Shown: piece by piece, positions 1-64,000 of the stretch | Layout: each line of letters starts with the position of its first letter | How positions within the stretch are numbered: the first letter of the stretch is position 1 | Source: Thalia democratica | Lineage: Eukaryota | Assembly: GCA_965202585.1 (NCBI GenBank) | Contig: OZ241830.1 | Coordinates: 37,882,001 to 37,946,000, forward strand | Length of the DNA stretch: 64,000 bases | Reading direction: 5' to 3' | Made by a program: the position numbers and the translations under genes | Notes under the pieces: generated by a model | What the model saw: the letters and a program-made list of their open reading frames with translations, nothing else | Databases searched by the model: none | What the model was told of the DNA's origin: nothing

Positions 1-701
1 GTGCAAGCCCATCGACAGAGGCTTCCTGCCGTACTGGTACGCGAGGCAGTCTTCGATGGCGGGAACCTGGCACACGAGGACGTAAATGACGTCATTCCGC
101 CACGTGACGCACTTGCACGTGAACGGAGGCGATTCAGCGCAGTGGTAGTTGCAGGCGCCGAAGCTGGTGTTCTGCAAGTACACCTTTCCGCGGCGCACCT
201 TCGACCTTCCCTCGCTGAAGCCCTCCCTCAGGAAGCGCTCGACCGAGTGCAGCTGCATGCCGTGGTACAGGAGGGCCGGGTTCGGGTGGTCGCTGGCGTT
301 GGACTGCGAGTAAACTTCGTCAGGAAGCACGGAGCGGGACCGGTACTCGTCGTTGGGGATTACCCCGTACACGCCGAGGACGTCGGGCTCCCACCTGCTG
401 CTGTAGGGGTAGCCGGTGGACCGGAAAGCGCGGACGATCGTCTCGTAGTCCCTGCTCTTCTTCTGCATTCTTTCCAGCTTGTACCTGTGTTTTTTTTCAA
501 GGTGTTACCAAAAACTTATAGGTCGTAACGTGATAGCGGAGTAGTACTTTTTGATAAGGATATTTTAGTTTTTCACTTGTAAGTTTACAGGTTTAAAGTG
601 AGGTCCAACCTGCAGTTGGAGCTTGTAGGAACTTTTTCAAGTTTGCAACCGTCGCAATTCGGCTTGCAGCGCCAACTTCTGCATTCGTTCACTTCTTTCT
701 T
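1..701 (-). CDS. Divergent PARP-family (ART fold) ADP-ribosyltransferase, partial; internal exons 701..589 (or 610) and 484..<1
   Basis: Minus-strand exon after acceptor aaaacacAG translates YKLERMQKKSRDYETIVRAFRSTG...LLYHGMQLHSVERFLREGFSEGRSKVRRGKVYLQNTSFGACNYHCAESPPFTCKCVTWRNDVIYVLVCQV. This matches the PARP catalytic pattern LFHGT..I..GF..G.GxYF..S..Y..hhhCxV. Codons are strongly GC3-rich. The upstream Cys-rich exon KKEVNECRSWRCKPNCDGCKLEKVPTSSNC joins in phase 2. The + strand ORF 1..528 is its antisense shadow. Confidence 0.75.
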
Positions 702-1149
702 CTTGAAAAAACAACGAAACATTTAGTTTGTTGTTAAAGCCGTTGTAAGTTTGTAAATCTAAAATAGTTAAAACTTTATGCAAGCTTAAAAAAAACTTTA
801 TATGTAAAAGCTTTTTTTGTTAGTATATATTTTCATAATGTTAGTAAAATATTCATATATATTGAAAAGTAACAATGTAATTAAATGACGAAAATAATGT
901 AACTTTATGCAAAAGAAAATATATAATAAGAAAACACACGTTTTTTTAATTACTAGAAATGGTAGCTTTTTTAAACAACTCTAACATACAGATTTCCACA
1001 AAGATGTCAATATAGTTACATTATAAATACTATATTTAACTATATTTGTGGAGAAATTTTATTGCACTAAAAGCCAATATTTGAAAGATTTTTCTTTGAA
1101 GTTTTATTTTTTGTGGTTAAAAACAGTAGTTTTTAAAAATTCTCTAGGT

Positions 1150-1409
1150 CAGGGTTTCCCAAAATGGTCAAGTGGCCCCCTTTGGAGCCATTACAGAAAT
1201 TCAAGGGGGCTATGAGCAGTAGAGGGCCACAGTGGGGACATGAAGTCATAATTTTAAACTTTAACTGTATATTCTGGAGTTATTGATGAAGAGCAAAAAA
1301 AAAGTATCAACCGTTTTAATGGTAGTTTATTGAGAATTCTTGTTAAAGGGGCCGTAGCTTTTTAATTTCTTTAAATTGGGCCTTTTGAAAAAAAGTTTCG
1401 GAAACCCTG
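1150..1409. mobile_element. Non-autonomous hAT-like MITE
   Basis: Terminal inverted repeats CAGGGTTTCCC(AAAA) / (TTCG)GAAACCCTG; no ORF. Confidence 0.6.
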
Positions 1410-4400
1410 CTTTAAATTTTTTATGTTTTTATACGTAAAGAAAAATTTTATCGGAAAAAGTCTACATATTGTAAGAATAATTTTACTTTTGTCATACTAC
1501 AAACATTTTGTTGATAACAAGGAATATCAGCTAAAAGAAGATAAGAATAACTTACTGCAATTATTTGATTTTTTTTTTGATTATTAAATTTTAAAGAATT
1601 ATTCAAAAACTGATTGTACAGTTAAATAAGTTTATTTTGTGGTTTTTAGTTTTAAGTCTGTTAAAGATTTTTAGAGGAAGTTTTTGAAAATTAAATTTAT
1701 TTTGTTCGTTTTAAATGTAATCACCTAAAAATATTCACACTCAAAGTAAATATTTAATAAAGTATAAACTTAACTGTTGTAAAAGTATCATAATTGAAGC
1801 TAGGTATAAAATCTAAATCTACTCCAGCGAAATTTATACACATGTAAAATTTTTTGTATTTATTCTGCTTATGTCGATTTTTTAAAGGGTGTCCTATATC
1901 GAACACGGTACAATTTTGGTTTTTGTTTGACGTGTTATTCTAAGTGTCATAAGACATTTTTGCTGACTGGCGAGTTTTGATTGTACAACTTTGACATAAC
2001 ACCAGCTTTCTAATAACTGAACACAAACGACTTATTCTCATGGCATTTGATACATTTTAAACTAGATAAAGGTATTTTCAAAAAATTAAATTGTATAAAA
2101 AAATTGCTATCCAATAAAACATAGTTGTCAGAATTCAAATCTTTAAAATGATTCTGAACACCGAGTAAACGTTTGTTTGTTCAAAGTTGAATTTTTGTGT
2201 GAATAACTGTGTGGCAGGTTAATGTTTGTTGTACTAAAAAGTTTATACTTTATATAATAATAGTTTTGTTATAAAAAACATGTTGTATAAAGTACAATTT
2301 TAACGCTTTTGTTTGCAATGGTGTTTTTTCAACATGTCTTTTTCTGACTTTTATCATTAAGCTTTAAACGAAAATCGACAGGAAAAAAAACTTAAAAAAA
2401 TTATAAACTTTTAAAACTTAAAAACTTTTACAATTTATGTTTTGCTTAAATTAAATTTAGATGCTAGCTTTATTTTGATTAAGAAACTCATAAAAAGAAC
2501 CACTCGAGCAACATACCATTAAATTAAAAATACGAACCAGTTAGTAATAATGGAAAACAAATTCAAAAAATAAAAGTGAAAAGAGTATGTCAAATCAAAA
2601 AATAGTTAAATTGTGTAAAAAAAAAATATTCTAAGCACAACTTTAAGGCATAGGAAAGTTTAAAATGATACATATGAAATAAAATACTAAAGAAAAATTT
2701 TCCAATCAACAAATATCAAAACTAGTAACTTAGTTGGTACCTGAGGTCTCCTAGCAAGAAAGTTTTTACTTGATGATATTTGTATCAAAAACTAACTAAT
2801 TTAAACAACTGAAAGATTTATGCTAATCCCAGATTAATTTTAAGCTCCTTTAATTAGTAAGTAACTGATTTAAGCTGTTCCAAATTGACCACCATACACT
2901 TTTAAAATTTACAAGTATTTCACTTTAGAATTAATTATAAATGTTTACAACTGTTAACATTTTAAGTGGGGTGCTGTGTAAAAGTGTTAAAGAATTAAAA
3001 AACAAGATTATTTTAATTCTTAAAGCACTTTGTTGTTAAAAAAATAATCTTGTAATCTGATAGAAAAAAAATGTATTTAGAATAACTTTATTGCAATAAA
3101 AAAGAGCTGCTACTATTGATTTAGTTTGACTACTACTACATTACTAGCGCGGTTGTACCAATTTTCAGAGTTTTCTTTTTAAACCTAAAGCAAAAGTCGT
3201 TTTCAAATTTCTATACAGCGAAAACAAAAGGGTTACAAAAATAACTTTACTTCTTTTTACTCTAAAAAACGCGATATGCATTGTATTGTATTTTTTCGAG
3301 AAAGTTTTAATTTACCATTCAAAATTTCGTTTTCCTTTAAAAAAAACCTATTATTTTGTTATGATTTATAAACTTTTTAGGGTTAAAACTCTTACTAAAT
3401 CTCAAATTTAAAAATGGCCTTTACCAGCGGCCGTCGAACTCATAAAATTCTGTGCCCACTAAACTGCGAAAAATAGTTTCTGTGTACACCTAATTTACGC
3501 CGCTAGTGGTAGGAACAAGTGAATATCTTTAATTTTTATCATAAGGATACTGCAGCAGTTTCTGCGCTTTGTTGGAACCTAGATTATATCTTCATGGAAA
3601 ACTCCCACAAAATTATTCATTTCTTTATGTTTTCAACAAAAGTTGTTTTACTATCTTATTTTCACAACAACATTATTATTTGCATCGCTCAACTCTTACT
3701 TTTGAAATCACAGAGAAAATTACCATCCTGAAAATACTTACAGAATTTAAGTGGAATCCGGCCCGCAAAAGGTAAAACTTACATTAGATATTCTAGGAAT
3801 TAAAATGTATACGAAAAAATTATAAGTATAACTTACGGGAAATAAAAAACTTCATAATAAATAAAGTCATATAGAATTAGAATTTTGGCAAAAATAATTA
3901 AACTATTTTCGTGTATAACATAAAACGTAAATGTTTTTGACAGCCAATAAATATTTTTTACAGCTGGTCCGCTGAATAAAAACGCTGCACACCATTAACT
4001 TAAATATTAGTTTAGCAAAAACATTTAAACAATTCAACTGATATCTGGTCATCTTAGTACACAGAATTAACTAACTACTGCGAATTAAATTTCTTATTTT
4101 TGTTGATTTTTATTTTATATAAACAAATAAGCAAAAAAAAAAAAACGCAGTTAAAAAACTTGAGTCCATTAAAAGCCGTATTTTCTGGTAATCTTTTCAC
4201 TTGACTTATGTACCCGCTGTCCTGGTCTGTCAATCTTATGCTGCACTGATACGATACTTGTCATTCCGTTTCTTAAATGTTAGATGTTTAGACTCAGTTT
4301 AAAACTAATTACTGTTAAAATTTAAAGACAAAACTATTTTTACAACTTCAGTACTTGTAAGGAAAAAGTTAATTCTAAAATCAATGAGTTTAAAAAAGTT

Positions 4401-6636
4401 TACTTACTTTTTTAAGGTACTTCAATGAATAGCTAATATACTAGTTTTCTGGTGCATTGCTTTTTGATACAATATAATATGACTTAGTACATAAAAGTCA
4501 AAAAATTGTCAATAAAATACTCTATAGGATATTTAGGATAACTATCAAAACTATCCTGTGTTTAAAAAAAAAAATTTAAACAAGTCTATGATTTACTAAT
4601 TTTTTAAACTCGTCTTAGTTATATTGAGTGTGTGGCAAGTCTGTTTGGTAATAAACTGATTGTCTCTACCTGCTTTAGACCTTCAACTAATTTGAAAGAT
4701 TATAAAATTTTAACTATTTTAAAACTATTCAATAAAAAAACAGATTACGCCTCAAAACAAAGTAGTAACAATCAAAAAGTCTCTAAATTCAAGTATAGTA
4801 TGCAACTTTTAAGTACATTTTTAAAAGTAAACTAATTTAAGTGACATTTTTTTATCTTTTAATTAATGAAATGTATCTAATTAATACATAAATCTAATGG
4901 AATATACAAATTTTTCACATGTATGTAATTGTAAGAAGTTATAAAAGTTAAAAAAAATTAAGACTTAACACATTGTAAAACAAAAAAAAACACTCAGAGA
5001 CTCAATAAAGGTCTAACTCAAACTTAAGTTATTATTTTTAGATCGAAAACTAAACAGCTGAAAAGTTTAGGTTAAACAAGTTACCTAAAAATAAAAACAT
5101 TATTATAAACACCAAATTACTAAACATTGACTTGAAATATCTTTTTAAAACAAAAATGTAAGTCAAAAAAACTAGCCTGACATATTTTTCAATATAATCT
5201 CAAACAAGCTTGAATCAATCTGAGTATTTTAAATCTTTCTTAAGTGTGGCAACACTGTATTAATCATATAAGCTTAATTTTTTCTTAACTTTTCATGTAA
5301 AGGAAATTCTAAACCGAAATCGAAATAAATATCAAAAAAAAAGTATTTTTTATAAAACTGTTATCCTTTTAGAAAAAAAATAAGCCAAATATTGACTGAA
5401 TAAATAAAATTTAGATTTATTTTTGTTAAATAATGTACTACATTACAGAAAAGATTTGAAAAAATTGGTTTAGTATAAATTTTACAATTAAAAACAAATA
5501 CTTAATTTTACCTGTAAATATATATGTATGCTTAAGAATAGTTATTACTAAAGTGCGTTACTAAAAACATTTTTTAAATCTCATGTTAAAAATAAATGTT
5601 TATTTAGATTGTAGTGTGCGTAGTGTGTTTATTTCTTTTACTTACAAAAGGCTATTTTATTGTTGAATCAGGAAATTGTTAATAGAATTTGTAATTTAAA
5701 TTAGTTAAAACTACAGGGGTTGCCACTCATTGAAAAAAACTAAGATAGCCTGGATGACTACAGACTGTAATGAGTTAATCAAGGCAGCCTTGAAATAACT
5801 TGTAGTTTATCAAAAAACTGAAATACAGTTAATACTTGCTAAATAGCAAAAATGTTACCTAAAATGTATCATACTATTATAATGGCTAAATAAAAACATA
5901 TCAAATAAAAAAATTTAAAAAGTAAAGCCAGAGATTTAAAAAAATTATTTTCACAAAAAAATAACTAGTCTGAGTCAATCTGAACTTTTGTAAAATATAT
6001 TTTAATCTTTTTTAGTTTGAAAGACCTTAATTTATGTAAATTTTAAGTACGTTTTATAACAAACAATACTTTAATTACAAAACTGAAAGTTCTACAATAA
6101 CAGAACGAAAGAAAAATGTGAACGGTCACATTTATGGTCAATGGATTGGAGTGGAGAAAGACCTTTTGGTCATCAAGCTTCACACCAATATTTTATAACA
6201 TTTTTTGAGCAGTTTCAATTAAAACAATAAAAAATCAGTATTGTTATTTATTAACAGTTTTCTTTTTTTTCTTTTTAAAGTTTTATTACTTAAATTAACT
6301 AAAAACAATATCATTTTTAAAAAGAAAAAATTGATGTGCAATCTTTTTTATACCCATTTCTGTTAATATTGACTATTGAAACCATAGTCTACCATGGGCA
6401 CCACACTGTCTCCTCCCTTTGATTTTAATTTTTACGATCGTTTACGTTCACATTTTTCTAGTCTTTTTAAAAGAACAACCACGAAAAATTCAATATAAAG
6501 TTCCATAGTAACATAAGAAGGTAGAGGTGGTAAAAATGTTGTGAAAAAATATATATATCTTATCTTCAAGTACTGACAACTTTTTTATTTTTTAAAAGAA
6601 AGTTTACCATATTTTTGTAAAAGTGACCTGTATCAG

Positions 6637-8390
6637 ATACTGCTTTATGGATCACAGAAGGAAAGTTCTCAGCAGATTTACCTCTTATCCTACTGAGTTG
6701 CCAGGCGTTCTGATCTCTGGTAGAGTTTTTAGAGTACAAGTGAAAGTATTGACCATGGTGGGTCATCAAGTGCAAACAATGAACTCTGTAAAATGTTTGT
6801 TTGACTTTATAAAAACAGAATTAGAATGGAAATTTAAAAAAAAAAAGCCAAAGATTAAAAAAAATGTGTTTGATAAACCTAACTTTAAAGAAAATATTCT
6901 GAGTGACCTTAAGCTGTCCTGACATTGTGATATTTTTTTCGAATTTGAATAAAAAATTAAAAGCTTTTTAAAACTAATGAAAATCAAGTTATTCAAAAAC
7001 TTTTTTATAAAATATGAAAATATTAAAATTAAATCTTTATCAAAACCTAAAAAAATAAGCCTAAGACTTTAGAAAACCTTAAAGCAGTCCTAAATTAAAA
7101 AAAAAACAAAACGATCCTGAATAAAAAAAACATAATCAAAATTCGAGAGTTATAGTAATCCATCCTTATTTTTTACAAATTATCTAAATACCCGGAGTAT
7201 CCTGAATGAGAGGTAACCCTTAATTTTAGTTAACCTAAGATTTTGAAAAAAAAATGATTGCCACTTTTTGGGGTTTTAAAAACTATCCTAAAAGAACAGT
7301 CCTGTATCAGAAATTTAAAAGAACTTTAGAAAATACTAAACAAATTTACAAACAAATTAAAATTTTTCAGAACTTTTTTGGATATACAGTATTTAAGTAT
7401 TGAAACTTGAAAAGCTAAATCTTTAAGATTTAAATGAGTTGAAGTAAATTTACCCTGAGTTTTAATTAAATCATTTTGACCTAGGTATACTGATACTTTT
7501 AAAACTTAAAATTTGAGTTATTCTTAATATATTAAATTACCTAGGGTTCCAAATGTTTTTGAGGATATTTTCAGGTTTTCTAAACTAATTTCGCTTTTGT
7601 AAAAGTACAAGTTATTGACTCTATTTATAATTTAAATGTAAGTTTAGAAAAAAATGTTTTAAATTGTATAAAAACATTAAAAAGATACTGTAAAGCTACT
7701 TAATTTTTTTTTATATAACAATTTTTTGTGATGTCTAAAATAAACTTTTCCATGTTAGATTTTTGTGTCAAATTGAATTTTTATTACTAAAATTTTAAAG
7801 TTTTGTTTAGTTTCTATGATGTTCCAGGTTTTATACTGTTCATTGTTTTAAGTTCAAGGTTTCCTCAAAATTTCTTAAATTCATGGATTTTTCATGTATT
7901 TTAGCCTAAATAGTCAAATTCCATATTTTTTCAGGACTTCAGATCTTTTGGCAACCCTGGTTATCTGAAGGTGTGTGAAGAAATTAAAGAATATACTGAG
8001 TATCCTGACTCAATGTATTAGAAAACTCTGGTAATATTATTAACTTCTTAGTTTTAAAGTTGTCAAAAGTATAACTGTATGAATTTATTTTAATAAAACA
8101 ATTACTATTATGTCAAAATAATATTCACATTAATTATGAAAAAAAATATTATGTGTTAATGTAAAAAATAATTACCGATCACTACATTATATATTTCATC
8201 ATAACAATACTTAGTAATTTGTATTGTAGCACAAAGCTTAAACTAGAAGATTTAATGAAATTAAATAAAGTTGTATACTAACATTTTCTTTATGAAATCT
8301 TAGAAATTCACTTTAAGAAGATTCTTTATAAGGCTCTTCCAGGAGAATGGATCTTACATTAATGATTTATTTACAATGAAATCGGTTTAG
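6637..8390 (+). pseudogene. Possible decayed multi-exon gene of unknown product (exons about 6637-6719, 7971-8030, 8304-8390)
   Basis: Three AG..GT-bounded segments join in phase 0: DTALWITEGKFSADLPLILLSCQAF*SL / VCEEIKEYTEYPDSMY*KTL / KFTLRRFFIRLFQENG. The stops are explicable by single C>T changes. A MITE end lies just upstream of the second acceptor. Not identified. Confidence 0.25.
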
Positions 8391-9840
8391 TCTGGAAAGT
8401 ATACTTAAAAATCAGTCTGATTTGCATTACTGCAAACTAAGATTTTTTTATAAGCATTTTGATTATTTTTATTTATACCCTTATCCCTAGCCCACCCTAA
8501 CCATACATAAACAACATTAACCAAAAAAAATTTTTTTTAATAATTACAATTGAAAAAAAATCATGAATAAAATATTTTTATTGCTGACTCAAAAAATATG
8601 CTAATCAAACTGACTTTAAGTTTACTACTCAATTTGGAGTTTCTTTTAACAGAAAAGTTATAAATGATAAAGGTTTTTAGCTTAAAATGCCAAGCGTCCA
8701 GTCTTGACTTCAGAAAATATAATTTAAAAAACAATTAAACTCAACAAAAATTTATTTATAATGAATCTGCTTTGAAAAATAGTTAGGAGAAAATACCAGA
8801 ATGAACTTAAAAAAAGGTTTTTATTAAGTAGAGTTGCCAAAAATACAGAGATCTGAATACTTATAAAACGAGTGTTTGTATTATACTGAAACATTATATA
8901 TGCTTGAGTTTTTTTTTATTAAAATCGCAAATATGGTCAGCTCAGCAGACTTCAAAATTAAAACAAGCCACTAAAAAGTTTTAAATTTGCAATATTAATT
9001 AAATAGTAAAAGTACTCGGTTCAGTTTTAAAAATATGTTACTGGTTTATGTCTAAAAGTTGTTAAACAATTTTTTATTACTATTCATTTAACTTTTTTTT
9101 TTTGTTAATCTGTTTCTCAAAATTATATACACTACTTATTAAAATATATTTTTTTATATCTTAAGTTTAATTTCTTAAACTCATTTCCTGTTTATTTTCG
9201 TTTTTAAAGTTGAAATTTTGTTATCAACGCTAAAACTACGGTCAACATGTTAATTCTACTACTTTATCCTTGTTTTTACCTATAAAAACTAATGATCTCA
9301 ATGTTAATTCTTAATTTATAAGTCCGTGTGACAAAATGGCTTTTACCGTGTGCAAGTGCAGTAATGTTCTTAAAATTGTTTCATTGTGGACAAAAAGTTT
9401 AGTACAGTGAAAAATATTAGTTTAGTTGTTTTTACTTAGTTTTATTAACCAGAAAAAGTACATTATAACATAAGTTAATGGTTTTCCAAAAGTTGTTTGT
9501 ATATTAAGACATCTTAATCATAAAAAAATAATATTTGTTGTAGAAATTTAGGAGTTTAGTAGCTTAGAGTGCACTGAATTTTTTTTCCAGTAATTAACTG
9601 TGCACAGCTTTTGTAAATGAGGAAAATCACTGATCTAAAATGGTTGTAACTCTTTCTAATAATTAATTTAATCTGTTTATAACTTTTTTTAATGCAAGGA
9701 TTTTATAATTTTGGTATGCAACTTGTGTTTTGTACAACTTTTTTAATGAAAACCTTCATCTTATTAATTTGCAAGTGTGCATTATAAAAGTTACTTAATA
9801 ATAGTTTTGAATGAAACTCCTGATCTAAAAAAACAATTTA

Positions 9841-10191
9841 CAGGGTTGCCAAACCTGGAAAAAAATGGAATTTGAGAATTTAGGCTAAAAAACTGGAAAA
9901 ACCTTGAATTTTATACAATTTTTACATGTTAAGTAGAAAGTTTGATTTGACACAATAAATCTACAATATAGATATATTTTTTTGTCATCTTAAATTTTTT
10001 TATTAATAAACACATGAAGAAGTAGCTTAACAGTATCTTTTCAAAGTTTTTTTTACTATTTAACACAGTTTTTACCTTAAACTTAACTTAATACTAAAAA
10101 TAGACCCAAAAATGTGTAATCTCAAAAATCTGGAGGAAATTTTAAAAACCCAAAGAAAATTTGCTATATATATATATATTTGGCAACCTTG
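9841..10191. mobile_element. MITE family 1 (CAGGGTTGCCA termini), about 350 bp
   Basis: TIR cagggttgccaaa / tttggcaaccttg; internal blocks (tttttacatgttaagtag, cttaacagtatctttt, aaaaacctggaa) shared with other copies. Confidence 0.7.
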
Positions 10192-10423
10192 CAAGTTATA
10201 TTTCCGAGCATTTATTTAAGTATCTTATTTTAAAGCAGATTTATACAACATTTTTCTGCTTCATTTTTTAGTGGGTTTGTTATTATGTATAGGAAATAAA
10301 AATAGGGTTTCAACTAATTTTGTATGCTACCAAGACAAAACTGTAGTGATAATTTTATTTTTCTATTTGCAAAATATTTTCAATTTGAAATACTTTTTTT
10401 GGTCATAGTCAAACAGCTTATAA

Positions 10424-10793
10424 CAGGATTGCCACTTTACCTAAAAAACTTTAAAAATCTGGAGCTTGAGAAATTAAAAAAAAACCTGGAATTTTGAACA
10501 AAAGTCACTAAAAAACCTGGAATTTTTAACAATTTATAATCTCAAGTAGTGAAATTTTGATTGTCAGAAAAAAACAATTACAAGAAAAATAATTTTGTCA
10601 ATATCAAAATATTTTTATTAAAAAACACATTTAAAGTTACTTAACAGTATCTTTTCAATGTTTTTATACTATTTAACAGAGTTTTTTACCTTCAACTTAA
10701 CTTTAAACTAAAAATAAACCCAAAAATGTCTACTTTTAAAAACCTGAAGGAATTTTGAAAACCCTGGAAAAATTTTTGGAAAAAACAACCCTG
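10424..10793. mobile_element. MITE family 1 copy
   Basis: caggattgcca ... caaccctg termini; internal sequence similar to 9841-10191. Confidence 0.65.
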
Positions 10794-11139
10794 TTATAAA
10801 AAATAAAAAAATTACCTTTGGTTTAAACTGCAAATTTAAATTTGTATTTGTGTGTTGACATTTAAATTAACATCACCTGCTTTTAGGTTTTTACTTGAAG
10901 TAAAAAACAAGTTCTAAACCTAAATAGACATATTTAAATGAACAACTTTTGGGAATCTGCTTTGTGTAATTAGTGTGTTAGTTTTTTTTTAAACATTTAT
11001 TTTGTTAGATGATATAACACTGTTGTAGCCAAACTGTATGTAATTTTTTTATATTTTAAATTACTTATTGTATTGTATAAGAAATATAACATATTTTATA
11101 TAAAACCAACTTGGTTAAAATTTTTGAGCTAATTAGATT

Positions 11140-12940
11140 TGTTTAAAACCAATTAAGAAATGTTATCAACTAAGCGCTTATTAGCCAAAAGCTTATGTAT
11201 TCAATTTACTTAAAGTTTCATCAGCTTGAGTTATTCTAACAGTATTAATTTCTTTATAAAGGTTTAAGCATTTCAATAAGTTTTTGCAGACACAAGGTTA
11301 TGTGTAGTTATGTACAAAAGTTTCAAAATATTTTGTAGTGAAACGTTAAATTATTGTATAAAATATGTTTTTTTAACAAATGTTTTTTGAGTTAGTACAT
11401 TTAGACAAATAAAAATTGTCAATTTATATCAGAGAATATATACTTCAAGATCTTTACATATATATGTATAGTGTGTTTAGAGATAGTAATCACTCTACAA
11501 AAGATGTAAAACTACTTCGAAGTATATATTCTAAAAGTAAAAGATCTTTAAAAACAAAATTTTAAAAATGTTCAGTTTTCATTTTGCATTAACATCATAT
11601 GATTCCACACACTCAGCCTAAATAGAGTAACTCTAGCTAATTTGAAATAACTTTAATATATCACCAAATCAAACTGCTTGTATTTTTCAAGATTTTCTGA
11701 CAAACTCAGGACAGTTTAAAGGGTGTTTGTATTAATTTATGCAACTTTATTTTATTGAAACTTAGTTGATTTACTTTATAAAACTCTGATACTTATAGTT
11801 AATTCATGCTGAGCTAATTTAGTTATTTTACTTTCCCGTATTGATCCCGTATTCGTTTATTAAGTAAAATTATGTTCCTTGGGGTTAGCTTCGCTTAAAA
11901 ATGAGAAATGTATTGTCCTCAAAAATTTCCTGTGGAAATTAAAATGAATTAGGTTAATTTGATAAAAATGTTTTTTAAGAAGTTATTAATAAAATTTAAA
12001 CAGCTTATAAAATAATAGACATTTTGTTTGGTTTTAACTTTACGTTTCACTTAATAACTGAAACGTCACTATAGTAAGGTTTTAGTCAATAAAATTTTGA
12101 CATTTGAGTTTACATAGTGTTTTTAAAGCAATTATATTGCATAGAAAAATTAAATCTAAATTGGTTTGCTTAAATATTACTAGAGTATAAGTATTTTTAT
12201 GTACTCTTTTTATTTTGAATAATGATACAAAATAATAAACATTTCGAAAACTGTATGCACTATTTTTTTTGTTTGTGATTGCATACCGTTTAACAAATAT
12301 AACATAATACATAATTAAACCAAATTATTCAAAAGCTTAAAGTAACCTTCTTATTATATAGTGCAAGTTAGTTATATTCATTCAGAGCCAAGTAGTAAGC
12401 TCTAATTACTAAGCATTTATAGCTTATTGAGTTGAAAGCTTATTAATTTAACCTTGCATTTTGCAACAATTAAACTGTTTTAAAACTAACAAATTCTTTT
12501 CTAAGATGAAAGCTATTAATAGGTTTTTGCAGACACAAGGTTATAGGAAGTTATGAACACAAGCAAGGGTTTTAAAATAATTAGTAGCAGAAGACAAAAT
12601 ACTTGTATTAAGTATGTTTTTTTATTAAAAGTTCTTTTAAGTAGGGAAGAAATAACAAAAACATAAAAATAACTCAATTATATTCAATTTATCAAATGTA
12701 TAAAAGATCTTTATATATATGTATATTATTTGGATAAACTAAGTGATCATCTTTGTAAAATCTGAAAAAAAAATTAAGAAGTTTAATTAACTAATTGTGT
12801 CAGATGTTTAAAAATTTTGAAAAACCTATTTTTATTTTATTTTAGAGAATTATATAGTTTCGAAACGTTTCCAAATGTTAACTCTTGCTAGTTTGAATTA
12901 ACGTGATTAACTTGCAAAATCAAGCTGTTTTTTTTTCAGG
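11140..12940. repeat. Old diverged direct duplication (about 11140-11700 vs 12400-12940)
   Basis: Shared collinear motifs such as gtttttgcagacacaaggttat, aagatcttta(c/t)atatatatgtata and taactct(a/t)gcta. Confidence 0.5.
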
Positions 12941-14810
12941 GTTGCTAAAAATTTGACAATTTAGACTAAAAAACCTAGAATTTGAATAACTTTGAAAAAA
13001 AAAGAAAAAACTGGAATTTTAAATAAAAATCATTAAAAAAGCCTGGAAATTTTAAAAATGTTAACATGTTAAGTAGTAAAATTTCAATTTGATACATCCA
13101 TCCAATTTGATACAAAAATTCTATCATGTAGATAAACATTTTTTTGTAAATAGTTAGACTAATTCAGACTAGTTTAATTTTTTAAGTATGTTATCTTTTG
13201 AATCAATATTGCACTTTTAAAACAAAACATTTTTTGATATAGGTAAAAAGTTTTGTCAGATCCTATATATATGTTCATATTATATTACTTTATGTATTTA
13301 ATTTATTAGTTCTGAAAAAGTATATATTTTTTCTTCCTTTTATATACATTGTGTACTGTTATAAACTGGAAGCTGCTTAAAAAATAAGATAAGCATTCTG
13401 TTTTATTTTTAAATGGTGTTGCGGTGATATTAGCTTTATTACTTCATTTATATATCATTTAAATTAACTTCAAGATAGTATTAAATACAACATTTTTGAC
13501 TAAGTTAATAGCAGTCAAATATTTTGATAAAGGCTTATGTTAAATTAGTTATAGTCTGTTACTAAAAGTACTTATAATCCATTAAAATGTTGAAAAAATG
13601 AACAAATTATGTAAAGCTAATTAAAAATGATCAGCTAAACAAACAATATTTGATTTTGGTCAACTAACCATATATAAGTACTTATTAGCATACTTAAAAA
13701 AAATTTAGTGACTATAAACTCAACATTTTTTATTAGAAGAGGATTAAATAGTGTAGTAACCATTTTACCTGAAGTTTGATATTTTCGAATAAAAAAATTG
13801 GGATATAAACAAAAATAATTAAAATACAAGTTAATAAAAAAAATAAAGTAAATAAAACTCAGACAAAAAAAGTTAAATACAATATTGCTTTTTTTAAGTT
13901 GTACAATAATTAAAGTACAAAAGAGAATAAAGTATTAAGTAAAGAAAAAGGTAAAACTAAGGATGTTTTTTTAAAACAAGACTTAAAAATATCTAATTCA
14001 ATGTTGGTCAAACAAGTCTACTTAGGATAACATCTCAGATTAGTTTAAAGCTTTCGAAAACTCATAGTATTAACATTTTTTTTCTAAATCTCAGGGTAGT
14101 TATTTTTACTTTAACACTTTTTTGTCCTACCAGTTTTTTTTTTGTTTACCATCTACGTATTTTTAGGTGCTTTTATTCAAATAAGTGGTTGAAACTGGTT
14201 ATACAAAAAAAAATCAAGTGAGGTAGAAGCTCAATGTATTTTAAAAGTATTAACTGAAAATGCAGACAGTTACAGTAGTATTATAAATTTAAGTACATTT
14301 TTTGCATGTTTTGTCGTGTGAATTTTATATTGCATAATCAAATTTTGAAATCCATTCGTAAAGAAACTTAGTAATTGTATAAAAGTTTTAATAAACAATT
14401 TTTATCACATGGTTTTTCTATTTATTTATTATTTACATTACCATAAACAGTTATTTTGTTTACTATATGGGTGATATTAAATAGTTATTATAATTTTTTC
14501 ATAAACTCAAGCTGAAATTTTGCCTCTAAGAATTATATTTTGCCTCAATATATGTTCATTAAAATAGTCCAAAGTGGTTGTGGCTCAAATGAGATTAAAC
14601 CTTTTTCCTAGCACTACAGCTAAGATTGTACTATCGATTGACTTGATTAGTTATAACTTTTGAAAATTGATTTTAAAGCATGTCTACCATGCTTACATTT
14701 AAATATAACCAAAACGGTAAGTGTTTAGTTTAAATGCAATTTTAAATTAAAAAAAAGTAACCAAAAAGTAATTGCTTTTATCAACATCAAGCAGAAGCTT
14801 TAAACATACT

Positions 14811-17800
14811 ATGAGCACCAGATATTCCATTTTACTGCTGTTGCTGCTTTACGGCGGGTCGGTTTCCGCCTCTTTCGTGCCCAAGGGACAGAATGATGTC
14901 ATGGAGTTGCGAGACATGCAGTATTGTCCCACCAACCAAATCAAGGAAGACCTGATCCTCAACGTTCCGAGTAAAGACACGTGTCGGGCGTTGTTGCACG
15001 CCAACGATCCCAAGACCTTCAAAGCGGACGTGAGTTTTGCACCGTGGGCTAGTAAATGTATTTGGCAAAATTAGTGTTTTTGCAAGCTTGTTTGTTTTTA
15101 TATTTTGATCATGCACAGTGGAACTGTAATTGAATAAAATAATTTTGCTTTATTAAATGACAAAATTTGTTTTAAGCAGTGTGTATACCTGTTAAAAATC
15201 TTTCATTTTCAACGGGTGCACTACTATTTAAATTTCGATAATTTATATTTTTATATTTTTTTTAAATACCACAACTCAAAAAGTAATATGTATTTGATAA
15301 ATAAAAATAAGGTTGCCAAAAAGCCTAGAAAAACCTGAAATTTTACTAATTAGGCTAAAAGAAACCTGAAATTTGAGAAAGAGAAAAAAAACTGTAACTT
15401 TGAACAGTTTCACTAAAAGGCCTGAAAGTTAAAACAACGTTTACATGTTAAGTAGTAAAATTTTAATTTGCTTAAAAAATTAATTGTATTAATAAAAATT
15501 TTTGTCATCATCAAATTTTAAAATTAAAACACATTTAAAGGAGCATTAAGGTATATTTTAATGTTCTTATACTATTAAGCATAGATTTTACCTTCAACTT
15601 AATTTAAGTTTAAAAATAAACCCTAAAACGTGTAATTTTAAAAACCTCGAACAAGTTTTTAAAACCTGGAGAAAATTTTCCGAAAAACATTTCGGTTACC
15701 CTGTAAAAAATGCGTATGTAGGTTACATTTATAACTACAAACACTTTTTTTTTCTATTAGGTTTTTATATATTTTAAGAGATATGGCTAGGTAAGTTTTA
15801 TATTATATTAATTTTAATAAACTAAAAAAAAATCAATAGTTTTTTTATTAATCCCAAGAAGTGTTTGTAGGTTTTAGTTATACCTAATATATATTTTTAT
15901 TAATATTAGGTATGAGTTTTACATACCTATTTCTAAAATATACATATATTACTTTTTGAGTTGTGGCGCTTTTAACAAATTTACAAGAAATCAAATTCTC
16001 GTAATTTTAACTGTCTGAAATTGAATTTTCATGTAACCGTCTTCGAAAATCTGATAAAGTTTTATGAAGCTTTTTTCATTGAAAATATATTATAAGTAAT
16101 CTTAAGTTCCAAGGACATAAAAAGATAACCTAATTACTTATCAAGTGAAAATTAAATAAACTTAATCTGTTTTTAAAACGAATAAGTATTGAATGTAGAA
16201 AGAGTAACAAGTACAGGATTTCCAAAATTCTGGAAGCTTTAAAAATCCCGTATTTTACAATTAAGGCTGAAAAAAATGAAAAACTTTAAAAAAAACGTGG
16301 AATTTAAACAAAAATCACTAAAAAACTAGGAAAAACCTAGAATTTCAAACAATTTTTACATGTTTAGTAGTAAAATTTTAATTTTATAAGAAAAATCTAC
16401 CATATAGGTTAAAAAATTTTAATATCTTTGAAACATTTTTATATGAAAAAATATTTTATTTATTTAAGATTATTTTACAGTATCTTTTTAATGTTGTTAC
16501 ACTTAAGAGGGTTGCCAATCTTGAATCCTGGAATTTGACAATCTGGAATTTTAAACATATTTTACATGTTATTTTAGTGTTTTATTTGTTACGTTTGGAC
16601 GGTTAAAAGTATAACAATTCAGGTTTATGTTTTTACAAAATGTTAGAAACAGATGTTTGAAATTAAAAATTTACTGCTGTATTTAAACTTCGTCTTGTTT
16701 GCATAAAATATTATGAATAAAAAAAAAATCAACGTTATTTCTGTTGCCAACCCAGTAATTTTATGGTAGCATTATATTTAATTTAGACAAGAATCACAGT
16801 TTAAAAATTAGTTGTGAGGTGAAATTATATTTCTAAACAGTACTATCGACTGAAAATTTGTTAAGAGAACAAACGAATAAAATTTAATGATTTGAATTAA
16901 TGACTTTAAACCTTTTAAATCGAAAAAAAAGCAACTGGTAAAGTGCTTAAAACTCCGTAAAAAAACTAAAATGAAAAAAGGCTATGACTCTAAACTAATT
17001 TTTAGTTGCAATTTACTTACTAAATATCTGAATACAACTTTACTTAAAAACTTAAGATAAATTGTGAAATTTATATATAAAGCTATATACATGATAGGAA
17101 AATATAAATTTATTCCTTAAAGCATGCTAAAGACATTTAGGACGTGCCGAAACAGCAGAACAATTTGTACATCTTTAATTTTTTTGCATTCAAAATCATT
17201 TGTACCGTCCAGGCTTAAAAACACTTTACTAAATATCAAAAGCAGCTAAGCATTAAGAACAAAAATAACTGCTTTGTCCGTCGGTTACGAAAATTTTAAA
17301 CTATTTCAACAGCTGTACGCGCCGCTGAGCGTTCACCAGACCTACAAGACCTGGTCGTGCAAGATCAAGATCTACACCCACTTCGAAACTTACTTTTTTT
17401 GGACGCTGCAATCTGATGATATTAGCAAGATTAGATATTTTCAAACGCTCGATGACACATACTTCAAGATCCAGGGCAATCCTACGGCCAGAACAGAACT
17501 TAATGAAAAACTGAAAAACGAGGACGAACAAGACCCTAATTCGAACAAGGAAAAATGGGAATATGATCCATTCTTTGAAAAGATCGAAGCGTGGGGGGAA
17601 ATTGGTATAAGAAGCTATGAGGATTTGTGCAGATACATGATTGAACACAAGCATGCGCCCGAGATGGGCGGAGCAATGAAAGAAAGTAATTTTTTAATAA
17701 TTTTTTTTTTCAAATAAGTTTTTTCAAGCACCTTAAAGTTTTAGATGTTGTTTTGTCAAATTGTTCAGTTATTTAGTTTGGAGATTTGACGGTGGTGTGC

Positions 17801-20800
17801 AAAATTATCATAGTTTACTTAAGATTTGTTTTCTTAAAACACAATGTTGAAAGTTGATTTAAGGTTAAAGTTGTTTAATTGCATGCTATTGACTACACTT
17901 TCTAAATTACTAGGCCCGATGTACAAAAATAAGTATCTATCTAAATAACATCGTAAAGTTCAAAACTACTTGCAGTCTTATCATTGAGTTTTTTTTTTGA
18001 TAAAACATAAGACTTTTACGGACTAGTTGAGTTATACTAATCTACTAACGAACAATTATTGAGAATTTGTAGAAAATAATGTTTTAAACACTATAACAAA
18101 ATGTAAACCTACAACGATAGGAACACAAACATAACTCATGTTCTGCAAATTTTATTTAAAAAATGCACTTTTAAAGAAATATCGCCCACTCAATAACTTT
18201 TTTTATTGTTAATATATCACATGAGCATGTGCATTAAGTTTTTGCCCACCTTACTATTCCACTAAAATTAAATGCCTTTCGAAACTCAACAATTTTTTTT
18301 TTCGATCAAAATTCGCAGCCGTTTGTTTCAATTCAAACCTACGTTTTAATTTGCAGTGGGCCACAACCAGTGGGCGGCGAAAAAAGACTACGAAGAAGAC
18401 CAGGTTTTCCATAGCAAGGGCTTTGACTGCGGGGACAAATATAGCTCCGCCGCCAAGGATGTCCTCGAATGGGCGTGGACAATCGGGAACTGCAGAGCGT
18501 GGCTCAGAACGTACGAGGCGCATTTGGAAGTGGACTACATCAAGTACAACCCGGTCAGCAAAGAAGTCAAAGGGCCCATAAGCGAGAAAGACTGGACACT
18601 CCAGTGTCCGTGGACGCATGACAAAGACTTAGACAAAGAAGTGATTAACTACTGCCAGTTAGTTTTGTTCGTTTTTTGGTGGTGATTACTTGATACTTCG
18701 TACATGAATATACATGTTTGTTATAAGTAATTGTTTCGAAGTCAATGCAGAGAAGGTCATCAAGGTCATTAAAGTGTTTTAAGTTGTTAATGGATTGTAT
18801 TTCGACTTTTCTGGTATGTTTTTAACGGTTACATGACAATTCAAATTCCGACAATTAAATTTCTAAAAAAAAATTAAAGGGCCACAACTTTTAAAGTATT
18901 ATATAAGTGACAAAAATAAAAAATATGTATGTTGATCTTATTAGTATCTACAAGCTATTTTTTTATTTTTGTAAAATAATAAATGTTTCTAAAGATATTA
19001 AAAAAGTAATAAAAATAACTATACTTAAAAAAACATTTTAGTCATATCAAAAAATATTTAATATTCTATAAAAAGAAAAAAAAATGCTTGTAGATATTAA
19101 CAAGACAAACATATGTATTTTTTATTTTTCTCAAATATATAATACTTTGAAAGTTGTGGCCCTTTAAATTTTTTTATTAGAATTTGAATTGTCGGAATTT
19201 GAAATATCGTGCACCCGTTTTTAACAATCAAATATTCAAGTATAGCTTCGAAGTCTAGACTAATAGGTTACTTATTTTGTAAACGGAGTAGTTATGGGCA
19301 TGTTTGCAAAATAACAATTACACCTAACTGATTTGTCAGCTGTTAAAAAACAAAGTATAGTTAATTTAAAGACTTTATAAAAAAATGTTTCTTTTATTTA
19401 GTTTTTTACTAAATTGCAGGTCAAACACGGCCATGTACGTGTTCGAAGAATGGAAAACGGTAGATGGAGATCGAAAAAAGGTTGATCTGCCAGATAAAAA
19501 GGGTTGTGCAAAATATGACTATCTTAAGGGTCATAGTGTGGATATCCAGCTTTTTTCTTCCTATGACGGAGGCTCCCCGACAATGGTTATTCCAGAGTTT
19601 GACATGTTTATCAGAGACTTCAGAACGTGTCCCAAGCGCGTCAGGTTGCAAACTTTTCTAAGCCATCTGTTTCAAACTAATCTTATTCTAAGTTAATTTT
19701 TTCTTAATAACAAACAAACTAGAGTTTCGTACCCGCCAAAGTTTTGTTATACAGAGTTTCTTAAGTAAGCAAGTTTCAAATGAAGTTTAAATTGATAGTT
19801 CAATGCTTGTTAATATTTCTAGAATTTTTTTTTTGTCTTTATTCAACTAACACTAGTTATTAAGATGTTTATTATTTGCTATCTTACTTGACTGTAAAAA
19901 TTGATTACATTAGACTGAAGATTAAGATTGAAACAAATTTAGCACAATAAATCAATATGTCAAAATTCAATAAAATTAGATAAAAATGTTTTGCAAAAAA
20001 AAGGTTTGTAGTATAAAAAAACTCTCAAACCAAACTACTTTTAACTTATGAAAAAGCTGTTCACACATGTAACGTTATGTTAAAATATAATTTTTCATTT
20101 TGTATTTTAGAGAATGCCATGAAGACTACGAGACAATGCTATGTACAGCAGGTGGATTCATGATTGGTTCACATGAATTTACTAAAGAACTTGCAGATAT
20201 AGAATTGGGAAAAGCCGTCCAAAGAAACAAAAATGAGGTTTACGCAGCTTTATTTAGAACTAAACACATGCTACCCCCTTTTTTTGTAAATGATACATAT
20301 TTAATATAATTTTTTAGACCACCACTAATTCAATCAAATGATTGAAATCAAAAAAAAAAGAATACTTGTTCGTCGGCCTTAAATTTAAAATTAAAACAGC
20401 TACTGATTTTTAAATAAAGCTGCATTTATTATTTTTCTATATAAATATTTAGACCTTAAACAAAATTTTGAACTCTAATATTATTAGTTAAACAAAGTAG
20501 TTTTGTTGAGAAAAATACTTAATTCGTATCTTTATTTTAATATCAACAATTTCCACAGAGAGACTTAAGTCCGGAAAGAGACGCTATGTTTAAGTCATTG
20601 AGCAACGACATTAGTTTGGACATACAACAGCAAGTGAACTACATTGCCTACAAAAACTGCTTGGCTCAACGTGACATGTTCCACACGCTGAAGTTGGCGG
20701 CTGAACACGTCCCAACGAACGTAAATAGCATTTTTAGTTTTCGCAACGAAAGTTGTTTCGTGACGCGCGAACTAGCAGCGCAAAGCGTGTTTAAACTGAA

Positions 20801-21939
20801 GTAAATTATTTTTTTTTCAGGTGGCGCGGGAAGTGACGGGGGACGAAGGGCTGGTCGCCAGTCACCAGCCTTCGGGAACGTTGAGCGTTTTGAACGGTTG
20901 CAAGCGAGTGACCGCCATGTTGCAGCGCAGTCTCAAAGTTTCCGACTACGACAAAGACGGGGGGTTCAAGTTGAAAACGGCGAACCGGCCAGTCATTCTC
21001 TTTGTGAAGGAGCCCGGAACGAAGCCTGTCAGAGGCCAGCTGATGGAAGGCGGATGGATAAAAGAAGGCATCACTCGCTATACGACGAATGATGAACCCC
21101 ACCGGCAGCTCTTTCAAGTTTTAGATCGGATAATCGAGTTTGACGAAAACGGCAATTTCAAGAACTCGTCCGTCCAACCTTCAAAACTCCAGCCTCTAGT
21201 AGCCAACTGGAAATTGACCTTGCACGATCTGCCGTTGGCGGCCTTAGACCAAGCTTCCCAAAAAGCTCAGCCTGACAAGGGCTTGGACGAGATCTCGTTG
21301 GGCCTTGAATTCGGAAAGTCAGCATACGACTCGAGCGTGTATCTGTACAATAAAATGACGCAATACGACGTGACAACCAGCAGACACAATGTTCTGAGAA
21401 ACGATAAACCTAATGGTGATGAAAATCCCGAAGATGAATATAGTAGTTTTGCTAAATTTTTAGATATGATCAACTGGGATTATAACAAATCGGTTGCTGA
21501 AAATTTTAAAAACTACATTTTATTTGATACTTTTTTCGTATCTTTTTCAAAAATATGCGTTACAATCTCTGCAGCATGTATCGCAGTGATTTTCTCAAGT
21601 TTTTTAATGCAAGGAACGTGGTACAACTGTCACAAGTTCATCAAGAACATTAGTGAGTCGCGAAAGGAAATTCGAGAAAAGAACGAAATGAGCAGGTTTT
21701 TGTTGGGGAAAGAAGGAAGCTCGGATGAGGAAAGCTCATACGACTCCGAAGATTCCTCAAGTGATGACTACAGTGATAGCGAAGACTACAGTGATAGCGA
21801 TGACTATAGTGATAGCGATGACTATAGTGATAGCGACACTGACTTTTCCACTGATAGTGATGAGATCACTGATAGTGATTACGATAGCGATAGTGATGAC
21901 GACAGCGACAGTTATTTTGACAGTGAAAACTCATCATGA
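14811..21939 (+). CDS. gB-like class III fusion glycoprotein, paralogue A (7 coding exons, about 841 aa)
   Basis: Exons 14811-15029, 17313-17685, 18357-18657, 19420-19644, 20111-20237, 20559-20720, 20821-21939. All introns are GT-AG, with phases 0,1,2,2,0,0 giving one open frame of 2526 nt. Signal peptide MSTRYSILLLLLLYGGSVSA; YCP..C N-terminus; TAGGFMIG; YIAYKNCL..AAEHVPTNVAREVTG..GTLSVLNGCKRV; NRPVILF..VRGQLMEGG..PHRQLF; TM ICVTISAACIAVIFSSFLM; acidic tail. Confidence 0.85.
15212..16040. mobile_element. Foldback MITE (ACGGKTRCA termini) in intron 1 of gene A, with a MITE family 1 copy nested at about 15308-15703
   Basis: acgggtgcac..ccacaactcaaaaagtaatat on the left and atattactttttgagttgtgg..tgtaaccgt on the right; the family 1 element (aggttgccaaa..ttaccctg) sits between the arms. 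Confidence 0.6.
18825..19218. mobile_element. Foldback MITE (long inverted repeat, about 190 bp arms) in intron 3 of gene A
   Basis: aattcaaattccgacaatt..gggccacaacttt..tatctacaagc on the left mirrors gcttgtagata..aaagttgtggccc..aattgtcggaatttgaa on the right; termini acggttaca / gcacccgt. Confidence 0.75.
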
Positions 21940-22549
21940 TCCGAAGATTAGATGATCGTTAAAAGTAATTATTTTTTAGTTTAAAACTAACTGATTTACT
22001 TGTTTTTTTTTTTTTGCGAATAAATATAATATATAATTAAAAACTATATGTTGTACTCCCTAACGTAAAAATTTACGAAGACATATTATTAAGCTACGTA
22101 AATTATTTTGTATCAAACATGAAGTAATTTTAAACTACATTAGTCTCACTAATTCGTGTACCTCATTTTATACGTTTATTATTTCGTTCTTATTCCTTCT
22201 TAGACGCTAAAGTGAAACCTTTTTGTTTGAAAATATAAAAGTCCATATAATTACAAAAACTTATAACAGTTTTATAGCGTGAAACTTTCTGAAAAGTTGA
22301 AGTTTAAACAACATTTTTTATATAAATAAGTTTCAAAAGTTTTAGTGCTAACCTGGATTATGTTTAATTTGGCTTTCTACAGTTATAAACCTATTTATAA
22401 ATATTTCTTTTAGTAGTTGCTAATACAAAAATGAACACTTTAAAAGTAGTACTGTTCAACCTTAATGCTTGACTCCTTGGTACAACATTCGTGGTTATAA
22501 ATAAAATTTAAACCAAATGGTAAATTTAAAATAAAAAATAAGTCTAGCT

Positions 22550-23760
22550 ATTCTTAATTTGTACACCTGAGACATAAAAGTTCTGGCTTAACTAAAGTGA
22601 AATTTTTTTCATGATTGTAGCTAGATACTACATCTAAAATGAATAACGTCGTCGATTTTTTATAGTTTTTCTCTGATGGCAAAGCCTACTGGTAATGCCA
22701 AACATATTTATTTCTTTGGCTCTAACATAATAATGTACAACTTCTCAACTGAAAAAGAGCACTATAGTGAAAAGCACGTTTCAGACGATTTACCATCGTC
22801 TTCAAATCAACAGTGATGTAGAGCAAATCAAACTGGAAAATATTCTTTCATATGGCAAGAATGTTTTTCTTTTTAAAAACATTTGCCAATAAAGCCATTT
22901 AAATTACGAATTTGAAACTCTTTTAGGCAAACGATCATCTACAGTGTAATTTAAAAAAGATTGAACGTAGTTTAAAGTTAAATTTTTTTCTAACTAAATT
23001 GTTTAATTTTTTTTTATTTCGCTTGTTACTACTTTACAAATCCTATTTTTCAACCCAAATATTAAAACATCTTTAAAAAAGTAAACAACAACAACAACAA
23101 TTTTCAAAATGGTCTGCTTTATCAAACTTACGTACATTTGCCTGCGTTGAACAAACACGAAAGTTTAACGGATTTTTTTTTAACTTTCTGAGTTGTACTT
23201 TATGGTCTTCTAAACAAACGGTGAATCTGTTTTGTTAGTTTGAGACCTTAAAACGCACGTCAGTTCAGTGAAACAAAAACTTTGCAGTTTTTCGTTTCTG
23301 CCATACACCAGCCAGCCTGTTTCGTTTAGATATTTTTCGACCAACATACTGGCAATGACTGTTTCAAAAGTTTGTTTAAAGAAACCTGGAGCTTCGCGTG
23401 TGCTCGCACACTTTTTAAGACGACTCACTTCCGCAACCACCGAACAATCCTGATTTTCAGCGATGCGGCGTCATCGCTCGCAGTGTTTCGTCGGTGCGCG
23501 TTGTGCGGGCGCGTACGGATCTTCATTTTGCATGAAGTTTTCCTGCGGTACGACGCATGTGGTTTGTTTTTAACAAACGCTTGGTTCGATGCGGGTTTCT
23601 TTTGCGGTCGTCGAGTGCCCCTGAAAAACGTGGCAAAGTGGTCTGCTGCGACGAGTGTCCGGGTCGTTGCGACCTCAGAGAACTGAAGGTTTGATTGTAA
23701 CTAGCAACTGTTGAAGTGTGATAAGCCGTTTGTCGAACAAACTTTTACTTGAAGGCTTAA
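22550..23760 (-). pseudogene. Decayed coding relic of unknown product between A and B (duplicated at about 43430-44630)
   Basis: GC-richer island. One minus frame of about 190 codons is broken by three stops (..PLCHVFQGH..C*KQTTC..CER*RRIAENQDCSVVAEVSRLKKC..VEKYLNETGWLVYG). A second segment FDLLYITVDLKTMVNRLKRAFHYSALFQLRSCTLLC*.. also carries stops. Confidence 0.3.
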
Positions 23761-25087
23761 TCGTTTGAACTCCAGTGTTTAATGTTTATTTTTAGCTCAG
23801 TTGAAATTCCCCGTATAAAATGTTCATAACCGTACTTTAAACTTACTTAGAAAATGCAAACGCATGCTAAAGATAATTTAATGAATTTTTGTTGTTTAAA
23901 ATTTTCTTAAGTTAGATTAGATTTTTAGTTGCGGGCCCACTGTGTATTTATTTTAACTCCTTTTGATATTTATAGTTTAAATTGTTACTTAGTCTTTTGT
24001 ATTTTACGAAAAATATTTTTCATAAGTTTTTATCCAATGCACAATTTTACAAATAAGAATTATCAAATTAAGAAAGAATTAAATACTAATACTAAGATTT
24101 CATAGTTTTGAATGTATCTTATTGTTTAAGTTTATTATGATTTCAAAAAAATTAGTCATAATTTATTGTGTTACTATTATTAAACTGTTTATGTGAATAA
24201 TATCGCATGTTTTTTTCTACTTATTTTGAAACACATTCAGTAAAATTTTACTTTACATACTACAAACTAAACTGAGTTCGTATTGCTTTTTATTTAAACT
24301 GTGTCATTTGGCATACGTACTTTAAATTAAAGTAACATCCGAATTAAAATAATAGTACAATAACTAAGTAACCGACAGAATGTCACTGAACTAAAAATAA
24401 CAGTTTTACTTTTAGGTTTGAATAATCATAACTATCTAAACGCATCTCGGACAACTATGCTTTTTTGTTTCAACTAAAAATGGAAATTGTATTTGGCTTT
24501 AAGTTTTGTAGTTATAAAATTAAAAAGAAAGAAAGCGATACATGTAGTAAGTATTTACACGTAACTTCATCAAATAGTTTTATGTAGTTAATTCATTAAC
24601 TATAGAAATCTTCAAATACAACTTAGAGTTTATCACAATGTTTATTATGGTAAAATTTTTAAAATAGCTATTGTGTTTGAAACATTGTATCCAACTTTTA
24701 ATTAGAATTTCAATTGCGGCTGATAATTTATTATTATTTTAAGCAAAGTTGTTGTAGATTAGAAAATAATAATTTTAAAATTAAATTGAAGAAAAAATTT
24801 AAACAACTTACTTATAACATCGGTTTATAATTAAGTTTCTTGATGAAATTAAATTTCAGATTAAACACAATCTCCTATTTTAAAAGTTTTAAATCTTTTA
24901 GAGTTGTTGAAATAGTTATCAAAATACATTCATCAAATTAGAAGTGATTAGCTAGGCATATAAGATTAAATTTTCATAATTTCCATTTAGCGCACTTATC
25001 CAAATACATTTATGATTATCTTAATTTTAGATTAGATTGGATTAAATTATAAAATTAAAAACTCACAATACTTCGCAAATAAATACC

Positions 25088-25216
25088 ATGCTGCCATCAA
25101 GGATATCTAAAGTTTTTTTTTGTCACACTAGCTGTGGCACTTTTTTGTAAAAGTGTTTTTCTCTAAAATAACTTGCGACACTTTGTTAAGACGAAGCTAA
25201 GACCTTCGAGGCAGAC
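25088..25216 (+). pseudogene. Relic first exon of an additional gB-like paralogue
   Basis: accATGctgc start region, then (t)gcgacactttgtt..acgaagctaagaccttcgaggcagac|GTGAGTTTTG. This matches the 3' end and donor of B/C exon 1, with internal deletions. Confidence 0.7.
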
Positions 25217-25589
25217 GTGAGTTTTGCTGGCTGTGAGTGGCGTAACGATATCAAGTGACAAAATGTATAAGTTTAAATCAAACTTATTTTTAAACTGATA
25301 GAATAAGTGTAAGCTAGTCTAGCTAATGATAACAGCAAATATTTTTGCAAAAATTCTATACTGGGCAGTTATATAAAAAACAGCTTTAAGAATTATTTTG
25401 TATACGATTTACTAGATATTTTTATCAAATTTTGTGAAATTAAAATTCTAGACATAGTTTTATTATGGTCTCAGTCGTACTTAATACTAGTAAAAATTGT
25501 TTGAAAATCATTCTACTTATTTAAAACTTTGTACTAGTTTAATTTTTTGCTCAAACTAATATATAAAACGACTTTAAAAGATATTTTTT

Positions 25590-25971
25590 GTGGTTGCACG
25601 ACTTTTAAATTTTGAATAAATAAAATTCCGTTTATTCAAATACTTTAAAAAAAATTAAGTACACAACTCAAAAAGTAAAATATTTTTATTTTAATGTACA
25701 AGCAGGCCTAAGAGATACCTACAAACCTTTTCTTTGAAAAGATTTAAATAATTTTGAAGTTACGGTTAAAATAATTTTTAAAATATAGATATTTTTATTA
25801 GTTTGTAAACTTTTATTTTAGAAACTATTTATTTGCAAAAACGAAAAAGTTTTTCTTAGACCTACATACGCACTTTTTATTTCGTTTAAACATATATTAC
25901 TTTTCGAGTTGTGGCCTTTAAACATTTTTTTCAGAACTTAAATGTCTAAATTTGAATTCTTATGTAACCAT
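25590..25971. mobile_element. Foldback MITE, same family as 18825-19218 (duplicated at 46444-46824)
   Basis: ggttgcacgac..cacaactcaaaaagtaa / ttacttttcgagttgtgg..tatgtaaccat inverted arms. Confidence 0.55.
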
Positions 25972-26736
25972 TTAAATGCTATAATAAAGACTAAAATATT
26001 TTAATTTCAAATTCTAATGATGTCAAAAGTTAGTCATAGCCTTATGTTTTTAATGTAACAAACAAAAAACTTAAAGTTTACGTTAAAAAAAAATGTTTTG
26101 TTAAACATACGAATGATTTTATATTTTGTACGTTTACTTATTTTAAAACTTACATAGTAATTTATAAAAAAGTTTAACTGATAAAAGTATTTTTTGTTGT
26201 GAATAAGATGTGAATACTAAATCTAAATGTGAATCTAGATCTAAATGTGAATAAGATTGTTATTGACTTAAAATATTTACATTATGTTTAAACTATTTTA
26301 AAGTAGTTTAAAACGGTCGCACGACAATTGAGATTAGGATAATTAAATTTCGGACAGCTCAAATTTATATTAAACTGCCACAACTTAAAAGAATGAACAT
26401 TTGAAATAAATTATTTCTTTTTGAGATATTGTCTTTTAAATATTTATTTTAGAAGTTGAACTGTAAGAAGTTTGATAGTCTAAATTTGAGTTGTTATTTA
26501 ACCATTTAAAAAATTATGGCTTGCATGATTATATGTAGTTTTTACAATTATTTGACTCGATTAGTTACAGCTTAAAAAAATCACTTTCGGCTAAGTAGGT
26601 CTTACTTAAATTTAAACTCCTTATCAATTAAAAAAACGAAATTTTTAGACTAAATGCAATATCAAGATATTAATTTTAAAAACTAAGCAGAAGATAATTG
26701 CTCCTGTCAACTTTAGGCAGACGTTTTAAATATACT

Positions 26737-29700
26737 ATGAAAGCGCTTTTTTTAACCATGCTGCTGCATTTCGGAGGGTTGGGTTCTTCCTCCATGTTCG
26801 AAGGGAGCAGGGAGGTGGTGAAGTTGCAAAACATGGCTTACTGCCCGACCAACAAGGTCAAGGAAAGCTTGGAGCTCAACGTACCGCCGAAAAAAACGTG
26901 CGACACTTTGTTGGCAGCCAACGAAGCTAAGACCTTCAAGGCTGACGTGAGTTTTGAATGTTTTGAAAATTTAGCAAAGTTGGTTTTAAACTAAAAATTT
27001 TTTGTAACCTTGGTTGTGTTTATTAGTTAATCACGTGTGCTAAAACTGACGCTGAGTGTGCTCTTACTAAGAGTTGTTTAAAACTGAGAAACGTAGTGTT
27101 TGTTGTATGAGGAGGGTTTATGTGATTTGTAAAATTTTTTTTTTAACAAATTACTATAGTTTCATAACTATTTTCGTATAAAAATGTAGTCGCTTAAGTA
27201 AATCTAGGTGGTTTAGTACACAAAAATAGTACTTGATTACTATCATAATTTGAAATACAAGTTTTAGGTAAATCTGTTTAGAAAAAAAAGTGCTAAATCT
27301 AGAATGCGTAATGACACTAATTTGTTTTTTTAAATCAAGTTTTTATTTTTGTAGTAGTATTTTGTAATTAAATATAAAGTTGGTAATTTATTTTTATTTT
27401 TGTATAATTAGCTCATGCATACGTTTAGTTTTTAGATCAAAAGTTTGAACTCTCAACAATTGTACTTGAGTAATAACCTAATTATAACTTAAGATTTTCG
27501 AGAGATTCAAAATTATCTCTATATATGAATTCTATGAAATTTAATAATTGTATTTACATAAGTTTTTGTATTTAAAAATAATAAATATTTGTTTCTGTTT
27601 ACTAAAACAATGGATTTAGTTTTTATGTAATCTCTAAATAGTTTGAAGTTTGATTTCAAATTTGTAGTCTTTTGAAATATTCTGAAACTATCAAAAAAAA
27701 GTCATTATAAACCATAGCCTATGTATGTTAAGTTATGATTTCTGTAAAGAAGTTATATCCAATAAAACAAAAATAATACTTTCTGAACAACTTTTAGTTT
27801 AAAAATACTACATAAATACTTTCTCTTTTACAATTAAAATTGAGTATTTCAGGTTTGGGATCTAAGTATCTGTTTTTAAAATACTGAAATTGTTCTTTTT
27901 ATAATAGCTTAAGTTTTTCTTTTAATAGAATAAAAAACTATAACTATTTTTTGTATTATAGCTAACTTAGAAATTTTTTTTAATGTTTATATAAAGTAAT
28001 TAACTACCATAATTTCCTTAGAAAATTTAAAAGTTTTTTTTATCAAGATTTATTCTGGGAACGGGACACTTTTGCACGGCGTCACTTTTGTACGAGTGGA
28101 CAATTTTGCACAGCAACTCTTTTGCACGAGCGTCACTTTAGCACGAGGGGACACTTTTGCACAGCGTCACTATTGCACGAGAGTAAAAAAAAATATATAA
28201 AACAAAATATAAAACGAATTTAATAAAAACAAACTGTTAAAAAAAAAGTTACTAATTGAGGGTAAGGGTTAGCGGTAACAGTGTTAGTAAGTATAAAAAA
28301 GAAATAAATTTAAAATAAACGAATAAAAAATAAAAATATAAACTAATAAAAAGAAAAAAAAAAGTTAAAAAAAGTTACCGACCAAAGGTAAGGGTTAGGG
28401 GTAACAGTGATAGAAAAAAAAACAGGAAAATAATATTAAGTCATAAAAATAAATTATAAAAATTAAAAAAGATATATGATAAAATTACCGATCGAGGGGT
28501 AAGGGTTAAGGGTAATAGTGATAACAATAATTAAAGTAAAATTTATTTTTCAACCTGTGCAAAAGTGTCCCCTCGTGCTAAAATGACGCTCTGTGCAATA
28601 GTGACGCCGTGCAAAAGTGTCCCCTAGTGCTAAAGTGACTCTCATGCAAAAGAGTCGCCATGCAATAGTGACACCCACCCTTTATTCTAAAGAGCTAAAG
28701 GCTGTAAGAAAGCTCACATTGTTTTGAAAATATAAACACTTTGAACAATTTATTTTTTAAATATCATCTTAAAAATTCCTACTTTAAACTATTTAAAGCA
28801 GTAAATAGCAACTGGTAGTTTGTTTAAAAACTGGTAGTTTGTTTGTTTTGTAATTGCGAATTAATCACTACATTACATACACCAACTTGAAGTTAAGCAT
28901 AATTATTTAAAGAAGTTATACACTTGCAACAAACTAACACATTACTCTTTAAAACTAAAAACTTGCTGAAGACATAAAAAGGACGTGCAAAAACACAGAA
29001 AAAATTTGCGCGCTTTTCAACGCTTGTCGTGCTTACAATCGTACGTACGTCTACAAAAAAAGACATACTGAACAAAAAACAGCTTAGCGTAATTTTATTG
29101 ATCTGTACAAAAAATGTTTTTCGACGTCATCTACCGTTTTTCCGCACAGCTGTTCGTGCCCAAGAGCGTCCACCAGACCTACGAGGTCTACTCGTGCAAG
29201 ATACCGTACTTCTACGAGTTCCAAACCTACTACTTGTGGTCCATGCAAAACAAGGACCCGGTCCACGACGCGGCGCTCAACGCCATCCTCCACGACCACT
29301 ACTTCAAGGTGCAGGGCAACGACGGGTACTTCCGGGAGCTGGCGAGGAACCTGACCGAGGACGCGAGAAACAAGGACCACAACAAGGAGTTGTTCGAGGA
29401 CGACCCGTACTTGTTGAGGTTCAAGAACAGGTGGCACGAGCTGGGAATGAGGAGGTTCGAGGACGTGTGCAGGCACTGGGTCGAGCACAAGGATGCGCCG
29501 GCTTTTGGCGGGAAAATGAAAGAAAGTTTGTTTTATGTTTTGTAGTTAGATCTTTAAAACAAACCGCCTGAAAGAAACGTACTAAACAATTTTTTTCAAA
29601 GCTTTCGCTGTTTAAGAAAAACTATCAATAAAAACTGCTTTTAACAAAAAATAAAACATGCACATGCAATGAAAGTTTTCATTTTGGCCCCTCCGTATTA

Positions 29701-29953
29701 ACTCACTGCAATTTAACGCGTTTCACGAGTTGATATTTACTTTGTCTTTCAACCACACGGCCGTTTGTTTCGATTCGCAACACTTTGCATTTTCAAAAGC
29801 GCTTGTTGATTCGCAGTAGGCCACAACCAGTGGAGCGTGACGCACAGTGCGGAGCGGGTGCATCACGAGGATTACGACTGCGACTACTTGGGTGTCAAAA
29901 AAATAAACTGCGTGCTGTGGCAGAGGTATTTTCAGCTATTCTCTCAAAATTAG
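26737..29953 (+). pseudogene. gB-like paralogue B: 3'-truncated copy of C (exons 26737-26946, 29150-29525, 29817-29953); could encode a secreted 240-aa fragment
   Basis: Exons 1-2 and the start of exon 3 are nearly identical to C. Homology stops at 29926 (..TGG CAG AGG), and the frame then reads YFQLFSQN to a TAG at 29951-29953. Exons 4-7 are absent downstream. Confidence 0.75.
28057..28680. mobile_element. Non-autonomous DNA transposon (Merlin-like) with 8-bp TSD, in intron 1 of B
   Basis: TSD TTTATTCT at 28049-28056 and 28681-28688; GG-starting imperfect TIRs; inverted subterminal arrays of about 18-nt cacttttgcac units; three internal gggtaagggttag blocks. The superfamily is inferred from TSD length and GG termini only. 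Confidence 0.7.
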
Positions 29954-30147
29954 AATTAACCGTTAGTCAAACTAAAAATTGATTAGTTTTTTATGTTGGA
30001 CTTAGCATAATTTGTTTAAATAGTTTTTTCTTTTATGATTAAAAACAATAAAAACGCATCATTAAAAGAATATTTCAGTTCTGGTTGAAACTTTGTGAAG
30101 TTATGATTTATTATAAGTTGCTAGTACAGTGTTTTAGGTTTAAAAAA

Positions 30148-30215
30148 GGCCGTAAGTGAGTCGAACCCAGGTCTTCAAATTAGAATGAACATGGTTCAAC
30201 CGCGATACTATTGTT
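30148..30215 (-). other. tRNA-like relic / SINE head
   Basis: Minus strand shows an A-box-like TAGTATCGCGGTT and B-box GGTTCGACTC; no convincing cloverleaf. A weaker second B-box (GGTTCAACTCC) lies at about 30910. Confidence 0.3.
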
Positions 30216-32952
30216 CCACATTTGGCATTCCATACTTTTAATAAATAAACTCAACTTATTTTTTTCTGTTCTAAACTTAAAGTTTTTAACTTTGATAAAA
30301 CTAACATACAACCTGACTAATATTTCAAATATATTAAAAGTGGTATTTTTTTTACCATAACGTTTGAAAAGTCTCTGTTAGTTTGAAGCTTAAAAATAAG
30401 ATAACTTAATTATAGCATAAACATATAATAACTGAAATTAAATTTTTTTAATAAAATTTTTTTTAAACATGTAAAAAAGCTTACTGCGAAACAAGACAAC
30501 ATACTGCTACCGAAAGAAATTTGTTTTTCTGCTTTCACCAAGGCATTTTTAAAGATTAAATTTATACAATGGATGTTTGTTTTCATTCTACCAAATTACT
30601 ACTTTATATTAAAACAATCAAGCAGTGAAACTATTAAATAAAAAAGGTTTGAAGCCAATGTTGTGTTAAAATGTGTTTAAGTAAAAACAATAAAAACTGT
30701 TTCAAAAATTAAAAAAACCTTGTAAACAGTTTAACAAAGCTTAGCCATACATAAACAGAAAGTTTAAACTAATATAATGTGAATTGTTGTTGATGCTTCT
30801 TGTATAATTAAAAAACTATAATCGCAATTTTCAGTTTATCATCGTTTTTATAACGCTTTATTATCAAATTTCATAGTAAAAAAATGAATAAAAATGTGCT
30901 CTTGTAGGGAGTTGAACCTGTACTAAAAGACTATGAAACACAGTCATATCAGATCATACAGATCTTTTTTTAGGGTTTAGTGGTTTTGTAAAAACCAAGA
31001 GTTTTTATTCTGTAAAATTTATAAACCAGCAAAAATTACCTTTAAACTTAAAAGTTTAATATATGTCTGAAAGTTATGTTTTTTTTATTTTAACAAAATT
31101 TAATAATGCTGTATGTCTATTTCTAAAAAAATATTTTGCTTATTCCTAGTAATCTTTTTTAAAGAGTTTTGTTTTTTATTTTTTCATAATCTAAAACAAC
31201 AAAAATTTATGAGAAATTGTAAAACTAAATTGTATAAAATAAAAACAAACTACGAATTTGTCTCTGTTTTAAACAAATATTAATCGACTTCTTAAAGAAA
31301 AAAAAAAAGATTATCTAAGTAATATTAATTACTTTCTAAATCTAGAATAACTCAATCTGTAATGAGTTATTTTATAATAAATTGACAACAAACTAAGTAA
31401 TTTATTGTCGACTAAAATGAATCTAAGATTTCAACTTGAATACTAAAATTTTACAATAATTTATGTTGGAAGTAAAATAACTTTAAAAAACAATAGTTCA
31501 TAAAAAAGTTAACAAAAGTTTAAAAAAATGCCGACATGAAAATAATTAACGTAGAATGATCTTAAAATATGCAAATATAAAAACTATTAAGTCATGTGGT
31601 TTAATATTTCAAAAAAAACGTCTAGTAAGTAGTTTTAAAATTATGTTAGAAAATTAAGAACTTTTAACTATAAAATAAATAACTCTCATGTAACTTTTCT
31701 TCAAGCTATTTGCTTAATACTGTGCCAATCGACAAATAGTTAAATAAAATAGAATCAACATCTTATTAAGAAAAGCCTATTAACAGAAAAAGTTTAATTT
31801 TATCTTTTGATGAATAATGCTCGACAAACAAAATTTGAGCTAACTAAAAATGAATTTTAACTATATACTAAACGACAATTTTTAACTATGGTTTGTACAT
31901 GAGATATTTTTCTATTTTCAATGAAATTAAACAATTTCTAAACTACTAAAAAAATGAATCAAATGCAAAGCTTGATTGGTAGTTTAAAAACTTTACTTAA
32001 CACAGCTTTCGGCAGTGTAAATACCAAAACTGCCAACAAGCAGTACTTTGAATTTTTTGTGAGAGACGTAAGTTTTTAACTGAAATAACAATTTTCTAGA
32101 TAATTTATTTCATTGTTATTTTATTCAGGCAATGTTTGTCTGGCTTGAAAGGCTTTGTTTTAGTTTTTAATGCTTTGCTAATTACTATTTAAATAAAACG
32201 TTGAGACCCTGACCGTAGTACTATTAAGTTTTGCAAAGTCACTTTTTGTAAACGACCATTTTTAAGTTCAATACAAATAACCATTTGTTTAGTTATGTCA
32301 GTCTTTTTGCCCTGATCACCACCAAATAAGATGATGTCAACTACAAACAAAGTATGTAAACATAGTAGTAATTAAAAGTCAAGGATAACATAATAAAATT
32401 TTCTATTTAAGTATTGATAATTACAATATTGCTAAAGTAAATGAGGATTTTTAAATTGAGTACTAGTTTTAAATTATATTTTCTACATTTTTCTTATTCA
32501 GAATTATCAGACAATATCTAAAATCTTATTTTAAGTTTTCTACAAACTATTTGTTGTGAATAACATTTTGTTTGTAAATGGATTGTAATATAAATTACAA
32601 TATGACCTCAATTATCATTTTCTAAATTTCTCAAAGATGTAGACCGAAAATTTCATAGATCAATATATTGTTTAATAATTTAAAAAAATCAAAGGTTTTA
32701 TTATTAAAGTTAAACCCATTAAATTAACAAAAAAGTTCTGACTACTACACTTTTGCTTATGCCAACCATAATACCAAATAATTATTTTTTCTACTTCTGT
32801 ACTAGAGACAAATAACAAAATCCACATTGAAATTGAAGTTTAATATTACAATCAGAAGTTAATATACTGTTATGATACTTAATTGAACTTGAAATTTAAA
32901 TTAGAACCTTATATAGGAACTGTTTTATTTCCTAACTTGTAATTACTTGTAG

Positions 32953-35900
32953 AAAACGACTTTCTTGATAAGGGAAAATAATGCAAGGACCTCACAACCC
33001 TAAGAATTCAAGATCCCTGGATACTCCCAAGTGATTGAGCCCAATCTATGGAAATCCACTTAGAAATGGTAGGTGTTGTTTTATTTATATTTTAGCTAGT
33101 ACTAATTTACTAACAATTTATCAGAAACTATAGTTGAAACAATAAAATACACATTACAAGTTTTTAATTCAAAAACTTTGTTTACTGTGCCTGAAAAGTA
33201 ATATCTAGTTTTTTTTTGCATGATTACTCATTAATTATTACAATTAAAATGAAATTAATTAAGATTAGCCTCTTCCTTAAAAACAAGGCCACACTGGTGG
33301 GTGTGGGGATTGTGTTTTAAAATTATTTAAAATTTATCTTATAAATTGTCAGCACTGGCAATTTACAATGACAATTTAATGCTATAACAATTATTAAAAA
33401 TATCTAGATTGATTATAATGAAACATTATTTGTTATTCTCAAATATACAGATGGGTCATTAAAGATGTTGATCTAATTTTAAATAGTTTCCTCATTCTTT
33501 ATAACCAATATAATGATGAGGTTTCTATGCAGTTAAGAACATAATTTTTTAAATAAAAAGTTATAGATTTCTTTAAGTTTATATGAAAGGACCAGATTTA
33601 AAAAGGCATAGAAACACTTTTTGATTAAAAGTCTATTTTCTCATAAACTCTTATACAATAATTCTCAATTTTTTTTTAAACAAGTCTACTTAAATTTAAA
33701 CAATCTTTTAAAATGTAATTTCAAAGTTTTGTGTTGATATAGTTTTTATAAGAAATTTTACATTAAATTGATTTCCAATTTGTCTTTTAGTCATACAAAC
33801 ATCATCATCTTTTACTTTGATTTGTCACTTTCTAATAGTACAAAGAAAACTTCTTTCAAATTTGAGGTGAAGGAGAAAATAGACTAATAGTAAAGTTTTT
33901 AAAAGTTCTTAACACTACCAGTAAAAAAAATTTCCTCCCCAATCTTAAAATATTTAAAATTTTTTAGAAAAATACATGTATCAAAAGTTAGTTTTAACTT
34001 TTTACTCTTGACAAGTTTCTTACGGTATAGAATTTTAACTTTTGTAAGCCTTTCATATGCTAATATTTTTTTTTTATTAAAAGTTTTTTACCACCTTCTA
34101 TGGCGTTGAGATTTATAAGGACTTTTAGTTAATTTTGAAAGTTCAAAAATTTATTTACAAGGTTTTTTTAGAGACACATGCTAAGTTTTTATGGCATTTA
34201 ACTAAAATGAGCTCAATAGGTTCCTTATGTGGTGCAAAGTAAAAAGACAAACACAAAATATCAATTAAAGTGTCAGCTTCTCTATATTTTAGAAGTCTTT
34301 TTTTTTTTTTCCCTACAAGTCCACTACTATCATTTTGTTTTTGTGATTATTGTTAGTGTATAAATATTATTTTTGTTACTTTGTGTCTGTAAAGTAATTT
34401 ATCAACAGTTATAGAACACATACACATAAATCTCTGCCTCAAAGGCAGATAAATATTAGAAGGTTTCAAAATTTTGAGAAAAATGACAATGTATTTACTT
34501 TTACATCAGGGAAACTTTATTTTCTGCAAGTATCTAAAAAAAAAAAAAAAAAATGGTAGAAAGAAATCAACTTATTTTATATTTGTTTTAAATTGAAAAA
34601 AATTAGTTGTTTTAAATAGTTAAGACTTATTTTTACTAAGAAATTAATATGTACGCAATTATTGTGGCTTAAAATAAAGTATTCTTTACATTAGAATATA
34701 AAAAGGGCTGTTAAATAACATAAAAGGAACTTCAAGCATTTTTTAAAATCTTAAATAATAAAATTTTGACTAGATATGAAAAATCTATCTTATAACTTTT
34801 TTGTGTTATTTTTATACAACACATTTATAGTAGCATTAAAGTAATTTTTTATAACTATTTATGCTATTTAATACAGTTTTTTGCATTAGAATACCTCTGT
34901 ACTATAAACAGACAAATAAAATTGCACACTCAAAAACTTCTTTAAATAACCTTTACCTGTATTTATGACTATTGAAATTTATTATTTTATTTATGCAAAA
35001 ATTTTTGTCATTAAGTTCCATACTATTTAAATTAATGATGCCATTTATTCCAGACTTGTCATATTGACCGGTCAGCATTTAAGTCATTTTGTTGGAAATT
35101 TCTGAAAAGACCAATCAAAAACAAAGTATACCTTGTAAACATAGAATTTATATTATTTATCTTATGTACAATTTTAAGATTTAATTTAAATAATTCAAAA
35201 AAGTCATATTACTGTTTTAGTGCAGTGATCTAAACAAGTACATAGTTTTAGTCAATATATGTATAAATTAATTGATTATTTATTGTTTTCTTATTATATT
35301 AGTTTTTTCATTTAATTTCCTATTCTTTTAATATAAAGCTGTAAAATATTAAAGGTTAGTACAGTTCTTAAATTATTTGTTATTTGTTTGAAAACTTATT
35401 TTGAAAAATTTATTTTAGACTATTTTTTGACATAAAGTCGTACAGTCACCTCTCGCGAATCTATGCACTCTCGTTTAGTTACGCATGTTATAATTCTCAA
35501 AAATACAAAAATATAGTTTAAAATTTAGGCAACAATAATTGAAAGAAACAATTTTTGAAACTAGTAAGTTAGTTGTTGGATAATTACAAGAGATATATTT
35601 TTTTATCAAACAATGTTTTTGCATCTTTAGTTTGTACCGTCCATAAGAACTAAACTCTATGGCCATGCAGTTTTGTTTTAGATGTCTTAGCCGCCATTTA
35701 TACTTTCAAATCAAAGTCCAATGTTCAATTCCTCGCATTATTTATGGCATAAAGTTTTATTTCAACTCGATAAATCTCTTAATTTTAGCAACTTTGTTCT
35801 TTGCCTTTAGAGTAAACTTTTCTTGCATGATATTAGAAAAAGATTTCACTTAAAGGTATAGAAAATTTAATTGTCTATTCAATAACTGATCAAATGCATT

Positions 35901-36660
35901 ATAAGAAAACAGCCAATACAGTAGGTATGTTTGCTACCTCTTGTTTAATTACGAACTTTTGATGATGACGCAATGTGAGTAGATACGCGAGAGATGACTG
36001 TACTTTGTTGTTTTATAAAGCTTACTATTTCGTGTAAAATTAGTTAAAAATAGTAATAGTTATTACCACCAAGTTTATTGATGACTTAATTTCAAATAAG
36101 AATAACCTTTTATACGTTTTTGATAAACTAAATGATATTACTTGTGCTTGATTATCTAAATCCCATTTTAACGAAAAAAGTTTTGTGTTTAAAGTTTCCA
36201 TCAATTTTTTAGAGTAAACTGTGATTAATTTTAAAAAGTAACTAGTTAATAAGTTAATGTATATAAAGATTAATTGAAATCTATTTGCAAATGTTGTAAG
36301 TAATAATAAGGAAAAATTTATATTTTGTCGAAAAAAGCATAATTTTATTTAAGTTTTTATAAATTTAATCTTATCATTTTGGTACACCATAATGTTTTAA
36401 TTTGAGTATTTAACAAATTACCTGTTGAAACATATACCAATCTTGTTTTCTTAAATACTCATAATAATCGTTCTAATTAAATAAATTAGTAAATTAATAA
36501 ATTAGTAATAAATTGGTTTTACAGGACTTTCATCACCACCGAAGAAGCTTGACAACTGTGTTCGCGTTCTACTGACCTCTAACGATTAGTAGAAAACTTC
36601 AGACAACTTGCAGAGACCGCTGCCCCGCATGCTGATAGAGTACGGGGAAGAACATATTAA
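32953..36660 (+). pseudogene. Decayed multi-exon gene of unknown product inside the 12 kb insert
   Basis: Phase-compatible AG..GT segments 32953-33068, 33269-33300, 33451-33520 and 35054-35125 read NDFLDKGK*CKDLTTLRIQDPWILPSD*AQSMEIHLEM / PLP*KQGHTGG / WVIKDVDLILNSFLILYNQYNDE / TCHIDRSAFKSFCWKFLKRPIKNK. A probable last exon lies at 36525-36660. The stops fit C>T changes. Confidence 0.4.
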
Positions 36661-39600
36661 GATAAATAAATAATTCAGTTTGAATAAAATTGCAGTTTTT
36701 ATGATGTTGTCATTTTTTTATTTAATGGTCTTAATTTACATTATTAATAAGATGTTTGGTTTTGTTCTCCAGTAAAAAAATTACAATAATGGTTTCAAAT
36801 GCATTAAAATTAATGGGAATTAGAACGCAATTAAGTTAAGTTATTCAAGATATTAGAACGTATGACCGATTTTTCTTAGAAGTTTGTTTCGATGATAATA
36901 AAATTAATATTATTAACTAAAGATAATTCAATTAAACTATAGAATTAAAGGAACTCTGTTTTACTATATAATTATCAAATCTTTGGTTAGAAGATTTCAT
37001 ACAAAAGTTACACTTTGATTAACTTACTTTTTCAAACGTTTCGCATCCATGTCAGACTTAATATTCATATTTAGTATTTCATGGGCAGCCATTGTTGGAA
37101 AGTTTCGAGCTTAACCAATTCGGGTCAACATTCTTCCACAGTAATATTAATGTTTTGCAATATAGCTTTAATGTCGTTTAACCGTATTTTATAATTTAAA
37201 TCGTTTGAACTATGCATTAAAAGTTATAGTAATGAATTACATAAACTATAAAATGTTTAAACCATATTTAGTTAACATATAAGCCATGTTGTTGGTAAAT
37301 TAATAGATACTTTGTAGTGAATTTTTTAATTGAAATTAAACTGGAAAAAGTGAAAAAAAAAACAACATTGCGTTCAGGCGCACATTGAACAAAGTACTAA
37401 AAAACTGCAGCTGGAAATATATTTATGAAATGTTTGAAGTCGAATAAATATATCTTGTAAATCAAGGTTTGTTGTATAGACTAACATTTTCTTTGGATGA
37501 TGTTTAAGTTGCAGCCTTATACCACTTCTGTTTAGATGACAAATATCTCGGCATTATTATTTTATAACGTGTCAGTGACACTTGTGCTGATTTGCTTTTA
37601 CATAATATTTTATAGGTCAGAAAGAAGCTTGAGCGTTTTTAAGTAAGTTATTCAAAACTGTATACATTTGAAATCAAGTACATTGAAAAAGTTAATTTAT
37701 TGACACTTTCGCAAGTTTAGTTTAAATCTATTGTTGTACTTCGGGAGCGATAAATATCTTAAATTTAATTAATATCAAATTTTTAAGAAACGCAAATGTG
37801 CTAAAAGATTGTACAGCAAATAACGCTTTTCGGGTTGCAAAAAAAAAAGAAGAAAACTCTAAAGTTTTTCTAAACATATATTTTATACAAACAGTTATGA
37901 CTATTTTATTTCCAAGAGTTACGTTCTTTGCAATGCTTTTAAAACAAAATTTACTTGCATTTACACGCAGTAAGAGATGGTGGCAGTAAAGTATGTATAT
38001 TCGGACTTGAAGCTAAAATGTGACTGTTCCGTCTGAAATTCTTAGATACTTGTTTGTTATTGTTCATTTGTTTTAAATTGTCTGATACCAATTGAAGCCT
38101 TAGTCTAGCTTGATGAAGTATTTATTAATTTTTCTCCACCTTCTATACTTTGTGTAAATATAACTCAATAGCAGTTATTAAGAAATGAGAAAATGGTTTT
38201 TTAGGTATGAAAAGATACTGTTTTTTATACCCACATAAATCTTCATCTACTTACCTGTAAGCAGCCTCTTTATTGCGATTTTACTCTTATTGTTATTTTA
38301 TCTATTACATTTTAAACAATTAGTTACGTCTCAAATCTAGACTACACTTAAAATTTAAAACAAAGTATGTGCATTTAGACATTTATAATGTACATGTCTT
38401 ATAATGATAACAAAACGAAACTATTGATGAAACAAAATAAATAGCGTTCGAAATAAGTTAATCTAATTCAACGATTTCTTAAACAACCAATGTTCATTTA
38501 AGTAGAAGATGTTATTACTATCATTTTAATAATAGTAAAACTAAGTAATGTATACTTATAATTAACTAAAAAGTTTATCATATTTTAACTAACTATAAAA
38601 GTATATTATACCACAAGATATTAGCTGATGTCAAAAATTATTTTGAGTTTTATGTTAGCACAGTTTTACATTAGCAAGTTTAGCAGTTGCAGTATAAGTT
38701 TTTTCTTTAATTTAAAACACAAAACCATGTTAAATTCTTGGTGACTACTAATGCATTTAGGATTTAGTTCATATTGCTTTCAAAAAGGTTTTGTGATGAA
38801 AGTTTATTTTAGTGCTTCAAATTTTATGTTAAGAATTAAAAACATCTAACTCACTACTAAACTTGTAATTACATAAAATGAGAAAAAATTATATATATAT
38901 GAAGTTCTTAATTCCTATTAATCTCTTAGTATAACTTCTTTAACGATAAGTTATGCTTCTTAAAACTAATTGATAATGTTTAAAAGGTTATTGTTTATCC
39001 AATTACTAACAATTAACTTGATTTTTTAGACATATAGATTTACCATAACTTAGTTTTAAAAGGTAAGCAGTACTAATTTTCTAAGGAACGAAATACTTTT
39101 GTTAAACGCTTTTTTAAAAGCAAATAATCATATAAGTTATACCATATGCATTTACAACATAATTAAACTGCGTAAAACGATGGGTTACAATTCTTAGCAT
39201 TCTTTAAACTGTTTAGCAAATAAATCACCTTACTAAAACACAAGACAAATTGTATACGTTTTTTTTTATAAGTTACATTGTATTTTGTTAAACATTAAAC
39301 TTGAATACTTGGTTTTTAGATTCTTTCACTTTCTTTTATGCCTTCAAATAAGATAATCTATTACAATAAAACTTAACATAATGTTGTAGAAACTGTGCAA
39401 AAATTTATAAAACCGTAAAACATAAATAAGCTATTGAATTTTTTTAGAAACATTTAAACCAGTTTAGCTTTATAAAACATTATACAGGAAGAATATAAAT
39501 TAAAACATTTACTGTTTAAAATAATTTAAGTATAGTCAATAAAGAACAAATTAACACAAACATTTTTTAAATAATAACAGTATGATAAAATCAAGGGTTC

Positions 39601-39900
39601 GAGTTTGTAAAATGATTGTTATACATCTTCTATAATATTGCCCTTGTTACTATTTTTTATTATTTATTGTGTTCTTATACTGTTAAAATATCATTTTGTT
39701 TAACATATATTATTAAGTATAAAGAGTGAAAATACTACTTTTATGGAGCTATTGACAGTTTTTATTAGAATATTTAACATTCGAAATCCGGTTTAACCTA
39801 TCAAAATTCTGTTAGAGGGAACAAAAAAAATGCTCATTGCTTAAAACTTAAAATACGTATTTTTTGATAGGGAATAAAAATATAAAATACTTCAAAAATG

Positions 39901-40165
39901 CAATTCTATCAATCGTAAAAAAAATTGGGTAAAAAAAAAACTTTCGTCCATCGACGAAAGCCTTTAAAAAAATATGTGATTGTATCAACCGTAAAAAAAA
40001 TTCGATTAAAAAAAGACTTTCGTCCATCGCCGAAAGCCTTTAAAAAAAATTATGTGATTGTATCAACCGTAAAAAAAATTCGATTAAAAAAAGACTTTCG
40101 TCCATCGCCGAAAGCCTTTAAAAAAAATTATGTGATTGTATCGACCGTAAAAAAAATTTGGTAAA
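39901..40165. repeat. 78-bp tandem repeat, about 3.3 copies, each with a small CTTTCG..CGAAAG hairpin
   Basis: gattgtatc recurs at 39978, 40056 and 40134 (period 78). Confidence 0.9.
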
Positions 40166-40278
40166 AAAAAGGGTTGAAAGGAGAAAAAAATTAACGAAAA
40201 AAAGGCCCCGAAAAGCTGCCGCGGCAGCTTTTCGGGGCCTTTTTTTTGTTAATTTTTTTCTCCTTTCAACCCTTTTTT
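40163..40278. repeat. Near-perfect palindrome of about 115 bp centred on CCGCGG (40221/40222)
   Basis: aaaaaaagggttgaaaggagaaaaaaattaac..ggccccgaaaagctgccg|cggcagcttttcggggcc..gttaattttttctcctttcaaccctttttt. Confidence 0.9.
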
Positions 40279-40379
40279 CTATCAGTCATTCTTTCAACTT
40301 ATAAAAATTTTAAAATCCACAAAATTTCGAAAAAACAGACCTCCCGCTGTTTTACAAATATTTTTTCAAACTTTCTGCT

Positions 40380-41016
40380 ACCATCGCAAAATTATTCGCT
40401 TTGTTCGGCTCTGAACTTCAAAGCGACTGCTATATTCAGTCGCCTTTTTATATATTGAGTGCTTTGCTGTACCTTGCGTATTTTCTAGCGTAACCGCTAC
40501 TCTGCTTCACTCTCTTCGATTGAAGCTCTCTACTAGAAACGCATCGCTTTAATCAATTCATTTATACACTCAAACGTACTTTTTGGGCAGAATCAAATCA
40601 GAGCTCGTACGGTCACTGTATCGAAGTAGCGCTTTTTTCTTTCAGACGGTATGCGCCATCGTTTCAACCAAAATTTTCTCCCGCTACTCTTTCAATAAGG
40701 TCTGCTATAACACCTTTAAAACTCCTGCTGCATCGCCCGTCTGCTTCATACTGTCGCCTCTACGTGCGCCTGCTTGCAGTTTGGCACCTTTTAAGCTTGC
40801 AACTGCTACCACCATCTTCACTGACTATACACTGTAAATTTGGGACTGCCTTACGCTTTGGCTTTCTTTCGACGGTACGTGCCATGCTTTCTGCTCTCGC
40901 TTTACCTTCCCTCGCTACTTGTTCAGTCAGGTCTGCTATACTACCTTTAACTGCCAGCTTCGCTCTTTCGACGTCGGATTGAGTCGACGGCCGCGACGAC
41001 TATAGCTATATGCCTG
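40380..41016 (-). pseudogene. Degenerate coding relic with an internal ~231-bp duplication (probable TE remnant)
   Basis: Minus frame ..VERAKLAVKGSIADLTEQVAREGKARAESMARTVERK.. is repeated as SFKGVIADLIERVAGE..; several stops and frameshifts; ggtctgctata at 40699 and 40930. Confidence 0.3.
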
Positions 41017-41838
41017 CAAAAACACTAACAGTTAACCCGCCTTGACGACGTCTACCCGCTAGACGTCTAAGGGATTTTATCATTAAAGCTTTACATTGAA
41101 AAATCCCTAAGCTGACTAGGTCGTCAGCTTGCTTTATTGCACGTTCAAGTGCCTTTCTTAATAGTGTAACATTAAGCATACGCGTATGATGCTCAAATGT
41201 AGCTGTTACTAATTCTTTCTTAGGCTACCTCAAGAGAGTCAAATTTTATATTTTTCTTCTACTTATTTTTCCACATATACTTATCGACACCTATAATATA
41301 CTTCTATAAAACTATAATAACAAATGGGGTTAAACAATACTTATTACAAAATTAGACATAAACTATTTGTAAATTTAACAGTAAAAAAACAAGAAAAGTT
41401 AAAGTTTATAGAACTGCAGTAAACATAGCGTTGTTTTTTAGGTTTGAAGTACATTTTTAAGTTTGTTGATATAACACATTTAGAATTTTAAAATTTACTT
41501 ACATAAGCAGCTCAAACGTACTTTTAATGGCGATTTTGATTTCTTTGTTTAAAACATATAGTAAAATATTATTTATTTAATATTTTGAATATCAGAAGTT
41601 TGCTTATGCACATATTAAGTTTTAAAACTATTTGATAAAGCTTTAGTTAGCTATTACAACAAAGTAGGTTTAAATTTCATAACTTTTGTACTATAATGCT
41701 TTAAATAACAGTCATTTTTAATATATTAGTTTTGATTCATATAAACAGTTAGCTCAAAAGTACTTTTGGAAAATTTTAATTCAATAAGAGTAAGGTTGTC
41801 ATTTTTACATACTTGTATATTTGTCTGATTGATATAAA

Positions 41839-42834
41839 AAATTGATATAAGAAGCTATGAGGATTTGTGCAGATACATGATTGAACACAAGTATGCGCCC
41901 GAGATGGGCGGAAAGATGAAAGAAAGTAATTTTTTATATATATTTTTTTTTCAATTAAGTTTTTTCAAGCACCTTAAAGTTGATGACGAATGATGATCCC
42001 CACCGGCAGCTCTTTCAAGTTTTAGATCGGATAATCGAGTTTGACGAAAACGGCAATTTCAAGAACTCGTCCGTCCAACCTTCAAAACTCCAGCCTCTAG
42101 TAGCCAACTGGAAATTGACCTTGCACGATCTGCCGTTGGCGGCCTTAGACCAAGCTTCCCAAAAAGCTCAGCCTGACAAGGGCTTGGACGAGATCTCGTT
42201 GGGCCTTGAATTCGGAAAGTCAGCATACGACTCGAGCGTGTATCTGTACAATAAAATGACGCAATACGACGTGACAACCAGCAGACACAATGTTCTGAGA
42301 AACGATAAACCTAATGGTGATGAAAATCCCGAAGATGAATATAGTAGTTTAGCTAAATTTTTAGATATGATCAACTGGGATTATAACAAATCGGTTGCTG
42401 AAAATTTTAAAAACTACATTTTATTTGATACTTTTTTCGTATCTTTTTCAAAAATATGCGTTACAATCTCTGCAGCATGTATCGCAGTGATTATCTCAAG
42501 TTTTTTAATGCAAGGAACGTGGTACAACTGTCACAAGTTCATCAAGAACATTAGTGAGTCGCGAAAGGAAATTCGAGAAAAGAACGAAATGAGCAGGTTT
42601 TTGTTGGGGAAAGAAGGAAGCTCGGATGAGGAAAGCTCATACGACTCCGAAGATTCCTCAAGTGATGACTACAGTGATAGCGAAGACTACAGTGATAGCG
42701 ATGACTATAGTGATAGCGACACTGACTTTTCCACTGATAGTGATGAGATCACTGATAGTGATTACGATAGCGATAGTGATGACGACAGCGACAGTTATTT
42801 TGACAGTGAAAACTCATCATCATCTGAAGACTAG
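41839..42834 (+). pseudogene. gB-like A': copy of A with its 5' part missing and a ~3.3 kb internal deletion
   Basis: 41839-41981 matches A 17599-17740 (end of exon 2 plus start of intron 2) and is fused directly to sequence matching A 21084 onward (mid exon 7). No signal peptide or exons 3-6. Confidence 0.85.
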
Positions 42835-45800
42835 ATCATCGTTAAAAGTAATTATTTTTTAGTTTAAAACTAACTGATTTACTTGTTTTTTTTTTGCGAA
42901 TAAATATAATATATAATTAAAAACTATATGTTGTACTCCCTAACGTAAAAATTTACGAAGACATATTATTAAGCTACGTAAATTATTTTGTTTCAAACAT
43001 GAAGTAATTTTAAACTACATTAATCTCACTAATTCGTGTACCTCATTTTATACGTTTATTATTTCGTTCTTATTCCTTCTTAGACGCTAATGTGAAACCT
43101 TTTTGTTTGAAAATATAATAGTCCATATAATTACAAAAACTTATAACAGTTTTATAGCGTGAAAATTTCTGAAAAGTTGAAGTTTAAACAACATTTTTTA
43201 TATAAATAAGTTTGAAAAGTTTTAGTGCTAACCTGGATTATGTTTAATTTGGCTTTCTACAGTTATAAACCTATTTATAAATATTTCTTTTAGTAGTTGC
43301 TAATACAAAAATGAACACTTTAAAATTAGTACTGTTCAACCTTAATGCTTAACTCCTTGGTACAACATTCGTGGTTATAAATAAAATTTAAACCAAATGG
43401 TAAATTTAAAATAAAAAATAAGTCTAGCTATTCTTAATTTGTACACCTGAGACATAAAAGTTCTGGCTTAACTAAAGTGAAATTTTTTTCATGATTGTAG
43501 CTAGATACTACATCTAAAATGAATAACGTCGTCAATTTTTTATAGTTTCTCTCTGATAGATAGCCTACTGGTAATACCAAACATATTTATTTCTTTAGCA
43601 CTAACATAATAATGTACAACTTCTTAACTGAAAAAGAGCACTATAGTGAAAAGCACGTTTCAGACGATTTACCATCGTCTTCAAATCAACAGTGATGTAG
43701 AGCAAATCAAACTGGAAAATATTCTTTCACATGGCAAGAATGTTTTTCTTTAAAAAAAAATTCGCCAATACAGCCTTTTAAATTACGAATTTGAAACTCT
43801 TTTAGGCAAACGATCATCTACAGTGTAAGTTAAAAAAGATTGAACGTAGTTTAAAGTTAAATTTTTTTCTAATAAAATTGTTCAATTTTTTTTTATTTCG
43901 CTTGTTACTACTTTACAAATCCTATTTTCAACCCAAATATTAAAACATCTTTAAAAAAGTAAACAACAACAATTTTCAAAATGGTCTGCTTTATCAAACT
44001 TACGTACATTTGCCTGCGTTGAACAAACACGAAAGTTTAACGGAGTTTTTTTTAACTTTCTGAGTTGTACTTTATGGTCTTCTAAACAAACGGTGAATCT
44101 GTTTTGTTATTTTGAGACCTTAAAACGCACGTCAGTTCAGTGAAACAAAAACTTTGCAGTTTTTCGTTTCTGCCATACACCAGCCAGCCTGTTTCGTTTA
44201 GATATTTTTCGACTAACATACTAGCAATGACTGTTTCAAAAGTTTGTTTAAAGAAACCTGGAGCTTCGCGTGTGCTTGCACACTTTTTAAGACGACTCAC
44301 TTCCGCAACCACCGAACAATGCTGATATTCAGCAATGCGGCGTCATCGCTCGCAGTGTTTCGTCGGTGCGCGTTGTGCGGGCGCGTACGGATCTTCATTT
44401 TGCATGAAGTTTTCCTGCGGTACGACGCATGTGGTTTGTTTTTAACAAACGCTTGGTTCGATGCGCGTTTCTTTTGCGGTCGTCGAGTGCCCCTGAAAAA
44501 CGCGGCAAAGTGGTCTGCTGCGACGGGTGTCCGGGTCGTTGCGACCTCAGAGAACTGAAGGTTTGATTGTAACTAGCAACTGTTGAAGTGTGATAAGCCG
44601 TTTGTCGAACAAATTTTTACTTGAAGGCTTAATCGGTTGCACTCCAGTGTTCAAGTTCTATTTTTAGCTCAGTTGAAATTCCCCGTATAAAATGTTCATA
44701 ACCGTACTTTAAACTTACTTAGAAAATGCAAACGCATGCTAAAGATAATTTAATGAATTTTTGTTGTTTAAAATTTTCAAAAGTTAGATTAGATTTTTAG
44801 TTGCGGGCCCACTGTGTATTTATTTTAACTCCTTTTGATATTTATAGTTTAAATTGTTACTTAGTCTTTTGTATTTTACGAAAAATATTTTTCATGAGTT
44901 TTTATCCAATGCACAACTTTACAAATAAGAATTATCAAATTAAGAAAGAATTAAATACTAATACTAAGCTTTCATAGTTTTGAATGTATCTTATTGTTTA
45001 AGTTTATTATGATTTCAAAAAAATTAGTCATAACTTATTGTGTTACTATTATTAAACTGTTTATGTGAATAATATCGCATGTTTTTTTCTACTTATTTTG
45101 AAACACATTCAGTAAAATTTTACTTTACATACTACAAACTAAACTGAGTCCGTATTGCTTTTTATTTAAACTGTGTCATTTGGCATACGTACTTTAAATT
45201 AAAGTAACATTCGAATTAAAGTAATAGTACAATAACTAAGTAACCGACAGAATGTCACTATACTAAAAATAACAGTTTCACTTAAGTATCTAAACGCATC
45301 TCGGACAACTATGCTTTTTTGTTTCAACTAAAAATGGAAATTGTATTTGGCTTTAAGTTTTGTAGTTATAAAATTAAAAAGAAAGAAAGCGATACATGTA
45401 GTAAGTATTTACACGTAACTTCATCAAATAGTTTTTATGTAGTTAATTCATTAACTATAGAAATCTTCAAATACAACTTAGAGTTTATCACAATGTTTAT
45501 TATGGTAAAATTTTAAAAATAGCTATTGTGTTTGAAAAATTGTATCGAACTTTTAATTAGAATTTCAATTGCGGCTGATAATTTATTATTATTTTAAGCA
45601 AAGTTGTTGTAGATTAAAAAATAGTGATTTTAAAATTAAATTGAAGAAAAAATTTAAACAACTTACTTATAACATCGGTTTACAATTAAGTTTCTTGATG
45701 AAATTAAATTTCAGATTAAACACAATCTCCTATTTTAAAAGTTTTAAATCTTTCAGAGTTGTTGAAATAGTTATCAAAATACATTCATCAAATCAGAAGT

Positions 45801-45942
45801 GATTAGCTAGGCATATAAGATTAAATTTTCATAATTTCCATTTAGCGAACTTATCCAAAAACATTTATGATTATCTTAATTTTAGATTAGATTGGATTAA
45901 ATTATAAAATTAAAAACTCACAATACTTCGCAAATAAATACC

Positions 45943-46070
45943 ATGCTGCCATCAAGGAGATCTAAGGTTTTTTTTGTCACACTAGCTGTGGCACTTTTTT
46001 GTGAAAGTGTTTTTCTCTAAAATAACGTGCGACACTTTGTTAAGACAAAGCTAAGACCTTCAAGGCAGAC
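45943..46070 (+). pseudogene. Relic first exon of gB-like paralogue (duplicate of 25088-25216)
   Basis: aacgtgcgacactttgtt..gctaagaccttcaaggcagac|GTGAGTTTTG. Confidence 0.7.
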
Positions 46071-47541
46071 GTGAGTTTTGTTAACTGTGAGTGGCGTAAC
46101 GATATCAAGTGACAAAATGTATAAGTTTAAATCAAACTTATTTTTAAACTGATAGAATAAGTGTAAGCTAGTCAAGCTAATGATAACAGCAAATATTTTT
46201 GCAAAAATTCTATACTGGGCAGTTATATAAAAAACAGCTTTAAGACTTTTTTTGTATACGGTTTACTAGATATTTTTATCAAATTTTGTGAAATTAAAAT
46301 TTTAGACATAGTTTCATTATGGTCTCAGTCGTACTTTTTACTAGTAAAAATTGTTTGAAAATCATTCTACTTATTTAAAACTTTGTACTAGTTTAATTTA
46401 TTGCTCAAACTAATATATAAAACGACTTTAAAAGATATTTTTTGCGGTTGCACGACTTTTAAATTTTGAATAAATAAAATTCCGTTTATTCAAATACTAT
46501 AAAAAAAATTAAGTCCACAACTCAAAAAGTAAAATATTTTTATTATAATGTACAAGCAGGCCTAAGAGATACCTACAAACCTTTTCTTTGAAAAGATTTA
46601 AATAATCTTGAAGTTACGGTTAAAATAATTTTTAAAATATAGATATTTTTATTAGTTAGTAAAGTTTTATTTTAGAAAATATTTATTTGCAAAAACGAAA
46701 AGTTTTTCTTAGACCTACATACGCACTTTTTATTTCGTTTAAACATATATTACTTTTCGAGTTGTGGCCTTTAAACATTTTTTTCAGAACTTATATGTCT
46801 AAATTTGAATTCTTATGTAACCATTTTAATGCTATAATAAAGACTAAAATATTTTAATTTCAAATTCTAATGATGTCAAAAGTTAGTCATAGCCTTATGT
46901 TTTTAATGTAACAAACAAAAAATTTAAAGTTTACGTTAAAAAAAAATGTTTTGTAAAACATACGAATGACTTTATATTTTGTGCGTTTACTTATTTTAAA
47001 ACTTACATAGTAATTTATAAAAAAGTTTAACTGATCTTAGTATTTTTTGTTGTGAATAAGATTGTTATTGACTAAAATATTTACATTATGTTTAAACTAA
47101 TTCAAAGTAGTTTAAAACGGTCGCACGACAATTGAGATTAGGATAATTCAATTTCGGACAGCTCAAATTTATATTAAACTGCCACAACTTAAAAGAATGA
47201 ACATTTGAAATAAATTATTTCTTTTTGAGATATTGTCTCTTAAATATTTATTTTAGAAGTTGAATTGTAAGAAGTTTAATAGTCTAAATTTGAGTTGTCA
47301 TTTAACCATTTAAAAAATTATGGCTTGCATGATTACATGTAGTTTTTACAATTATTTGACTCGATTAGTTACAGCTTAAAAAAATCACTTTCGGCTAAGT
47401 AGGTCTTACTTAAATTTAAACTCCTTATCAATTAAAAAAACGAAATTTTTAGACTAAATGCAATATCAAGATCTTAAATTTTAAAAACTAAGCAGAAGAT
47501 AATTGCTCCTGTCAACTTTAGGCAGACGTTTTAAATATACT

Positions 47542-50500
47542 ATGAAAGCGCTTTTTTTAACCATGCTGCTGCATTTCGGAGGGCTGGGTTCTTCCTCCAT
47601 GTTCGAAGGGAGCAGGGAGGTGGTGAAGTTGCAAAACATGGCTTACTGCCCGACCAACAAGGTCAAGGAAAGCTTGGAGCTCAACGTACCGCCGAAAAAA
47701 ACGTGCGACACTTTGTTGGCAGCCAACGAAGCTAAGACCTTCAAGGCCGACGTGAGTTTTGAATGTTTTGAAAATTTGGCAAAGTTGGTCTTAAACTAAA
47801 AATTTTTTGTAACCTTGGTTGTGTTTATTAGTTAATCACGTGTGCTAAAACTGACCTTGAGTGTGCTCTTACTAAGAGTTGTTTGAAACTGAGAAACGTA
47901 GTGTTTGTTGTATGAGGGGGTTTATGTGATTTGTAAAATTTTTTTTTAACAAACTACTATAGTTTCATAAGTATTTTCGTATAAAAATGTAGTCGCTTAA
48001 GTAAATCTAGGTGGTTTAGTACACAAAAATAGTACTTGATTACTATCATAATTTGAAATACAAGTTTTAGGTAAATCGGTTTAGAAAAAAAAGTGCTAAA
48101 TCTAGAATGCGTAATGACACTAATTTGTTTTTTTAAATCAAGTTTTTATTTTTGTAGTAGTATTTTGTAATTAAATATAAAGTTGGTAATTTATTTTTAT
48201 TTTTATATAATTAGCTCATGCATACGTTTAGTTTTTAGATCAAAAGTTTGAACTCTCAACAATTGTACTTGAGTAATAACCTAATTATAACTTTAATTTA
48301 TAAGTTTTTTTTTTCAAGATTTATTCTGGGAACGGGACACTTTTGCACAGCGTCACTTTTGTACGAGTGGACAATTTTGCACAGCAACTCTTTTGAACGA
48401 GCGTCACTTTAGCACGAGGGGATACTTTTGCACGGCGTCACTATTGCACGAGAGTAAAACAAATATATAAAACAAAATAAAACACGAATTTAATAAAAAC
48501 AAACTGTTTAAAAAAAAGTTACTAATTGAGGGTAAGGGTTAGCGGTAACAGTGTTAGTAAATATAAAAAAGAAATAAATTTAAAATAAAAGAATAAAAAA
48601 TAAAAATATAAACTAATAAAAAGAAAAAAAAAAGTTAAAAAAAAATACCGACCAAAGGTAAGGGTTAGGGGTAACAGTGATAGAAAAAAAAACATACAAC
48701 TAATCAAAAAAAAACAGGAAAATAATATTAAGTCATAAAAATAAATTATAAAAATTAAAAAAAAATATATGATAAAATTACCGATCGAGGGGTAAGGGTT
48801 AAAGGTAATAGTGATAACAATAAATAAAGTAAAACGTTTTTTTTCAACCTGTGCAAAAGTGTCCCCTCGTGCTAAAATGACGCTCTGTGCAACAGTGACG
48901 CCGTGCAAAAGTGTCCCCTAGTGCTAAAGTGACTCTCATGCAAAAGAGTCGCCATGCAATAGTGACACCCACCCTTTATTCTAAAGAGCTAAAGGCTGTA
49001 AGAAAACTCACATTTTTTTGAAAATAAAAACACTTTGAACAATTTATTTTTTAAATATCATCTTAAAAATTCCTACTTTAAACTATTTAAAGCAGTAAAT
49101 AGCAACTGGTAGTTTGTTTGAAAACATGTAAAATACTGTTTGTAAAAATAGAATTTATTACATTAAGCTTATTTTATAATTGCGAATTAATCACTACATT
49201 ACATACACCAACTTGAAGTTATGCATAATTATTGAAAGAAGTTATACACTTGCAACAAACTACCAGTTTAAATACTCTTTAAAACTAAAAACTTGCTGAA
49301 GACTTAAAAAGGACGTGCAAAAACACAGAAAAAATTTGCGCGCTTTTTAACGCTTGTCGTGCTTACAATCGTACGTACGTCTACAAAAAAAAGACATACT
49401 GAACAAAAAACAGCTTAGCGTAATTTTATTGATCTGTATAAAAAAATTTTTATGACGTCATCTACCGTTTTTCCGCACAGCTGTTCGTGCCCATGAGCGT
49501 CCACCAGACCTACGAGGTCTACTCGTGCAAGATACCGTACTTCTACGAGTTCCAAACCTACTACTTGTGGTCCATGCAAAACAAGGACCCGGTCCACGAC
49601 GCGGCGCTCAACGCCATCCTCCACGACCACTACTTCAAGGTGCAGGGCAACGACGGGTACTTCCAGGAGCTGGCGAGGAACCTGACCGAGGACGCGAGAA
49701 ACAAGGACCACAACAAGGAGTTGTTCGAGGAAGACCCGTACTTGTTGAGGTTCAAGAACAAGTGGCACGAGCTGGGAATGAGGAGGTTCGAGGACGTGTG
49801 CAGGCACTGGGTCGAGCACAAGGCGGCGCCGGCTTTTGGCGGGAAAATGAAAGAAAGTTTGTTTTATGTTTTGTAGTTAGATCTTTAAAACAAACCGCCT
49901 GAAAGAAACGTACCAAACAATTTTTTTCAAAGCTTTCGCTGTTTAAGAAAAACTATCAATAAAAACTGCCTTTAACAAAAAATAAAACATGCACATGCAA
50001 CGAAAGTTTTCATTTTGGCCCCTCCGTATTAACTCACTGCAATTTAACGCGTTTCACGAGTTGATATTTACTTTGTCTTTCAACCACACGGCCGTTTGTT
50101 TCGATTCGCAACACTTTGCATTTTCAAAAGCGCTTGTTGATTCGCAGTAGGCCACAACCAGTGGAGCGTGACGCACAGTGCGGAGCGGGTGCATCACGAG
50201 GATTACGACTGCGACTACTTGGGTCTCAAAAAAATAAACTGCGTGCTGTGGCAGAGGACGTACGTGGCGCGGCTGGAGGTGGTCCACATCAAGTACAACC
50301 CGGTCAAAAAGGAGATCATCGTGCCTCTGGGCGAGCAAGACAAAAAGGCCCGGTGCACGTGGACGCGTGAGGAAGACGGCAAAGAGGTCGTGAAGTACTG
50401 CCAGTTAGTTTTGTTCCGAGTTATAAAAAAACTGATTAATTGATGACTTGATTATTTTTGTTTGCACGTAGTTGTTTTACAGTAAATAAGTAAGAAATAT

Positions 50501-53200
50501 TCTCTTAAAGCACCTTTAGTTCTTGACGAATTTTCAGTTACCTAGTATGTTTTAAACACGTCAGTTATTTAAGCTAAAATCTTATAAACAATGAAGTTGT
50601 TCTAAAAATTTTTTTTAAACACAAATTATTCTTTAAACTAAATTCGACTGACAGCTTTCAACAATCAAAATATAGTTGATTCAAAAACATTGTCATAAAA
50701 CAAAATTGTTTGTTTAATTTTGTCTCAATTAAATTTTAGGACAGATACGAGCATGTACGTGTTTTCCGAATATGATAAAGAGGGAAATAAGGTTGATCTG
50801 CCAGATAGAAATGGTTGTGCGAAATACGACTTGAAGATGGCTGAAGATACGGAAATCCAGCTTTTTTCTTCCAACGACGGAGGGCCCCCCACCATGGTTA
50901 TTCCAGAGCATGACATGTTTATCAGGGACTTCAGAACGTGTCCCGAACGCGTCAGGTAGCAAAATTTTCTAAGCGATTTGTTTTTAACTAATTTGTCTTA
51001 ATTAGTTAATACTTTGTAGGTATAACAAATAAATAAACAAGGTTCTAAGTATACAGAACTTTTGTAACAAAATTTATTTAATGAACCAGTTTTAGTTTGA
51101 AAAAGAAATGATAGTTTCATGATTTCATCTATAAACAGCCAATAAACTAAAGCACCAACTATATTTTAGCACAACTAATAAAAAAAAAAGAAAACTTTTA
51201 ATAAAAAACATTAAAAAAAGCTAAATTTAGTTTCAAAAATTTTTAAAAGGCCGTCTTAGCATTGTATGATAGTAAAGTTTTTAATAGACTCTAAGCTTTT
51301 TGAAGTGTTTTCTGTCACATAGCGTTATGTCAATATATAATGTATTATTGATTAAATTTAGGAAATGCCATGGAGACTACGAGACAATGCTGTGTACATC
51401 GGATGGACACTTGATTGCTTCAAAAGAATTTACTAAAGAACTTGCAGATATAAAATTGGGAAGAGCCGTCAAAAGAGACGCAGATCAGGTTTTAACAGCT
51501 TTATTTGACACTAATCAGAGTTTTTTGTTACCCTTTATTCACAGATAATTCAAAGCTACTTTGGTTATGTCAGCAAACACTAATGCAATCAAATATTTTT
51601 TTTTGAACAACATTTGTTCAACACTAGGGCGACGCAAATTTAAATAAAAACCAGCTACTGTTTTAATTTTATTGCTGCAATTTAAAAGTTTTTAATATGT
51701 AGTTCATTATAAACCTTGAAAAATTTTGTTAAAACTGAAACGTTTTTAGTTTAGCAAGGTGTTTCTTACTGGCTTTATTTTAAAACACAATTATCCACAG
51801 AAAGACACATCCCCGTTCGTGAACAACATGATTTCGTCAATCGAGAACGACATAAACTTAGACTTACAACAGCAAGTAAACTACATTGCCTACAAAAACT
51901 GCTTGGATCAAATCGACACGCACTTCACGCTGAAGTTGGCGGCCGAACACGACCCAACGAACGTAATGAGCATTTTTAGTTTTCGTATTTTTTTTTTGCG
52001 GCGCACGAAACACATCGAGCAGTGCGAAATGTGCTCGAACTCGAGTAAACCTCTTTTTATTTTCAGGTGGCGCGAATAGTGACGGGGGACAAAGGGCTGG
52101 CCGCCGGTCACCAGCCTTCGGGAACGCTGAGCGTGTACGACGGTTGCGTGCGAGTGGACGCTGTTTTGCGAGGCAGCCTGAAAATCGATAACAGGGACGA
52201 CGGGCGCGTGCGCATCGCGAGCCGGCCGGTCGTCAGCTTCGTGGCGGAGCGCGGCAAGCCGCCGGTCCTCGGCCAGCTCATGGAGGGCGGGTGGTTGAAG
52301 AAGGGCATCACCCGCTTCACGACGAAGGGGGAGCCCCACCGGCAGATATTCCAGTTTCAGGAGCACGTGTTCGAGTACGACGCCAACGGCGAGTACGTGG
52401 GCGAGACGGCGAAGCCGCTGTTTCTCGAGCCCCAGATAACCAACTGGAACTGGACCAGGTACGAGCTGTCCACCCCGAGCCTGCTGCAAATGTCCCGCAA
52501 CGCTCAGCCCGAAAAGGGCCTGGACGACGTTTCGTTGACGGTTGCGTACGGGCGCGCTGCGCACGAATTAAGCAAGAAACTGCACAGGGGAGTCGACCCG
52601 TACGACGTGACGGCCAGAAGGCATGACGTTACGAAGGATTATCCGACAATCAAAGAAGACAGTACTTTAAATAAAATTTTGAAGTGGCTTAATTGGGACG
52701 TGAATTACAGTCCCCTTAAGAATCTGAAGAGAATTGTGCTGTTTTGGCCGGCGTTCGTTAAGTTTACAAAAGTATGTGTTACGGCCATGGCGGCGACTAT
52801 CGGAGTGGTTATCACGTGCCACATATTGAAAACGACGTGGTATAACTGCTATAAGCTCACCAGCAGCATCAGGGAGTCGCGGGAGGAAATTCGAGAGAAG
52901 AACGAAATGAGCAGGTTTTTGTTGGGGAAAGAAGGAAGCTCGGATGAGGAAAGCTCATACGACTCCGAAGATTCCTCAAGTGATGACTACAGTGATAGCG
53001 AAGACTACAGTGATAGCGATGACTACAGTGATAGCGATGACTATAGTGATAGCGATGACTACAGTGATAGCGATGACTATAGTAAAACTGAGTCCTCTAG
53101 CGGCAGTGATGACGCCAGCGAAAGTGATGACGTTAGCGACATAGATGACGTCAGTGGTAGTAATGGAGAAAGTGAAAGCTCATCATCAGCTGAAGATTAG
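47542..53200 (+). CDS. gB-like class III fusion glycoprotein, paralogue C (7 coding exons, about 826 aa)
   Basis: Exons 47542-47751, 49481-49856, 50148-50403, 50740-50955, 51362-51488, 51801-51962, 52067-53200. Intron positions and phases match A; open frame of 2481 nt. Signal peptide MKALFLTMLLHFGGLGSS; SRPVVSF..VLGQLMEGG..PHRQIFQF; TM VCVTAMAATIGVVITCHIL; acidic DYSDSD tail. Confidence 0.85.
48328..48974. mobile_element. Merlin-like non-autonomous transposon in intron 1 of C (same insertion as 28057-28680)
   Basis: TSD TTTATTCT at 48320-48327 and 48975-48982; same structure as the copy in B. Confidence 0.7.
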
Positions 53201-53919
53201 ATTAGATAAATATTGTAGTTTTAAGTAAATATTCTGTCTTGATTTATTAATTATTGTTTTATTAAAGTTTTTGCAAGTAATTATACCCAATAAACTCTAA
53301 AAAGATATATAACAGTCATGGAAAATAGTATTTAAACAGTTATAAAAAGTACAAACATTTTTTTACTTTAAAACAAAACAAATTAAATTTTAAATTTAAG
53401 GTTGAGTTTATGATATAACTTAAATATTTGTTAAGTTTCGAAATCAAAATGATAGTAAAAAAAAGGAGAACAATAATAATTTGATATAGACAATTTTTTC
53501 TAGTGAGTTTTCAAAATAAACATCGTTAAAATAGAAATGTAGTCATTAGTAGTAAAAGAGCTTTAAGTTAAAATACATTCTTATGTAGCTAATTTTAATC
53601 GTGACGTAGCCCTGAAAACTTAAAGAATTGTATGATTGTAATAACTATGAAAATTTTAAATTTAGCTCGATTGATTTTTATAAAAAATATAGCTTTCAGA
53701 AAATAGTCGCTAAATAAAAACTTTTCAAGATTATTTTTATTCATAATTTACAAAAATTATATTAAAATATCATATATCTTAAATTTTAAAAAATATTCGA
53801 AAAATAACTATTTGTAATATAAATTTAATCGTTTGTTACCAAAAGATCCTAGAGAAAAAAGTTCACTGGAATATATAAAAATGACAAAATATACAGTTTC
53901 TTTCTTTTACTACACTGAC

Positions 53920-54190
53920 ATATGTTTATGTGTGTTAAACGAGTCAACACACTTAAACTGAATTCTGTAAAAAAATAAATACTGTAAGTAAAGCTAAGAA
54001 GATAAAGTAAGTGTATACATGTGTTCACTAAAATAAAAATAATTGCTATAGATTGTTAGAGGTTAATGGTTAATAATAGATAAAATACTGAATTTTAAAT
54101 CCGACTGTTATAAAACGATATAATATTTGTAATTATTAAGTCTAGATTAAAAAACTTAAAGTAAAAATACAAAATAAGATAACAAATCAT
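53920..54190 (+). repeat. Dispersed repeat, similar to about 63525-63800
   Basis: Shared catatgttt.tgtgtgtta..g.tcaacacactt, gtgtatacatg and ttaaatccgactgttataaaac in the same order. Confidence 0.6.
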
Positions 54191-54960
54191 AATACTTACA
54201 TGAAAATGGAGAAAGTACTAATTCTAAATATTTACTAGTTACTAATCATTGAAAAAATGTATCTAATAATTACATTACAATATATATGAACATTAGGATG
54301 AGCTAGTTAATTTATACTACAAAATTAGACTATTTACTCCTAATGTTTGGAAAAAGTAGTAGAGCACTTTAATTTAAAAAAGTAATATGGATTCTAATGT
54401 CAATAAAAAGTAAAACAACAAACATTAATAATTGAACTTATAAATTAAACAATAGTAAAAGCAATAAAAGCCACTAAACATTGAATAATGTATATTTTAT
54501 TTATTGAATGTCTATAATGGTTGAATTTAAATAATAACAAAATTAAAGTTAGATAAAAATAGAAAACAGATTGAATTTAAATTTAAAAATAAAATGTTTT
54601 AAAATCAAACTTGTTAATAAGCTTTTAAAGTCCTGACCAATGGTTAAGTTAAAGCGCGATACATAAAACCACCATGGCTTAAACTACATGTATATTATAC
54701 AATATGTAAAATAAATAGTTAATTATTGTTTTAAAAAGTAGCAGTCGGGTTTCTAAACTAAAAACATTATACCGAAGTTTTAAATATTTAATAACTAAAC
54801 TATGTTGCAAATTACGGGTTTGTGTTTAATATAAAACTTAAAATGTAAAACTTAAAACAACAAATGGTTATATGCTTTGTATAAACCTGCAGTAAAAAGA
54901 CCTCTAGCCAATCTATTGGGGTAGTGGGTAAAAAATCACGGTTTATATGTGACTTTAATA

Positions 54961-55034
54961 CAGGTTTCCAACTAAACTTGAAACTCAACACATAAAAATG
55001 TAATTTCTGTACTGGCCAACTTTGGGAAACCCTG
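54961..55034. mobile_element. Minimal hAT-like MITE (about 74 bp)
   Basis: caggtttccaa / ttgggaaaccctg inverted ends, related to 1150-1409. Confidence 0.4.
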
Positions 55035-57124
55035 GTCTTAATCGAGGAACGTCAGTCTAAAATTACAAACTTTTGCGTACGAACTCTATGTATTATTTAA
55101 TTTTTATTACTTCGTCGTAAGTATTTTCTCGGAATTTTATACAAGGTTTACCAGTCACTAAAACTTATTTGAACTAGTTTAGATTTTATAGTTTTCTTTT
55201 CTTGAATGCCGAGTTGTTTTGTTTATTTATTCAATCTAAACAATGCTCCTAGTACTTGTACAAGTTCTTTTAAAAGTTAGTCAAACTCAGAAGCATTAAA
55301 CTGGCACTTAATTTCATAGCACTTTTATTAGCAATAGTCAGATAAACCAAACATATTAAGTCCAGATTGCAAATAATTTGTATTCAAACAATAATATAGT
55401 ATTAAAATGTTATAGAATACATGATTTATTTTTCCACTAACGTAAATAGCTGCTAGCAATTGTTTTATTTGACAACTACTTTGTAATAAAAAGGGTTATT
55501 TTTATTAGTTTTGCTTATAAGATGCATTTGATATAACTAAACTAGTATAGTTTTAGAAAATTTTTTTGAGATATACTGAACTTGCTGAACTTAACTTAGA
55601 TATTAAACATTACCCATTAGAAGAGGGTAACTCTTGATCAGTTTTTTCGTTTGAAAGAAAAGTACATTTCGCAAAAGTGATAAAAAAAAGTAAAAAATTG
55701 CATGATTCTAGTTGCTACAATGTATAAGCTATTTCCATTTCTAATCTAATCTTGTTATTGAAATCTAGATGCCTTGAACTTACGTCTAATTTATTGTTAA
55801 AACAACACTTTTAGCATTATTAATCGGTACTTTTTTAGCTAGTAAGTAGATGCTAGATGTTTAGTTGGAAAAACTCAAACATACTTAATATTAAAGTAAA
55901 ATAATGTGTAATAATGTACTTAATTTGCCGAAAAGCAACAAAAGTTTTGTCATCCCAATATTTAACAGAGTTTATGTGCACTGTAGAGTTTTAACTTTTA
56001 AAAATACAGAGCTTTTTAAAAGAAAACAGTTACTGAATTTAGCTGTTATATGTTACGTTTTAAAACATTGAGTAAGTTAGACTTTGGAATAAGTTAGATC
56101 TTATTAGTATTTCTAAACTATTTTCCTGACTAGTTTGTTTTCTGGTAAATAATTTAAAATATTTAGTTAGAAATATAACTTCAAAATCTGTACCTAAAAA
56201 TAATTATTTAAGCTGCCTAAATTGTTACACATAACATTTAAGTAAAGTTTAACGAGACTTAAAAATACATTATTTAAAAACAAACTTTAGTTCGTTACAC
56301 TTGAAAAATACATATATCGTTACTTTATAGTAGTGCAATTTTTTATTAATAGTTAACAATAGTTTTGAAAGTTATGCTAAAAATGTAGACAGAACACTTG
56401 AATCTCAACAAAAAATACTAATACTAGTTAGTTTGTTGTTATTAAAAGATTACTTACATTAGAATTTTTAATATAAGAGATAAAAAAAGTTGTAATTATT
56501 TAGATATCAAAATGTTTAACAAATGCATAACTATAAAAAATTAGTAACTAGACCTTATTAGATAAATATCAAGCTAAAAACCTTAATGAAATAGATAGAC
56601 TTTGTATTTACTATAATCAAAAGTTTTCAGGTAACAGTTTTCTTAAAGTTATACAAACACTAATGTTCAAATAAGAAAAGTGTACGTATTTATGTTGAAT
56701 ATATTTCTTAAATATTCAAATTAGACTGAAATCCACTTTTTTAACTCGTTCTCTCTTATCCTTTGAAAAACTCCTTTGAAAGTTTAGTAAAACTAAGTTT
56801 GTATTAAAGTGTTTAAAAACGATTTTAAATTCATATGCTAATTCTTGTTTTTTTCAGTTAAACGTACCAAAAATCATAAAATGTCTCTTACAGCAGTAGT
56901 TGATCTGCAAGGCTATAGCGCGCTGGAAACACTCAAAGTCAGGTTTTCTAAAAAATCAAGCGAGACAACACTACCAGCGCTAAATAAGCAAAGCACGCGA
57001 CAACATTTTTACAAAGGTAAAAGAAAAATTTTTCTTTAAAACTGGTTTGCAATAAAAAGTGTGCTAAGTTTTTACCAAACTATACTAACATTTTTTATTA
57101 AATGACGAAAATAAAATCGCTAAA

Positions 57125-57200
57125 AGTACTTGGTCCTAGGACCTGGTTTACGAAAAAATATTTCGGTTATCGAGTCGCACACCTTTTGAATACCTTTTAA
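57125..57200. repeat. Short dispersed repeat (also at about 60690-60740 and inverted at about 61295-61380)
   Basis: cgaaaaaatatttcggttatcgagtc.cacacc..gatac shared among copies; cctggtcctaggac core. Confidence 0.5.
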
Positions 57201-59215
57201 CATCTTGTCCAGGACAGTCATAGTTTAGTATAAATAGTCAACTATTTATACTAAACCTACTTATAGCTAACGATAGCAAAAGCAACGCAACAGAATTTAA
57301 TAAAATAATTACATCTAAAACGTATACATAGGTACAAAAAAGAAAGATAAATTAAAATAAATAACTATAAGTTTTAAATGTATGAACAATAAAAGTACCA
57401 TAACTTCAAAAAAAAAAAAAAAAACTTTAGAATTTGCTTTAACTTTAAATCAATTAAGTGTATTAAATTTTTAAAAGTTAAGCTCTTTATACAGTTTAGT
57501 TTAGGTTGAATCTTGATTTCCTAAAAATTAAGTAGAACTTTCATAAATAAACTTAAAAAACTTTTTAAAAAATTATACTTTAAACTAAATTAGTGGTTTT
57601 TATTTACATCGTTCAAAAAATAACAGATTTAAAGTTTTCTTATGCTATAAAAACTTCATTTAATACTTTTTATTCGTAAATTTAAGTCGCACTTTCTTTA
57701 AATAATAATACAGCAGTTTCGTATATTTAAATATAGTAACAAATAAAAAAGCAAATCATTTTTAGGAGATCATTTATTCAAAAACGTGATTTTTAGTTTA
57801 AATTAAAAACATATTGTGAACTGGAAATATTTTTTAAGAATAAAAGTATTTGTTTTGTCACTGAAAAAAAAGATAGTATTTAGAAATAGTTTTGTTAAAA
57901 AATATTCTAATTTTATGAAATAGTGAGTTAAGTAAGAACTTTTTAAAACAAAATTACATCTAAAAGTTTTTTTAATGTTTTATAAGGTATACCATAAGTT
58001 CCTACTTTAATTTAAATTTACTTAAAACATCAATTTATTTTAGAAAGAGTTACAGATAAAACAATTATTATCGTTATCATAATAGTTACAACAATTAAAC
58101 CAATGAGAAATTTTTTGTTATTTTTGAAAAATACAAAGTGTTCTTTTTCTTCTTGAAAGTTTATGTTTAAGAGTCGAGATATTTCTACGAACCCATCAGA
58201 ACTTTTCTTTTTCTAAAAGAAGACAGCATATAAAAATTCAATTTTTTTTTTATCAACCCAAAACAAAAAAGTTTTGATTAATTATTTAAATCATGCATAA
58301 AATGAAAACATAATTTATTCTACTTTATGAAAGTCACAAATATTAACTTCTAAACTAAGGAAGTGTCATTATATTTTACCTAATGTTAGTTAAAACGAAC
58401 CGTAACTTTTTCTTGGGTTGTATTATTTTTTCCTTTCCAAAAAACCCAGGAACAATGTTTTTCAGCAAGGCTTTGAAATAATAATAAAATATTGTTACTC
58501 TAAAATAATTAAAAGTAATGTAATTACCAAAAAGTTTTTTTGGTAAAATGTTCGAAAATGAGTACCATTTTTAAATCAACACGGGATTTTTGATATTTTT
58601 AATTAGTTTTTAGCTTACTTATACACAAATCGTCTAAATCATAACACTTTTTATGTGCAATTAAATTTCAAATGTAACTTTCTTAGAAAAAGTAGTAATG
58701 TTTGAAATTATTAAGTTAAGTATTTAATTTTAAATTTAAGTTTTAATTTGCTAATGTTTTTTTTTAACAACTATAGTAGACTTACTATAAGTTTTTGACA
58801 ATTTTAAATTTTATATAAAATCATTTCATAAGTTGTATTAAAAAAATGTTCTTTCTATAAGAAAACTATTTTAAATAAATAAATTCAACTCGTATTAGTT
58901 ATACTTGAAATTATTCTAATTTTTTGTAAAAGCTTATAATGTATTTAGGCTTCAACTTGTTTGGCTAGTTACCTTATGTAAAAATTTTCATTTAACCTAA
59001 TATAAAATTACATAAACCAATCAAAGTTTCAAAAAGGAATCCTTTAAAAAGTTTTAACAAAATTTTTTTTATAACTTCTTACTAATAAAAGGTATTAAAT
59101 AAAAAAAATCAATTTCAATTCCGACTCTATAGATTTAAAACATTTTTCTAAGTATAAAAAATTAACCAACTATGATACACAAATAATACAAAAAACTAGA
59201 AGTTTTCATGAACAC

Positions 59216-61726
59216 CTTTCAGTATTTTCATCCAATCTATTGTATTTTCGTCTGATGTTTCTGTTTAAAGATCTTCTTTTTGTGTTAATGCATTTCTCAC
59301 TAATATACTTCTCACACTGTTGATGGATGTTTATCTTGCATTCTGTTAAAAGAGTCAAAAAAGTACGTTTACTCTATAAAAAAAAAGAACTTTTCATTTT
59401 TTTTTGCTTTTAAATAATTATCTTATTTTATGTTACAGCTACATTAAAACTAAAATTTTCATGAAACCTTAAATCAAAATAGTATTAAAAATGTACAAAG
59501 CACAAACTAAGTGCTTTTTTTAGGATGCACTTGTAAACAGTAGTTTATATACATAAACTAGTTTGATGTTTACATAAGTTTAAATAACTTCTTATATATT
59601 TTTAAAACCTGTACTGTTTATCTTATATAGTTTAAATAGTTTTAGTAGTTCAAAACTAGTTTAAATCAATCGTTAAAAAACATAAGTTTTAGTAATAAAA
59701 ACGAGTAGTCTAAATTGTCTAGTTGGGACAGAACTTTCCTATCAGTAGTCTACTGTATATAGCTTTTGAAGGTTTTAAGAACCCCTGATTTACCATAACT
59801 ATTTTATTTCAGTTTTTTACTTTTAAATAAAGTGTTTGTTTAAGTTGTTTTTTTTAACTCTTACACACTTCAAAAAGTGCAACTTTCTTATATGTCTATT
59901 TGATAAAAATAAATAAAAAATGCTCATTTTTGGGTACATCATCTGTTTCTATGCACAAAGTTTTACAAAAGCCACAAGAACTTTTTCACTATAAAAAGTT
60001 ATTATGCTTTGATTACAAAATTATTACTTATAATCAATGTTATAGTGTTATACTTTGATAGTTGTTACTGTTTAGATAAGTTTCTTTTATTAACTTTCAC
60101 ACTGTAGACCCTGTCTTCGTGAGCCAACCATCATTTGACCACAAAAGTCACAAAATGTTATCTTTTTGAAATCCTTATTTTGAAAGTTGTGGTTTCCGGT
60201 CAACTGTAAAATTTTTTTGCACAATTAGAATTCAAATGAAAAATAGTTAATACCTTTTTTGTGTGTTAAATAACAACAAAAACTCAATTATATTTGTTAT
60301 TTAGGTTTAAAAGTTAATTACTCTAGAAGAACAACATTTTTATTTTTAGCTTAGGTATTAAAGACAGTAGTAAAAATAAAAATGAACTGTTATCAAGTTT
60401 TATATTTTACAAAAAGCTCATAACAATTTTAGTATACAATAATTCAAATAAACTAACTAACATACTATGATTTTTTTTACCGTTATACAGAGAAAAACAC
60501 TAACCAATTTTAGACACTTAGTTTTAAGTTCCTTTTTACAATTCGGATGGACGTTTGCTTTACATCCTGTTTGAAGATTATTATTTTTAGGTGTCTTAAT
60601 TAAAATTTAGTTGAATATAATAAGAAGTATACTTATCGTTTATTGAACAAAATAGTATAAGCGTACTAAAATTTTTCCAATGACTTGATGAACGAAAAAA
60701 TATTTCGGTTATCGAGTCATACACCATGGATACATTTTAATGTCTACTTTTCTATTACAAACTTTTTAGTTTCAAAACTTGTTTTGCTGAAAGAGCTTAT
60801 AAGTGCAACAAATAAAAAATTTCATACATAACCTCTAAAGTAAAATTTGATTAATTCATTGATGGGCTCTTTGAGCAAAGCTTTATTTAGAAACAAAAGT
60901 TAAAAATAAAAACTTTTTTTATATTCCTACTGTGAAGTAGAGATCTCTATTCGTTCTAAAAACAAGCTAAACTGTATTACAAATATTCATTAAAGGATTG
61001 TTTTTAAATAGTAAAATTTACCAAGTAAAGTATCCAAACTGAGAAAAAGTTTACACTAAAAATAGTACAATAGTTGAGAAGCTAGAAACAAAACATAGTG
61101 CATAAACTATAGTATGTCTATATCAGTACATGTTTAATCTGTTCAGCTTGTACTCTATGTTGTTTTATTAAAATATTTTTAATTGATTTTTGATTATTCA
61201 AATGTCTGACATTTTTAAATTTTTTTTGCTATAGACAAACAATATTATAAAGTATATACTTCTTTTTCGAATATTTAAGTTTAAAAACACTAGATGTTAA
61301 AAGGTATCCAAGTGGTGTGCAACTCGATAATCGAAAGGTTCTTCGTGTACCTGGTCCTAGGACTAAATATTTTATCGTTTAAAAAACTAATAATAAATAA
61401 TGTTTGTTCAGAAAAAAAATTTATGTAAAGTTTAAGGTGCTGTAAACTTTAAAACGTAACCAAGTATGAAAACTTTATACACACATCCTTAATTGATTAT
61501 AGAGAAAACATCTACTTAATAATAATTCTTTAACACTGTGTTGAGATTTATTGCTTCTTAAAATTTTTAGTTGCAAATAAATAAGTGACATCAACTAACG
61601 GAAGCACTGCTGACCCTGCCTAACATAACCTTCCAACTCCTTGTCACATACGTCACAATAGGTTAGATAATGGTATGTGACGTCATTAAACTTGTGTGCG
61701 TAGTGTACTTCAACTTCCTTACTCAT
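59216..61726 (-). CDS. Tandem C1 (DAG/phorbol-ester-type Zn finger) domain protein; first four coding exons 61726-61600, 60566-60505, 60203-60095, 59342-59216; 3' end uncertain
   Basis: Phase-consistent splicing gives MSKEVEVHYAHKFNDVTYHYLTYCDVCDKELEGYVRQGQQCFRCKANVHPNCKKELKTKCLKLLTGNHNFQNKDFKKITFCDFCGQMMVGSRRQGLQCEKCKINIHQQCEKYISEKC. This contains two complete H-x12-C-x2-C-x13-C-x2-C-x4-H-x2-C-x7-C motifs. There is an in-frame TGA just upstream of the ATG. Confidence 0.85.
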
Positions 61727-64000
61727 TATTCAGCTTTTGATAGGTGTTTTTAAGGTTTCTTATTGTTTAAAAAGTATATTTAAATTTCAAAAATATTCAA
61801 ACACAGTTTTTCATTCCATAGTAATTTTTTTAATAATAAAATTCTCTATTGAAAATAAAAGGTTGTTATTCTGTTTAAAACGTACAAAAGCTCTGTAGTG
61901 AAGAACAAATTTAGCTTCTATTTTGAATAAATTAAAACTGTCAATAATACATTAAAACTAGGATGAGCAAATAAAAAAAAATATATTACAATATGGTCGT
62001 GTTAAAATTTATTAGTTAGCCGCGAAATTTTGAAAAGTTGTACTATAGAAAATAATCATTTAAAAAGTTGTACTTTCTACTAGAAATTATATTAAAAGCA
62101 TATTTCAAAACATATACTATGTAAATTTTCATTTTAGTTATTTTTGCTCACGATGTAAAAACAACGTCATAAGAGATTTCTATTGGCAATTAGTACTTTG
62201 CACACCCCTAATCTATACTTTAAGGCTGTCAAAGTAGAACAAAGAAATGATCATACTATCAGTTTTTCTTTAGCTTTAACAAACTTACTTAAATTCTGTT
62301 TTACAAAACTTATGAACAAAAGTATAACCTAAAATACTATTATTTACTGCAACAACTGCGTTAAATATTTTAATTTTTTTTGACTTTTTAAGCTGTAGTT
62401 TTTCAAATAAAGTTTTTTTTTTACTTCATTTAGATAACTTTTTAACTACAAGTAATTTTCATCTTTCTTAAACGAAAGATAAGTATTTCAATAGTTTAAA
62501 CAATTAAACACAGAGAAATAAAACTGAATAGAAATAATTTTAAAAGCAGTAAGCCGAACCACCCACATAAACGGTTGCCTCACGTTTCAAAACAAATTGT
62601 ATTATAATCTTTGTTTGATGAATATCTACTAGAAGTTTTAAAGTATTTATTTGGATAGACTTTTAAAAACCAATACTAAATCAAACGTTAAAACTTGCTT
62701 TCGTTAAATAGTTTCCAAAAAGCTTGTCAAAGTACTTAGTTTACTTTAACAATAAAAAAACACAAAAGTTTGTCATATTTTAGCAAAACAAATGAAAAGT
62801 TTGCTTAACGCCCTGTAATTACAGTTAGACTAAGTTGTCGAAATAAAATAAGGACAAGTGTTAAACAACACTCTTATGGAGCTTGGAAGAAGCAAACAAG
62901 TGCGTACATTTAGTAAAACTTGACATAAAACATAACTTATAATAACTACTTTTTTTTCATTTTATGTCCGAACTTAATCAAACGTTCATAAGTAAAGGCT
63001 CAGCAATTTTAAACCTGACCAAAAAACTACTAATCAAAAAAAAAAAGTTTTCTTAGTTTAAATTGTCAAAGCAATTATTCGATTTCAAAATCAAAACTAG
63101 TTTGTTTAATTATTTACCGAAAAGTTAGCAGAAAATTAAGATGAAAGCGTGACGTCAATTAACCACGTTGGCCGGGTGAAAAGTGACGGCATTAAAAAGT
63201 GTATTGGTTGAAAGTTGTAAGATCAAAACCCGCTATTTGATATTAAGATGTAAAAATGCATTAAAAGAAAAATTAATATAACATAATAGTCATAATCTAT
63301 AAATGATAATCTGTGTCATTAATAAAAAGATAATCAACTAAACTTTAAAGTAAAGATTCGTTACAATGATAAATCTTAAAAACTCTTTAAGTAATTAAAA
63401 GTTAGTTAAAAGGTTTGTTTTTTTATTTAAGTAAAATTATTTATCTTTGAAATTTGGTTGAAAGTTGATTTGAATAAAATATTTTGATAAAAACAAATTG
63501 TACAGTAATCTTCCTTTATTGTACCAACATATGTTTCTGTGTGTTAACGAATCAACACACTTCAACTGGGTTTTGTAAAAAAAATAATTACTTTAATGAG
63601 AGAATAGAAGCATAGAATAAAGTAGGTGTATACATGTTTTCATTAAAAAAAATATTTTCTACAGATAATAGTTAATAATAGGTAAAATACTTAATGTTAA
63701 ATCCGACTGTTATAAAACTATATGATATTTGTGATTATTAAGTCTAAAATAAGTAAAGTAAGCTAAATTACACAACAAAACAACATATCATAATATTTGT
63801 AACAAAGTATGTACAAATAGACTTAATTTTTAGTTAGAAAGTAGTATTTTAGTAATATTGAGGCTTTATGCTGTTTTTAGTACTGACAATTTTTTTTTGG
63901 ATTTTAATATGTTTGATTGTTACAAACTTACTTACATAAAGGTTAGTAAAATTATTTTTCTTAAAAGTACATTAAAAATACTGCAAGCTTTCTATTTAAA

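Follow-up and report, generated by a model that had tools for sequence, protein, structure and literature searches.

Background

Where the sources available to us list the classes of membrane fusion proteins, eukaryotic members appear under classes I and II and class III is viral only (PMC12236693), or viral members alone are named for class III (PMC10377500). The host genes known to be built on a viral-type fusogen scaffold are the syncytins (class I) and EFF-1 and HAP2 (class II). Syncytin coding regions are intronless, and the criteria for syncytin-type domestication are an intact env-derived frame outside any element and under purifying selection, conservation of the orthologous locus in related species, and expression with fusogenic or restrictive activity. 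Among invertebrates, Drosophila Iris and the roo-derived env genes of mosquitoes are also host genes that came from a retroelement env and duplicated in tandem; as described in the available part of that work, they are F-type, have lost the fusion peptide, and show positive selection, and Iris-B carries one de novo intron (PMC1262188).

Class III sequences kept away from their elements have been described in invertebrate genomes as well. Domestication has been proposed for solo chuvirus-like glycoproteins in mosquitoes (10.1101/2020.02.15.950899) and for chuvirus-G elements in horseshoe crabs (PMC12282059). The accessible text of the mosquito study does not mention introns, and the spliced mRNA of horseshoe crabs has its open reading frame upstream of the viral piece. 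As far as those two texts were available, neither case combines a full-length protein from a spliced gene with a sister family of secreted forms. The HSV/gB-type env proteins of errantiviruses resemble our genes in having a signal peptide, a class III-type ectodomain, an anchor, and colinear cysteines; some errantivirus lineages have a bridge near the fusion loops, and the furin site is not always retained (PMC13524379). Neither 'domesticat' nor 'exapt' occurs in the main text of that paper in the form available to us. In a literature search whose coverage excluded most subscription journals, we found no spliced or domesticated class III env.

Two intact genes, predicted to be spliced

The window, a stretch of 64,000 nucleotides from Thalia democratica, contains two intact genes, A and C, and two broken copies (Table 1). 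An earlier note had read A and C as splicing cleanly with six coding introns each, and this reading holds. As predicted from the DNA alone, all twelve introns are GT-AG, the phases are 0,1,2,2,0,0 in both genes, the junctions fall in identical alignment columns, and neither frame has an internal stop. The gene model is not a chance reading, since GT and AG each occupy only about 5-6% of positions, exon GC is 38-57% against 23-38% in introns, and an in-frame stop follows the donor within 27 codons in eleven of the twelve introns. Including the stop, the coding sequences are 842 (A) and 827 (C) codons long; A has 841 aa, and the size of about 830-840 aa given earlier is corrected for C, which has 826 aa.

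Table 1. Features of the window, with positions counted from its first nucleotide.
Feature	Position	Strand	Description
Gene A	14811..21939	+	intact, 7 exons; predicted type I membrane protein, 841 aa
A exon 1	14811..15029	+	signal peptide and both N-terminal cysteines
A exon 2	17313..17685	+	putative fusion loop 1, aromatic tip 17391-17402 (from alignment to env)
A exon 3	18357..18657	+	putative fusion loop 2 inside extra cysteine pair, 18428-18493
A exon 4	19420..19644	+	probable domain II
A exon 5	20111..20237	+	homologous exon is the last of the short paralogues
A exon 6	20559..20720	+	probable central helix; in this genome in A and C only
A exon 7	20821..21939	+	PF00606-like stretch, membrane-proximal region, transmembrane segment ~21553-21609, Ser/Asp-rich tail with 18-nt repeats
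B	26737..29926	+	5' part of a duplicated gene C, broken off after exon 1, exon 2 and the opening 110 nt of exon 3 (as assembled)
Repetitive insert	29927..41838	.	non-coding, separates B from A'; parts of it align at 67-93% to numerous sites on other contigs
A'	41839..42834	+	duplicate of gene A with a deletion that fuses the end of exon 2 to the 3' part of exon 7 (as assembled)
Gene C	47542..53200	+	intact, 7 exons; predicted type I membrane protein, 826 aa
C exon 1	47542..47751	+	
C exon 2	49481..49856	+	putative fusion loop 1, tip 49559-49570
C exon 3	50148..50403	+	putative fusion loop 2, 50210-50242
C exon 4	50740..50955	+	
C exon 5	51362..51488	+	
C exon 6	51801..51962	+	counterpart of A exon 6 (probable central helix)
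C exon 7	52067..53200	+	PF00606-like stretch (residues 27-105), transmembrane segment ~52772-52828, acidic tail

In each protein the hydropathy profile has two hydrophobic peaks, one N-terminal and the other C-terminal, in agreement with the proposed type I topology and with a layout of signal peptide, large ectodomain, and C-terminal anchor. Both proteins end in an acidic tail of about 100 residues. Aromatic stretches occur at the places that align with the two fusion loops, a correspondence seen at the level of sequence, and loop 2 differs among family members, being Trp-rich in the genes on C7 and shorter and aliphatic in gene C.

The claim of a gene family in the window stands for A and C. 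It does not extend to four genes, as B ends after the first 110 nt of exon 3 and A' has suffered a deletion. We also considered whether the 12-kb insert between the broken copies was a virus; this was rejected, as its repeated partner on C2 is a host gene array, presumably of BTB/BACK-like genes.

Kinship with class III fusion proteins

The gB-like class III relationship suggested earlier is borne out by the sequence comparisons, and A and C are supported as class III (gB-type) kin. With single exons as queries, Pfam returned PF00606 at 14.4 and 16.3 bits, below the curated cut-off of 43. This weak match covers the stretch between the CxRV motif and H..F, with the SRP and GQL motifs inside it, the one stretch tested among the pairings with HSV-1 gB that had been proposed; all of the motifs quoted from the window are present. 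In the Atlas, clusters of PF24664 scored 0.91, and recognition was low. Set against a recognised gB-type protein, A and C show colinear homology and colinear cysteines.

Among the relatives that could be measured, the nearest are gB-type envs carried by Ty3/gypsy elements of this genome, and not herpesvirus gB. A and C are 17-19% identical to these local envs. The genome includes recently inserted gB-env elements (LTR pairs 99.8-99.9% identical). They differ from an errantivirus env in being spliced, in lying outside LTRs and pol, and in having an extra cysteine pair, insertions, and the long acidic tail. The errantivirus env is an intronless ORF within an LTR element with gag-pol, whereas A and C have six introns.

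In HSV-1 gB, a disulfide of domain IV spans the SRP motif. The reported loss of this cysteine pair was confirmed, with no cysteine between the CxRV motif and the transmembrane segment, and most of the local gB-type envs are also without it. A and C resemble herpesvirus gB in their weak match to PF00606 along the domain IV stretch and in central-helix motifs that look alike, but they have neither an R-x-[RK]-R site nor a herpesvirus context. The gH/gL partners on which gB depends (PMC13524379, as far as available) have no visible counterpart for A and C.

Broader searches returned little. Exon 7 had three matches among 1.84 billion representatives, two of which were repetitive plant proteins matching over a short stretch and were discarded as spurious. 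The third, P0001, comes from a 2-kb contig without locus context and shows 79% identity with A exon 7. No longer protein carried exon 7 (0/4438 candidates), and P0004 and P0005 were the only returns of the env searches. Relatives were confirmed in none of the pattern matches in IMG/VR (0/61 and 0/80) or the JGI metagenomes (0/291 and 0/193). Among sequencing runs, three from two studies were listed as matching, with no RNA run among those listed. Pfam found nothing relevant for A exons 1-6 or for exon 2 of eight members, the Atlas placed exon 2 in no named family (top 0.86), and a PDB sequence search with exon 7 did not return gB. AlphaFold2 models reached pLDDT 39 (exon 7 alone, two-row alignment) and 32 (local env, nine rows); with such queries, the zero BFVD fold matches at E 0.001 are uninformative. 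Sequence shuffles served as the hhalign control.

Could the resemblance be chance or convergence, in cysteine-rich proteins, membrane-bound and secreted, that are specific to this host lineage? Each single match is indeed below formal cut-offs, and the fold models are poor. Nevertheless, three different methods indicate the same superfamily, and the cysteines and motifs are colinear over both halves of the protein, so we find this explanation scarcely credible.

Probable host-gene status

As the earlier note had stated, gag-pol, LTRs, and other viral genes are absent: none were matched or recognised in the window or in 10 kb on each side, and no gag-pol or LTR was matched at the short-gene loci described below. 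The neighbours are a NACHT gene, a PARP-like frame, a LINE reverse transcriptase, and one unplaced ORF. A and C are thus intact env-derived frames outside an element, and a suggested dN/dS check gave values below 1, consistent with purifying selection, in pairs of paralogues. Given the introns, open frames, dN/dS, and lack of gag-pol/LTR matches in the window and its 10-kb flanks, A and C are very probably host genes descended from a class III env.

A large DNA virus that became endogenous, or a giant mobile element, with introns either carried or gained, would account for the high GC3 of A (0.57), C (0.74), and the adjoining intronless PARP-like frame (0.87) in a region of 25% GC, and for an intronless 748-aa frame 2.5 kb beyond the window. 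We regard such an origin as very improbable. The introns are up to 2.3 kb long, AT-rich, and contain host repeats; the family's paralogues on C6, C7, and C8 share no flanks that we could see; and neither the 10-kb flanks searched, the C2 partner of the insert, nor IMG/VR points to a virus.

A family of short paralogues

Outside the window, the genome holds about sixteen shortened, anchorless paralogues that are predicted to be secreted. They keep the N-terminal part, end before the refolding half, and have no counterpart of exon 6. Overlooked downstream exons were rejected in the four of sixteen genes inspected. Most family members therefore cannot be fusogens. Between full-length and short genes, two intron positions coincide, two keep their phase but are displaced by 3 and 7 columns, and one occurs in the short genes alone. 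Genome searches with the family did not recover the window's genes among the matches listed, as expected for split, weak matches. The family forms birth-and-death arrays, and its short genes are under strong purifying selection, again judged from paralogue pairs.

The short genes recall suppressyn and Refrex-1 (PMC9245640, seen in part), which are also anchorless, host-kept proteins with a signal peptide and an N-terminal piece of env. Both of these are SU pieces that come from class I envs and bind receptors, while the short genes would hold the fusion-loop domain itself and are multi-copy and predicted to be spliced.

Proposed origin and function

We propose that an animal lineage long ago captured an intronless class III (gB-type) env gene, for which an env-carrying Ty3/gypsy element is a somewhat more probable donor than a free virus. 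The captured gene would have gained spliceosomal introns, become a host gene family, and split into two architectures. A and C appear to retain the signal peptide, two hydrophobic loops, seven cysteine pairs, central helix, membrane-proximal region, and anchor. Most likely they are cell-surface trimers whose loops would insert into an opposing membrane before the proteins refold and the membranes merge, as with syncytins. The short paralogues, probably limited to the fusion-loop and PH-like domains, could not refold; once secreted, they may bind membranes or receptors and compete with or modulate class III envelopes, either the host's own A and C or those of invading retroelements and viruses, on the model of suppressyn and Refrex-1 acting on retroviral envelopes. 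As a whole, this explanation of viral descent with two surface forms and secreted interferers is tentative, at slightly below even chances. We are a little more cautious still about A or C being a working fusogen.

From the same origin, the entire family, A and C included, could instead be a non-fusing defence: surface and soluble decoys for a receptor or lipid that class III envelopes use, or subunits that poison the trimers of those envelopes, curbing germ-line invasion by env-carrying retroelements and viruses. The recent gB-env insertions, the missing refolding half of most members, the birth-and-death arrays, and the NACHT and PARP-like neighbours are all consistent with this. The same role has been proposed for the mosquito solo glycoproteins (10.1101/2020.02.15.950899) and demonstrated for truncated retroviral envs (PMC9245640), according to the parts of both texts available. 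However, identity of only 17-19% to present envs makes shared receptors or mixed trimers doubtful, and A and C keep a central helix, domain IV stretch, and membrane-proximal region that a decoy could dispense with, judging by the short genes. The paralogue pairs measured show no sign of positive selection, unlike Iris (PMC1262188, in part). We consider a purely defensive family unlikely.

Roles unrelated to viruses are less likely again. As membrane-binding or adhesion proteins, A and C might serve in gamete or self/non-self recognition, and the short genes might be secreted membrane-active effectors, antimicrobial for example, acting through a Trp-rich loop. The sharp divergence of loop 2, the long insertions relative to env, the acidic tail unlike that of env, and the purifying selection on the short genes would suit these roles, but adhesion does not need the full fusion architecture that A and C have kept.

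Under our proposed fusogen reading, A and C differ from syncytins, EFF-1, and HAP2 in fold class, and they have six introns each against the one of Iris-B. In our boldest version, still somewhat unlikely, A and C would be the first class III fusogens of a cellular organism, driving cell-cell fusion (of gametes or muscle, for example) in an invertebrate. The short secreted paralogues would be free fusion-loop modules that evolved into their antagonists or into membrane-active effectors: a syncytin-suppressyn system that arose independently on the gB fold and acquired five to six introns after capture. More generally, A, C, and their relatives may be candidates for the first cellular members of the class III fusion proteins.

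A spliced, selected, full-length class III gene offers a direct test of whether animals recruited this fold too. A and C also allow a test of gB-type fusion without gH/gL-like partners, a question left open for errantiviruses in the available text of PMC13524379. With the anchorless family, nature would supply a stable fusion-loop module. Together, the full-length and short genes provide a rare traceable case of intron gain into a once intronless gene.

Two intact genes and a broken duplication

The T. democratica assembly (802 Mb, 1833 contigs) includes NACHT, PARP-like and Kelch genes as well as Ty3/gypsy elements, in keeping with an animal, and outside exons the window has a GC content of about 25 per cent. 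An earlier note read genes A and C as splicing through six introns into membrane proteins, and both models hold, with open frames and GT-AG boundaries throughout. Every splice junction is a DNA-based prediction, and those of A and C fall on identical columns of the protein alignment. GC content is 38-57 per cent in exons and 23-38 per cent in introns, and in eleven of the twelve introns the frame is closed by a stop within 27 codons. In each protein there is a signal-like hydrophobic peak, a single transmembrane-like peak, three N-glycosylation sequons in the scanned part and fourteen ectodomain cysteines on shared columns; a sequence scan of both found no R-x-[RK]-R site. By membership tests they are neither herpesvirus gB nor errantivirus env, and we find it hardly credible that their class III likeness arose by chance.

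Predicted genes and other features (window positions unless a 10-kb flank is named: L047, upstream; L048, downstream)
Feature	Position	Strand	Description
Gene A	14811-21939		841 aa open frame; 6 predicted GT-AG introns, phases 0,1,2,2,0,0
Gene C	47542-53200		826 aa open frame; 6 predicted GT-AG introns, phases 0,1,2,2,0,0
B	26737-29926		matches C as far as 110 nt into exon 3
A'	41839-42834		exon 2 end fused to 3' part of exon 7
Tail of A	21616-21939		Ser/Asp-rich, 18-nt repeats
Tail of C	52835-53200		Ser/Asp-rich, 18-nt repeats
Element in intron 3 of A	18817-19226		inverted-repeat, MITE-like
Orphan pieces	25165-25226; 46019-46080		62 nt each, between genes; 85% like exon 1 end
Repeat in B-A' insert	39903-40284		78-nt repeat, 3.5 copies, then 126-nt near-perfect palindrome
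PARP-like frame	1-504, running on into L047:9797-10000	-	PF00644, E 0.0024
NACHT-type gene	L047:335-5670	-	spliced, with acidic repeat exon
748-aa frame	L048:2455-4701	-	intronless, single copy

A and C are 52 per cent identical with the tail excluded. The first part of the tail is near-identical between them, whereas the ectodomains are only about 50 per cent alike, and the A frame stops four codons before those of A' and C. GC3 is 0.57 in A, 0.74 in C, 0.54 in a paralogue on contig C8, 0.38-0.41 in two on C7 and about 0.3 in retroelement genes.

Of the intron-containing gene family placed at 14811..53200 by the earlier note, A and C stand as intact members, but B and A' are fragments of one recent duplication (94-96 per cent identity), separated by 12 kb of repeats. 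The orphan pieces appear to be remnants of older duplicates. Sequence related to the repeat and palindrome recurs on other contigs. On contig C2 (92.58-94.01 Mb; loci L049-L051) a piece of the insert occurs in 27 copies among the matches listed, spaced about 30 kb apart in both orientations; the one unit read contains a 501-aa frame that appears BTB/BACK-like.

Short paralogues

Genome searches also revealed a second architecture, which takes the finding beyond what the earlier note described. Exon 2 of C gave fourteen strong matches outside the window (23 candidates), and exon 3 of one short gene gave sixteen (21 candidates; thirteen on C7, two on C1233 and one on C8), two of them containing a stop; these counts are lower bounds, and the C1233 copies may duplicate those on C7. 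Four of the sixteen were modelled. Three are open, with six exons, about 360 aa and a stop in the exon-5 homologue; the fourth has a stop within exon 2. Exon 5 was not seen in a fifth short gene. Exons 6 and 7 turned up only in the window, and stretches of 3.8-12 kb on the downstream side of four short genes held no match below E 0.07.

The short proteins are 31-35 per cent identical to A and C and, beyond a signal peptide, show no hydrophobic peak. Of the cysteines, the ten in the N-terminal half are all kept and the first is lost; its partner in gB sits in the C-terminal half. Trp or Phe is abundant in the second loop of the short proteins. Introns 1 and 4 occupy identical columns in short genes and A/C, introns 2 and 3 are displaced by three and seven columns with phase unchanged, and there is one additional intron. 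Because positions are common or only slightly shifted, the introns were largely gained before the split into long and short genes.

Selection and surroundings

The short genes have dN/dS values of 0.25-0.26 across three whole-gene pairs and 0.12-0.36 across fifteen exon-2 pairs. For A against C, a test the earlier note had proposed for related species and run here between paralogues, the value is 0.55 (0.44-0.68; NG86). Exons 1-3 and 7 give 0.47, against about 1 for exons 4-6; there dS falls to 0.25 and intron flanks can be aligned, a pattern suggestive of gene conversion.

The reported absence of gag, pol and LTRs extends to the 10 kb on either side and to seven short-gene loci, none of which, like the window itself, gave a gag-pol or LTR match; we regard an endogenous virus as very improbable. 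Upstream lie the NACHT gene and the PARP-like frame (236 aa open, GC3 0.87, with six more matches elsewhere in the genome), and downstream the 748-aa frame and LINE RT pieces. The 748-aa frame has no Pfam match, and five other places show weak similarity to its residues 73-189; it may be akin to vertnin-like, transposon-derived genes. The earlier interpretation as an exapted class III fusogen or antiviral factor is borne out in part, by spliced genes, purifying selection and no element around them.

Relatives and known systems

A protein from a 2-kb ENA contig, P0001, is open and 79 per cent identical to exon 7 of A. It is missing from the three exon-7 matches in the genome itself, and so a related organism is its probable source. 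No further relative was found in protein sets, IMG/VR or JGI metagenomes, which points to a lineage-restricted family. Two Ty3/gypsy families with a gB-type env occur elsewhere in the genome (C1:19145314-19159050, loci L032 and L033; C4 near 97.11 Mb, L034 and L035), with env identity of 61 per cent, near-identical LTRs and many dispersed copies.

Iris, an invertebrate gene from an F-type env, is described as having gained one intron (PMC1262188), compared with six predicted in A and C. Other invertebrate cases are the solo chuvirus glycoproteins reported from mosquitoes (10.1101/2020.02.15.950899) and, in horseshoe crabs, mRNAs with chuvirus pieces on the 3' side of the ORF (PMC12282059). A literature search of main texts, with incomplete coverage, returned neither a spliced host gene for a full-length class III protein nor a class III family that is secreted.

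Proposed roles

From the alignment and class III biology as outlined in PMC10377500, exons 2-3 would encode two fusion loops and exons 4-5 a PH-like domain; the trimer helix would fall to exon 6, and the crown, arm, membrane-proximal region and anchor to exon 7. A and C would then retain all parts for loop insertion and refolding. Fusion is, tentatively, the role we rank first for them, since the short genes show that half the protein suffices for a mere binder. A pure defence role is possible and rather less probable, and membrane binding unrelated to viruses is unlikely. The short proteins, unable to refold, may act as soluble competitors that attach to membranes or to a receptor, a role like that described for Refrex-1 (PMC9245640). 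By analogy, the family as a whole would work like a domesticated env.

Follow-up and report, generated by a model that had tools for sequence, protein, structure and literature searches.

The window, which is the whole 64-kb stretch of DNA that was analysed, comes from a marine eukaryote, is AT-rich, and holds two neighbouring genes, A and C, together with a third copy, B. Judged from their sequences, A and C are probably spliced, duplicated host genes that are distantly related to herpesvirus glycoprotein B (gB). Each gene has seven coding exons (14811-21939 in A and 47542-53200 in C), and all seven blocks are common to both. Copy B, as its alignable pieces indicate, is a broken third copy, a chimera of C-type and A-type pieces. 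The features, all on the forward strand, are as follows.

14711..14810, +, upstream segment of ~100 nt before the ATG of A, alignable with C 47437-47541
14811..15029, +, gene A exon 1, with ATG, signal peptide, Cys 39 and Cys 58; donor GAC/GTGAGT, phase 0
17313..17685, +, gene A exon 2, preceded by intron 1 of 2283 nt; donor AAA/GTAATT, phase 1
18357..18657, +, gene A exon 3, with 4 Cys; donor CCA/GTTAGT, phase 2
19334..21153, +, tract of A matching C 50649-52390 at the nucleotide level (BLAST pieces 19334-19718 and 20070-21153), a candidate gene-conversion tract
19420..19644, +, gene A exon 4, with identical borders in Tara contig L002; donor CAG/GTTGCA, phase 2
20111..20285, +, gene A exon 5; donor TTT/GTAAAT, phase 0, with an alternative in-phase GAG/GT 48 nt upstream
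20559..20720, +, gene A exon 6, candidate central-helix segment; donor AAC/GTAAAT, phase 0
20821..21939, +, gene A exon 7, stop included, with the ectodomain end, gB-like motif (exon residues 52-107), TM helix and acidic Ser/Asp/Tyr tail
21616..21915, +, tail-coding segment of A, 86% identical to C 52835-53128
26737..29926, +, copy B 5' piece, with 96-99% identity to C over C-type exons 1 and 2 and the initial 110 nt of exon 3, after which homology ends
41842..42834, +, copy B 3' piece, in which the A-type end of exon 2 and ~55 nt of intron 2 run directly into exon 7 at about codon 88
47542..47751, +, gene C exon 1
49481..49856, +, gene C exon 2
50148..50403, +, gene C exon 3
50740..50955, +, gene C exon 4
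51362..51536, +, gene C exon 5, limits set by homology with A; with the alternative in-phase donor, its last position would be 51488
51801..51962, +, gene C exon 6
52067..53200, +, gene C exon 7, stop included

Over exons 1-7, the amino-acid identity of A and C was 50, 45, 49, 68, 57, 67 and 57%, and 55% overall. An earlier note on this DNA had estimated about 65% for exon 4 and less for exons 3 and 7, which agrees with the measured 68% vs 49% and 57%. The predicted proteins (842-857 aa) have the layout of a type I membrane glycoprotein, with a signal peptide, a ~700-aa ectodomain, a single transmembrane (TM) helix and a ~110-aa acidic tail; the hydropathy profile peaks at residues 5-23 and 730-748 of A and at residues 3-21 and 701-719 of C. 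In addition, all 14 ectodomain cysteines align between A and C (2+2+4+2+2+1+1 by exon), as the note had claimed, and the ectodomains contain 2-4 N-glycosylation sequons. In exon 2, the aromatic residues YFFW of A and YYLW of C form a patch that is a candidate fusion loop, no more.

To find relatives, sequence collections were searched. One relative, diverged by ~9%, was found in Tara Oceans, and those intron borders that its fragments sample (introns 3, 4 and 6) are the same. A deletion copy (L003/L004) is also present among the related sequences. Among 1.84 billion proteins, a HMMER search with the exon 7 profile matched the Tara copy and, spuriously, a bacterial cadherin-repeat protein, but nothing else, and scans of IMG/VR and the JGI metagenomes gave no relatives. 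The orthologue search suggested earlier, for genes with the same introns, therefore yielded the Tara relative but none deeper. The idea of a long residence in the host holds only in a relative sense, as the duplication of A and C is much older than the split at ~9% neutral divergence, but no deeper orthologues were detectable. A long, undated residence seems plausible from these comparisons.

The divergence between A and C varies along the gene. The overall dN/dS (omega) was 0.50 (LRT p = 4e-10); it was 0.17 in exons 1-3 and about 1.3 (1.26) in exons 4-6, where it was not different from 1. Between A and the Tara relative, omega was 0.44 (p = 7e-5), and 0.08 in exon 4 alone. Thus, the purifying selection on both copies that the note proposed is seen over the whole gene (omega 0.50 for A-C, 0.44 for A-Tara), but the value near 1 that would speak against it appears locally, in exons 4-6, and such selection is not demonstrable for C alone, as a word search with C exon 2 found no C-type orthologue. 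Furthermore, when the observed differences were placed at random, the probability of meeting no stop was 0.007 in exons 4-6 and <2e-4 elsewhere. This test on the two coding sequences shows that the reading frames of A and C have been kept open non-randomly, by selection.

One may ask whether C, or the middle of one copy, is decaying, so that A and C would be a working gene and a young pseudogene. At 51537-51538, where the counterpart of A's intron-5 donor would lie, gene C lacks a GT, whereas the donors of the other 11 of 12 modelled introns in A and C are GT. The omega of 1.26 in exons 4-6, set against 0.08 for A-Tara exon 4, indicates that most of the amino-acid change probably fell on the C branch, and the locus sheds broken copies (B and the deletion copy). 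However, C is open over 842 codons without stop or frameshift, the no-stop probability is low even for exons 4-6, the coding indels between A and C are all multiples of three, and all 14 cysteines are retained. In addition, GC3 reaches 0.91 in the exons, resembling a neighbouring PARP-like exon, and it is higher in C than in A. C also has an in-phase CAG/GT 48 nt upstream of the expected intron-5 donor, for which A has the equivalent GAG/GT. We therefore regard decay as unlikely. The upstream GAG/GT and CAG/GT sites were also considered as the real exon 5 donor in both genes; this seems less likely, since the stretch that matches gB includes the 16 codons concerned.

Herpesvirus gB is a class III fusion protein, represented in Pfam by PF00606, PF17416 and PF17417. 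PF00606 was the top family for exon 7 of A, C and the Tara copy (E = 0.027, 0.0043 and 0.0049; 14.4, 17.0 and 16.8 bits), always on profile positions 74-158; these gB matches are sub-threshold in all three copies, none of which reaches the gathering score of 43 bits. Exon 7 was also compared by hhalign with 16 reference herpesvirus gB proteins, all verified by Pfam, which gave P = 1e-4 (score 43.1 over 56 columns; shuffle maximum 29.5, score reached in 0/130). For exon 5, the match was weak (P = 0.007; 2/110 shuffles reached the score) and placed residues 26-50 on the domain II helix. The best gB match of exon 6 was exactly colinear, with the exon 6 Cys on an invariant gB Cys column, and Cys 27 of exon 7 lies roughly where the next invariant gB Cys is expected. 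Exons 5, 6 and 7 are thus colinear on gB, over the domain II helix, the central-helix Cys and the RP...GQL.E...F crown motif, and the match includes residues that are invariant in the 16 gB proteins (RP, GQL, E, F and the helix Cys). The similarity covers only ~110 of 850 residues. From these alignments, the A/C protein is a very distant relative of herpesvirus gB, and the viral link is real, remote and partly sub-threshold.

On the other hand, the product could be a fast-evolving, lineage-restricted cellular membrane glycoprotein, in which the gB motif arose by convergence or chance and the introns are ancestral, with none gained. Every Pfam match is far below the gathering score, and phmmer and hmmsearch of the exons and exon profiles against PDB sequences returned no gB. 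Exons 1-4, where domain I with the fusion loops is expected, gave no Pfam or hhalign signal and no detectable PH1 match. The AlphaFold models of exon 7 and of the crown segment (pLDDT 37 each) are too low for interpretable fold searches; with these models, 23 of the best 50 Foldseek hits in PDB were gB chains of four herpesviruses, and none of the Foldseek searches yielded a significant match. Nevertheless, the hhalign score of exon 7 is far beyond anything in the shuffle distribution, three exons are colinear on gB with its invariant residues included, and the protein has the length and topology of gB. A non-viral origin is thus quite unlikely in our view.

The splice borders of the six introns lie at identical codon positions in A and C, with phases 0,1,2,2,0,0, exactly as first claimed. 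The introns are 100-2283 nt long, and their GC content (0.21-0.36) is near the intergenic level. The strings quoted earlier from introns 2, 4 and 6 are all present. Homology between A and C exceeded that of shuffled sequences at the 3' end of intron 3 and in introns 4, 5 and 6 (z = 8-12); it was weak in intron 1 and confined to a 17-nt patch in intron 2 (z = 5.7). Global nucleotide identity per segment was discarded as uninformative, because shuffled AT-rich sequence already reaches 63-79%. No target-site-duplication-like repeats of at least 4 nt, of the kind left by introner-type gain, were found across the intron borders. With positions and phases identical even for introns 1 and 2, situated where dS is saturated (~2.9), and with introns 3-6 homologous in sequence, the gene models show that the six coding-region introns predate the divergence of A and C. 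This bears out the claim that the introns were there before the duplication.

However, the age of the intron sequences is another matter. Along the gene, dS between A and C was 2.9, 0.24, 1.14 and 0.51 (mosaic Fisher p = 8e-10). In the tract 19334..21153, the alignment with C spans exons and intron parts alike, with an exon dS of 0.17-0.36. Because dS in exons 4-6 is far lower than elsewhere, in the same place where introns align, these values suggest gene conversion in the middle tract, and the alignable intron edges would then date the last exchange and not the duplication. The alignable edges reported earlier were confirmed for the 3' part of intron 3 and for introns 4-6, but they lie mostly inside the tract that diverged later. 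One might go further and propose that introns 4-6 and part of intron 3 were copied between the paralogues and need not predate the original duplication, as low exon dS and alignable introns coincide only in this tract (50649-52390 in C). This is very unlikely, because a tandem DNA duplication copies introns anyway, and introns 1 and 2, in the saturated part, are also at identical positions; moreover, conversion alters the dating of intron sequence and not the spliced state of the ancestral gene.

The 16 herpesvirus gB genes that were fetched are all single, intronless ORFs (870-993 aa), and the gB-type env genes of retroelements are described as uninterrupted (PMC13524379). In these genes, and by that description, the introns are absent from both kinds of source that the note had named. 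As A and C have the same six introns, the virus-type gene would already have been a normal host gene under selection before the copies diverged. Taken together, we think it probable that a spliced host gene, present as the tandem paralogues A and C, encodes a gB-related glycoprotein that was captured from an intronless viral or retroelement source. In this history, an intronless gB-type gene was captured, may have gained host-like AT-rich introns, and was then duplicated in tandem. Later unequal recombination and gene conversion could have produced the younger middle tract, the homogenised tail and the broken chimera B.

It is extremely improbable that A and C are env genes belonging to an endogenous virus or retroelement that is still mobile or was integrated recently, for although invertebrate LTR elements commonly carry gB-type env genes (PMC13524379) and several fragmentary copies lie at the locus, the introns are of spliceosomal type with host-like AT content, the 64-kb window has no gag/pol-sized ORF, LTR pair or LTR-like long flanking repeats, IMG/VR holds no relatives, and the copies are in tandem with common flanks, so that duplication took place at the DNA level and not by transposition. 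Neither the Rfam scan nor the tRNA scan found anything in the window.

HSV/gB-type ENV proteins are carried by Ty3/gypsy errantiviruses and BEL/Pao elements of invertebrates (Chary & Hayashi, eLife 2026, PMC13524379). In these elements, env is an uninterrupted ORF beside gag and pol, and the proteins have additional cysteine bridges, specific to single lineages, within domains I and II and such extreme sequence divergence that the type is recognisable mainly by structure (PMC13524379). A and C are similar in encoding a gB-type protein resident in an invertebrate genome, but they differ in having no retroelement context and no uninterrupted env ORF within an LTR element with gag and pol; they have six introns and are tandem paralogues under selection. 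With herpesvirus gB itself, the A/C proteins share the type I topology, a similar length (842-857 vs 870-993 aa), a TM helix ~110 aa from the C-terminus, an acidic cluster in the tail and the colinear exons 5-7. In contrast to gB, A and C lie in a cellular genome, are interrupted by six introns, stay below the family threshold and have no detectable PH1 (domain I) match, and their products carry 14 ectodomain cysteines, 2-4 ectodomain sequons and a repeat-encoded DDYSDS tail.

Domesticated viral envelope genes include the mammalian syncytins and Drosophila Iris, a host gene derived from an F-type env. To our knowledge, every domesticated viral fusogen described to date derives from an envelope gene of class I or F type (syncytins, Iris), and our literature search found no report of a gB-type gene turned into a spliced, duplicated and selected host gene. 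A and C resemble these cases, as far as can be read from the genes, in being a virus-type fusogen gene that is held open in the host (omega 0.50 for A-C and 0.44 for A-Tara; no-stop P from <2e-4 to 0.007), duplicated and partly fast-evolving. However, they would be of the class III gB type and not of class I or F type, they have multiple acquired introns in the coding region, and they are known here from the genes alone.

By family resemblance, the product would be a membrane-anchored gB-like glycoprotein. The N-terminal third and the C-terminal crown appear conserved, and the middle, the equivalent of gB domain II and linker, appears to change fast; this pattern may fit a cell-cell fusogen or a receptor-blocking, decoy antiviral factor. 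Tentatively, A and C could thus be a class III viral fusogen domesticated as a multi-exon family in marine plankton, with two intact, selected paralogues and a diversifying domain II/linker, acting in cell fusion or as a decoy against viruses, and the first case of the gB type to parallel syncytins and Iris; we hold this possible, yet doubtful. If it is true, class III fusogens can also be co-opted, the locus is a natural example of an intronless gene that gained several introns after its capture, and it offers a divergent gB relative for studying the evolution of the gB fold. The intron argument is among the strongest evidence for a long-standing host gene over a recent integration.

Upstream of the coding regions, 5'UTR introns had been proposed for both genes from GTAAGT at 14717 and GTAGGT at 26595. 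Both hexamers exist, but they are not homologous, because they stand ~40 alignment columns apart, and 26595 is upstream of the truncated copy B, while the site upstream of C is 47399. An acceptor-like site is found ~20 nt before the ATG in both A and C, and a 5'UTR intron in the two genes is a conjecture. At the other end, 18-nt repeats encode DDYSDS in the tail (21763-21836 in A and 52982-53083 in C), and this acidic repeat tail probably directs trafficking.

The translated comparison of genes A and C, two paired paralogues, gave seven colinear coding blocks, and their exon borders, together with the pieces of a third copy (copy B) lying between them, are as follows.

14811-21939, plus strand: gene A; exons by border reading 14811-15029, 17313-17685, 18357-18657, 19420-19644, 20111-20285, 20559-20720, 20821-21939
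47542-53200, plus strand: gene C; exons by border reading 47542-47751, 49481-49856, 50148-50403, 50740-50955, 51362-51536, 51801-51962, 52067-53200
Between A and C, plus strand: copy B, broken composite
26737-29926, plus strand: 5′ piece of copy B; C-type exons 1 and 2 plus the first 110 nt of exon 3, 96-99% identical to C
Between the 5′ and 3′ pieces: about 12 kb of unrelated DNA
41842-42834, plus strand: 3′ piece of copy B, A-type; end of exon 2 plus about 55 nt of intron 2, with exon 7 following immediately, present from about codon 88 on

The coding length is 857 codons in A and 842 codons in C. The protein identity is 50, 45, 49, 68, 57, 67, and 57% in exons 1-7, respectively (55% overall). 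The observation of an earlier note on this DNA was essentially right: border reading bore out its intron phases common to A and C (0, 1, 2, 2, 0, 0), the 14 ectodomain cysteines align between A and C (14/14), and the intron strings it quoted are present in the sequence. All acceptors are AG and 11 of the 12 donors are GT. The sole exception is C intron 5, which has no GT at the position homologous to A's donor. An alternative in-phase exon 5 donor lies 48 nt upstream (CAG/GT in C, with an equivalent GAG/GT in A). Since the match to herpesvirus glycoprotein B (gB, a class III fusion protein) runs through the 16 codons between the candidate donors, the sequence favours the downstream border, and the C donor would then be non-canonical. 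In addition, the A frame stops four codons before those of the A-type fragment of copy B, of C, and of a relative on two Tara Oceans metagenome contigs, the Tara copy (21925-21955 vs 42820-42840 and 53180-53200). GC3 is strongly unequal between the paralogues in exons 1-3 and 7 (exon 2, 0.56 in A vs 0.91 in C); dS estimates for these exons, exon 7 included, are unreliable for this reason, and the inequality may point to a difference in expression or to biased conversion.

With identical positions and phases, the proposal that the introns precede the A/C divergence is sound. When intron edges were aligned locally, shuffles were clearly exceeded (z = 8-12) in introns 3 (3′ end), 4 (both ends), 5 (most of its length), and 6 (entire length). 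The homology signal was weak in intron 1 and restricted in intron 2 to a stretch of 17 nt, 25-45 nt upstream of the acceptor (z = 5.7). This element (GCCGTTTGTTTC..., 18318-18334 and 50091-50107) is conserved despite saturated synonymous sites nearby, and could act as a branch site or in regulation.

Selection was estimated with a pairwise codon model (F3x4), in which pooled dN/dS (omega) values were obtained by summing codon counts or site likelihoods over the exons.

Omega, dS, and p against omega = 1
A vs C, whole gene: omega 0.50, dS 0.78, p = 4e-10
A vs C, exons 1-3: omega 0.17, dS 2.9 (inflated and unreliable because of the strong GC3 difference), p = 3e-13
A vs C, exons 4-6: omega 1.26, dS 0.24, p = 0.39 (not different from 1)
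A vs C, exon 7 ectodomain: omega 0.39, dS 1.14, p = 1e-5
A vs C, transmembrane helix plus tail: omega 0.41, dS 0.51, p = 0.003
A vs Tara copy, exon 4: omega 0.08, dS 0.30, p = 4e-6
A vs Tara copy, exon 7: omega 0.58, dS 0.17, p = 0.019
A vs Tara copy, exons 4 and 7: omega 0.44, dS 0.19, p = 7e-5

Nei-Gojobori counts agreed with the codon model (0.47, bootstrap 0.37-0.58). Thus, the dN/dS check suggested for A vs C stayed well under 1 over the whole gene, but not in exons 4-6. Purifying selection is seen for the A/C pair overall, and the claim that it acts on both copies needs a qualifier: for C it is putative, omega stays near 1 across the middle third, and C is one canonical donor short. Synonymous divergence is lower in exons 4-6 (26/109 vs 99/161 sites, p = 8e-10), and this low-dS stretch coincides with that of the alignable introns. 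The tail also has an unusually high A/C similarity (86% at the nucleotide level). This dS mosaic is the pattern that gene conversion between tandem paralogues produces, and the intron edges that still align would stem from a later exchange between A and C. Because exon 4 is highly constrained between A and the Tara copy, the amino-acid change in exons 4-6 was probably mostly on the C branch. Simple decay of exons 4-6 was rejected, since placing the observed differences at random gave a mean of 4.9 stops there and the frames stay open beyond chance (P of no stop = 0.007; other parts, P < 2e-4).

In the A/C protein, a signal peptide and a long ectodomain are followed by a single strongly hydrophobic helix, placed about 110 residues before the C-terminus, and by an acidic tail. 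The tail is encoded by an 18-nt tandem repeat (DDYSDS) with 4.1 copies in A (21763-21836), 2.9 in the A-type fragment of B (42667-42719), and 5.7 in C (52982-53083). Database searches and structure folds of the spliced genes were made exon by exon. The only Pfam family was PF00606 (herpesvirus gB ectodomain), which was top for exon 7 of A, C, and the Tara copy at the same profile segment, with matches far below the curated score. PDB sequence searches gave no gB among their matches, and a large HMMER search found no relative except the Tara copy. Two AlphaFold models were unusable; with the first of them, of that unusable quality, gB chains (HSV-1, VZV, HCMV, and PRV) made up 23 of the best 50 Foldseek matches in PDB. 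Furthermore, IMG/VR herpesvirus genomes were picked by a degenerate gB motif, and 16 complete gB ORFs (16/16 confirmed by Pfam) were extracted and aligned. Each exon was compared with this alignment profile to profile, with column shuffles as control.

Exon 7 vs gB: score 43.1 (P = 1e-4), against at most 29.5 in 130 column shuffles; residues 52-107 of the exon align with the RP...GQL.E...F crown motif
Exon 5 vs gB: P = 0.007, score reached in 2 of 110 shuffles; domain II helix
Exon 6 vs gB: P = 0.28, not significant; exactly colinear place, with a Cys on an invariant gB Cys

Exons 1-4 gave only noise against the 16-gB profile, with no region matched. We consider it very probable that the A/C product is truly of gB type, though very distant, with a putative domain I.

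All 16 extracted herpesvirus gB genes are single ORFs (870-993 aa), and gB-type env genes of retroelements are described as uninterrupted ORFs (PMC13524379). There is no gag/pol-sized ORF in the 64-kb window. Intron GC is intergenic-like (0.21-0.27; 0.36 in the short intron 6), and the exons have a GC3 similar to that of a PARP-like exon nearby. On the uninterrupted source-type genes, the missing gag/pol ORFs, and the intron GC, intron gain after capture is the simplest reading. The word 'gained' in the earlier note needs a qualifier: the gB homology is remote and we infer the gain. Dispersed repeats in A introns 1 and 3 (15362-16503 and 18820-19079) recur at 7565-13094 and 25728-25976, so the long introns were enlarged by repeat insertions. 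Intron 1 of C type has two opposite-orientation arrays of 16-18-nt repeats (28061-28179/28554-28639 and 48336-48452/48848-48933), resembling a foldback or MITE-like insert.

Word search found relatives on short metagenome contigs only. Two contigs of one Tara sample (L001 and L002) carry A-type exon 7 and exon 4 with a neutral divergence of about 6-9%, and their sampled borders of introns 3 (acceptor), 4 (donor), and 6 (acceptor) do not differ from those of A. Downstream, L001 (818-2032) matches the C flank (window 52763-54049) and not A's, at 9% divergence. Either L001 is a true recombinant of A and C, or its assembly is a chimera formed through the conserved tail; under both readings the Tara relative also carries a C-type flank. 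The A/C duplication is therefore much older than the split of about 9% from this relative. The long residence in the host that had been proposed is plausible in these relative terms. The three sampled borders match the introns sought in orthologues, and word search found no orthologue deeper than the Tara relative by which to date the capture. Two contigs from other samples (L003 and L004) are 97% identical to A but lack 19539-20655, from the middle of exon 4 to the middle of exon 6. L003:1-572 and L004:1-503 map to window 19177-19538 and 20656-20866, with a junction overlap of 4 nt and the frame not preserved; they represent another broken copy or a deletion allele.

Copy B is a set of fragments and no gene. 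Its 3′ piece has an internal deletion of about 3.3 kb and retains the last two thirds of exon 7. Intron 1 of copy B has about 533 bp (27491-28023) absent from C. Flanks 21084-27490 and 41985-48293 share 96% identity.

5′UTR introns had also been proposed. The hexamers GTAAGT at 14717 and GTAGGT at 26595 exist, but they occupy non-homologous columns of the upstream alignment, and 26595 lies upstream of copy B, not C, where the corresponding site is 47399. A and C both have an acceptor-like site some 20 nt ahead of the ATG, so a 5′UTR intron is possible in both.

The window has no N runs and is strongly AT-rich (intergenic GC 0.22-0.26), with exons as GC-richer islands. Neither the window nor the loci retrieved for comparison had a human appearance. 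A GC-rich open frame on the minus strand at 1-504 (GC 0.61, GC3 0.87) runs off the window start; it matches the PARP catalytic domain weakly (PF00644, E = 0.0024, below cut-off) and probably represents exonic sequence of an adjacent host gene. The GC-rich islands 23176-23800 (copy at 44051-44700) and 40101-41250 have frames open on both strands and matched no Pfam family. The first island, some 3 kb ahead of the start codons of C type, is a possible promoter or non-coding first exon. Finally, the stretch 39890-40284 holds a 78-nt tandem repeat of about 3.5 copies, followed by a perfect-spacing palindrome (40159-40284) with 63-nt arms that are 95% complementary.
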